DNA from: Reclinomonas americana ATCC 50394
Taxonomy: Eukaryota
Direction: 5' to 3'
Length of the DNA: 49,110 nt
Assembly: GCA_048213135.1 (NCBI GenBank)
Contig: PS015099.1
Coordinates: forward strand, 8,547-57,656
Shown here: piece by piece, positions 1 through 49,110 of the stretch
Layout: each line of letters begins with the position of its first letter
Numbering within the stretch: position 1 is the stretch's first letter
Notes under the pieces: model-generated
The model's input: the letters and a program-made list of their open reading frames with translations, nothing else
Told to the model about the DNA's origin: nothing
The model's database searches: none
Program-made: the position numbers and the translations under genes

Positions 1-3000
1 CAGGCGTTGTCGCACTGCCCGCCGGCGTTGTGTGAGAAGGTGGAGGAGTATGTGCGGCGAGTGGCGGAGACGTGGGATGCGGAGTGGGAGGCGTGGAGGG
101 AGGCAGTGGCGCCGGGTGATGGATGGGTGAGGAGAGATGGAGAGGGGGAGGAAGAGAGATGAGTGATTGAGAGCTCTCACAGATTGGTTGCACGCACACA
201 TATGCACGCACACACACATACCCGCACACACAGAGAGAGAAAGGGCAGCGTGATCTTTGAGAGGTCTCACAGTGCATTGGAGATCGTGATCACTTTGTTT
301 CGAGCTTTCTCATTGAGTGTGGTCTGCAAGGTTCTCACAGTGTGACACCCTCAGTCGCACTCACACACTCTCAGTCACACCCTCAGTCGCACCCTCAGTT
401 GGACTTCTGTGCTGAGAGAGGTCTCACTTTGCGAAGAAGATCGTGATCACTTTGTTTTGAGACTCTAGAGAGTGGGAGAGGGCAGAGTGCAGGGTTCTCG
501 CGTTGTGGTCTTTCTCTGTGGAGAGTCTCACTGCTGATGCTGATCGCGATCGCTTTGTGTCGAGCTTTCTTGTTGACTCCTGAGTGAGGGAGAGGGCAGA
601 GTGTAGGGTTCTCGCAGCTCTTTGTCTGCGGAGAGGTCTGGATCACTGATGTGATTGCCAGTGCTGTCTGCGCCTTGTCTCCTGAGAGCATGAGGGAAGG
701 AGAGGGCTCACAGCTTGTGAAGGAGACCCAGAACTGCAGTGTACGCGTAGAGTTGGGAATGAAGCCTCGGCGCTTGCGTAGAGCTCCTTTTGCCGTGCGC
801 AGAGTCAGCCAATCGTCTCTTGTCTTTCAGAGTGACGCCGCCCTCGCTCTCCCACACCCTCTCCCTCTCCCTTTTCCCCTCCGTCTCCCTCTCCCACTCC
901 CTCCTTCTCCCCCCGCCTGCAATCTCATAGTCGTGTGTTCTTCCGCTCGCAGATTGTTCTCCCCGCCGGTCGCCACTCGCACGACCACCACGACGACACC
1001 ACCGCCGACGAGATCATCGGCAACTTTCTCGATGGCTCCAACACGCGGGAGAAGGTGCTCCTGATTCTGGGCGAGATGGGCTCTGGCAAGACACAACTGG
1101 TGGGTGGTTCACACAGACTCACCTTACGCTTCGCGCTCTTTCCTGACTCACCCTCCCAACAGCTGAAACGAGTCGAGGTCGATCTGTGCCCGGTGTGGGT
1201 GTGGGGCGTGTCGCCACTGCCGGTGTATGTGCGGTTGAGCACGGTGCCGCCAGAGGCGGTGTACGGCGGGAAACTGATGGAGTACGTGCTCGGGCGGGAG
1301 GGGTTTACGGCCAGCGAGGTCTGGCTGCCGTCGTGTGTTGGGCAGGGGGAAGAGGAGGAGGCACTGACGACCCGTACTGTGCAGTTTGCTCTCATGCGAG
1401 AGCAGACGCCGATTCTGCTGCTGCTGGACGAGTACGAGAGCGTGCATGCGCCGCCGCAGAACATCTATCGAGTCAATCACATGGAGGTTTGCACTTCCGT
1501 GCCCGGCATATTCGTAGTCGTCGAGCTCATTATTATTTCCATTGCGTCACCGGTTAGCGCTGGCGTGCCAAGGTCATCATCACCTGCGACGAGGCGCACG
1601 CGCATGCCAAGCTCGGTCTCAACTATGCCACCTACTTTAGTCCCGACGCCGACAGCATTGTGTGGATTGGCGAGGGTTCCTCGCTGGCGCAGTGCGTCTT
1701 GTGGCCACTCGGCAAGCCGCACGTGGAGGCCCTTCTCAGCCTGTTGCGTGCTGCGGGAAGCGTTGAGAGGTCTTATTACTCCCCGCGCTCATCCATCCCT
1801 ACCAGGTTTGTCGGAATGGGCACCACCGAATGGACGAGTGCTGTGCAGTTCAAAGACGCCACGCGTCAGATTCCCGGCAGTGAGCGACTCGTTCGCACGG
1901 TGTGTGTCTATCTCTACTTCCTTCTCGCTCGTCACGCCTCTCACCACCGCCTCCTGCAGCCGTTGATGTTGATGATGCTCAGTCGGTTGCTGCCGACCTC
2001 GGATTTCACCGACGATGTGCTGCCGGGAGACATTCTCCGCGCCTACGTGTACTGGTGGATTGGCCAGGAGCGCTTCAATGTGGAGGTTTGTGTGATTTTC
2101 TTCCCCCGCACCCCACTAATGACTCACATTGCATTCGCCAGGTCGGCGAGAGCGCCACCCTCGCGTCCCTCATTCCCTCGTTCTGCAAGCAACTCGCCGG
2201 ATCCATGCTGGAGTCCGACGCAGTCGTGGCCCACACGGTGCGTTGTTGATCAGGCGGTGCCGTGTGAGCGATGATTGCTCACGTGCAATGCAGGTCGTGT
2301 GCCGGGAGATCTTTTCCAACTTGGTGACGGCCTACGCCGACACGCTGCCGGAGCTCCTCTTTACGGCGTCGCTGTTGACGCAGTGCGGTCGCGAAGAGTA
2401 CCGATTTATTCATCCCGCGTTCTTTGACTACTTTGCCGCCGAGGACACGGTGCAAGCATACGTGCTGGGAGGCGATCGGTTGAACATGCACGCGGTGAAT
2501 CGCTTCAACTTCCAGACGTCGCATGTTGCGTCTGCGCGGCACCCCTAAAAGAGGAAGAATGAGCGAACGAGACTCATGGCAGCCTGTCGCAGATGCAAGT
2601 GCTGCTGTTCATGTCGGAGACTGTTCTGCGGAGCAGCACGTTGGTGGATCGCTTGCTGGAGGTGATTCGATCGTCGCGCGCAGATGCTGGGTGGGCGCAC
2701 GCCGCCTCGAATGCCATCACCGGTGAGAAACGCGTGTCATCCGTGCTTCTTTTGTTAAATTCGCGACTCATTTGTCATTCAGTGCTCAACTTGGGCGGCT
2801 TCAACTTTACCGGCGTCGACCTCACGGGCGTGCGCATTGCCGACGCTGATTTGTCGGGGGTTCGTGATGCTCACCACGATACTTCAATTTTGCACATCTG
2901 ACACAAAGTGCTTGTACACGCGCAGGCTTTCCTCGACGGCACGATTCTCGACGACGCCTTTATGTCTGGCTGCCGCCTGCGAGGTGATGTGTGGCTGTTG

Positions 3001-6000
3001 CCCTCGCCACATACACGAGTCGATCACTCATCGTCGTGGTTATCGATACAGATGCGTGGCTGCGGAATGCGTCGCTCAACCGTGCAGATCTGGCCAATGT
3101 ACAGCTCGGCCAGCTGCCACCCATTGTGGTACGCTTGCGTGCACGGTTGTGCTTGTTTTGCATGACACTCACTGCGTCGCGAAATCACGCAGCATCGCAG
3201 TCGTGTCATGTGGTTCGACGTGTCCTCTGACGGCAAGATGCTTGCTGTTGCCGGCGATGATGGACTGACGGTTTGTCACGACCATCGTACGTCACAGCTC
3301 AACGCTGACTCTGGCGCGCGCATTGCAGATTGTGTACAACATGGCCACCTTCAGCGTGGTGCAAGTCATTGGCGGCCACACCGGTCCCGTGAACGCCTGC
3401 GCCATGTCGCCCGACGGCAAGCTGGTGGCCACGGCCGGCGAGGACTTGACTGTGCGCTTGGTGAGTGCGATATGCTTGGTGTGTGAGGGCCTCTTTAGCC
3501 AACTTCTTGCTGATTGGAGCTCTCGTACAGTGGGAAATTGGATGGAGCAAGTGTCGTCGGTTGAATCGACGAAACACACAACCCTCGCGCTCAGTGGTAC
3601 GTCGGGTCGAGTGCCTGGCGGGTGTTCGTCGCTGGCGCACTGATATTGCTCTTGGTGCAGTCATTTTCTGCCGACGGTCGTGTGTTTATCAGCTGCGGAG
3701 CCGACTGCGTGCGTGTCTGGAACGGCGTCACTGGCAAGAAGGTTGCGCAGCGTCCTTTCATTCCGCGCACGGGAACATGCCTTCCTCCTGTTCTTCTCAC
3801 TCTCGCCTGTCGTCGCCCGTTGCAGCTGAAGAACCTGGGCAAGAAGCTTCCCGGTCAGCCTGCATGTGTCGCCGTTTCGCCGGACAGCCGCTACGCAGTG
3901 GCCTCGGGTGCGTAGGTCACGAGCAAGAGTCACTCTTCTCTTTGATTCGCTGACTTCTTCGTGTGTGGTAGATGGTGACTCGGATCAGGTGCGAGTATGG
4001 GAGCTGGAAAAGTACACTGCGCTGCTCACCTTTCCCGGCAACACGGTGGTGTCGAGCAAGTCATTCTTCAAGCTCGGCAACCGCATGCTGATCGCCATTG
4101 GTCTCTACGAGAATGTGACGGTGGTCGAAGTTACCAGCGGTCGCGTCATCACCACGATGAGTGGACACTCGGAGCGTGTCACCTGGTGCGGATGTTTGTG
4201 TCGATTGACCCCGAGACAGCAAGCGATTTACAGTGTGGTGATGATACGTCTGCAGTGTGGCATTCAGTCCCGACGGTACCATGCTGTTCTCGGGCGCGCA
4301 GGTGAGAGCTGCCACCGCTCCCGTCATGGTCACGACAAGTTATCATAACAATCTTGTGCCATGTGCAGGATGGCTCCTTGCGACTGTGGGACACGCTGCG
4401 TGGCTCGTGTTTCTGGAGCGCCAATGGGCACACGCAGACCGTCACGTGTACCGCGTTCTTGCCGTTCCAGCCAGTCGGCACCACGGGTCCCATCCTAGTG
4501 GTGCGTGCACTCTTTCTCTGCAAGAGAGAATCCCCCTGCTGATCTTACTCACGGTTGCCTGTGCAGTCGTCGAGCCACGACGGCAGCGTGCGCTTCTGGG
4601 AGCCCACATTGCGTCGCAACATGGCACGCTGTGGCAGTGAGAATGGACACGTTCCGACCAGCGACAGCGAGGTCAGCGATTTGCAGGTGCGTGATGGTGA
4701 TCGGTCTCCACAATATAGTTTCTTCAGTGATCTCATCATCAGCTGTTGTTGTGGGTGCAGCTCGTCGGCGCCGACTTGGAGGCGCAGATTGTGCTGTCGA
4801 GCTATGTCGATGGCATCTGTCATGTGTGGAACATGGCCACAGTTGAGTGAAGCATCACGCACCTCGCCTCTCTTGTTTTCCCCTTGGCTGACACGCGTGT
4901 GCAGGGTGATGGTGACGCACTGCTTGACACGTTCGTCTGCCAGCCTCACCTCCTGTTTTGTATGCGTAGGTCGCCACGTACATTCAGTGTCGACGGTGGT
5001 GGATGTGAGTGCCGTGGTGGTGCGGCCTGGCGACGGCATGGTCATTGCCGTGGCCTCGCTGCAAGAGCCTGATGTGGTTGGTGTTTGATCCCGCCTTTCA
5101 CTCGATTGCTTGTTCTCTCTGACCATCACGCACACAGTTGGTGTTTGATCTGATCACTGGCACGCTGATGAGCCGCATGCGTGGTCACGACGTCAGCGTG
5201 TCGTGCCTGCGTGTGTCACCCACGGAACCCACGCTGCTGGTGTCTGGTTCATGGGATCGGTGTGTGTTGGTGCTCCTTCGCATGGTGATTCTTGCTTGCT
5301 TACTCGCCACGCAGATCGATTCGCATGTGGAACTTCCAGACGTGCCGTGCCATGCACTTGCCGGTGTTGACAGACAACACCGATGCCATCCAGTTGCGTG
5401 TTTTTCTCTGTCTATCCGTGTCGCGGGGGCGACTTATGCTTGGCACAGGTGTCTGGCCTTTTCACGCGACGGCCTGATGCTGGCGTCGGGCGCCGCCGAC
5501 GGCAAAGTGTTCCTCTTTAATGTGCGTGCCTGCTGTGGTTCCTCTCACACCAGCCACTCTCTCATCCCACACCTCCATCAGCCCTCCAAGGCCCGCCTCA
5601 TTCGTCAACTCTCCAGCGGCCATCACAAGCAAGTGAATGCCGTGGCCTTCTCACCCGACGGCACGACACTGGCCAGCGCAGCAAATGATCTCACCATCCG
5701 TCTGGTCGACGTGACGAGTGGCGAGTTGCGCCACGTATTGTGCGGCCACGCACACCCCGTCAAGGCCGTCTCGTGGTCGCCCGATGGTTTGTCACACAAT
5801 TCGTGCCTAGTCTATACACGCTCTCACTTGTCGTCGACGCCCTCTGCTTTTGGCAGGTCACATGATCGCCAGCGGCTCCACTGCCGGCACAGTTCGCTTG
5901 TGGCGGTACCTGGAGAGTCCGTTCTCGGTGCGCCGCATCGATGTGCAAAAGGGCAGCATCGGCTGCCTTCAGTTCACGCAGCAGAAGCCACTGTTGCTGT

Positions 6001-6419
6001 CGGGTGCCAGCGACGGCTCCATCGTGTGCTTCGATTGCACGAAAGTGGACGGATCGGAGCTGCCCGAGGAAGACGGCGACGAGGACGGGCGCATGGGCCG
6101 CCGAGTCCCCGTGCGCTGGCGTGTGTCGGGCCAGCCCGGCCTGAACGCCACCGGTCTCCAGCTGCAGGGCGCCACCGGTCTCAGTGCCCTCCAGCGTCGC
6201 CTCCTCTCGCCCGCCACCGGACCCGCAATATTCGCCGGCGAGAAGGATGCAGGTTTCCGTCGATATTGCATATAATGGCGAGACAACTGCATGCTCACTT
6301 CTCAAAAATATGCAGGTGAGGAGGAGGACGATGTGGCGGATGCCGAGGGCGGCGAGTGGCTAGTAGTCACCGGCGAAGCTGACTTGGCCGCCGGCTCTTC
6401 TTCTTCTCGGAGAAAGTAA
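1..6419 (+). CDS. NACHT NTPase - pentapeptide repeat - WD40 repeat STAND protein (5' partial, ~30 introns)
   Basis: Hand-spliced model. Walker A GEMGSGKT (~1070-1095), Walker B ILLLLDEYE (~1410-1440), RWRAKVIITC, PLML, winged-helix YRFIHPAFFDYFAAE, and AASNAITVLNLGGFNFTGVDLTGVRIADADLSG pentapeptide block. Many WD40 repeats follow (GHTGPVNACAMSPDGK, GHSERVTCVAFSPDG, GHDVSVSCL..SGSWD, HKQVNAVAFSPDG). C-terminal GLNATGLQLQGATGLS; stop TAA at 6417-6419. The first exon (1-126) is linked through long intron 127-952 (less certain). Confidence 0.88.
250..760. repeat. degenerate tandem repeat inside long first intron of the NACHT gene
   Basis: AGATCGTGATCACTTTGTTT at 281 and 438, variant TGATCGCGATCGCTTTGTGTCGAGCTTTCT at 541; GAG(T)GGGAGAGGGCAGAGTGYAGGGTTCTCGC at ~470 and ~582. 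Confidence 0.7.
4905..4905 (+). other. putative 1-nt micro-exon (G), alternatively 7-nt GGTGATG 4905-4911
   Basis: Two back-to-back introns of normal size, 4842-4904 (GTTGAG...CTGAC...GCAG) and 4906-4969 (GTGATG...CTCAC...GTAG). One extra nucleotide (mod 3) is needed to join WNMAT to GRHVHSV in frame. Confidence 0.6.
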
Positions 6420-6554
6420 ATGTGGATGGCAGTTTGCGCTCACGTAACGGTCGATTTTGCCACTATTTTGCAAGTGACGCGCATCCGACAGACAAGCTCA
6501 CTCACAGGCAGGCCGACTGAGAGATAGAGTGTGAGTGTGTGTGTCACAGACAAA

Positions 6555-7287
6555 NNNNNNNNNNNNNNNNNNNNNNNNNNNNNNNNNNNNNNNNNNNNNN
6601 NNNNNNNNNNNNNNNNNNNNNNNNNNNNNNNNNNNNNNNNNNNNNNNNNNNNNNNNNNNNNNNNNNNNNNNNNNNNNNNNNNNNNNNNNNNNNNNNNNNN
6701 NNNNNNNNNNNNNNNNNNNNNNNNNNNNNNNNNNNNNNNNNNNNNNNNNNNNNNNNNNNNNNNNNNNNNNNNNNNNNNNNNNNNNNNNNNNNNNNNNNNN
6801 NNNNNNNNNNNNNNNNNNNNNNNNNNNNNNNNNNNNNNNNNNNNNNNNNNNNNNNNNNNNNNNNNNNNNNNNNNNNNNNNNNNNNNNNNNNNNNNNNNNN
6901 NNNNNNNNNNNNNNNNNNNNNNNNNNNNNNNNNNNNNNNNNNNNNNNNNNNNNNNNNNNNNNNNNNNNNNNNNNNNNNNNNNNNNNNNNNNNNNNNNNNN
7001 NNNNNNNNNNNNNNNNNNNNNNNNNNNNNNNNNNNNNNNNNNNNNNNNNNNNNNNNNNNNNNNNNNNNNNNNNNNNNNNNNNNNNNNNNNNNNNNNNNNN
7101 NNNNNNNNNNNNNNNNNNNNNNNNNNNNNNNNNNNNNNNNNNNNNNNNNNNNNNNNNNNNNNNNNNNNNNNNNNNNNNNNNNNNNNNNNNNNNNNNNNNN
7201 NNNNNNNNNNNNNNNNNNNNNNNNNNNNNNNNNNNNNNNNNNNNNNNNNNNNNNNNNNNNNNNNNNNNNNNNNNNNNNNNNNNNNNN
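6555..7287. other. assembly gap (N run)
   Basis: Run of N flanked by GA/CA microsatellites. Other gaps lie at 10726-10804, 22809-23488, 24385-25105, ~27999-28018, 30502-30564, 35539-35583 and 36297-36316. Confidence 0.99.
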
Positions 7288-7519
7288 GAGAGAGAAGAGG
7301 GAGAGAGAAAGAGAGGGAGAGAGAAGAGAGAGAAGTTGACTCTCGCTCTCCTCTGCACGCACACATACACACACACGTACACACCTCCTCACTCACAACC
7401 CTTGATGATCAGTCCTCCCACAAGAAGAGAGAGTGACGAAGAGGAAGACTGTTCTCCTCTCCCTCTCCCTCTCCCTCTCCTTCTCTCCCTCCTCTCCTGC
7501 TCACTCACATCTCCCCTTG

Positions 7520-10493
7520 ATGCTCAGTCCTCCCACCTCCCTGGGCGCACTGCGACGACCCGGCTCACTGCCATCACTGGAGAGCGCCGACCGCGGTCAG
7601 CAGGCAGTGGAAGAGTTCCCTCCACCACCACCCCCACTGCGTGAGAAGCGCAATGTGCCGTCATCGTTGCGTCTCTCCCAGTGTTGTCTGAGCGAGTGAG
7701 GCGACTCATTCTCTCACAGAAACGCGCCTGGGCGACCGCCGACGGCACCGGGAGGCGGCCAGTCATCGTCTGTAATGTCCTCGTCGTCATCGTTGTCGTC
7801 GACGGCGATGGTGTCGTCATCATCAATGTCGTCAATGTCCAAGCAGCAGCAGTCGCAGCAGCAGCCGCCACCGCCGCACTATGATGCCACGATGGCGTCG
7901 GAGGATCGGCCACCGCGGCCCATGTCGCGGTCGTCGTCGCGGTCGTCGTCGGACTCGTCGCCAGTGGAAGGGGAGAGCGAGGCGGATGCGGCGGGTTGGG
8001 AGACGGTGCGGGCACTGCTGCCGTTGCTGAAGCCGACGCACCAGAGTCACACGCTGGAGGAGGCGCTGGCCACGATTGAGAATTGTCTTGGCGATGCGGT
8101 GATTGTGCACGAGTCGCGTCGTGAGGCGGTGTTGGCGCGCGTGTATCCGCTGGCGGACCCGGCTACTCTGGAGGCCGCCGGCGACGAGGGCATGAGCAGT
8201 CCGGTGGTGTGTGCGCGTGCCGCACGCTTGCTGCTCACCATTGGCCGGCAGGCTCGCCTGCCCAAGGTCATCAAGACCGCCTGTCACGTCATGTACGTGC
8301 TGTCAAAGAAGGACCAGTTCGACGGCGTGTTTGTGCAGGAGAATTTGCTCAGTTGCGTGCCCACCAAAGAAATGGTTGCGCGGTGGTGCCGTGAACGGAA
8401 GCTGACTTTTTCGTGCTGCCCCCGCAGGCTGTTTGATTAATGTCGTCAACCACGAGTGCAACTTGCGCGACGCCCTTGGGAGCACGTGTATGGTGTACGC
8501 TGTCGGCGCGCTGAAGAATGTGACATCAGCGACCGCCGATGTGCGGCGCCAGCTGGTCGACGAGCTGTCGGTGGTCGCGTCGCTCGTCAAGCTGATGGAC
8601 GGGGTGATGAGTGCGCAGCCGCACAGTGCCGATGATTTGGGTATCATTTTGGTGCAGGTACGCTCCTCTTGTCTCGCCTCGCTTCGTGTTGTTGATAACT
8701 AATGATGCGCCAGGCCACGGGATGCTTGCGCAACTTGGCGGCTCAATCATCGAGCTTGACGCAGTTTGCACGTGGTGGTGTGGTGAATGTGCTGCAAAAA
8801 GTGATGCACTCGTACGCCGACCGGACGGAACTCATGTTGAATGTGTCGAGAATATTGAGGTGCGTATCTATCCGAGCTGTTGGGTGGGGGAGTACCTGCC
8901 TCATCATACTCACTGCCTCCCTCGTTGCACCCATCACAGCAAGGTGTCGTTGCACGAGACGTGTGGTGCGCAGTTGGACGGCACTGCCGAGCAGTGCGCG
9001 CCACGAGAGGTGGTGGCTGACATGGTGCAGTGTGTGTGGATGCAAGTGAGTACCTCGCCTTCATTCCCCTTTCCCTCCCTCCTGTACTGATTGCTGGCAG
9101 CGGCGAGCCACGGCGATTGTGGAACGAATGTGCTTTGCGCTGTCGAATCTCACGACGTCGATGACGGCACCCGAGCACCACTCCAACCGGCTCGGCATTG
9201 CGCACGCCCTGTGTCACGACCAGAGTGGCGAATTCAAGACCGGCACCGAGGCGCTACTGCAGATTCTGGAAGAGCTGGCCGTGGACCCGAAGGGGAATGC
9301 CGCCGCGCTGGTCAAGGTTGTGCGTGTGATTGCCAGCATTTCCACGGACGAGGCCACTGGCTGCTTGATGGTCGAGAGCCCACAAGTGGTGCTCCTCGTC
9401 AACATTCTTCGTTGCGTCTCACCTCCATGACGCGAGACCGGGAGTTGTTGCGTTGCTGACGGAATACACACAGGCGATGTGACAGCGCTGGACGCGGAGG
9501 AGCTCGTGCTGAATGTGGCGTCCCTCGTGCACAACTTGACCTACTATGCCGACTCGCCGAGCCACGCACTGCTGCCGCACTCACAGGCTCTCATTTCGAG
9601 TTGCGTGGGGCCTCCAGGAACATTGATTTCCTCACCTCCAATGTTTTGCTGACGGTCTCTTTTTTGTCGTGTGAACACAGCCCTCGCACCGTATCTGCTG
9701 CACGACAATCCGGAGCTGGTGCTGGAGAGTGTGCGCGCCATTGGCAATCTGGTGCGCTGCGGAGCCATGCACGAGTCGGCCGGCATTGTGACTGGTCCCG
9801 ACAGTCTCGGCTGCTGTCATCATGCCGTTGCGTCGAGACATCGCTATGATCGGCGAAGTGTGCTGTTTTGACACTCACTCACACTCTGCGTTGCAGATTT
9901 CGTGCAACGTGCACCACATGGCGTCGGTGTTGCTCGACCACTCCGAGCGCGAGCTGGCATTCGCAGCCTCGGGCCTGCTCTGCAACGTGACGGCGTGCGT
10001 GTCGCCGTCGGACAGCACGTCGGCCGGCGACATTGTTCAATACCTCGGTCGCTCGAGTGGTGGCCCGAAGCTGTGCGACCTCATTGAGCTGTCGGTCACC
10101 AGTCGCGACCTGCAGCTACTGTCGGGTGCGCTAAAAGCACTGTACAACATTTGTTTCGCGGTGGACCCGCAAGGTGTCGCCGGCATGCTGCGGCTGTACG
10201 ACGAGCTGCACATGGATCACTTGGCGAACATTCTCGGCGACGCACTTGCCTTTGCCACGGGTTCGCATTCTCCACACCTCTCCTGCTCAAGTAGAGGTAG
10301 CGCTCACACCTTGCATGTCGCAGAATGCATTCGAGGATCGGGCGACGATGCGCTGGATGCCGCCGAGTGTCTGGAAGTCGGAGGCAATCTGCGCCGACTT
10401 GCTGTGCAATTGCACGAGGAAATGGCCTCGCGTCCCGTATCCGAGAGACCCAGCAGCAGTAGTACGAGCCATCTGGACCTCGAGGCCATTTGA
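7520..10493 (+). CDS. armadillo repeat protein, ARMC2-like (start uncertain; 9 introns)
   Basis: Ser/Pro-rich N-terminus (RPPTAP). ARM helices with ARMC2-like segments: VYAVGALKNVT, ILVQATGCLRNLA, ELMLNVSRILSKVSLHE, RMCFALSNLT, LVKVVRVIASIS, EELVLNVASLVHNLTYY, ELVLESVRAIGNL, ELAFAASGLLCNVT. Stop TGA at 10491-10493. The family call rests on motif recall, not on a search. Confidence 0.75.
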
Positions 10494-10635
10494 GAGTCAT
10501 AAACGAGAGATGAGAAAGGCTGACATGATACCGGACATGAGTCACAAATCAGCAGTTTTCAACAAGGAGAGAGAGGGTGCAATCGCTGTGCTTGTGCTTG
10601 CAAACACACACACGCCCACACAGTGTGAGTGAGCA

Positions 10636-13600
10636 ATGGGCTCCACAGCCTCCGCATCAGCGCGGGAAAAGGCGGAGAGAAAGCGCAGGAAACTGGCACT
10701 GGAGACCTCTGGTGAGTGAGTGAGTNNNNNNNNNNNNNNNNNNNNNNNNNNNNNNNNNNNNNNNNNNNNNNNNNNNNNNNNNNNNNNNNNNNNNNNNNNN
10801 NNNNTAGAAAGGGAAAGAAAGAGAGAGAGAGGCAAAGAGGGAGGGAGGGAAGGAGAGAGACAGGAGAAGAGGGGAAGTCATGAGAGCGGGTCGTGCTACA
10901 GCCTCTGCAATCGAGGAGCGAGAGTGATAGGCAGAGAACAGAGGCAGCTGTTCGCGACTCTTGGATCTTGAGTTGCGAAAGAGAGAAGCAGGATCATCCT
11001 TCGACAATTGTGAACAGAGAACATGGGCGGCTGTTCTCGTGTCATTCTTCAAGCTTCTGTTGTGAGGGATGGGGAAGCATGGAGGATACAGCAACCTCTG
11101 TAATCGAGGAGCGAGAGTGATGGTCAGAGTACTGAGGCAGCTGTTCTCGACTCTTGGATCCTGAGTTGCGAAAGAGAGAAAGAGAAAGGGAGAAAGCAGG
11201 ATCATCCTTCAACACTTGTGAACAGAGAACATGGGCGACTGTTCGCATGTCACTCTTAATGCTTGTGTTGTGAGAAATGGGGAGAGAGAGAGAGAGAGAG
11301 GAATCAATGAGCTGGATCATACTTCGACACCGTGCGATCGAGGAAGGAGACAGCAGAGATCACAGAATAAGGATAGGCGCACTCGCTCAGAGAAGCAGCC
11401 ATTCCCATTCGCCCTTTTTTTTTTGACTTGTTTGGCTGCTGGTCAGTTGCTGTGGGCGTGCATTGAGGACAGCGCTGCGTGGATTGCCGTGCGTGTCTTG
11501 TCGGCGCCGTGGGCCTCGCAGATCCACTTGGCCAACTGCCTCGGGCACATGTCGCGTGAGAGTTGCGCTTGCGCAAAACTGACTTTGGCTGCTCGTCGTG
11601 TTTGCGTGAGCCGCTCAACTCTTTCCTCCTCATGTGCAGCCAAGTACCACAATCGGCTGGTGGAGTGGGGGGTGTTGCATTCGGTGTGCAAGCTGCTGAC
11701 GTCGGAGCAGCCGTCGGTGCAGTACCATGCGGCTCGCGCTATGCGTGAGTTCGCCGCGAATGGGGAGGTGGAGGCGCACGTGGTGCGAGAGAACCCGATC
11801 CCGGCTCTGGTCGCTCTGCTGCCTCGCAATAATTCGTACGCTCGCACACGAGTGGCGAGTCTCGCCTCGCTGGGAGCACTGGCCGCCAATGGTGACATGT
11901 TGCACCAAATCATTGTCACTCGTGGCGCACAGCTGCTGCGCGAACTGGCTGTGTTTGGCGACGACATGACACGCAGCGCGTTGCACAAGGAGTACATTCT
12001 GGAGATCTTTGCCTCGTTCACGGTTCGTCGACGCTCCATCCAGCTGTCACGCTCTCTTGTCTCCTTTCTCATCGCCCCACGCAGGTCTCCTTTGCGTCGC
12101 AATCATTGCTGCGCAACGAGCTCTTCTTTCGCCCAGACATGCTCGACGAGCACATGAAGGAGAAGCCACTCGACAATGTCCTCTTCCTCACCAAGAGCCG
12201 CAATGTGGTGCACGTGGCCGACGCCATGTGGGCGCTGGCCAATTACATCGAGTCCGACGCTCTCCGACCGCCCGTCCTCGGTCATCAGGGCGTGTTCGAC
12301 ACGCTGTTCCGCATGGCCAAGATCCCGTACCCGCAACTGCGCTTCGAGGTGGCGCGCTGCCTGCTCGCAATGGCCTGCAATCGCGAAGACGGCTCTCAAG
12401 GTTTCCGTGCTGCCCCCTCTCCTTTTGCTCTCTCTCTCTCTTGGCTCACTCACCCCGCACGTACTCCACAGCCGAGCTCATCAACCGCAAGGGACATCTG
12501 GTGGTGGCGTCGCTGGTGGCCGAAAATCAGCTGCGTCTGCCCGGCGACGATACGGCCGATTACACCAATGAGTTTCTGGTGAATCATGCATTTGCCATTC
12601 TCACACGGCGTCGTGTGTGCGACCCGGATCCCTACAACCCACTGGATGTATCGCGAGTGGCCGATGTGATTTCGCGATCCGTGGCCACAGATGCGCTGCT
12701 GCACTTGGCGCTGGAGGAGGTTTGTGGTTGCACATGCTATTCTTGCACACACTATTTCTGACACTGGTGTCACAGGATTATGTGGACCTGTTCCCGGCGC
12801 TGCCAAACCTGCTGCAGTCGTTGGTGATGCTGATTGGCTGGGACCACAATGTGGGATTCATTCAGCAAAACGCACTGCAGCTACTCACTCGCTTCATGTT
12901 TCGCTGTTGCGTCACTATGTGGGGCATTCTCTCTCACTCCCTCGCGCACAACTGGCTCACTTGTTCAACAGTGCACGTCGGAGACCTGAAAAAGTTGATT
13001 CGCGATTTCCTCGTCTTTGACAAGCTGACGGTGGCGCTGCGGTCACGCGAGGTCGCCGTGCAGTATCGTGCCTGTGACGCACTGGCCACGCTGCTCGAGC
13101 GCACTGGTGAGCACATTCTTGCTTGGTTGCAGCAGTAGCTGCGGTTGACTGACTTTGCGAGCAGACGTTGACGTCGAGCAGGAGCTGCAGGAGAGCCAGG
13201 TGGCGCTTGCCGTGATGCGATTGCTGCGCAACATAGAGAGCCTGCGTGTGGCCGAGGAGGCGCTGCGTGCACTGGCGGCGCTTGCCGAGTACAGTTGCGT
13301 ATATGAGCGTTCTATGTGACGTGATCACTTGCACACACTCACTCCCACACTCGTAGCCTCGATCGCCAACATGGTGCCGGGCAATCGAGTGCTGAGCAAC
13401 GTGATTGAGTTGGGATTCTCGGTCCGACCGTTGGTGAAGGAGCGCGCCGCAAAGGCCATTTTGCGACTAGCCAAGGTCGGCGACGCCATGGCCGATCTGA
13501 TTACCAGTGATCGACACGATGGCTTCCGACCACTGGTGTCCATGTTGCTCGGCGACGACGAACCGCTGCGCATCTTGGCCATGCGTGCGATTGGCGAGCT

Positions 13601-16600
13601 GACTCGCTGTTGCGTCTCTGGGAATTACTCTCTCCCTCTCCCGCTTGTATCGCTGACGCATTTGCTGTGGCAGACGTCACTCCGCGGCAACGCGCTGTGT
13701 CCATGGGACTGGCTGAGGTGTGCCTGGAGATTATTGTCACTGCCGAGGAGCGCTCTGACGAGCGCTCGCTGACTGGCATGGCCACCATCGCGAACCTGCT
13801 CTCCAACTGTTGCGAATATACTGCGGAGTCATCTCATTTCTGGGAACATGTCAGACTCACATCATCTGCGTGCAGTGTACGTACGCCACATGGCCGTGAA
13901 GCGTGGTCTGGCTCGCCGCATGATGGAATCCCTGGCGTCGTCTGTGGTCACTGTCAATTTTGAGGCTCTACGTGCACTCGGCAACTGGTTGGAGTGGCGG
14001 CCCGAAGAGGTTTGCCACTTTGACGATTCCATCTATTGCTTTCACCGGTCTCTCATTCTTTTCGCCTCCACGCAGCATCGACCCGAGATGGTGGCAGCGC
14101 TAATTGCGTGTACACGACACGGATCTACGACAACAGGCGGTCCACAAGGTGGATCGCCATTCACCACTCTCTTGCCTGTGGTGCACGGAGAGATTGTGAG
14201 CGATGGATTCGACGGCGGTGGCAGCAGTATCGGTGGCGCCGGCAGTCCCGAGTCCATCAAGTACGGAGTCAGCATGCTGTCGCCGTTGACCATGGGTAGC
14301 TTGCCCACGTCGGCCATGAGTGACGAGCATGAAGGAGACAGTCGGCAACAAGGTGCACCAGCGCGCCTGGCCACCTTTACGTGGCTGTCTGTCGGGCAGG
14401 TGACATTGGTGGAGGAGGGTGCCAATGCCGCCGAAGATGGCGAGAAACCCGTCGTCCCCAAGTCGGAAGAACCTGCATCACCCCACTCGCCTGCGGTGAG
14501 GAAAAGAAAGGTTGTGTATGTGCGTGCGTTGATGCTGGTGCTGACATGCGGTGCCACTGGTAGGTGGAAGAGGAGCATCGCCCGAAAATGTTTGACCGAC
14601 TGGTGTCCGAGGAGCGGCGTCGGCACGAATCCGGCCGCGTGGTTGCGCCGCCCACCGCCGGCAGTTTCCGCCCGCCCGGCTCTCCTGGCAGTTTGATTGC
14701 GGTGAATCCAGAGGCGAAGCGTGAGCAGCGCATCCAGGCGCAGGAGCGCTTCCGCCAACTGGCGAATCTCAGCTCACCTGCCGCGCTGGAAATGCGTCGT
14801 CGTCACGCCATGGCCGCCGGCGTGAAGCCAGGTTAGTGTGTGTTGTGTGAATTGCGAAAACCTCGCGCCGAGACTCACAAAATGCGCATGTACAGCGGAT
14901 GTTTCGTTGTTGGAAGAGCAGCAACAGCTGGCGGAGACCGTGCGTCGCACTCCGGTGCAAGCCGTGTCGCCCAGCGCCGAATTGGTCGCGGACAGCAACG
15001 CGGAACAGACGAGCGTCATTCCCGGTGCCACGCGTGAGATGATGGATCCGTTGTGCGCCCTGGATTCTTATGTCACCGAGTTGCTCACGGTGCCCGGCTA
15101 CAACATGTTTGAGTGTCTGCGCACGCTGCTCACGTCAGAGCGTGCGTCGGTGCGTGCGGAGGCCGCCCGTGTGCTCGCCAATCTGTGTCGCAGCAGTTGT
15201 GTACTGCACCCCGCACTCGTGCGTTACTACCTTTATCGTCGCTCACTCGTCGATGCAGCCGTGTGCGTGTCGGAGTTTGTGCGCGAAAATGTGCCATCGA
15301 CTTTGGTGTTTCTGCTGGAGGAGGGCGATCTGGAGCAGCGAGACTATGCGATTGTGGCGGTCGAGAATCTGTGTCGACATGGTGCGTCGTGATGGGTGGG
15401 ACTCGCTGCTGTTTGCATTGATGTTGACTTTTTGTGCAGCCTCGATGGTGGAGGATCTGTGTGACTCGCCATTGTTGCATTTGATGTGCCTGCGGGCACA
15501 CGATGTGGCCACGAGCATCAACAGTGGCAAGAAGTTGCAGTCGCTCTCCTCGATGGTGCTACTGAGCTTCCTCAGCGTTGTGGAGACGATGCGCACTGCC
15601 AGCGGTGAGTCTGCCTGTGCCTTGACTGTGGATGCCCAAGACTGACAAGAAACACGTTTTCGCCAGATGTGTGTCGACGGTGCATTGTCGACGACGGTGT
15701 GCTGCAGTTCCTGCTGCCTCTCTTCCTGCGCTGTGAGGTACGTGACCGTGGAAGGAAAGATGACCAAAGTCGCGCCGTGTCTCACCAGAGTCTGCAGAAT
15801 CGGTTCGATCTGGAGTCTGCGTGCGCCAAGACACTGTCGTGGTTGTCACTTGACGGTGCGTGTGCTTGATGGCGCTTGCTGATGATCGAGGTTGTCTCAC
15901 GTTTCTCTTGACTGTTGCAGACCAAGCCCGTGTCTCCTTCCTCGACGCCGGCTTTGTCGACAACTTGATCGACTACGCCTGCCGTCTGACCGAGGCCGAG
16001 GAGCAGTGGACGTCGCAGGCGGATGAACTGCGCGCCATGGTGTCTGCTGCAGGTACATTCTCGCAGTCTGCTGCTTCGCCCTGTGTTGCCGCGCACTCAC
16101 ACAGCGTGTACGCGCATACACAAACAGGTGCACAAGACGTGACTGCCAAGGTCGACATGATCCGCACGCTGCGTGAGAAGATCAGCGAGGTCCACATTTC
16201 GCTGTTCAACACGCTGCAAGTCCTCAACATGTATTCCTCCTCACGTGAGTCGAATGCACTATCGTTGAGCGCGCTGTTTTTGTAACTCTCCAGTTCTGCA
16301 GCCGACAACCAGCGCGTGGTCGGTCGTCTGTTGTTGACGCCGAACTTGTTCAATCGTATCGAGAATACGAGCAGTCGTGTGTCGTACACACAGGGTCATC
16401 AGTTCTTCTTCCGCCTGGCATCGAATCGTTGCGTTGCTCTATTTCAGCAGCAAGCAGTAGCAGCAGCAGTGCCCTTCTTCACTGCCACACTGACCTTCTT
16501 GCTCTCGCAGCTGTCAATGTCGATGCGGCTCTGGAGGCCGATGCTGTGCGGCGCATCACGTACATTGCCGTCGGTTGCCACGATGAGGAGACGCTGGATA

Positions 16601-19600
16601 CGGCCATCAAGGCGTTTTGCAACCTGATGGACACTGGTTTGTGTTGACTCTCCTGTATGCACAGAGATTCTTGCACTGCTCATCACTCTCTACTCCATAC
16701 AGCGCCGCATGAAACCGCAGCCGCACTGCTGCACGAGCAGCCGATGATTGTGCGGTTCTTGCAAGGCTTATCGCCCGACACGGACTTGCCGCCCATGGCT
16801 GTGGTTCTGCACATGGTGTCCCTGGTGGTTGACTTTGGTTCGGTTGCTTTGCGACGGCTTGATCTGCGTTCATTTCTGTTGATCTGATGTGGTCGTCGCC
16901 ACCGCCTTGCAGACCCGTCGTGGTCGACCGAGTTATCGCAGGCGCAGATTGTGGAGAGAGCCGTGCACCTCGTGGCGGCGCTGTCGGATCTGCCAAGTGT
17001 ACTGCTCTTCAGCAGCAGCTCGCAGGTGACCAAGGGCGGACCCGACATCAAGTCACAGCTCGACGCACTGCAGCCGCCGTTTGTCGAGAGCCATGATGTT
17101 GAGTGGCTGCGGCTTGCTTGTCGATGCACTGCTGCTCATTTGGCGCGCCATCCGCACAGCTCGGTGGTCCCGACGACCACTTCAAGGGCGGCACTTTGTG
17201 CAATCGCGCACACTGTGTGCGCCGTGGGCTCCAGTTTGTGCTGGCCATCTGCAACGTCTCCGCCAACAGGGAGCTGGCACAGCGTGCACTGCGCCTCGGC
17301 TCGTTGAGTCTGCTGGCGTATCTGATGCGCTCGGCTGATGTGGACATTGCGCGCCGTGCCTTGGAGTGCACGCACGTGTTGATGTCGATAGGTACTTGCA
17401 TTTTTTCGTCGCTTCGTCATTATTCACCTTCGTTTCTCACTCGCTCCGTGAGTGTAGAAGGACCCGCGGCCGCCGGCGAGTTTGTGGAGGTGGCTGGTGT
17501 CGACCGCCTGGTGCAGTGGCTGGACGATGTTGATATGGCCGACGAGCAGCTGGTGGTGGAGATGATGAGTGTGCTGGTACAACTGAGCGCGCATGGTATG
17601 TCTGACAAGTTGCATCTCTCGTGCGTGCTTGGCGACTCACTCGCCCGCCAACACGCAGAGCGCATTCGATTGGACTTGTGGAATGCCACGTCGCGACAGC
17701 TTGGTGTGCGACTGATGACGGTGGCGGCCACGGCACAGGTCATTCGCAACATGGCCGTGGTGCAGCTGGCTCTCCAGTCGCTCGGAAACATGTTGGAATT
17801 GAGTTGCGAGTTTTTGTACGTGCAGTGTTGCGTGATGCAGATTGGAAGACTCATTCCGTTGGCAGAGGGCGACGGCGCGGACCTGATTGCCACAGTGCCA
17901 CCGCAAAGTATGGTCGAGTACGCTGTGCGGTGCGCGCTGGAGTACGGCTTTGCCAAGTCGGCCGCCACAGTGCTGGAGCGCCTTGGTCGCAGTGGTGCGT
18001 ATGCGTGCCTTTCTGCTGTTACACGGTAATTCTTCAAGCTCACAGTGCCTGCTGCAGTGGACTGCCACCGTGCAATGCTCGCTGGCGGTGCCGTGGAGGT
18101 GGCGGTGCAGGACTTGGCCAGTGCAGTCGATGAACTGAAAATCGCCGGCGCACACATCTTGGCCTTGCTGGCGCGCTCAGGTGCTCCTTGTTGGCTTCAT
18201 CCGACACCAATGTGACAACATTGGCACTGACTGTGTATGTGTAGATTGGACTCGGGAAACACTTGTGATGCGCCACCACGTGATTCGTATCGTGACCGCC
18301 AACGTGGACATGGACACCACCGGCCCGCTGCTCGATCACTCGTTGGAGCTGTTGCAGTCGCTGCTGTCCGACAGTTGCGCTCTCTGGATCTCATTCCCCC
18401 CTTCTGCGTAACTTTTTTTTAATTCCTAGTATATGCAGGTGTGTCGCTCGAGTGTTGTGTAATCGATGGCGTGTGCCACCTGCTTCAAAGTCTGCTGCTG
18501 CACCACTCGCGAGAGGATGCGCGGAGCACCGCCAAGCGTCTGATTGCCGATGTGTTCTGTGAAGGTGCACTCCTCCCCCTCTCTCAATGTCGCTCCCGTT
18601 TCTCACGCATTATTATTATCAGCCAATGTCGATGCACTGCGACACGCCTCCACGGCCGACAACTCAGTGTCGTTCTACATGACGATCATGAGCCAGCTGT
18701 CGAATCCGGCCGCTCGTTCGTGCGTTGCATCGGTGCTGCAGCACATGGCTTGCCATTCTTCGGGTCTGTGTGCGTGTGCGTGCAATGGCTCGTGAATGGA
18801 CTGTGTCTCACACAGACTGATTGTAGACAAGTCGCATGTTATTGACGCCATTCTGCGACACGGCGGCATGTCCATCCTGCTGGACAATGTGCACCCGGAC
18901 CGCCTGCACGCGAGTCTTGTGCTTCCAGTGACCAAGGTATGTGCCCACACACTCGGTATGGGTGTATGTAATGCTCATGATTCGGTGCGTGTTTGCTACT
19001 GCTTGCAGTCACCGGCATCGTCAATGTCGGCCTATGCGGTGGACCCGACGGCCGCCGATGCACGCCTCGTGCCATTCTGGGTGGAGCGGCAGAGTGGTCG
19101 GTTGATGTGCCTGCCGTGGGTGCGCGAGTTGTACCAGCACAATCGTGTCGGCGAGTCGTACATGGTGACGGTGCTGGAGGCGCTCGAGCGGTGCTGTGCC
19201 ACTGGTGCGTCGGCGGGTCACGGCACTGAGAAGTGATGTTTCTGTTAATATTTGTCGTCACAGAGGCCGGTCTGCGCGCACTCTGCGACGAGTCGTGCAC
19301 ACAAGTGCTGTTGGAGACACTGGCGGCGCACGAGGTCGGTGACATTCGACGTCGCCTGCTCACCCTGGTGGCCTGGTTGTCGCACACTGGTGAGGGGGTT
19401 TCGACATTTTTCTGTGTCGTACCACAGCAGCCTTCTCTCATTCGGGGCATGCAGACTCTCGCCACGCCCTGCGCGCCACTGTCCCTCTCTTGGCCTACAA
19501 CATGGGCCACGTGGACGACGTGCAGTCGGAGACGTGTCTGCTGGCCACGCGCATTCTGCTTACACTCAGCGCCGAGTGGGATGCGCCGACATCGGCACTC

Positions 19601-20607
19601 GTGTCGCCGTCGTGTCTGCGACGCGCTGTGGCCGTGCGCGACGATGCTGAATTGCAGTTTGACGCCGGCAGCCTGGCGTTGAAATGTGCACTGCTGGCTC
19701 CGTCGAGCAGCAGTGAGTGGGAAGAGTTGCTGGCGTTCTTGCGTGCCGGCGTGCCGGAAGGAGCGACTCGCGAGACGACGTACACCCTATTGGCGTTGCG
19801 ATCTGTGCTGCAGCGCCTGTCGGCACAGCGGGCGACTCACAAGGCTCGCGAATGTGCGTCACCTCGCGTGCCCCTCTGCGCGTGCAGTCTCAAAGCCGAC
19901 TCATTCGACATGTGATTTGTGTCTGCAGACGATGCGTGGACCCTCGGTCAGCGGCTGCGCAATGCGGTACTGCAACTGCAGGCCCGCTCGACCACCGTCG
20001 TGCCACACAGTCGCGAGTGGCACGAAAAGCGCGACGCGGTGCGCTCACTCGTGCGCCTGGTTGAATCGAAAGGTTTGCGTGCTTGTAGGGGGAAGAAAGC
20101 CACTCGCTTCCTCACTGATCGATCGCAGACGGCTGCGAGGTGCTGGTGCAATCGCAGCTGCCGGAGATGCTCATTGCAGTTGGCCTGATGGGTGTCTCGC
20201 CGGTGCACGGCAGCTGGTTCCAGCGTCGTACTCTGGAGGTGTTGTCGCATGTGGCGCGCCACGATGCTGGTACGTTGGTGGCGAGTGTCACTTGCGTGTC
20301 GAATGGCGAGCTGAATCGCTCCTTTCTTCCCCCCCGTGCAGACGCGCTGGCAGAGCGCATCTGTGCCACTGCTACCGACGTGCAACGCTTGGCGCAGGTC
20401 GCCGATGGTGACAGCGAGGTGGCTCCGTGGGCGGCCGAGACATTGGTGGCCTTGTGGCGCAATGGTTTCGTCGCTGATTGCCGGATGATGTGTTTACGTT
20501 TGGCGGACTCATCCTATTCTTTTCTACAAGCAGAGTCGGTGCGCGCCAGTGTGCGCGCCTCTGTCCCCGACTACGATTGGCCGTTCTTGCAGACAGTGAC
20601 AACATGA
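10636..20607 (+). CDS. very large armadillo/HEAT-repeat protein with N-terminal myristoylation motif (MGSTAS), ~38 introns
   Basis: ATG at 10636 gives MGSTASASAREKAERKRRKLALETS, donor at 10712. A continuous spliced frame runs from 11447 to TGA 20605-20607 with many ARM repeats (LLTSEQPSVQYHAARAMREFA, LRSREVAVQYRACDALATL, LLTSERASVRAEAARVLANL, LMRSADVDIARRALEC). Exon 1 and the 11447 exon differ in phase, so at least one exon is missing, probably in gap 10726-10804. Confidence 0.8.
10893..11345. repeat. ~190-bp degenerate tandem duplication in ARM-gene intron
   Basis: CCTCTGYAATCGAGGAGCGAGAGTGAT...GAGGCAGCTGTTC..GACTCTTGGATCYTGAGTTGCGAAAGAGAGAA...GCAGGATCATCCTTCRACA.TTGTGAACAGAGAACATGGGCG occurs at ~10902-11030 and ~11095-11240, with a third partial copy at ~11310-11340. 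Confidence 0.85.
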
Positions 20608-20738
20608 TCGCGGTGCGCCGGCCGGAGACTCGGGCCGACGCACACATCGGCTCGTTACATGCGTCGTCGTGAACCAGCGCACACGAAAGAGCAAGAGATA
20701 CGACACACACATACACACAATGTGCTCTTGCACTCAAC

Positions 20739-20744
20739 AATAAA
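20739..20744 (+). promoter_or_regulatory. candidate polyadenylation signal AATAAA of the ARM gene
   Basis: AATAAA lies ~130 nt after the stop at 20607, in the short convergent intergenic region before the Hsp70-like stop at 20756. Confidence 0.35.
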
Positions 20745-20755
20745 TAATGAGTGTA

Positions 20756-22101
20756 TTATTTCTTGGCATCCGCCTCCTCGTCGACAGTGGCCGGGCAGAA
20801 GCGCTCTGGGTGTGCCAGCACTTCTGGCGGCACCCCGCCAAACTCGCTGCATGAGAGCGGGGTGACAATGACTCTGTTCTCGCGCTCCGTGGCCACATCC
20901 TTGGCCGACAGCACCAGCTGGTGATTGGCGTCCACATCGAAAAGCAGTCGAATGCGAGGCTTGCCGGCAGGTGCCGGCGCAATCTCGGTGAGTGCAAAGA
21001 CGGCAAGCAGTCGGTTGTCGCGCGCCACGCGCTGCTCGCCCTCGTAGATGCGAAACAGGAGCACCGTCTGGTTGTCGACAGTGGTGGTCACCATCTGATC
21101 TCGTCGGTGAGGGATGGCGCGGTTGCGACCTATAACCACTTCCAGGTTGCCATTGGTCACTTCAAAGCCCAGCGCAAACGGCGAAACGTCGATGAAGAGA
21201 ATGTCTCGCGTGGCCTCCGAGCCGGTGCCGGTGAGAATGGCCGCCTGCGCCGCCGCACCGAAGGCCATGTCTTCCTCGGGGTTGGGGCTGTTGCAGAGCT
21301 TCTTGCCGTTGAAAAAGCGCTGCAGTTGCTCACGCAGCTTGGGCATGCGCGACGTGCCACCAATCAGCACCACCTCGGCGACCTGCTCCTTCCGCTGCCG
21401 ACTGTCGCGCAGAGCGCGTTCCACGAGGTCGACGCACGTGAGAATGCGCTCCTCGTTCATCGCGTTGAATGCCGCCGCGGTGATGGTGGTGTCGAGGTCG
21501 TGGCCCTCATGCTGCGCCCCGACTCGAATCGGCACGGCCTCCTCGAGGCTCGTCACACTGGAGAGTGCGCATTTGGCGCGTTCGCACGCCCGGCACAGGC
21601 GCCACATGGTCTCCATGTTGCCGCTCACATCGAGTTGGTGCGCACGCTGAAAGTTCTCCACCACGTGCCGCACCAGCCGGCGATCAAAGTCGGCGCCGCC
21701 CGCGTTGCGCGAGCTAGCCACTGCCAGCACCTCAAAGATGCCGTCGTCCACCAACACCAGCGACACATCGAAACTGCCGCCTCCGGCGTCCACCAGCAGC
21801 ACCAGCGTCTCCGGTCGCATGGCGTCCTTGTTGATGCGATAAAAGGCCAGTGTCGCCGCCACGGCCGACGGCACAATGCGAATGACCTGGACGCCCGCCC
21901 GCGCCGCCGCCTGATCAATGGCGAAGCGCTGTGCGGTGTTGCAGAGTCCCGTGGTGACGACCACGCGCATCAGCTGTCCGCGCAAGTGGCTCTCGGCGAC
22001 GCGCTTCAGGTACGCAAACTGCAGCGAGAGGAGGTCTTCCACCGAGTATCGCCGCATCTCGCCCTTGAAGAGGACCTCTACTTGCGGTTCGTCGGCGGAG
22101 C
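20756..22101 (-). CDS. divergent Hsp70-like protein, C-terminal exon (NBD remainder + SBD-beta, no lid/EEVD)
   Basis: Acceptor TTAG|GC at 22102/22101. Translation SADEPQVEVLFKGE...LLVDAGGGSFDVSLVLVDDGIFEV...GGADFDRRLV...EVVLIGGTSRMPKL...NPEEDMAFGAAAQAAILTG...IYEGEQRVARDNRLL...FDVDANHQL, ending VDEEADAKK*. Confidence 0.9.
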
Positions 22102-22104
22102 CTA

Positions 22105-22725
22105 ACGAGGGAAAGGTGAGGGAGGAGGTGAGGGGATAGAGGGACAGGAGGAGGAGAGGGGATAGAGAGGAAAGGAGGAGGAGAGGGGATAAAGAGGAAA
22201 GGAGGAGGAGGAGGAGGAGGAGGAGGAAGAAAAGAAGACAAGGAGAAGGCAGACGAGGAGGAAGAAGAGGAGGAAGAGGGAAAAGGAGAAGAAGAAGAAG
22301 AAGAAGAAGAAGAAGAAGAAGAAGGAGAAGAGGAAGAAGAAGAACAAGAAGAAAAAGAAAAGAAGAAGACGAACAAGAACAAGAACAAGAAGGAGAACGG
22401 GGAGAAGAAGAAGACAAAGAGAAGAGAAAGGAGGAGGAAGAGGTGGAGGAATAGAGAAGGAAGAGGAGGAGGAAAAGAGAAGGACAGAAAGAGAGGTGTG
22501 TGAAGGACTCACGGCAGTGAAGCGAGAGAAAGAGAACAATGGAAAAGGCAGACAAGATCACACCAGGCTCGACGACTACAGAGGAAACGACATGAAAGAG
22601 GAAAGGGAGAGGTGAGAGAAGCACTCAGCAGAGCAGAGCAGTGGAAGAGAAGTACGGAGAGACAAGATCGCACCACAAGAGAGAGAAGAACACAAAGAAA
22701 TGAGAGAAAAGAGGAGAAAAGGAAG

Positions 22726-22766
<41 letters not shown>

Positions 22767-22808
22767 CGAGCAGCAGCACTCACAGCAGAGCAGAGGTAGG
22801 GAGGGAGG
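22105..22808. repeat. purine-rich low-complexity intron (GGA/GAA/GA repeats) with degenerate copies of the upstream exon-donor junction
   Basis: (GAA)n, (GGA)n and (GA)n tracts. Minus-strand GGTGTGATCTTGTCTG (~22565) and GGTGCGATCTTGTCT (~22675) resemble the donor at 24266-24280. Confidence 0.75.
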
Positions 22809-23488
22809 NNNNNNNNNNNNNNNNNNNNNNNNNNNNNNNNNNNNNNNNNNNNNNNNNNNNNNNNNNNNNNNNNNNNNNNNNNNNNNNNNNNNNNNNNNNN
22901 NNNNNNNNNNNNNNNNNNNNNNNNNNNNNNNNNNNNNNNNNNNNNNNNNNNNNNNNNNNNNNNNNNNNNNNNNNNNNNNNNNNNNNNNNNNNNNNNNNNN
23001 NNNNNNNNNNNNNNNNNNNNNNNNNNNNNNNNNNNNNNNNNNNNNNNNNNNNNNNNNNNNNNNNNNNNNNNNNNNNNNNNNNNNNNNNNNNNNNNNNNNN
23101 NNNNNNNNNNNNNNNNNNNNNNNNNNNNNNNNNNNNNNNNNNNNNNNNNNNNNNNNNNNNNNNNNNNNNNNNNNNNNNNNNNNNNNNNNNNNNNNNNNNN
23201 NNNNNNNNNNNNNNNNNNNNNNNNNNNNNNNNNNNNNNNNNNNNNNNNNNNNNNNNNNNNNNNNNNNNNNNNNNNNNNNNNNNNNNNNNNNNNNNNNNNN
23301 NNNNNNNNNNNNNNNNNNNNNNNNNNNNNNNNNNNNNNNNNNNNNNNNNNNNNNNNNNNNNNNNNNNNNNNNNNNNNNNNNNNNNNNNNNNNNNNNNNNN
23401 NNNNNNNNNNNNNNNNNNNNNNNNNNNNNNNNNNNNNNNNNNNNNNNNNNNNNNNNNNNNNNNNNNNNNNNNNNNNNNNNNNNNNNNN

Positions 23489-23557
23489 CCGGCTGGTGGC
23501 GCACGTGCTGGTGGCCGCGGTGGAGCCGGTGGTCCGACGGTGGAGGAGGTCGACTAA
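23489..23557 (+). CDS. HSP70: C-terminal fragment of cytosolic Hsp70 (GGPTVEEVD*), on an apparently inverted contig
   Basis: PAGGARAGGRGGAGGPTVEEVD followed by TAA immediately after a gap. EEVD is the cytosolic Hsp70 C-terminal signature. Confidence 0.9.
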   Translation, partial: PAGGARAGGRGGAGGPTVEEVD

Positions 23558-23831
23558 GGGTGTGTAGGGCAGTAGTGGTAGTGAATGAAGTATGTGATGG
23601 TTTATTGTTTAGCACCGGCGAAGGGAGGAGGCATGGAAGGCAGATGAGACAAGCAGAACAACCAATGGAAAGAGTGGAGAGAAGCATAGACAAGAGCTCA
23701 AGCAATGGTATGGTTTGGCACAGACATGGAGGGAAAGTGGACGATAAGGGTGGATGGACAGCATGCATTACTCCGAGTCAAACAGGACATTAGGCTTGTT
23801 CGTCTTTTTTGCGTGAGCGAGAGAGAGAAGA

Positions 23832-24266
23832 ATGGACGAGTTCCGCGGGGCCATTGGCATCGACTTGGGCACCACACACGCCCGCCTGACAGTGTGGGTG
23901 AGTGTGGCAAAAGAGAGGACTCACTGTCTCTCTCTGTTTGTCTCACTCTTCTCCTCCACAGGATCTCAAGAACCAATCCGCACGTTTTCTTCCCGACGAG
24001 TACGGCAACAACTCCATTCCAATGGTGATTTCCTTCACGGAAGATGGCATTGTTGTCGGTCAAAAGGCATTGGAGGCCGCAGAGGAAAATCCACTAAACA
24101 CAGGTGCGCCTTTTTCTTCTTTTTTGTTCTCTAATGGACGACTTGTGTGCTGATTATAACAATGTGTGTGTTACAGTGCATAGTGTGCTTCGTTTGCTCG
24201 GTCGCTCGTTCTCCGATGTTGCCGTGCAGCAGCTCATGACTGCGTGGCAATTCTCCGTTGTTCCAG
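23832..24266 (+). CDS. divergent Hsp70-like protein, N-terminal three exons
   Basis: [100 protein letters not shown]|. The first two intron positions match the canonical Hsp70, and the phase-1 end fits the exon starting at 22101 on the minus strand. Confidence 0.85.
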
Positions 24267-24336
24267 GTGCGATCTTGTCTGTCTTTTCTCTTCCCTCCTC
24301 CTCCTCCACTCTGCTCTGCTGTGAGTGCTGCTGCTG

Positions 24337-24378
<42 letters not shown>

Positions 24379-25105
24379 CTCTCTNNNNNNNNNNNNNNNN
24401 NNNNNNNNNNNNNNNNNNNNNNNNNNNNNNNNNNNNNNNNNNNNNNNNNNNNNNNNNNNNNNNNNNNNNNNNNNNNNNNNNNNNNNNNNNNNNNNNNNNN
24501 NNNNNNNNNNNNNNNNNNNNNNNNNNNNNNNNNNNNNNNNNNNNNNNNNNNNNNNNNNNNNNNNNNNNNNNNNNNNNNNNNNNNNNNNNNNNNNNNNNNN
24601 NNNNNNNNNNNNNNNNNNNNNNNNNNNNNNNNNNNNNNNNNNNNNNNNNNNNNNNNNNNNNNNNNNNNNNNNNNNNNNNNNNNNNNNNNNNNNNNNNNNN
24701 NNNNNNNNNNNNNNNNNNNNNNNNNNNNNNNNNNNNNNNNNNNNNNNNNNNNNNNNNNNNNNNNNNNNNNNNNNNNNNNNNNNNNNNNNNNNNNNNNNNN
24801 NNNNNNNNNNNNNNNNNNNNNNNNNNNNNNNNNNNNNNNNNNNNNNNNNNNNNNNNNNNNNNNNNNNNNNNNNNNNNNNNNNNNNNNNNNNNNNNNNNNN
24901 NNNNNNNNNNNNNNNNNNNNNNNNNNNNNNNNNNNNNNNNNNNNNNNNNNNNNNNNNNNNNNNNNNNNNNNNNNNNNNNNNNNNNNNNNNNNNNNNNNNN
25001 NNNNNNNNNNNNNNNNNNNNNNNNNNNNNNNNNNNNNNNNNNNNNNNNNNNNNNNNNNNNNNNNNNNNNNNNNNNNNNNNNNNNNNNNNNNNNNNNNNNN
25101 NNNNN

Positions 25106-26429
25106 GGAGGCCCTTGGTGGCGTCCGAGCCCGTGCCGGTCAGAATGGCGGCCTGCACGGCCGCACCGTACGCCACAGCCTCGTCGGGGTTGATGCTCTTG
25201 CACAACTCCTTGCCGTTGAAGAAGTTGCGCAGGAGCTCCTGCACCTTGGGGATGCGGGTCGAGCCGCCGACCAGCACCACCTCGTGCACCTCGCCCTTGC
25301 TCAGCTTCGAGTCGCGCAGCACCTTCTCCACCGGCTCGATGCACTTGCGGAAGAGGTCGGCGTTGAGCTCCTCGAAGCGGGCGCGGGTGATGGACGAGTT
25401 GAGGTCGACGCCTTCGTACAGCGCCTCGACGTGCACCGGCGTCTGGTGCTGGGCCGACAGGGCGCGCTTGGCGCGCTCGCAGGCCGTGCGCAGACGGCGA
25501 ATGGCACGCGGGTTGTTGGTGATGTCGAGCTTGTGCTTGCGCTTGAACTCCTCCACAAAGTGATTCACCATGCGGTTGTCGAAGTCCTCGCCACCCAAGT
25601 GAGTGTCGCCGGCCGTGGCCTTGACCTCGAACACGCCCTCGTCCAGCGTCAGCAGCGACACATCGAAAGTGCCGCCGCCCAAATCGAAAATGAGCACATT
25701 GTGCTCGCCCTGCATCGACGCCTGCTTGTCGAGGCCGTACGCAATGGCGGCGGCCGTCGGCTCGTTAATGATACGCAGCACCTCCAGTCCAGCAATCTGC
25801 CCGGCATCCTTGGTGGCCGTGCGTTGTGAGTCGTTGAAGTAGGCCGGCACCGTGACCACGGCCTTGGTGACCTTCTTGCCGAGGTACGACTCAGCCGTCT
25901 CCTTCATCTTGGTCAGCACCATGGCCGAGATCTCCTCGGCCGCGAATTGCTTCTCCTCGCCCTTGTAAATCACTTGAATCATGGGCTTGTCGTTCGGGCC
26001 CTGCACGACGCTGAACGGCCACAGCGCCTTGTCGGCCTGCACCGTCGGGTCGCTGAACTTGCGGCCAATCAGGCGCTTGGCGTCGAAAACTGCACGGGCA
26101 AAGAGGGAGGGTCAGTATTCAAATGGGCTCGAGAAAGAGATAATGAGGACGCAACTTGTGTTGAGCGGGTTCATTGCCGCGTGGTTCTTGGCGGCATCGC
26201 CAATCAGGCGCTCCGTGTCAGTGAAGCTGACGTATGAGGGTGTGGTGCGGTTGCCTTGGTCATTGGCAATAATGCTGACTTGGTTGTTCTCCTGCGCATG
26301 GAAGTGGTGGTGATGAGGAGGAGGAGGAAGAGGAGAGAGGAGAGATCAATGATGTGAACTTACCCACACGCCCACGCATGAGTACGTCGTACCCAGATCG
26401 ATGCCGATTGCTCCGTTGTAGGTGGCCAT
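25106..26429 (-). CDS. HSP70: cytosolic heat shock protein 70 (3' part in gap/inverted contig)
   Basis: Exons 26429-26364, 26291-26156 and 26089-25106: [43 protein letters not shown]...[15 protein letters not shown]...[11 protein letters not shown]...[14 protein letters not shown]...[12 protein letters not shown]...[11 protein letters not shown]...[11 protein letters not shown]. Confidence 0.97.
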
Positions 26430-27022
26430 TTGTTGTTGTTGATGCGATGTTGTCTCTGGATCGGAGGGAAAGTGAGCGATGAGGGATAGAGGGAGGGGCA
26501 AGAGTGATGAAGACTCACAGTTGTTAGAAGAAAGTTGAGGCGATCTGCGCTCGCGGAAAGAGAAGAAAAAGTACGATGACGAAAGCACCAGATCGACCAG
26601 ACTTTTTGTCGGAACCCGGCAAGCTTTTTCGCTGCAATCGGACGGGGGTCGGCAGCACCAGCCGACCGACCCCCGCCCGCAAGTGGACCCTGTCGGATCC
26701 AGGCAGGGTCGATGGCGCCTCCCTCCCTCCCTTCCATGATCACGGAGGAGGAGAAAGACTGTAATGACGTCAGCGCACCAAAGATGCGCGACATCGTCCA
26801 AAAAAAGCGCACTCGCTGACGCAAGCAACTTGTGACGCAATCACCAAATCGTCGTGTCGAAAAGTCATCGGAGGTTCGGGCCAACACACCACACCAACGG
26901 CACCCCAACTGCCGCGGTGGGTCGTGGGGGGGTCGTCCAGGGGGAGCTACAATGCAGTCACAATTTTTAGATACAGGAAAACTGTCGAAACTGCCAGAAA
27001 CGGACACACCTCTCCCCCGCGA

Positions 27023-30000
27023 TCAACCCCTGCCGCCCGTGTCCAGCGATCGCAACGCCGTGATGCGGAGCGAGTGCTGTGCACGTGGAGGCATGCGCGC
27101 CACACGATACTTGGGTCGGGCTGCTCCTCCGCCACCCGCCGACGACTCCGAACCCGCTGGCAACGGCGGCGGCGGTGCCGGCACCATGTTACGCACGGCG
27201 GCCGCTGCCTTGCTCTGGTAGTACTCGCCCGTCATGTCGAGAGATTGCAAATGGCCACCGCCACGCACACCCGACGTGCCCAGCGACGGTCGCATGGCCG
27301 CGAGGTACGCCTGCCGTTCAAAGTCGCCGGGACTCGGTGGCCGCGGCGACATGGATGGCGGCGGCGGCGGAAGCGGATCGACGCGCGGCAATGCGTGTCG
27401 CGGCGTGCCACTTGTGGCGTACTGTGGCAGCGTCGGCGATGGGGCACTGAACGCCACACTGACCTCGTTGACGGCACACGCCAGCGATCCGCGCGGCGTC
27501 TTGAGTTGCGGCAACGTCAACGGCGGCACGGTGGCGGTGGCCGCGGCGGTGGCGGTAAAAGCAGAAGCCTTGGCGGCTCGTGTGGGCGTCATGAGCAAGG
27601 ACGGCGGCGCGGTGGGCGGGTGAGGGGCGGCGGAGGCATACGGAGGTGACGAAATGTCGGTGACCGCCAGTACCGGCGACAGGCGCTGGCCGGCGGTCGA
27701 CGACGAACCACTGGTGACCATGGGGCAGAAGAACGGGAAGCGGTCGACGTCGTGAATGTTGGTGTTGTCCACCTCGTCGGGAATGCCCTGGTGCGCGGAG
27801 AGAGAGACTTTAGTGACAGGAGAAGACTGTCGCGAAGATGTGATGGAAGCGCACCTCCATGAGGTCGCGGTGCAGCCGGGCCGACAGCACGGCAATGTAG
27901 CGCAGCCAGTCTTGTGATGATTCGCCTGCGCGACGTGTCAGGAGAGGGAGAAGGGGAAGGGGAGAGAGGGGGGAGAGAGAGGGGGAAGGAGAAGGAGANN
28001 NNNNNNNNNNNNNNNNNNGAGAAGGGGAAAGGAGAAGAGGAAGGCGGAGGAGAAGGGGAAAGGAGAAGGGGAAGGGGAAGGGGAAGGGGGAAGGTGAAGC
28101 GGGAAGGAGAACGGAAGGAAACACGGATGAACAAGTAAACAGCCACAGTTGACGCACAGAGAGAGAGAAGAGCGAAAAGAGGAAAGTGGGATGAGAAAGA
28201 GAGAAAAAAGATGGGCGATAGTGAGAGAGAAATGAGATGAGAAAGCCAATTTCGGAACACACCTTGCGTGGCGGCCAGCTTGGCGGCACGATCCAGGAAG
28301 AGCGCATGCATCTTTTGCGTAACCTTTTCGACAAGCTGCTGTGCGCGCTCCTGAATGCGTCGAAACACGTCCGGATCGCTGCTTCTGTGCGTCAAGTTAG
28401 ACAAGGAAAAAAACAACTGTAGCAAACAAAGGCATCGCGCGCAACTCCCACGACCGCAGCCGATCTGTCGGTGCGCTATCGGCAAACGTGACAGCGGCTG
28501 ATCGTCGCCGCGTGCCCGTGGCGCGTGTGCTGCTGGGCGACTCGACCGCAGCCGGCAGTGGCGCCGGCTTCTCACTGCCGAGCCACCGATTGAACTCGTC
28601 CTCGATATTGCGCTCCATCTGCTTCATCGCCGTCTCGTGCAGCAGCTGCTGTTGTGCGAGCTGTGCTTGCGCTGCCACAGGTGGGGCGACGAGGCCCGAG
28701 GCCCGGGACTCAGCGGCGGCGGCGGCGGCGGCTGCTGCAGCAGCAGCGGCCTTGGCTTCCGAGGCAGCTGCCGTGGCCGAGGCGGCCTTGGCTTCGGCGG
28801 TACGGTAGCGGTTCTGCACCTCGATCAACTGCGCCTTGAGTAGCACGGTCTCAGCCAGCTCGGCGGTCTTGTCGCGCAGTCGGTTCTTTGCAGGTCACGC
28901 ACACAGCAAGTCGGTCAAACAGTCAACAAGGAGAAGTGAGCTAAACAAAGAGAGTCGCACCTGCAGATCCACCATGTCGTCGGTCTGCTTGCGGAACCGT
29001 GCCTCGGCGTCGGCCAGCAACTGCACCAGCTTGCGATGCTCGTCGTGTTCGGCGTCGACGGCGTGCTCGAGTTGCTCGTTGCGCGCCTTCAACTTTTCCA
29101 TTTCGGCCAGCATCGCAGCCGCTCCACTGTCGACAAAGCTCTCCAATTCGGTATTGCGCTTCGTCAGCTGCTGCATGCGTGCCTCCTGTGTGGCCAGCTG
29201 CTTCTCGTAGGTGGCACGCACCACACGCTTCGCCTCGCGCACCTCGTCCTGCGTGTACAGACGCCTCTTGGCCGTGTCGGCCGGACCATCCTGCAGCAGC
29301 GACTCGGGCACCAACTGTCGCAGACGAATTGTCTCCTTCAACAGTTCCTCTCGCGAGGAGTTGTAAAAGGAGGTGCGGTGCTCCATCTGTCGAGAGAGGT
29401 CCGCCAATTGCGTCGCCATCTCCTGATTCTCCAGCCGCAATCGTCGCACCTCAACGTCCAGACACTGCTCGCGCCACAACCACGGTCGAGAGGTCTGCAC
29501 CGACGGCTGCGGTACAGCAGCAGCAGCAGCAGCAGGAGCAGAGGCAGCGGAGGGCGATAGTAGCTGGGGAGGCGGAGGAGGAGCAGCAGCTGTGGGTGTC
29601 CTGGGTGACAGCATGTCCCCTGCAGCAGCAACGTCCTCCACCGCTTCGTCCACGACGGGAACCGGCTGCACAATCATGTCCACCACCGTGTCGCGATGAT
29701 GCACCACGAGCTGCGACGCTCGCTGCAACACCGTCTCCAACTCCTCAAACAGCGACAACACCGTCTCCGACACACTCTCGTCGCCAAACACCGGCCCCGT
29801 CACCTGCTGCCACTGCGACGACGGCAAATCGCTGCCCAGAGCCTCCCACAACTGCTGCTCCACAGTGCGATCGACAGGCGGCGGCACAGGCGTCTCCACC
29901 TCGTACGCCTGCAACACTCGCAATCGCTCGCACTCCAGCGTGTCCACCGTGCTGCGCAGCTGTGGAACCACATCCTGTGCCAACCACGATCGCACGGCTT

Positions 30001-30024
30001 TTACCAGTAGTCGCACCATGGAGA
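27023..30024 (-). CDS. uncharacterised coiled-coil protein with Pro/Ala-rich disordered regions (5' exons unresolved)
   Basis: The spliced frame runs across four introns from the acceptor at 30025 to the stop at 27023. Heptad-rich segments (VRRLRLENQEMATQLADLSRQME, LAEMEKLKARNEQLEHAV). No recognisable catalytic domain. Confidence 0.65.
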
Positions 30025-30335
30025 CTGCGGGGGGTGGTGGTGGTGGGGCGGGGGGTTGTGGAGGGGGAGGTGGTGGTGGATGAGGAGGTTGTGGAAGGTG
30101 AGCAGTGGTGGTTCGTGAGGCGGTTGTCGGGCTGGAGGGAATGGCGATCGGTCGTGGCCTGGAGAGAGGGAGGGAGAGGAGGGAGAGTGAGGGGGAAGGG
30201 AGACGACGGAAAGTGAGTGTGGGGTGAAGGGAAGGAGCGACGGGGAAGGAGAAGGGAGGGAGAAGGGAGGAGGAGGAGGAGGAGGAGGAGCAATGTGCAC
30301 ATGAGAAGGGTCGGGCTCAAGAGATTGGAGTGGGA

Positions 30336-30399
<64 letters not shown>

Positions 30400-30571
30400 A
30401 CGCATGTGAGAGGAGGAAGGACAGGATGATGTAGTTAGAAGTAGAAAACGCAGCTGGTAGAACGAACGTGGAGGTGTCGTGTCGTACGTACCGTACACTC
30501 CNNNNNNNNNNNNNNNNNNNNNNNNNNNNNNNNNNNNNNNNNNNNNNNNNNNNNNNNNNNNNNNCGCCGCG

Positions 30572-30605
30572 TCGTACGTACGTACGTACGTACGTACGTA
30601 CGTAC

Positions 30606-30660
<55 letters not shown>
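30572..30660. repeat. (TACG)n self-complementary microsatellite followed by (GA)n
   Basis: GTACGTACGTAC... at ~30574-30608, then a long GA tract. A degenerate TACG tract also occurs at ~35441-35475. Confidence 0.9.
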
Positions 30661-30663
<3 letters not shown>

Positions 30664-31486
30664 TGAGTGAATGACAGACGAAACGCATCAACGTGGCGTT
30701 GTCTATCATTCACACACACACACTCACTCTCTCACACACACTCTCTCTCTCACTCACCAACTCAGAGGATCCTTTGAGTGCGCAGAGACAGGGCGTGCGC
30801 GATTCGCCGACGACGAAGGCGTCTTTTCACTTTCATCATTGTCGACACTCCCCGACGTGTCAATCACAAAGTCGACCACGGCCACTGTCGCGCGTCGATG
30901 TCGATGTCGACGGTGCTCCAGAGCACGTGACATGAGAGCACAGACGACACGCACTCTGCTCCGAAGTGCACAACGCGTGTGATCACTGTATACACAGTGT
31001 GTTCTACAGAAACCGCAACAAGACCAATTCATTCACCAACAAACTTCTTGATGACCAAGTTCAACCGTATCCAAAACATCAACACAGACACCAATCTTGA
31101 GGCAGCAGCAGGTTCCTTTTGTGTGTGTGTTCGCTCTCGGAGCTCCGAACAAGTCGAGAACTGCGTTTGACCAGTGGATTTGACGCACTTGCATAGACGC
31201 ATAGCGTTTTCTGCGATCGTACACGGCACATCGAATTCGGGAAAAGGCCATAAGCCAGGCAAACAAAGCAAAGCCGGGTCCGGATCCGTGAAGCAAGCAA
31301 AGCAAAAACAGTGGAGGTGGCTGGTTGCGTGAAAGCAGAGCCAGTGTCAGCAGTTACTGCCGTGCAGAGATGACGCGAACACAGGCACCCACGTGTGCCG
31401 CCCAAATGACAAGATCATGCCGCCTATATGTCTTTCCTCACTCTTTATTCACTTTCTCCCACCCCACCCACCCCTTTAGTGCCACT

Positions 31487-32677
31487 CTACACCGCCTCAT
31501 TCCCCGGCCCCTCCACTTCGGTGGCATCAAACGACGACGACGAGCGGCGACGAGTACGCTCGCGTGAGGTGTCGCGCAACTTGCGCAGGCGATCGCGCAT
31601 CGAGTCGAGCGTGGCCGTGGCCTCGGCCGTGTTGTCCGCCAGCTTGGTCGAGCTCTGGCTAATGGCGCCACGTACGCTATCCTCCAGAGCATCCCACTTC
31701 TTGCTGCGCGCGGCGTCATCATCGCCGTCGGTGCCATTGGTGCCAGTGGTGGCGGCAGCAGCGGGTGGCGGCGCATCGGCAGTCAGATCGGTGGCATTGG
31801 CGGTCTTGATCTGCTGCTGCTTGCCGCTGCGCAGGCGTGCGGCCAGGCGCTTGGCCTCGGCCAGTGCTTCCTCGCGCTTGCCCGTCGCCGGTCCCTTCGG
31901 TGACTTCGGGGCCGCGGCTGCGGCGGCAGCAACAGGTGCAGGCGACGACGATGCGGCGGCGACCGGCGAAGACAGTGTCGCCGCAGTCGCCGGCTTGGTA
32001 GGTACGGGGAGACGCGACTGTCGCGAAGCCGATCGTGGTGTGCCACTGTTCGCCGAGGGGGAGGCGCCCGTTGGCGACGGCGGCACCGCATCCAAACACG
32101 TCGACACCACCGTCGACAGTCGCTTCAGCGCCTGCTCAAATCGCTGCGCAGGCGATGGTGCAGCAGCCTGCGGAGAGGTGAGGTCCACTGCCGCTGCTGT
32201 CGGCTCCTCCAACTCCAGCTGCAGCTTGCTCACATCGACGCCCTTGCGCGTCAACTCGCTCGTCACACGCGACTCGAGCGACGCCGCCACTTGCTCCAAC
32301 GCACACACAGCACTCGAGTACTCGTCTCCGCCACTACCCGCGGCACCAGTCGTGCTCTGAGCGCTCTCTTTGTGAGCAACAATGTGATACGAGGGAAGAG
32401 GAGAGTCAGATCGATCTCACCTCATCGGCTTCCGCGAGCCTCGCCGCCCACCGCTGCTTGGTGTTTGCGTGCCGCTCTGCGTGTGACGTCAGCGTGCACC
32501 TCAGCTTGCCCATCTCCTGTGACCACAGAAGAGTGCGTGAGCAAAAAACAAACAAACAACAAAGATCCAAATATCGCGAGCATGACACACCTCACTCAAG
32601 AACGACACACGACTCTGCAGCGACTGCAACAGCGTCGTCGACGACAACGGACTACTCACAGCTTCCTCCTCACTCAT
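31487..32677 (-). CDS. uncharacterised protein, paralogue A of head-to-head pair (2 introns)
   Basis: MSEEEAVSSPLSSTTLLQSLQSRVSFLSE|EMGKLRCTLTSHAERHANTKQRWAARLAEADE|STTG...KREEALAEAKRLAARLR...GPGNEAV*. Confidence 0.8.
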
Positions 32678-32801
32678 CGCACACACAACAAAACAACACA
32701 AGCAAGTGCGAAACTGAGCTCCACCCAAAAAATCGGTTTCTCCGGGCGGTTTTTTTCCACAAGACTAATAATTGATAGACACACACACACACGCGTAAGC
32801 C
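32678..32801. promoter_or_regulatory. putative bidirectional promoter (124 bp)
   Basis: Lies between the divergent ATGs at 32677(-) and 32802(+). Contains AAAATCGGTT-N8-CGGTTT at 32729-32752. Confidence 0.55.
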
Positions 32802-33853
32802 ATGAGCAACACTTGTGACGATGGCACTCTGTTGGGCTCACTGCAGGAGCGAGTGGGCACGCTGGGCGAGGTCAGTGAATCCTCACACACACACACACAC
32901 ACACACACTTGCGCTCACACACTCACACACAGTCAATGGATCGCCTTCGCGCCACTCTGTCAACACACGCGGCCTCACACGCGGCCTCACGCGAGAGATG
33001 GGCGCATCGACTGGAGGCACTGGGATCGCCCATGTCATCGCCCTCGCCCTCCGTGACCGCGATCGCGCCCAGCATCGCGCTCGGATGGGAGTCTCAGATG
33101 CGACAGGCGCTGGAGAGCAAGGGCTACGGCGCCGAGTTGCCACCTCCACTGGAGGAGGACGATGACAATGAGGAGGTCGTCGCGCGCGTCGATGCCCTGC
33201 TCAGCATGTGTGTGCAGCTGTTGCCTGCTCAGTCGCAGTCATCGCCACCGCAGCCGGCGCCGGTCGCCGCGCGTCGCATCGCACCGGCTGCTAGTGCGAC
33301 TACGCCGGCAGTGGCGCCACCTCCGGCAGCAAAGACGGCGCGACCGGCATCTGCAAAGACGACGACGTCGACGACAGCGCCCAAGCCGTCATCGCTGAAG
33401 CCGACGCTCAAGTCGCCGCCGGCCAGCAAGCTGCCATCGGCTCCGGCGGCCAAGTCGCCCACAACAACGACGACAACGACGACGACTCCAAAGGCAGCGG
33501 CAGCACCCAAGTCGCCGAGCTCGACTGCCAAGCCGGCGGTGCCCAAGTCGCCGTCGTCGTCGTCCACTGCGACACCAGCGCCGGCCAAGACGCTGGCTGG
33601 TGGCGCGCGCAACAAGAGCGCTGCGGGCAGCAGCAAGCTGGCGGCACCCTCGGCGGTGACGACGGTGGTGACGGAGCCGCAGTCGCCGGCGGAGAGCGAG
33701 CAGTTGCCGACGACGCCGAAGAATCCGGCCACGCCCAACGGGAAGCGGCAGGAGGCCATTGCTGAGGCGCGCAAGCTGGCGGAGCGGTTGCGCAGGGCGT
33801 CGGTCGATGCTACGTCGGCCGGCAGTGGCGAGCAGGCGTCGGAGGCGGTGTGA
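32802..33853 (+). CDS. uncharacterised protein, paralogue B of head-to-head pair (1 intron)
   Basis: MSNTCDDGTLLGSLQERVGTLGE|SMDRLRATLSTHAASHAASRERWAHRL...(Lys/Ser/Pro-rich, several KSP)...KRQEAIAEARKLAERLR...QASEAV*. Confidence 0.82.
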
Positions 33854-33970
33854 ATCGGAATGAGTGCCGACTGAAAAATGCCTATCCCCCCCACACGCAC
33901 TAATCTCTTTTTCTCTGTGTTGATTTTGATGATGTTATTTTGTTGCTGTTGTTATTATACTGAGCGAGTA

Positions 33971-35583
33971 TTATGAGGAAGGCGTGGGGGACGAGGGGTC
34001 CTTTTTGACGAGACGGTAGATGGCTGACTCCTGGAACTTGCGCGTCTGAATGTCGCCCTCCTCGCTAAAGACCATGTAGTGCTCGTCGCCAATCGCAAAG
34101 TACTCCACGTCGGTGGCGCCCACGGTGTCGAACCGCTGGTGTACACGGAAGCGACGAATGGTCGGCTCGTACACGTAGACGGTGGAGCGCGCGTGATATC
34201 GCTTCCCGTGTCGGTCGCCAAACTCGGCCACCGCCAGGAACTGGAAGCCGGCCGCGGAGAAGAACTCGGCGGCGTGCGCTCCATCGGTGCCCATTTCTTG
34301 CACCAGCGAGAAGTCGTCGGTGGCCGGGCTGTATGAGTACAGTTGCGAGGCAATGTGCGGCGTGTTGTCGTCGCGATCGTTGCTGGGAATAGGGGGAGAT
34401 GAGAAACGCGACATGGAGAACAACAAAGCAGAAAGAAAGAAGCCTCCTCGCCCCTTCCCTTCTCCTCCACCCTTTTACCCTTCTCCTCCACCCTTTTGCC
34501 CTTCCCCTTCCCCGTGCCCTTCTCCCCACCCTTTCCCTTCCCCTCACCTAAAGAACACGAAATGCTCGTTGAACATGTGGAACGCTTCCGCATCGTGCGC
34601 CCCGGTCGTCGGCACCGACTGACGCGGCACAAACTGGTGCCGCGAGAAGTCAAACTCCCACATCACCGACGGCGTGTGCCAGCCTGACTGCCGCGAGTGG
34701 TACGCGGCAGCGGCGAGGAACACGCGGTGCGGGCCAACCAGCGACACAGCCATGCTGGCCACGCCGGGCACGACCAGCTGCTGGAACGGCTTGAAGGGCG
34801 GCTCGCTGCCCGTGGCCTCCGGATCGAAGCGGAACACGGCAAGACGCGACGCAAAGTTCTCCGCCACCGCCAGATACAGATCGTCGTCAATGTAAAAGGC
34901 CTCCAGCTGGCCAGCACCGTCCGACACAATCACCTGCGATCGAGCCTCGTGCTGTGAGCAGAGCAAGAGAGAGAGAGAGGAAGAGAAGAAGATCGCCGCT
35001 GACCTGTCGCTCCACAAACTGCGTGCCATCGTGCTCATACACCACCGACGTTTTGCCGTAGTAGTTGGGCACGGCGAGGAAGTGTCGCAGCTTCTCGCCC
35101 TTCTTGCCCGTCGCCGTCGGATAACAAAAGGCCTCCCAGCCGTGCGCTCCAATGGTGGTCAGATGCTGAATGCCCTCCAGTGAGAGACCTCCATGTGGCG
35201 CACTCTCGACGCGGAAGATCACCGACGAGGCAGCCATGTTGGGGCCTAGGTGTGTGAAAGGGACAGAGGGTGTGAGAGGGAGAGAGAGAGAGGCAAAGAG
35301 TAACAGGTTCGTCGTCATTCTTGTTCCTCTTCTTCTTCTCCTCCTCCTCCTCCTCCTCCTCATCCTTCTTCTTCTTTTTCTCCTCCTCCTCCTCCTAGTC
35401 ATCCTTCTTCTTCTTCTTCTTCTTCGTCGTCGTCTTCTGTCGTACGTACGGTACGTCGTACGTACGTACTACGGTACGACACTACGACACACGACACTAC
35501 GTCTACTCGTACTACACTACCACTACCTACTACCAACGNNNNNNNNNNNNNNNNNNNNNNNNNNNNNNNNNNNNNNNNNNNNN

Positions 35584-35645
<62 letters not shown>

Positions 35646-35665
35646 TCGTCGTCTCGTCTCTCGTC

Positions 35666-35718
<53 letters not shown>

Positions 35719-35774
35719 CCTCCTCCTCCTCCTCCTCTCTCTCTCTCTCTCTCTCTCTCTTCTTCTTCTTCTTC

Positions 35775-35811
<37 letters not shown>

Positions 35812-36135
35812 CTCAACTGACTCCATCCCAAAAGTTTGCCACTGCCAGAAAGTTTCCCAAGCCCTCGATGCTGAAGAACTCCCAGCCGGCCGCTCCCTGC
35901 GTTGGCACAGTGCCGATCTTGACCCACTCAAGCTCAATGGCAGAGCCGACCACTGTGGAGGACAACTGTGCCGAGAGAGAGTGTGTGTGAGAGAAGGGGA
36001 GAGAGTGTGTGAGAGAGAGAGAGCACGCACTGCGTCTGTGAGTCCGCCTGCGTTGTCCAGGAGATGCGCATGTGTCACTGCACAGGTACATGCCAGCAGG
36101 AGGAGGAGAACGAGAAGAGCAGATCGCTGTTGCAT
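33971..36135 (-). CDS. secreted EPTP/EAR-repeat (LGI/TSPEAR-type beta-propeller) protein, 4 introns
   Basis: Signal peptide MQQRSALLVLLLLLACTCAVTHA. Repeated motif: PTQGAAGWEFFSIEGLGNFLAVAN, TTIGAHGWEAF..HFLAVPN, GAGQLEAFYIDDDLYLAVAE, PTTGAHDAEAF, TDGAHAAEFFSAAGFQFLAVAE, TVGATDVEYFAIGDEHYMVFS. Confidence 0.82.
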
Positions 36136-36187
36136 GCGCGCGGAAAAACGAAGGAAGAATACTGCTTCTTTCGCGCCAAAACCATTG

Positions 36188-38459
36188 TCATGCCGCCACC
36201 CTTTCCTTACCCTTCAGGTTACGCTCCTTTTGATGTCGCCGACATTGGAGTAGCTTTGATGCTTTCGCGCCGAACAACGTCATGCATTCTTCTGACNNNN
36301 NNNNNNNNNNNNNNNNTGCCGCCATGTGCGGCCGAGTACTCCTGGTAACAGCGCAGGAAAAGGGCGACGGCGGCGGAGGGTGACTCGGTGGAGAGAGTTT
36401 GACTGCGCACTTGCATGCCGACGGCTGTCGAAAGGGGAGGGTACGTGAGCGAGGAGCTCGGGAAGTGCAGTGCGTTGCGACTCAACTGTACGACTCGTCC
36501 ATGCGCCTGCGCAGACGCGACATGACTCGTTGAATGTGATTCGACGGTCGCAGCAGAGCGCCAATGCTGTGAAAAAGAATAGATGCATGAGAATGGCTGA
36601 CGTGTCCTTGCACCGCGCGCATGTCAGCGTCGACGCAACATGCGGCCCGTGTCGAGCAAGGCACCACTGAGACGATCGCGCTGCACCAGTGCGCGAGTGA
36701 GCATGGCCAGTGAGGCACGCGAGCGAACCGTAAGCATCGGCTGCAGGGCACTGTCGCCGTGCTGCAGCGCCAGCGCGCTGACCGCAAAACCTGCAACAGG
36801 GTGAGTAATCCTTGCTCCGTAATACCGCACTCCATAAAACCCGCACCCTCATGGTCCAAATCCAGCGACTGGGAGCCAATGGTGAAGCAAAGGCGCGACT
36901 GAATGTCACTGAGCTCGTACGGTCGCATCAGGGGCACAAAGAAGCGATCGAACGACGCCGGCGGCTGCCAGTCGATCACCAGCAGACGGTGGGTGAGTGC
37001 TGCAAAATTCACCGCGTCGGCCAGCTGCTCCATGCGCCGACCAATGCCTGTGCGCGGATGGCGCAGAGTGAACAACTCTGTCGATGGGGATCGATCTTAA
37101 CCAGCAGCCTCACCTCCCACCGGCTGCCAGATGAGCACTCGCGGCAAGCAGCCACGCGTCTGTGTCACCAGCTCCCGTTGCCAGGCGAAAAACGATGCCA
37201 CCAGCTCCGACTCTGCGGTCGGCGAGTGCCACGCGGAGAACTCGAATGGTCTCCACTCGGTTTCTACAAACGAGTCAGTGGCGTAGAAAACCGATGGTCC
37301 ACATCGCTGCCGCTCACCAAACAACACATCGTAGAATCGCCTCTGAGGTCGTGTGGGCGACAGAAGCAAGTCGACCTCCACATTCTCGTAGTGCATGCAG
37401 TTCGACTCCTCGATCTGCACCCACACCGCCCACACGAGCAGTGCCAGTGCAACAGCAAGTGTGGCCACGAGAAGAATTCGCATGCACCAGTCACTCTGCA
37501 GAGCGATGCAGAAGCACAGTTGTTATCACAAGACGAGCGCCACAACCACACAAACGCCCCCAACCCCACGCACCTCGCGACGCCGCCGCTCCTCCGCCTC
37601 CCGCTGCTTCTGCTGCTCCTTGGCGATGCGTAATCTCAGCAGCGACTCGGCTGCGTTGGAGACTGGACCGCGTCTACCTGGCGCTGGTGTGGAAGCAGTA
37701 GTAGCAGCAGCAGCAGCAGCACCAGCAGGTCGCCGCCCAGCACCAGCCACCGCCGCTGCGTTGTTGACAGACTCTGTCAATGTCGAGATCGATCCACCAC
37801 CAAACACTCCAGCACCATCATCCGCGTACTGCAGACGCCGCCGAGTGCTGCCTGTCGCTCGCGTATCGCGTCGCGGAGGTGGCTCGGTGCGAGTGGACAG
37901 CGCACTCACCAGAGGCTACAACACCAATCAGTTCAACATCGTCATCATCAATCATAATCATCTGATGTGGCATTTCGCGCCCAACCTTGCCACGCACAGT
38001 CTCGGCGGTCACTGCCAGTGGGCGTGCGTTCTGTGACGGTGCATCGCCCTCCGCCATGAGATCATGCAAGAGGCGCTGCCAGTCGGCCTGCGACGATGCG
38101 GTGGAGGAGGCGGTGGAGGAGAGCGATGACGTGGATGTGGCGGTCTCTCCTCCTCCTCCTTGATGGTGCTTGATGCTCCACGGATGCCGCTCTGTCGCAC
38201 CAGACGCTCCTCCTCGTGCTGCTACCGCTGCTGCTGCTGCTTCATTGCGCCCCGTGCGTGTGAACGACCATGCCCGATCGTACAAGTACGATGAGGAGCC
38301 GCCATTGCCGCCACTGTCATCGTCGTCGTCATCATGATCGGCGGGTGGCACTGGCGAGTGATACGAGGTGGGTGTGACGAGTGGAGAAACATCGGCACTC
38401 GGGGGCGCCAGGTACAGCTCCGAGGCCAGCACCGGTGGGGCCACAAGGCGCCGGCGCAT
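36188..38459 (-). CDS. type II membrane fucosyltransferase-like glycosyltransferase (GT23/GT37/NodZ-like); part hidden in gap 36297-36316
   Basis: Long disordered N-terminus, then a TM helix ILLVATLAVALALLVWAVWV. Motifs GIGRRMEQLADAVNFAALTHRLLVIDW, IIGALLRPSNHIQ and YTVGMQVR (GDP-fucose-binding motif I like xGxH/QxR). The C-terminal end after the gap is tentative. Confidence 0.65.
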
Positions 38460-39261
38460 GCGTGTGTCGACAATCAATGTTCGGTCGACAAATCGATCGG
38501 GTTGTCAAACGCAAGACGCAAGATCTGCACTTGCCAGCAGGAACGCTGGGAGGTGGACGAGGATCCGACCGAGCAGCAAAAAGTTGCAGCACGCTCGTAT
38601 CTTGCAATTGAGAAACAGGATTTTCCCATTGTCGCGACCTCGAATTCGAAGCACGAGGGCCGCCAAGGCTGCTGACCTGTTTCCCGATTCAGCCACGACC
38701 CCCAACTCCCCCCGGGTTCAGCTTTTCGCCCACCTCAACTGCAACACAGCAACAAATATCGATACTGTACATCGATTCGAACCCAGCATTTGACGAGAGG
38801 ATCGCTGCCAGCGGCGGCATCCTCGCACTCCACTTGTCTAGATCTCCTCGTTCTCCCCTTCTATGCATCACCATGGCAAGCAGTGATCCTCTGCGCACCA
38901 TGATCGCAAGGAAGATCCTCCACTTCAAAAAGATCCTCACATCCGCCGCCACTCGCAATTGACGCCGCGCTCGACACGGCGGTCGTCGCACGCTGCGCCA
39001 CCGACTAGTTGATGCGTGCAATCAGATGCTTGCAGCGTGCGGTGCAGCGGTCGACCAGGGGTGTGTGTCGGGCAGGCTGCAGCGGGCGGTGCGCACTCGA
39101 GCGAATGAATTCGAATTCCGCGTGTTCAAAATCAATCCTCTGACGGAAAATCTCGATATCAGACAACCCTCCTTCCCCACCCACTTTCGCTTTATCTGCG
39201 GAGCAAAGACCACCGCCTCCCTCTCTACCGCTCTATCGCTTCATTGCTCTCTCTCTCTCTC

Positions 39262-42200
39262 ATGAAATACGCTTCTGTTCTGCTCGTGCTGCTGGGGCTC
39301 GGCCTCCTCCTGGCATGTCTGGCCAGCACTGCTCGTGGTTTGTTCGCCCCCCTGGCCCTGCCCACCTTCATATTGAGGGCTGTGACTGACACATAAGGTC
39401 CGATCTCTCTTGTCTCTTCTGCAGCTGACTTTTACGAGGATGCCTCGCTTGGTGAGTCACGATTGCAACAACATTGATGCACGTGAAATCTGTTGTTTTG
39501 ATCGTCTGTGACTATTGCAGAGGATGACGGCGAGGAGGGTATCCTGAAGGCCATCTGCACGCCGAACGGTGGCGAATGCAACCCGAACGTACGTCTGCTC
39601 GCCGACTGCTCCACCTCGTTGCAATTGTCGGTGAAATAATACTCATTTCGATTGCGCAGGGTCAATGCAAGAAGGGCAAATGCGAGTGTCACTACAAGTT
39701 GCGTCTCCCTCTTCCTCTCACATTCTTTCCTCTCTGTTATTAACGCGCTGCGCGTGCAGCTGCTTCAACTTTGGTGGAAACGACAATCGATGTGACTAGT
39801 TGCGGAGCTGTTGGTTTTTCCGAGTGGATTCTCCCGCTTGCCTAATCTGTTTGTTGTCGACTGGTGCAGCTGGAAGGGACCGAAGTGTACGTGCCACAAG
39901 TACGCCACTTGGTGAGTGTGGAGTACCATCGTTACCGTGGCAGCAGCACGTCATCCGCTGACTGCGCTTTTTCGCAGTTCGAGCCACGGCCACTGCGATT
40001 CCAGTATGTTCGAGTGAGCGCATATAAATTCTTGAGGTTTTGACCCGGTTTCTCACACTGCGAGAGCACAGACGGCTTCTGTGTGTGCGACAAGGGCTAC
40101 TATGGACAGAAGTGCAACAAGAAATGCAGCGTTGCGTCTCTCCTCCTCCCATGCTACGTGCTGCCGGTCCGCCGGCTGAAAATCTCGTGCATTCCGCAGA
40201 ATGACAAGGCATGCAGCGGACACGGCTTCTGCAACGCCAAGGGCGGCTGCACGTGCGAGAACAACTGGGCTGGGGTGCGTGCTTGCCAAGCTTCTATCGT
40301 TTGTGCGCGAGACTCTGTTGCTTACCTTTCGCTCTTTCTCGCAGTACGAATGCGAGAAGTGCGCTCCGAACTTCTACGGCGACAAGTGCAAAGTGTTCTG
40401 CTCGGTTCGTGCGTGTGATGTAACCTTCCTCCTCGAGCTCGCCAGGCATCTGCTCTCATTGCTTGCGCCCTGCACACAGGACAAGAAGACATGCAACGGG
40501 CATGGCAAGTGCAACAAGCACGGCAAGTGCGATTGCAAGGAAAACTATTATGGCGACAAGTGCGACGTGTTCTGCTCGGTGAGTGTGTGTGGCGTGTCAC
40601 GCAGGTTGCATCTTCTGCCCCTCATGGATCCTCGCACACAGGATAAGAAGTCGTGCAATGGGCACGGCAAGTGCCAGGACGACGGCTCGTGCGATTGCAA
40701 GGACAACTACTACGGCACTCACTGCAGTGTGTTCTGCTCGGTTTGTGCACACGGCACTTCACTCCACTGCCTACGCATGCTGCTGGCTCACATTCCCAAC
40801 GCAGGACAAGGACACCTGCCACGGACACGGCAAGTGCAAGGACGACGGCTCATGCAAGTGCAATGAGAACTACTATGGAGACAAGTGTGGCGTATTCTGC
40901 TCGGTTTGTGCAAACTTACACTTCTCTCTTCTGCTTCCATATGCTGATGAGCTCACGCCCTTGACGCGCACGCGCAGCCTCACGACACGTGCAATGGACA
41001 CGGCAAGTGCAAGAACAATGGCTCGTGCGACTGCGAGGAGAACTACACTGGGGTGCGTTCATGATCACAGATTCTCGGTTTGGCCGACACGTCCACGCAC
41101 GCAGCGCTTGCTTGTGCAACAGGTTGTGCTCACCACCGGTTTGATGTTGCACAAAAAAGGACTCGTGCGACAAGTGCGCCGAGGGATTCTCGGGCCCGAA
41201 ATGCACCAAAAAGCCCCACCCCGACAGCTGGCGAAATGGCATTCGCAGTCGCGGCAACGCCGACGGCACTGGCACTGACTGCACCAACCCGGTGGGCGGC
41301 GGCGTCACTGGTTCCGAGGCCGTGTGCAAGATCGCCTGCAATGTTGCGTTTCTTATGTGTGCAGCATGTGTGTGAGTGAGAGAGAACGAGGATCCGGAGG
41401 AAGCTGATGTGTGGACACAGGCGACATTGACGTGCAGTGGAAACGGCGCATGCCTGCCCGATGGAGGCTGCAACTGCACCTACGGATGGGCTGGGGTGCG
41501 TGCCACTGTGTGCACGCTAGCAGTGCTCATGATCAGTGTGTCAACAGTCGATAACCGAGTGTTGTTGTTGTGATCACACAGTTGCACTGCGACCAATGCG
41601 CTCACCTTCACTGGGGCCCGGAGTGCACCTTCTGCGAGGTACGTGTAGATACCTTGCGCACATGACGATAGCTTGCCTGCTCACTTGTGCAACTCACAGC
41701 CGAACATCTCCTGCAACGGCCACGGCACATGCAGCACGAATGGAACCTGCGAGTGTACCGGCAACTTTAACGGGGTACGCTGCGTTTGTCGATGCTGAGC
41801 ACACTACTGCATCAGCTCAGGCACATTTGCAGGACGACTGCTCCACCTGCACTGATGGCTTTTATGGTCCCGACTGCAACGTCACCTGCAGTGTTCGTGA
41901 CTTGTACTACTAATTTTATTATTGTCTCTTTGTTGACAGTCACTCTCTCTTTCGACTGACTGCATCGCGACTGATGCACAGGCCAACACCACATGCAACA
42001 ACAACGGTGTCTGCAGCAGCACCACAGGAGAGTGCGAGTGTGACTTTGGTTGGGATGGGGTTCGTATCGATTGATCTGTGACTTTGATCTGACGTGTACC
42101 ACACTCACGTCGTAATGCAGGGTGATTGTGCTACTTGCGCTCCTGGCTTCCTCAACCTCAATGATACTTGCCAGCCGTTCTGCAACGTTGCGTGCTCACA

Positions 42201-43937
42201 AGAACATTATCAAAGGGGACTGATGACTCAATTTTATTTCTCGCTTTCACAGTCGACTGCCGACTGCAACAATCACGGCACGTGCGCCAACGGCACGTGC
42301 GAGTGCGAAACCCTGTGGGCTGGAGTGCGTCATCTCTGCACCACCGTCTGCCATTCATCTCCTGGTGTGCATTGACTCCTGTTTGCACACACTGCAGGTC
42401 CACTGCGAGAATTGTGCTCAGTCCGGCTTCTACGGATCCAACTGCGACGTTCAATGCGATGTTGCGTGCGTGCGCTCGCTGTGCAGTCCGTGTACTGTGC
42501 ACACTTGGCCCATACATTGTATGTATGTGATAGGCGGCCACCAACTGCACCAACCACGGACAGTGCAGCAGCGACGGATCATGCACCTGCAACGACGGCT
42601 TTGCCGGAGTGAGTCACACTCGCGCCGCTACTCCTCTGCTGAAGTTTCCTGTCGCTTACTGTACGCACAGCCCGACTGCGCCAACTGCACGGAGAACTAT
42701 TACGGCGACGATTGCGCTGTCTTCTGCGAGGTGCGAACTGATTTTCACTGCTACCACACGACGACACAACTTTTTGCGACTGCTGACACACATTGCTCTC
42801 CTCCATTTTCTTGATCGCCACGCAGGCCAGCATCACGTGCCTGGGCCGCGGCACATGTGACGGCAACGGCACTTGCGTGTGCAGCGGTAACTTTGCCGGG
42901 GTAAGTGCAGTCGTCAGCAGTCGCCACTGCAAACAATACCCACACTCACTCGTGACTCTAAATCGATCAGCCATACTGTGAGCTTTGCAAGTATGGCTTC
43001 AGCGGCGACAATTGCACGGAGCGGGAGAACAACTGCGATGTTGCGTGGACGCCCTCGAGCACAACCACTGACCACATCACACTCATCACACACTCACACA
43101 CAGCCCGCCGTCAATTGCACGGGCAACGGAATCTGCTGTGCTGACGGTACTTGTGCCTGCAATGCGAACTGGACTGGGGTGTGTCTGCCTTTCAGCACTG
43201 CGTACTCGACACTCACTCCAGCATCGCTACTTACCCACTTGCTTGCACACAGCCTCACTGCGATCAACCGGCAAAGAACAACACCAACACGACATGCTCT
43301 GTTGCGTGCGCACACAGCGTGTCAGGTGATGTGCCTGTGTCGCGCCTCACCTCGTTGTTCCCCTTCGCAGTCCAACTCCGATTGCAACAATCACGGCACG
43401 TGCACTAACGCTAAGTGCGAGTGTTATCAGGATTGGTACGGCAACAAGTGCCAGATCCCAGTCACCACCGACTCGACATGCCAGTATGGTGAGTCGTGTG
43501 TGATAACAAGTGCGCACTTGAGGCATTCACCACGCCACTTTTCCTTTCCCACCAGACAACGACTGCCTCGCCCAAACCCTCGGTGCGAGGGCCGGCAATG
43601 GCGGACTGATTGACGGCGGGCGGTGTGTGAACAACGTATGTGAGTGCGTGTCGGCCAATCCGGGCCTGCACTGCCAGTGCCGCGCAGGTCAGTCAGTGAT
43701 CGCACCATTTCCTATGAGCATCCCTATTCCCCTTACCGAGCGAGCACACACACAGACTCGATTCTGTGCCCGGCGATTGACGCGCGTCTCGCCGTCTTTG
43801 ACTGGCACACCGGCAATTTCCTCGGCTGCACTGGTGTGTGTCAGTAGTATCACCGCCCACAGCCTTTCGATTTAGAGCCTGCTCGTGACCGGTTGTGCAT
43901 GCATGCTGGTGCGAGCGGTGGTGACAAGACCAAGTGA
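39262..43937 (+). CDS. secreted multiple EGF-like (tenascin/laminin-type EGF) repeat protein, ~32 introns
   Basis: Signal peptide MKYASVLLVLLGLGLLLACLASTA. Tandem C-x-GHG-x-C-x(3)-G-x-C-x-C-x(2)-N-[YW]-x-G-x(2)-C units, each encoded by repeating exon modules. No TM helix; stop TGA at 43935-43937. Confidence 0.9.
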
Positions 43938-44187
43938 AAGACAGAAGATCATCAAACCTGTTCTTCAACAACAGTTTCTTCATTTTTCTTGCGTCCTCCT
44001 CTCCAACCACACACCAGTCGTCTTACTTTGGCAACACACAAGCACACACGCACACACACACAAGTATTCATGGGCATGCAATACTGTGGCGTGCAGTGCA
44101 ATGGTGACAAAGAGACTGGCGCGGCCGCGAAAACAATAATGATAGGCACACACACGGGCATGGGCATTGGGCATATTATGGGGCGTG

Positions 44188-45078
44188 TTAGAGGGTGCGA
44201 TCGACACCCCATCGAGCGCGATGCAGTTCCTCAATAAAGGACAGCAGTGTCTTGCGCTCTCCCATGCGCGAGAGTCCCATGTCCTTCAGGTCGGCCTCGG
44301 TGAGCACCGAGATGGCCTCCAGGCGGCTGAAGCCGTTTTCCTCCAGCACCTGCAGAATGCTGACTGGCATCTTGCAGTGCTTCATGATCCAGTTCTCGAC
44401 TGAGACGACAGAGTGAATTGGAGTCAGTTGTCTGCATGAAACCGAGCTGCAACAAATAGGGGGCCCACACTCTTACCTGACATGCTCAGCAGACTGCCGC
44501 CGGGTGCTGCGGTTGCGCGAGGCGACGCTGACGAACCCTGCGAATCCTCAATGGTGTCCGAGTTGAGACTGTAGCCGTCGCTGCTGTCGCGATACGCCGC
44601 CGTCGCCGAGGAGCCCGCCGCACCACCAGCCGCTGGTTTGGCCTTGGCCACCTTCTTGACAATTTTTCTGACAATGCGCTTCTTCGGCTTTTGTGGATTG
44701 TCACCACCACCGCCACCGTCCGCGGCAATCGACCGCGGGTTGCCACCATTCGGGCTGGACTGCGCGCTCGGCGACGAGCTGCCGCCAGGCGCAGCGAAAG
44801 CGGTCGCAGAGCCGGCGAGGATTGGGCGGGGTGCCGCCACAGGCACGGAGATGGCGGGCGGGCGAGCGCGGGACAACATCACTGGCGATGCTGCGCCGGC
44901 GTGGCCGTAAGGTTTCGGCTTGATGGCGGTCGGCGACAGCGCGCCCTCAATCGACGGGCTGGTGGCCTCCGGGGACGACGCAATCGGCGTAAATGCCACC
45001 ACATGCGGTGGCGATGACATGGGCAGCGGGCGCGACGGCTGTGTCGGCGCGGCAGCCACAGCAGCAGCAGCCTTCTGG

Positions 45079-45114
<36 letters not shown>

Positions 45115-46800
45115 AGGTGCTGCTGCTGCTGCTGCTGCAGGTGCTGCTGATGATGCGCGGCCATGGTGGCGGCCGTCACTGTCACCATGGCAGAGGTGGT
45201 AGTGGTGGTGGCGGCGGCGTTCGCTGTTGGTGTGGTCGCCTTGGCCGTCGTGGAGGACGAGGTCGGCGTGGTGGCGGTCGACGATGCCTCACGACGACTC
45301 TTGGAGGGCGTGACGGCGCGCGAGACGGCGGGCGTGTTGCGGCGCGAGGTGCCGGTGACGGGGGTGGTGGCCCTCGACTTGCTGTTGCGACCAGAGGCAC
45401 TGTTGTGCAGGCGCCACACGCGGCCGAGATCGCCGTTGCCGGCCAGATCGGCCAGCGAAGTGCTTTCGTCCACCTGCTAAGCAATAAGTGTTGAGTATCA
45501 TCAAGAAGGCAAAAAAAAAGGAGTGCACGACGGATCGCGTGTACTCACCTCCAGCTCCTGCCCGTAGAACTGGTTCTGGAAGGGAATGCGTGTGACCGCA
45601 GTGATGCGGTCCTTTAGATCGCGCACTGTCATCATGTCGGCGTCTTGCGGATCGCGGTCGATGCGAATCGCGTGTCGCGGCCCCAGCAACACATGCCAGC
45701 CGCTCCAGCCCTCCGGCATTAGCGCCAAATGAGAGCCCTCGACCACACCCTGGTCGAGGAGCGACAGGTTGTCTTTCAAGTTGAGGTTGCCAAGGCGCAT
45801 TGGCATGGCGTACACCGGAATGGAGAGCTGCTCCGTCAGCGCCCAGCGCAGCGAGTTGACCGAGTCCGACAACTCGGTGCGCACCGATATGTCGGCACCG
45901 TTTGGCAGGCGGAGGGTGATGCTGGCCGAGGTGCTCTCGGCCTCGTGCTGGTTCTCCAAGCGGAAGCACGCACCCTGTGCCTTGGCCGGCAGCAGCGTCT
46001 GCAGCACCTTGTCGTCCGACTCGCCCGCCAGCGGCACACCGTACCGCTGCGTCGCGCCCGAAATGCCCGTGACCTCGGTCACGCGGCGACGCAGATCGCC
46101 AATCGTGGGCAACACTGTGGTGTTTCATCGAGTCAGGAGGGAGTGAACCGATCGATATCGATCGATCGATCATGCAATATGCAAACTTCACACAAACCGT
46201 TTGTGGCAGTGTCGATTCGCACTGCTTTTCGCGGTCCATACAGCACCCAGTAGCCCAGCGGGCCCGTGGCTGCCATGTGCACCACAGAATCGCGCGCAAT
46301 GCCACAGTCGCGGAGTGTCCGACCGTCGGCCAATGCCTTGCCGGCGCGAACCAGTCGCATGGTCTGCATTGGTGGGTGCGCAGTGTGATCAGCACCACCA
46401 CAGGAAGAATCGCGACGGGTGGCGCGTGTGTGCACAGTTTGAAAGGATGAGAGAGGGAGCGAAGGAGAGGAGATAGAGAGAGAGAGAGAGTGAAGTGGGA
46501 GTGTTGTGCACGCGTGTGACAGTGTCGTTCGATCGCTATATCGCTCGTATCGCGTTTGTGCAGTGGATGTGGTTGTGTAACGCAACAGTAGGCACCACCG
46601 TGTAGTCGTACGGCCCCTGTGTGCACGTACAAGAGAACAAACGTCAAAAATCCGACTGATGCAAAGGTCGAACACCGCACACACACACACACAGACGCAA
46701 CAGACTCCGACATCATCCACTTGATCGTGTCGACACACTCGTCGGGATCCACTTGTAGCTGGGCCTCACCCAGTGCCGTGCGCACAGTCAAGCATATCAT
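44188..46800 (-). CDS. multi-ubiquitin-like-domain protein with disordered poly-Q linker and C-terminal SAM domain (5 introns)
   Basis: UBL-like segments MICLTVRT..VDPDECVDTIKW..MRLVRAGKALADGRTLRDCGIARDSVVHM and ITLRLPNG..ELSDSVNSLRWAL..LKDNLSLLDQGVVEGSHLAL, plus TIGDLRRRVTEVTGI and TVRDLKDRITAVTRIP. C-terminal VENWI..ILQVLEENGFSRLEAISVLTEADLKDMGLSRMGERKTLL is SAM-like. Confidence 0.8.
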
Positions 46801-46917
46801 CACAGTGGAATACCCTTGCTCGCACAACAAATCAAAATCGGTTGGATTGACGGTTTACTGGAATTTTTCAAGCGTCGTGCGAGAGAGAGCGAAAAGACAA
46901 CTGTTTCTTTTTTTCTC
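46801..46917. promoter_or_regulatory. putative bidirectional promoter (117 bp)
   Basis: Lies between the divergent ATGs at 46800(-) and 46918(+). Contains AAAATCGGTT-N7-CGGTTT at 46834-46856. Confidence 0.55.
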
Positions 46918-49110
46918 ATGGACGACGGAAGGTTTCACGTGACTGTGAAGCTCGACAATCGCCGTGCATTCCCGTTCCACATTGATGGTGTGTGTGCGTG
47001 TGTGTTCGCGTGTCTGCTGGCGACTGTGGAGTGATGCATGCCTCATTCGGTGGGTGTCACATCATCATCATCAGAGACAACCACCCCGTCCGACATCAAG
47101 TGGGAGATTGCGGATGTGGCCAATGATGTGCTTGTGGTGCCACCGGTGAGTGTGTGAAAGGGAGACTCTGGCGCAGAATTGTGGTGGCCTCCAACACGCT
47201 CTCACACACACGCGCCCGTTTTCTGTTTTCTGCGCAGACCATGAAAATCGTTCGTGCGGGCAAGGTCATGGGCGACGGCACACCCATCATGGACACCGAC
47301 ACCACCTCGGGTTCTGTGCTGCACATGACAGCCACGGGACCACTTGGCATTTGGGTCCGCTATGGTGAGCATTCTGTGTGTGTGAACCCGTTTTCCGTTA
47401 TTTTCGCTCCAGCACATCGTATTAATATTCCCCAAAAACAGGATTGCGAAAAGCGCATCGGCTGGACACACGACCTGCCGATAGTTGCGTCGTCGCCTGT
47501 ACATGTACTCTTAAAGGGAGCTTTGCTGGAGGGGGCTGGATCTCCTCTCCTTCTTGTGTGATTCTAAATTGTCGTTTATTCTGACCCTGTGCCCTTTCCT
47601 TCACAGTGGAGAAGCTCACGGTCGGCGACCTGAAGCGCACGATCACGCAGCTGACGGGCATTCCCGACACGCAGCAAGAGTACGCGGCGCCGTTGAATGT
47701 GCCACGCATTGCGCAGCAGGATGCGCTGCGACTGGCCGACTTGCTGCCGACGGGTGCCTACGGTGCCATGTTTACGCTCATTGTCAGCAACCCGGAACTG
47801 GTCGACGTGCCGGCGGTGGTCCGCGTGCGCACCACCAACGGCTCCGATGCGGTGGAAGTGCAGACCGAGTGTTGCGTCGCCCTGCAATGCGCAAGAGTGC
47901 ATGTCGTGGCTGCCTGCTCACATCTCTCTCTTGTATCAGTGACGGAGCCTGTCTCCAACCTCAAGTGGGCCATTTGCTACAAGACTGGCTGGGCGGCCTT
48001 TGCCATTCCGCTCTGCAAGGGCAACAAGGTCCTCAAGGACAACTTGAGGTGTGTGCACGTGATCATTGTTTTGAATTCCGAGCTGCAACTCACTCGCAAC
48101 CCTCGCAGTTTGATGGAGCAAGGCGTGTGCGACGGCGACGAGCTGTGTGTGTACTCGAGTCAGTGGCCTGGCATGTACGTGATGACGAAGCATCGCACGG
48201 CGATCCGTCTCGATCCGCACCCGAGTGACACGGATCGCCTGACGGTGTTTGACATGAAGCGCATTACGATGGAGGAGACTGGAGTGCCGATGGAGAGCCA
48301 GGTGAGTGCACTAGTGCCTCCCTCTACAGTCTCGATGTTCGCACTGTGGCTGACCCTTTTGCGCGCCCACAGTGGTATGCTGGACTGGACGGAGTGCACG
48401 AGAGCACGCTGCTGGCCAGCCTGCTGATGGGCGACAACATTGGCTGCGTGTTTGTGTTGCAAACTGAGCCGCCGGCTGGCTACCATGGCCAGCGTGCCCA
48501 CTCGCCCACTCGCGCACGCTCTCCGTCTCGCGCTCGATCTCCGTCTCGACCTCGCTCACCATCGCGAGCGCGTTCACCGACCAGCTCCTCCCGACAACAT
48601 CACGGTCACCACCACAGCAACAGTGGTGGTGGCGGCAGCGGCGGCGGTGGTGGAAACGGACAAGCTCCGAGCACGCCCCGTGGCAGCTCGATTATCGAGG
48701 CGCGCGACCGGCAGCGTCAGAGCATTGGCACTCCACGACAGCGCCACTCGCGCAGTCACATGGATTCGCCGCGCATGCAACGCCCGGACACGACCACGTA
48801 TCTCGAGTCGCCGAGCACGCCGCGTACACCTCGCGGTAGCGCATCCACTCGCACCGTCGACTCGCCGTCGGCGTACTCGGACGCGAGTTCGTACATGGAG
48901 GCGCCACTGACGCCACGCAACCACTACCATCCGACACCAGTGCAGCAGCAACCGCCGCCGCCACCGCCGCAGCAGCAGCTGGCTCACCCGCAGCCGTACC
49001 GCCCGCAGCCTGTAAGACCACAGCCGCAGCAGGCTCAGGAGCCACCGCAGTCGCCACGCATGCGTCGCTCGAACAGCATCTCGCAACTCGACCTGCAGTA
49101 CCAGCAACAC
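46918..49110 (+). CDS. multi-ubiquitin-like-domain protein, paralogue of 44188-46800 (3' partial, 7 introns seen)
   Basis: MDDGRFHVTVKLD..TTPSDIKWEI..TMKIVRAGKVMGDGTPIMD..VLHMTATGPLG..LTVGDLKRTITQLTGIPDTQQEY..PVSNLKWAI..VLKDNLSLMEQGVCDGDELCV..LTVFDMKRITMEETGVPMESQ. An RSP-repeat/Gln-Pro-rich tail then runs off the window. Confidence 0.8.

Follow-up and report, generated by a model that had tools for sequence, protein, structure and literature searches.

Which signal marks the 5' end of an intron when the exon before it does not end in G? The choice of a 5' splice site under a poor match to U1 is an open question in the field, and the prevailing picture is one of two overlapping donor classes read in a single register. 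The DNA described here, called the window below, is the whole stretch of 49,110 nucleotides that was analysed. Its coding sequence is interrupted by about 5 introns per kb, and their donors fall into two classes. Ordinary donors have the form G/GT[G/T]NGT (the slash outside brackets marks the exon-intron boundary), with A, C and T about equally frequent at +4 (23, 21 and 19). Donors of the other class begin with GTTG[ACT]G and nearly always follow an exon that ends in A, C or T. The known two-class phenomenon of 5' splice sites takes a new form here, and the sharp two-way rule set by the -1 base is not explained by standard U1 pairing.

Gene models and splice junctions

Genes were predicted with a self-trained Viterbi gene finder whose donor model reads positions +3 to +9 only and never scores the -1 base. 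It produced 14 genes with 145 introns of 67 nt median length. Homology-guided correction gave a curated set of 146 introns, in 145 of which the -1 base is readable. A strict subset keeps the 87 of 145 introns that are 45-120 nt long, break the frame when retained, and have a branch-like motif and a YAG end. All counts come from this single 49-kb window.

The first-pass annotation of this DNA had listed 36 positions as donors of the second class. All 36 carry GTTG[C/A/T]G directly after A, C or T (GTTGCG at 31, GTTGAG at 4 and GTTGTG at 1). That such sites act as real donors is borne out by the gene finder, which recovers 33 of the 36, and by related proteins or paralogues, which confirm 7 class donors at residue level. 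A signal-free first pass alone already finds 12. Class introns occur in 9 of the 12 intron-bearing predicted genes.

On the plus strand, the gene finder calls T/GTTGCGT at 1743..1805 (63 nt, phase 2) in a STAND-WD40 gene, T/GTTGCGT at 2525..2592 (68 nt, phase 0), A/GTTGCGT at 5393..5448 (56 nt, within a WD40 repeat) and, in the ARM-repeat gene at 7520-10493, C/GTTGCGT at 7666..7719 (54 nt). Spliced alignment to the related protein P0132, which uses GT-AG only and no donor model, gives four more: A/GTTGCGT at 8352..8427 (76 nt, phase 1), C/GTTGCGT at 9411..9473 (63 nt, phase 1), A/GTTGCGT at 9600..9680 (81 nt, phase 1) and C/GTTGCGT at 9827..9896 (70 nt, phase 0). Further gene-finder introns are A/GTTGCGC at 11562..11639 (78 nt), in the large ARM/HEAT gene at 11444-20607; T/GTTGCGT at 12906..12971 (66 nt); A/GTTGCGT at 13294..13356 (63 nt), also found by the signal-free pass; T/GTTGCGT at 13609..13673 (65 nt); T/GTTGCGA at 13809..13875 (67 nt); A/GTTGTGT at 15196..15258 (63 nt), with the rare +5 T; C/GTTGCGT at 16428..16510 (83 nt); T/GTTGAGT at 17098..17159 (62 nt), with the rare +5 A; A/GTTGCGA at 17803..17865 (63 nt); and A/GTTGCGC at 18374..18438 (65 nt). 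In the EGF-repeat gene at 39262-43847 the gene finder calls A/GTTGCGT at 39698..39759 (62 nt), followed by A/GTTGCGG at 39799..39869 (71 nt).

On the minus strand, the intron at 26090..26155 (A/GTTGCGT, 66 nt, phase 1) splits an Ile codon of a canonical HSP70 gene. Its junction comes from a spliced alignment to P0038, a protein with 88% identity, in which the Ile of the divided codon is identical, and the stretch NPLNTIFDAKR is the same in the two closest relatives. Removal of the aligned class introns restores the frame in both the P0132 and the P0038 alignments. The gene finder calls A/GTTGCGC at 28379..28445 (67 nt), A/GTTGAGT at 36425..36486 (62 nt) and T/GTTGCGT at 36567..36639 (73 nt) on the same strand. 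A paralogue alignment that knows only GT-AG supports the minus-strand intron ACT/GTTGCGT at 46364..46586 (223 nt, phase 0) and the plus-strand intron T/GTTGCGT at 47871..47939 (69 nt, phase 1), the latter also called by the gene finder.

If retained, 25 of 34 class introns break the frame. The other 9 would not, so that these depend on signals and coding score only.

Four listed sites are ambiguous or lack a settled model. At 4842 (+), a frame-consistent model with the GTTG donor was not found, and the gene finder takes the weak donor 4847. The site at 35817 (-), not called by the gene finder, enters a GA microsatellite and an N-run. For 46701 (-), called by the gene finder as the donor of T/GTTGCGT at 46617..46701 (85 nt), paralogue alignment favours an in-frame GT at 46692, 9 nt downstream. 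The donor of A/GTTGCGT at 47484..47606 (+, 123 nt) was chosen from signals: the preceding 42-nt exon (47442-47483), missed by the gene finder, is supported by paralogue alignment, yet the alignment-only program cuts at 47492.

Class size and the last exon base

In the curated set the class makes up 35 of 146 introns (24%), in agreement with the earlier estimate of about a quarter. The base before its donors is not G in 34 cases and G in 1, compared with 31 and 79 for other donors (Fisher p=5.6e-14). The gene-finder table gives 33 and 1 against 32 and 78 (p=2.4e-13), and the strict subset 22 and 0 against 16 and 49 (p=1e-10). The -1 G and the intron-side consensus are anti-correlated, as in two-class donors. 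The one G-ending exon with a class donor, G/GTTGCGC at 3742..3825 (+, gene finder), had been noted as such. The hand counts of the first-pass annotation were about right, except that GTNNGT donors after non-G exon ends number 14 (of 31 in the curated set) and not about 10.

The intron side of the class is strict. Of 34 gene-finder class donors, 31 have C at +5, compared with C in 21 of 63 ordinary donors at the corresponding position (p=2.8e-8); the remaining class donors are GTTGAG (2) and GTTGTG (1). Position +6 is G by definition of the class, and 79% of the 34 have T at +7. With U at +3, G at +4 and C at +5, this is not GURAG in the normal register. It had been proposed that the two classes share one 7-mer and differ by one base in where it is cut. 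This holds only for GTGCGT, which accounts for 10 of 78 G-ending ordinary donors; the +5 C shows that the class is not a one-base displacement of the ordinary consensus.

An example of the link to the -1 base is found in the EGF-repeat gene, at the repeat junction "after C-S/D/N/E". Class introns (+), assigned by sister-repeat position, lie here at 40131..40199 (AGC/GTTGCGT, phase 0), 41343..41420 (AAT/GTTGCGT), 42187..42252 (AAC/GTTGCGT), 42461..42533 and 43040..43103 (both GAT/GTTGCGT) and 43301..43370 (TCT/GTTGCGT). In contrast, four sister repeats have TCG/GT[T/G]NGT introns at the same position (40405..40977, +; donors 40405, 40579, 40741 and 40904). Likewise, the paralogous counterpart of the 46586 intron in the neighbouring gene is CCG/GTGAGTG at 47146. 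Over such paralogous positions, G-ending exons have ordinary donors in 10 of 10 cases and non-G-ending exons have GTTGCGT in 7 of 10 (p=0.003). Because paralogous introns change donor class with the last exon base, the link looks like compensation for a missing -1 G, as the first-pass annotation had suggested.

Specificity of the heptamer

GTTGCGT occurs 29 times on the two strands of the window, compared with 10.7 +/- 3.4 expected from 100 dinucleotide-preserving shuffles, none of which reaches 29. GGTTGCG occurs 9 times, with 10.0 expected. Twenty-four of the 29 copies are called donors and, with the paralogue-supported 47484, 25 are intron starts; 2 more lie within introns and 2 are antisense or intergenic. 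None of the 29 copies on either strand of the window lies in a sense exon, which points to a present-day function.

Pairing with U1

A rival explanation for the class is shifted or bulged pairing with canonical U1. In this model, U1 would bind in a register shifted by +1 or would accommodate the extra U as a bulge, U5, U6 and U1-associated proteins would stabilise the complex, and no new component would be needed. As a string, GUUGCGU is G/GUGCGU with one G changed to U, and its +1 G, +3 U, +6 G and +7 U could replace the -1 G, +2 U, +5 G and +6 U. To our knowledge, the 5' end of U1 is nearly invariant among eukaryotes, which also favours this model. Shifted and +2/+3-bulge registers are proven in human cells (PMC4856993).

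For each donor, pairing with the canonical U1 5' end was modelled in all registers and the most stable duplex was taken, with exonic decoy GTs for comparison. The U1 end was that of other organisms (human, as printed in PMC4856993), and the energy model is crude, leaving out pseudouridines, U1C and other proteins. The predicted mean duplex is -1.1 kcal/mol for the class, -7.2 for G-ending ordinary donors and -2.5 for decoys. Against decoys, the class reaches an AUC of 0.30 and G-ending ordinary donors one of 0.94. Even with shifted and bulged registers allowed, class duplexes are thus predicted to be weaker than those of decoys. GTNNGT donors after non-G exon ends likewise score at decoy level in this model (AUC 0.55, 13 sites), so the model is dominated by the -1 G and is a blunt tool.

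Other predictions of a shifted register can be compared with the donors themselves. Position +5 should favour A over C and show the spread of A, C and T seen at the ordinary +4, but it is nearly always C. The slid forms GTTGAGT and GTTTTGT should be about as common as the heptamer, but GTTGAG and GTTGTG are rare, and GTTTTGT, the slid form of a common ordinary donor, is seen in no donor list (judged by eye, uncounted). Canonical U1 should find H/GUGCGU at least as good, but H/GTGCGT is used as a donor 4 times and left unspliced in sense exons 15 times. On the modelled pairing, a one-base slip of canonical U1 does not fit the data, and we regard this explanation as rather doubtful.

Altered U1 ends were also considered. 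A scan covered 1156 5' ends with up to 3 substitutions. Scoring on every donor set was applied to 230 of them, canonical U1 included, chosen for a class mean duplex of -4 kcal/mol or better. None of these 230 fits both donor classes. The best compromise reaches AUCs of 0.89/0.80, and heptamer-complementary ends reach 0.99 for the class and 0.60 for ordinary donors. A search of the 49,110-nt window found no snRNA genes. The more general suggestion of the first-pass annotation, an altered snRNA or splicing factor, is consistent with the data.

Nature of the introns

Introns of the class are major-type GT-AG spliceosomal introns. They share with ordinary introns the CTSAC branch motif, YAG end and length of about 67 nt, and have the same branch distance, pyrimidine content and GC. 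A branch-like motif is found in 91% of the 34, and a YAG end in 22 of 22 in the strict subset.

Introner elements of some algae bring their own splice site. The heptamer could similarly be the constant start of an old mobile element that generates introns, with the non-G base as its landing site; the uniform intron starts and the lack of an exonic consensus would fit this. Such an origin is very unlikely. Blastn hits join only 7 of 528 pairs within the class, as in the controls (100 of 5460 among other introns, 61 of 3465 between groups), and the similarity along the whole intron that marks introners is not seen. With interiors so unrelated, the class is not a young introner family. Its length and 3' signals are those of other introns, introns at one paralogous position differ in class by the last exon base, and the heptamer is missing from sense exons.

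U12-type introns are defined by an RTATCCTT donor and a TCCTTAAC-like branch site near the 3' end. In its logic, a strict 7-mer confined to the intron and lacking an exon consensus is like their donors, and the class might be removed by a minor-type spliceosome of its own, equipped with a U11-like guide. This is still less probable, since class introns have neither the RTATCCTT donor nor the TCCTTAAC-like branch site, and their branch spectrum, branch distance and pyrimidine content are ordinary. A share of 24% also far exceeds any known minor class (0.36% in human; PMC4856993).

Finally, an artefact of chance motifs or of gene models built in a circle around the motif has a negligible chance: all gene models are predictions, a self-trained donor model may reinforce a frequent word, and homology disproved three odd called donors in one gene, but those false introns are all non-consensus and none is of the class, no shuffle reaches the observed heptamer count, the -1 base lies outside the gene finder's scoring, seven junctions come from GT-AG-only alignments, and 12 listed sites come from the signal-free pass.

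A proposed explanation

The explanation that we tentatively put forward, with slightly less than even confidence, is that GUUGCGU is a second, self-sufficient 5' splice-site class of otherwise ordinary GT-AG introns, with a dedicated reader. Ordinary G/GU[G/U]NGU donors would lean on the exonic -1 G and its good fit to the canonical U1 5' end. An exon that ends in A, C or U would not provide this support. The intron after such an exon usually bears the strict heptamer, with G and U at +6/+7 and not at +5/+6. The whole heptamer may then be recognised by a sequence-specific reader, while cleavage would remain at the GU. We infer the nature of this reader, and the validity of the rule across the genome, from the window.

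The simplest candidate for the reader would be a U1-type snRNA with a 5' end complementary to the heptamer. The major spliceosome might then use two guides: canonical U1 for G-ending exons and, for the quarter or so of introns that follow A-, C- or U-ending exons, a second U1-type snRNA or another small RNA complementary to GUUGCGU. We think this specific version unlikely. We know of no eukaryote that divides its major introns between two U1 guides, and strict U1-mismatching donor positions elsewhere, such as the +4 U of yeast, are explained without a second U1.

Since the class is discrete, common and nearly exclusive with a -1 G, it provides a clean natural system for three questions about splicing: which component recognises a donor on its intron side, how cleavage is positioned under a displaced recognition register, and whether a eukaryote can employ more than one U1-type guide. 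In practice, about one exon end in four in this genome would be misplaced by gene finders trained on only one model of the donor.

Comparison with known systems

Variant human U1 snRNAs (PMC3561869 and PMC10870369) offer a parallel, in that altered 5' ends might serve other donors. Their role in splicing is minor or unproven, and a second U1 for the class is here a candidate only.

U12-type donors also have a long, strict intronic motif that is independent of the exon. Their motif is a different one, and the class lacks a special branch site and is far too frequent.

Shifted (+1) and bulge +2/+3 registers between 5' splice site and U1 are reportedly known in human from Roca & Krainer 2009 and Roca et al. 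2012. Such donors resemble the class in having a GU with an extra U, the consensus G/U at +6/+7, cleavage at the GU and an exon end that need not be G. They are rare in human, unlike the class. Tan et al. 2016 (PMC4856993) list 68 predicted bulge +2/+3 sites, of which 54 remained after curation, and their validated non-canonical registers account for 1.5% of 201,541 sites. The human cases are strongly complementary in the alternative register, whereas the class is predicted to pair at about -1 kcal/mol and has a mismatching C at +5.

A further comparison is with two-class donors, the U5-side AG//GUNNN and U6-side NN//GURAG sites. In both systems, exon-side and intron-side strength are anti-correlated and the two kinds of donor are interchangeable in evolution. 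The words "bulge" and "shifted" are absent from the text of a review on these donors. Known two-class donors share a single register and overlap broadly. In the window, the intron-side class is a discrete, near-invariant heptamer with an inserted base, found in about a quarter of introns and nearly exclusive with a -1 G (1 of 35).

A donor class tied to the last exon base

The first-pass annotation had proposed that exons not ending in G are followed by donors with an extra T at +3. At all 36 positions that it listed, such a word lies immediately 3' of A, C or T: GTTGCG at 31, GTTGAG at four and GTTGTG at one. The heptamer GTTGCGT has 29 copies on the two strands. Shuffling that preserves dinucleotides yields 10.7 +/- 3.4, and none of 100 shuffles contained at least 29. 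GGTTGCG is at chance (9 observed, 10.0 expected).

Introns were predicted with a Viterbi gene finder that uses codon log-odds, allows GT...AG introns of 40-400 nt and tracks phase. A first pass had no splice-signal model and found 12 of the listed sites; it was noisy, with many false introns, and served only as a seed. The second stage was self-trained, with a first-order donor model restricted to +3 to +9, acceptor and branch matrices, and a length curve. Since the last exon base (-1) was never scored, its distribution is an unbiased read-out. The final prediction comprises 14 genes and 145 introns (median 67 nt) with CTSAC branch motifs and YAG ends, and it recovers 33 of the 36 listed sites.

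In this set, GTTG[ACT]G donors, here called the new class, follow a non-G base 33 times and G once, whereas the remaining donors, called ordinary, come after G in 78 cases and after another base in 32 (p=2.4e-13). A strict subset of 87 introns (45-120 nt, frame broken by retention, branch-like motif, YAG) gives 22 and 0 against 16 and 49 (p=1e-10). After homology-guided correction, the curated set of 146 introns, 145 of which have a readable -1 base, gives 34 and 1 against 31 and 79 (p=5.6e-14). The proposed link to a non-G exon end, covering about a quarter of introns, is therefore confirmed within the window, where the share is 24%. The new class is present in 9 of the 12 predicted intron-bearing genes.

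Gene content

The 49,110 bases of the window are about 58% G+C, with eight N-runs and GA and CA microsatellites. The predicted genes are eukaryotic and very intron-rich. A STAND-type gene at 935-6520 (+) has a P-loop NTPase region, pentapeptide-like repeats, many WD40 repeats and 30 predicted introns. Two predicted genes encode ARM/HEAT-repeat proteins. An EGF-like cysteine-repeat gene at 39262-43847 (+) has 31 predicted introns, about two per repeat and at fixed positions; in its model, the 1-nt exon at 42121 is implausible and the stretch 41421-41783 is doubtful. Two paralogues with repeated ubiquitin-like domains lie head-to-head at 44188-46800 (-) and 46918-49015 (+), and their intron positions are partly common and partly not.

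Two HSP70 genes lie 3 kb apart. The canonical one, at 25110-26429 (-), has two introns and is cut by an N-run (24385-25105); its nearest relatives are environmental records (88% and 83%), with plants at 79-80%. The divergent paralogue, at 20756-22147 (-), is an open frame of 464 codons with no intron called. A similarity search with it returned canonical HSP70s only, at about 41% identity, and a metagenome search gave a single 31% match that is not a relative.

An EPTP-repeat protein is predicted at 33971-35237 (-), EPTP being the only family that the Atlas returned; the domain is known mainly from animals, and the Atlas shows bacterial clusters too. The low-complexity Ala/Gly/Val/Asp prediction of 218 codons at 33229-33882 (-) lies opposite a long plus-strand open frame (32879-33853) and is probably a false call or on the wrong strand.

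A scan of the window against Rfam at gathering scores matched no family, and no snRNA gene appeared even at E<=1. No tRNA was found in the window. The relaxed E<=1 scan gave nothing but weak miRNA-like, sRNA-like and snoRNA-like matches, several of them on microsatellites. The miRNA- and sRNA-like ones at 7290-7500, 30630-30760 and 45035-45156, some on both strands, adjoin microsatellites or N-runs and are most likely low-complexity artefacts.

Junctions placed by alignment

Junctions can also be placed by aligning related proteins to the DNA with GT...AG as the only condition on gaps and no donor model. For one ARM-repeat gene, a single exon used as query in an exhaustive, profile-free search retrieved the related protein P0132 (652 residues, about 47% identity), whose coding contig is just 2145 bases long and so has no space for introns. 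The alignment places seven introns in 7994-10256. Four of them, at 8352, 9411, 9600 and 9827, begin H|GTTGCGT (H being A, C or T) with gap-free junctions. Three odd, non-consensus introns of the gene finder in the same gene proved false and were replaced by G|GTACGC at 8658, G|GTGCGT at 8860 and A|GTGAGT at 9046, the last of which had been named as an ordinary donor after a non-G exon.

In the canonical HSP70 gene, alignment to the related protein P0038 (88% identical) gives A|GTTGCGT at 26155, where the split codon reads Ile. The resulting stretch NPLNTIFDAKR is common to the two closest HSP70 relatives, and most other fetched HSP70s have Val there. Alignment of the ubiquitin-like paralogues supports donors 46586 and 47871.

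Some listed sites fared less well. The paralogue alignment reveals a 42-nt exon (47442-47483) just upstream of 47484, which supports the exon before that donor, but taken alone it cuts at 47492. At 46701 it prefers an in-frame GT at 46692. None of four local exon models tried at 4842 is frame-consistent with that donor, and 35817 (-) runs into a microsatellite and an N-run. For the 2205-aa gene, a word-index search with an ARM exon gave a single 33% match that is not an orthologue, so the ten new-class donors of this gene come from the gene finder alone.

Anatomy of the two classes

Ordinary donors after G (n=78) follow a loose motif. At +3 they have G (59%) or T (28%, as in GTTTGT and GTTCGT), and such a pyrimidine at +3 is unusual among eukaryotic donors. 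Position +4 is A 32, C 35, T 28 and G only 5%, followed by G at +5 (83%), T at +6 (63%) and G at +7 (50%). GTGCGT (10 of 78), GTGAGT (9) and GTTTGT (9) are about equally frequent. The new class (n=34) is far stricter: GTTG, then C (91%), G and T (79%), preceded by A (38%), T (41%), C (18%) or G (3%). The two classes do not differ in intron length, GC content, branch motif spectrum, branch distance or pyrimidine content.

The annotation had described G|GTGCGT and |GTTGCGT as the same 7-mer cut one base apart. This is true of the strings, but the new class is not the ordinary consensus moved along by one position. Such a shift would give A, C and T about equally at +5; instead, C is found in 31 of 34 new-class donors against 21 of 63 at the matching ordinary position (p=2.8e-8), and GTGCGT makes up just 10 of the 78 ordinary donors.

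The heptamer is also highly specific. Introns start at 25 of its 29 copies, and sense exons contain no copy at all: GTTGCG turns up there six times, each time with a base other than T at +7. By contrast, H-GTGCGT, a complete ordinary hexamer that lacks the -1 G, is used as a donor four times, against 15 copies in predicted sense exons that the gene models leave unspliced.

Paralogous introns and compensation

The EGF-repeat gene is built from copies of one module, in which introns recur at the same positions. The junction after 'C-S/D/N/E' has 12 copies, all in phase 0. Five exons ending in G there (TCG four times, GAG once) are followed by ordinary donors, and seven ending in C or T by GTTGCGT (six) or GTTCGT (one). 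At the junction after 'W/Y/F-x-G', all six copies (GGG four times, GGA twice) have ordinary donors. The ubiquitin-like paralogues add one matched pair of introns, ACT|GTTGCGT (46586) and CCG|GTGAGTG (47146). Pooled, 10 of 10 G-ending exons at paralogous positions have ordinary donors and 7 of 10 others have GTTGCGT (p=0.003).

Thus, among introns of common descent, the donor class changes when the last exon base does, which speaks for selection and against the new class being a relic of insertion sites. This pattern also supports the earlier suggestion that the new class compensates for a missing -1 G. With G at -1 the loose ordinary motif suffices and the costly heptamer is not maintained, which accounts for the fact that new-class donors almost never follow G. 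No avoidance mechanism is required.

How the heptamer may be read

Each donor (-3 to +9) was folded against the canonical U1 5' end from PMC4856993, with any register, bulge or loop allowed. The energies apply to unmodified RNA without proteins, are dominated by the -1 G, and use a U1 5' end from another organism that may differ from the host's; with these limits, the mean duplex is -7.2 kcal/mol for G-ending ordinary donors (AUC against exonic decoys 0.94), -1.1 for the new class (0.30) and -2.5 for the exonic GT decoys. The 32 non-G ordinary donors average -2.3 kcal/mol, and a separately scored set of 13 with the form GTNNGT averages -2.9 (AUC 0.55). In this energy model, canonical U1 accounts well for the ordinary class and not at all for the new one.

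The reading tentatively preferred here is a dedicated reader that would recognise all seven bases, with cleavage still at the GU; the simplest candidate would be a second U1-type 5' end. Three independent observations point towards it: C is strict at +5, where it mismatches U1; H|GTTGCGT is preferred although H|GTGCGT pairs better; and the specificity of the heptamer is near-absolute.

The main rival is canonical U1 pairing in a shifted or bulged register, aided by U5/U6 contacts and proteins. Such slippage is what the annotation's analogy with human donors implies, but in its simple form it is doubtful. New-class duplexes are predicted to be weaker than those of decoys, a comparison that the host's own U1 might alter, and the strict +5 C and the disuse of H|GTGCGT add to the doubt.

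The idea that one altered U1 serves both classes was dropped. From 1156 U1 5' ends with at most three substitutions, the 230 with a mean of -4 kcal/mol or lower for the new class, canonical U1 included, were scored on all donor sets. None fits both classes: the best compromise reaches AUC 0.89/0.80. Those complementary to the heptamer reach 0.99 for the new class but 0.60 for ordinary donors. Two further candidates were also rejected, minor-spliceosome introns because branch motif, branch distance and pyrimidine content are the same as in ordinary introns, and an introner family because the intron interiors are unrelated: blastn gives any match at all for 7 of 528 pairs inside the new class, compared with 100 of 5460 and 61 of 3465 control pairs.

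Comparison with known systems

A literature search for the donor motif returned primers and unrelated matches only. No earlier description of such a donor class was found, although the genome paper or supplements may contain one.

The closest known case is in humans, where non-canonical U1 registers are proven but rare. PMC4856993 counts 68 predicted bulge +2/+3 sites and puts validated non-canonical registers at 1.5% of 201,541 sites. What sets the Reclinomonas donors apart from the registers described there is a combination of four features: they form a discrete heptamer that carries one additional base, they serve 24% of introns in the window, they are nearly exclusive with a -1 G, and they have no predicted fit to canonical U1.

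Follow-up and report, generated by a model that had tools for sequence, protein, structure and literature searches.

Hsp70 genes and their introns

A canonical cytosolic Hsp70 gene and a divergent Hsp70 paralogue lie in the window, by which we mean the whole stretch of 49,110 nucleotides that was analyzed (Table 1). The canonical gene is assigned to the cytosolic type of Hsp70 (PF00012) by its similarity over the nucleotide-binding domain. In a protein search its exon 3 was 77 to 87% identical to Hsp70s, with E values down to 0, and the best named matches were plants, at 77 to 79% identity. The C-terminal third of the gene is lost to a run of N. The donor of its first intron was off by 6 nt in the gene-finder output, and its position was taken from homology instead. 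Beyond the Hsp70s, Pfam searches with 14 long ORFs and 31 predicted exons of the window found only WD40, ARM/HEAT, EGF, and EPTP matches; a 210-aa ARM-like exon had a single protein match (47%), and an Atlas search led to ARM-type clusters only. The host is a protist, and its DNA is about 59% GC and intron-dense, with about one intron per 100 to 300 nt of coding sequence.

Table 1. Features of the window (a slash between bases, outside parentheses, marks a splice site)
Feature	Position	Strand	Details
Canonical cytosolic Hsp70, exon 1	26364..26429	minus	ATG at 26429; N-terminus alignable to homologues
Canonical Hsp70, intron 1	26292..26363	minus	72 nt, phase 0, G/GTAAGT...GCAG; junction GVW/E set by alignment
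Canonical Hsp70, exon 2	26156..26291	minus	136 nt
Canonical Hsp70, intron 2	26155 to 26090	minus	66 nt, phase 1, GT-AG, A/GTTGCGT...CTGAC...GTGCAG/TT
Canonical Hsp70, exon 3	25106..26089	minus	328 codons; broken off by N run 24385-25105
Divergent Hsp70, exons 1-3	23832..24266	plus	ATG at 23832
Divergent Hsp70, intron 1	23898-23961	plus	G/GTGAGT, 64 nt, phase 0
Divergent Hsp70, intron 2	24104-24176	plus	AAC ACA G/GTGCGCC, 73 nt, phase 1; homologue of the intron at 26090-26155
Divergent Hsp70, intron 3 donor	24267	plus	G/GTGCGAT
Divergent Hsp70, last exon	20756..22101	minus	448 codons + stop; Pfam HSP70 (PF00012), E = 5.9e-101
EGF-repeat gene, modular exons	40072..43497	plus	EGF Pfam matches
EGF-repeat gene, GTTGCGT donors	40131, 41343, 42187, 42461, 43040, 43301	plus	after AGC, AAT, AAC, GAT, GAT, TCT, respectively
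Other GTTGCGT intron starts	1743, 2525, 5393, 7666, 8352, 9411, 9600, 9827, 12906, 13294, 13609, 16428, 39698, 47871	plus	span of all others (both strands), 1743..47877
Other GTTGCGT intron starts	46701, 46586, 36639	minus	

Intron 2 of the canonical gene opens with GTTGCGTCC and closes with CCCGTGCAG, and by itself it is an ordinary short intron. It has what is expected of a U2-type GT-AG intron: GT and AG ends, a YTNAY-like branch within 15 to 40 nt of the 3' splice site (a branch-like CTGAC at 26115-26111, whose branch A lies 22 nt from the 3' end), and a reading frame that its removal restores. At the junction of exons 2 and 3, AAC ACA A is joined to TT TTC GAC GCC AAG, which reads N-T-I-F-D-A-K. 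The spliced Hsp70 aligns with seven homologues without a gap; of these, the nearest pair, P0028 (87% over exon 3) with P0032 (82%), likewise have NTIFDAK, and the five plant-like ones have NTVFDAK. Were the intron retained and read in frame, a TGA stop would be met within TACTGAC.

Two other placements of the boundaries were rejected. A cut at AG/TT with the acceptor unchanged gives a frameshift, as the preliminary description had stated and as a reading of the sequence bears out. If donor and acceptor are shifted together by one base, the frame survives but the residue becomes Ser, which is absent there from all seven aligned homologues; it is homology, then, and not frame that rules this placement out. 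The double shift was absent from the alternatives named in the preliminary description. The statement made there that the intron begins at the G of GTTGCGT stands, with exact coordinates, because Hsp70 conservation fixes the junction. We regard the Hsp70 intron boundaries as established, as far as conservation in an alignment can place them; splicing would presumably proceed as in the gene models, in which the introns beyond those fixed by homology are predictions.

When metagenomes were scanned with exon 3, 79 loci were obtained. None is counted as a close relative, since the best identity was only 79%. FDAKRL is present at 65 of these loci, and not one of the 65 has an intron at the position of intron 2; each reads straight through it.

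The divergent paralogue is 45% identical to the canonical Hsp70. Its first three exons are carried by an 896-bp scaffold piece (23489-24384) that appears to be inverted, which would explain why its last exon (best protein match, 43%) lies on the opposite strand. Intron 1 coincides in the two genes (aa 22, phase 0), and intron 2 falls in the same alignment column, at aa 67, phase 1, in one and aa 69, phase 1, in the other. The earlier claim of a homologous paralogue intron at 24104 with the donor G/GTGCGC is thus confirmed by codon position and phase, and comparison of the two coding sequences shows the introns to be homologous. The residue at this intron is Val, with G/GTGCGC, in the paralogue and Ile, with A/GTTGCGT, in the canonical gene.

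The GTTGCGT donor class and the last exon base

The window contains 29 copies of the heptamer GTTGCGT, compared with 10.66 ± 3.37 in 100 dinucleotide shuffles, none of which reached 29 (an enrichment of about 2.7-fold). Twenty-four of the 29 copies stand at intron starts, 22 of them predicted and 2 set by eye, and not one of the 24 is preceded by G. In the output of a self-trained gene finder whose donor model held only GT, the commonest donor hexamer was GTTGCG, at 16 of 147. It also came out on top (28 of 65) in a first crude test, in which a donor hexamer was followed by a loose branch and AG pattern, a test that was too unspecific given its background of 26%.

The donor rule was tested with a donor model that sees only positions +3 to +8 and is blind to exon bases; 98 of 152 predicted introns passed the filters. 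G stood at −1 in just 1 of 22 GTTGCG donors (class B), as against 20 of 26 for the other GTT donors, 32 of 39 for GTG, and 9 of 11 for GT[AC]. Set against all remaining donors, 1/22 compares with 61/76 (Fisher p = 7.8e-11), for counts that are not independent because several class B introns share two large genes of this one 49-kb window of about 10 genes. For the introns that homology or repeat structure anchors, the corresponding figures were 0/7 and 17/20 (p = 1.4e-4). The base before the class B cut was T in 10 cases, A in 7, C in 4, and G in 1, and of 10 phase-0 GTTGCG donors, 5 come after a codon for His, Asn, or Asp, none of which is able to end in G. Between about one in five and one in four introns of the window belong to class B (22% of those predicted).

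The tie between donor and last exon base is strong, not absolute: ordinary donors follow a base other than G in 15 of 76 introns. Other donors not preceded by G include GTTGAG (2) and GTTGTG (1), which are GTGAG and GTGTG displaced by one base. One could suppose that there is no special rule, that GTTGCGT is one tolerated donor among degenerate 5' splice sites, and that the link between −1 and +3 is an artifact of sampling or of gene prediction. The donors are indeed diverse (+3 was T in 48, G in 39, A in 7, and C in 4 of the 98), most of the introns are predictions, and the counts come in clusters from a few genes. Even so, the enrichment of the heptamer, the small p value reached by a model blind to the exon, and the agreement of the anchored subset make this reading very improbable.

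The preliminary description had also noted that the change between Ile (A..) and Val (G..) goes along with whether the extra T is present or absent, which matches the window-wide counts for both the 22 filtered donors and the 24 GTTGCGT starts. It had further taken the Hsp70 pair for the best internal control; the pair is a single data point, and the 12 paralogous introns that share one position in the EGF-repeat gene serve better. Among these 12 homologous inter-repeat introns, GTTGCGT is used in 6 of the 7 with a last exon base other than G and in none of the 5 with G. Homologous introns of the gene that follow TCG or GAG begin G/GTTCGT, GTGAGT, GTTTGT, or GTGCGA. Exceptions also occur in this gene, in the form of ordinary donors after a base other than G (A/GTGCGT, A/GTGAGT, and T/GTTCGT).

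The 3' signals are the same in both sets of introns. Class B and the other classes are alike in length (median of 67.5 versus 64 to 70), GC, branch distance, and CAG acceptor, and the branch motifs CTCAC, CTCAT, and CTGAC are common to all (window consensus, CT[CG]A[CT]). This bears on the idea of a separate mode of splicing, either by a minor-type spliceosome or through copies of an introner element that bring their own donor. The rigid 7-nt donor of class B, which lacks a preference for G at −1, recalls U12-type introns. Their consensus, however, is an RTATCCTT-type donor with a TCCTTAAC-type branch near the 3' end. GTTGCGT is unlike that donor, and the branch and acceptor of Hsp70 intron 2 are like those of other window introns. 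The interiors of 27 class B introns show no similarity to one another beyond the splice signals (0 non-self blastn matches at word size 7 and E ≤ 0.01), which speaks against a mobile family of the introner kind. With donor, interior, and 3' signals all pointing elsewhere, separate splicing is scarcely credible.

Proposed register of U1 pairing

We consider it fairly probable that Hsp70 intron 2 is an ordinary major-spliceosome intron with a second-class donor, H/GUUGCGU (where H is not G), used via a U1 register shifted by +1. Under this proposal, H/GUUGCGU would substitute for the usual G/GU(G/U/A)NG(U/C) donors wherever an exon ends in a base other than G. The two classes would have in common the 7-mer G-(G/U)-UGCGU, with which U1 snRNA would pair identically in each; given such identical pairing, the first G of a class B intron would occupy the place of the last exon G, hence a register of +1. 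The cut would be set at GU by the later steps that involve U6, U5, and Prp8, one base further upstream in the motif. The donor itself would be selected by coding constraint on the last exon base, as with Ile ATT and Val GTG in the two Hsp70s and with Asn, Asp, and Ser (AGY) in the EGF-repeat gene. Two observations agree with the U1 register that we infer: the intronic consensus is displaced by one base, so that the +1 G stands in the place of the −1 G (GTTGCGT versus G/GTGCGT), and G is not required at −1 by class B.

Pairing is better in the shifted register only on the assumption of a standard or ACGUAC-type U1, and an Rfam gathering scan of the 49-kb window gave 0 matches, so no snRNA gene either. 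Counted against a canonical or an ACGUAC U1, the shifted helix consists of 5 pairs, a mismatch, and 1 pair, compared with 6 contiguous pairs for GUGCGU without a −1 G. By this count the shifted helix is not obviously better, and therefore pairing energy alone fails to explain the preference for class B at non-G ends. An exact shift also predicts that the −1 base of class B should resemble the A-rich −2 base of ordinary donors, which the composition reported above fits weakly.

A different U1 could remove the need for a shift. If U1, or the product of a second U1 gene, had a 5' end directly complementary to GUUGCGU, class B would be canonical for it, and it is G/GUNNGU that would need an extra exon G. 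Atypical donors matched by lineage-specific changes at the 5' end of U1 have been reported (Roy and Bowser, 10.1101/2022.06.08.495308), and class B varies less than class C, with T at +7 in 18 of 22 donors versus T at +6 in 24 of 39. Such a U1, however, requires that a base be inserted where U1 is highly conserved, and by itself it does not account for the avoidance of G at −1. We regard a coevolved or variant U1 as unlikely.

In a bulged register, U1 and later U6 would pair normally with GU(U)GCGU, a single U (+2 or +3) being looped out and the cut unshifted with respect to U1. GUUGCGU is GUGCGU plus one U, as a bulge would have it, and sites with a bulge at +3 or +2 are presented as an accepted class of human donors (Tan et al. 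2016, PMC4856993). Judging from the pairing scheme in the Roy and Bowser preprint, a bulge would also keep +6G/+7U facing those positions of the U6 ACAGA box that are normally opposite +5G/+6U. The bulge sites of Roca et al. (2012, as summarized in Tan et al. 2016 and in PMC9311317) share with class B one extra nucleotide at +2/+3. They keep the −1 exon base opposite C9 of U1, so that G would be expected to be favored at −1, whereas class B avoids it (1 of 22 and 0 of 24). Moreover, a bulge brings a cost and no additional pair, which leaves its choice exactly at non-G exon ends unexplained. For these reasons we give the bulged register a low probability.

To return to the shifted register, the rule seen here may hold genome-wide, to extrapolate from one window. 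We put forward, as a tentative view, the possibility that H/GUUGCGU is a regular second class comprising about a quarter of introns, that the last exon base, and hence the protein code, decides the class, and that this is the first genome with mainstream shifted U1 pairing. If the shifted reading is true, it offers a natural system in which U1 marks a 7-mer while GU sets the cut. If the genome switches between G/GUGCGU and H/GUUGCGU depending on the last exon base, it would supply natural paired comparisons by the hundreds or thousands, of which the Hsp70 pair and the EGF repeats are examples, and such pairs bear on the long-standing question of U1 pairing versus U6, U5, and Prp8 in fixing the cleavage site. 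The rule ties protein-coding constraint at the last exon base to the form of the splice signal, and it predicts that amino acid changes at exon ends will be accompanied by a one-base intron indel. It also matters for annotation: gene prediction based on just one donor matrix would mis-score about a fifth of the introns, and the model used here misplaced several before the class had been learnt.

Relation to known donor systems

The genome-wide donor rule looks new in detail and related to known shifted-register donors; among the literature matches listed, we found no description of an H/GUUGCGU class. Atypical bases at +3 and +4 are known from Entamoeba, with GUUUGU donors and a U1 of ACAAAC, and from Mastigamoeba, with GUGCGC donors and a U1 of ACGUAC (Roy and Bowser 2022, 10.1101/2022.06.08.495308). 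The window is similar in having many G/GUUUGU, GUUCGU, and G/GUGCG(U/C) donors, with U at +3 in 48 of 98. The passages of that preprint on these two genera give one consensus per genome and mention neither a shifted second class nor a dependence on −1, and position +6 of class C in the window is mostly U (24 of 39), not the C of the Mastigamoeba donor. Mastigamoeba, with 60.7% GC and its GUGCGC donors, was weighed as the host and set aside on account of this +6 base and because the proteins encoded in the window appear to be missing from the protein collection searched.

Parker et al. (PMC10581693) described U2-type 5' splice sites as falling into two major classes, in which exon-side (U5) and intron-side (U6) interaction potential are anticorrelated. 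Class B is like them in that a weak exon side, without the −1 G, is paired with a distinctive and more constrained intron side. In the description given by Parker et al. the classes share a register and are set apart by strength, whereas the intron side of class B is displaced by one base.

GYGCGY donors, which are Mamiellales-like, also figure in the Roy and Bowser preprint (10.1101/2022.06.08.495308). The window resembles Mamiellales in its GTGCG-type donors, CTGAC-type branches, short introns, and GC-rich DNA. In Mamiellales such as Ostreococcus, Irimia and Roy are said to have described in 2008 a strict GTGCG(T/C) donor combined with an ACTGAC branch. In contrast to Mamiellales, the window has dense introns and branches that are mostly CTCAC or CTCAT, and its Hsp70 is only 77 to 79% identical to plant and green-algal Hsp70s.

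In humans, shifted-register sites are rare and atypical. According to the account in Tan et al. (2016, PMC4856993, citing Roca and Krainer 2009), all pairs between the 5' splice site and U1 are moved by one position at such sites, and cleavage is set by U6, not by the U1 register. Class B shares with these human +1 sites the order of GU, one extra base, and then a consensus displaced by one, with the cut staying at GU, and the test oligonucleotide in Tan et al. (PMC4856993), ACA/GUCAAGUAU, likewise has a base other than G before the cut. The class in the window differs from the human sites in that its register is deduced here, in making up about 22% of predicted introns, in being of the GUGCGU type rather than the GUAAGU consensus, and in its nearly one-to-one link with the identity of the last exon base.

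Hsp70 intron 2 and its counterpart in a divergent paralogue

The window is eukaryotic in character, with a GC content of about 58 to 62% outside eight N runs, and is dense with short introns. The interval singled out in the preliminary description coincides exactly with intron 2 of its canonical, cytosolic-type Hsp70 gene (see table). Splicing would join ACA A to TT TTC to give N-T-I-F-D-A-K, and the predicted spliced N-terminus aligns without gaps to seven homologues; NTIFDAK is found in both of the two nearest (87% and 82% identity over exon 3) and NTVFDAK in five plant-like Hsp70s of the same alignment. Retention of the intron would leave an in-frame TGA. The alignment fixes the NTIFDAK junction and with it the boundary GTTGCGT...CAG proposed in the preliminary description, which was also right that a cut one base later (a TT donor) with the acceptor unchanged shifts the frame. 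Moving both sites by one base keeps the frame but yields Ser at a position that is Ile or Val in all seven homologues. GT-AG is therefore the only reading that fits, and by its sequence intron 2 belongs to the ordinary GT-AG class in every feature testable here.

Features of the window discussed in the text, with positions in the window
Feature	Position	Strand	Details
Cytosolic-type Hsp70, start	26429	-	two introns
Hsp70 intron 1	26363-26292	-	72 nt, G|GTAAGT...GCAG, phase 0
Hsp70 intron 2	26155-26090	-	66 nt, A|GTTGCGTCC...CTGAC...GTGCAG|TT, phase 1
Hsp70 exon 3		-	open for 328 codons, then cut by N run 24385-25105
Divergent Hsp70, start	23832	+	
Divergent Hsp70 intron 1	23898-23961	+	G|GTGAGT, phase 0
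Divergent Hsp70 intron 2	24104-24176	+	73 nt, G|GTGCGCC, phase 1
Divergent Hsp70, third donor	24267	+	G|GTGCGAT
Divergent Hsp70 intron 3	22102-22808 and 24267-24384	- and +	
Divergent Hsp70, remaining 448 codons	22101-20756	- (opposite strand)	Pfam HSP70, E = 5.9e-101
Piece with divergent Hsp70 exons 1-3	23489-24384		896 bp, between two N runs, within 22809-25105
Tandem EGF-like repeat gene	40072-43497	+	Pfam EGF matches
EPTP-domain exons	33871-34951	-	E = 1.5e-13 and 4.9e-6
Two-copy repeat	10960-11260	+	adjoins N run 10726-10804

Joined, the divergent paralogue comes to 547 residues, with 45% identity (177/394) to the canonical Hsp70. Two introns are common to both genes, in the same alignment columns and phases: the first at aa 22 in phase 0 in both, the second at aa 67 in one and aa 69 in the other, phase 1 in each case. 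The second interrupts an Ile codon, ATT, in the canonical gene, where the junction is A|GTTGCGT, and a Val codon, GTG, in the paralogue, where it is G|GTGCGC, so that the homologous intron pairs the Ile/Val change with loss of the extra T just as described earlier.

The plus-strand piece carrying the first three exons of the paralogue has an end (about 24296-24384) almost identical to minus-strand 22808-22720. The simplest explanation is that this 896-bp piece is an inverted contig, most likely turned around at a long intron rich in (CT)n when the scaffold was built. In that case both Hsp70 genes would lie in tandem on the minus strand. The third intron of the divergent gene is long, spanning no less than about 700 nt, almost all of it low-complexity repeats of CT, CTC, and TCC type, compared with roughly 66-nt introns elsewhere. 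The top database match of this protein is just 43% identical. By eye, in the alignment of the two copies, the stretches aligned to PAYFND and NEPTAA are both altered relative to the neighboring copy, and the EEVD-type end is missing. From its sequence it looks like a lineage-specific Hsp70-like protein, possibly ATPase-impaired. Elsewhere, upstream of a large ARM/HEAT-repeat gene, a segment of roughly 100 nt occurs in two copies about 190 bp apart, both beginning ...GGATC(T/C)TGAGTTGCGAAAGAGAGAA followed by near-identical sequence; either a tandem duplication or an error of assembly could account for the pair.

Donor class and the last exon base

The Hsp70 pair illustrates a wider donor rule, under which GTTGCG(T) donors (class B, H|GUUGCGU, where H is not G) accompany a non-G last exon base (position -1), ordinary donors being G|GU(G/U/A)NG(U/C). 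The plus strand carries 47 copies of GTTGCG and the minus strand 18, and most of the copies listed are followed by a pyrimidine-rich stretch of 55 to 90 nt, CT[CG]A[CT], and CAG. GTTGCGT was counted 29 times, versus 10.66 ± 3.37 expected from dinucleotide shuffles, none of 100 of which reached 29; GTAAGT is rare (1 plus, 3 minus, or 4 in 49 kb).

Introns were predicted with a purpose-written, self-trained Viterbi gene finder. The first pass, which used only GT..AG, periodic coding, and intron composition models and was thus free of any donor model, returned GTTGCG as the commonest donor hexamer (16 of 147), followed by GTGCGT (9), GTTTGT (7), and GTTCGT (5). The second pass added acceptor and branch matrices and a donor model limited to +3 to +8 and blind to the exon; of its 152 predicted introns, 98 were kept (≤130 nt, positive coding scores on both flanks). 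G stands at -1 in 1 of 22 GTTGCG introns versus 20 of 26 with other GTT donors, 32 of 39 with GTG donors (class C), and 9 of 11 with GT[AC] donors (GTTGCG against all others, Fisher p = 7.8e-11). The -1 bases of the GTTGCG class are T (10), A (7), C (4), and G (1). Introns with a non-G last exon base use a GTTGCG donor in 21 of 36 cases, and several of the remainder begin GTTGAG or GTTGTG. Among GTTGCGT heptamers, 24 of 29 open an intron (22 by prediction, 2 placed by eye), none preceded by G. In 5 of the 10 GTTGCG introns in phase 0, the codon before the donor specifies His, Asn, or Asp, and no codon for these residues has G in third position. The +3 base over the 98 introns (T 48, G 39, A 7, C 4) is unusual for a eukaryote. 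Entamoeba-like donors, G|GTTTGT and G|GTTCGT, are common across the window; branch motifs are CTCAC, CTCAT, or CTGAC, not CTAAC, and the median intron is 66 nt.

Independent anchoring comes from the EGF-repeat gene, whose exons are strictly modular (75, 99, and 60 nt), with introns nearly all in phase 0 and one ending each half-repeat. Twelve introns share one place, one residue past the last Cys of the repeat. Five follow TCG or GAG and begin G|GTTCGT, GTGAGT, GTTTGT (twice), and GTGCGA; seven follow AGC, AAT, AGT, AAC, GAT, GAT, and TCT, six with GTTGCGT and one with T|GTTCGT (donor class versus last base, Fisher p = 0.015). In the other half-repeat, nine introns follow a Gly codon (GGG seven times, GGA twice). 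All frames close, and Cys spacing is regular with these boundaries only. Over all introns fixed by homology or repeats (both Hsp70s and this gene), G precedes 0 of 7 GTTGCG donors versus 17 of 20 others (p = 1.4e-4). The gene is large and EGF/teneurin-like; elsewhere the window holds exons that match the EPTP domain, known mostly from animal proteins.

The donor rule put forward in the preliminary description thus holds within this window of about ten genes, where, as judged from sequence, it is real and statistically solid, with the Hsp70 pair as one clean instance.

Proposed pairing register of U1

Class-B introns resemble the other introns of the window in median length (67.5 versus 64 to 70 nt), GC content (0.54 versus 0.52 to 0.53), shares of the branch motifs CTCAC, CTCAT, and CTGAC, and median branch-to-acceptor distance (16 versus 16 to 20.5), and their acceptor is CAG in 22 of 24. 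This sameness of length, GC, branch, and acceptor speaks against a minor-type spliceosome. An introner family was likewise rejected, as comparison of class-B interiors among themselves found no similarity.

G|GUGCGU and H|GUUGCGU can be written as one 7-mer, G-(G/U)-UGCGU, in which GU starts at base 2 in the former and base 1 in the latter. If U1 paired with this 7-mer in a single register, the class-B +1 G would take the place of the exon -1 G, so G at -1 would not be needed, and GTTGAG could be seen as a displaced GTGAG. We give about an even chance to class B being such shifted-register donors. In Tan et al. 2016 (PMC4856993), which credits the shifted register to Roca & Krainer 2009, every 5'ss/U1 pair moves one position and U6 may fix the point of cleavage later; the site tested there is ACA|GUCAAGUAU. 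The case has weak points: the pair count of the shifted helix is not better than that of GUGCGU without the -1 G, and class-B -1/-2 composition is only loosely like ordinary -2/-3.

The main rival, a register with one U of GUUGCGU bulged out, of the kind described in the Figure 1C legend of Tan et al., would keep -1 opposite U1 C9 and so predicts a retained G preference; none is seen, and we consider this register unlikely. Just as improbable, in our estimate, is a changed or variant U1 matching class B. A preprint (Roy & Bowser, 10.1101/2022.06.08.495308) pairs U1 ACAAAC with GUUUGU donors in Entamoeba and U1 ACGUAC with GUGCGC donors in Mastigamoeba, and GUGCGU would pair at all positions with an ACGUAC-type U1. 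GCG is the form of 22 of about 29 GTTG donors (hand count), versus C 16 and A 15 at +4 of class C; were such a U1 supposed, the stricter GCG of class B would fit a weaker register needing every remaining pair.

The donor rule illustrated by the Hsp70 intron is mechanistically interesting. Among the literature matches listed, none describes a second donor class displaced by one base, accounting for between a fifth and a quarter of introns, and set by the last exon base. GTGCG-type donors with CTGAC branches are known from Mamiellales and Mastigamoeba; the same preprint reports +4 C in Thecamonas donors and U-rich +3/+4 donors in Entamoeba. With the register shifted, class-B donors would work like the human shifted-register sites.
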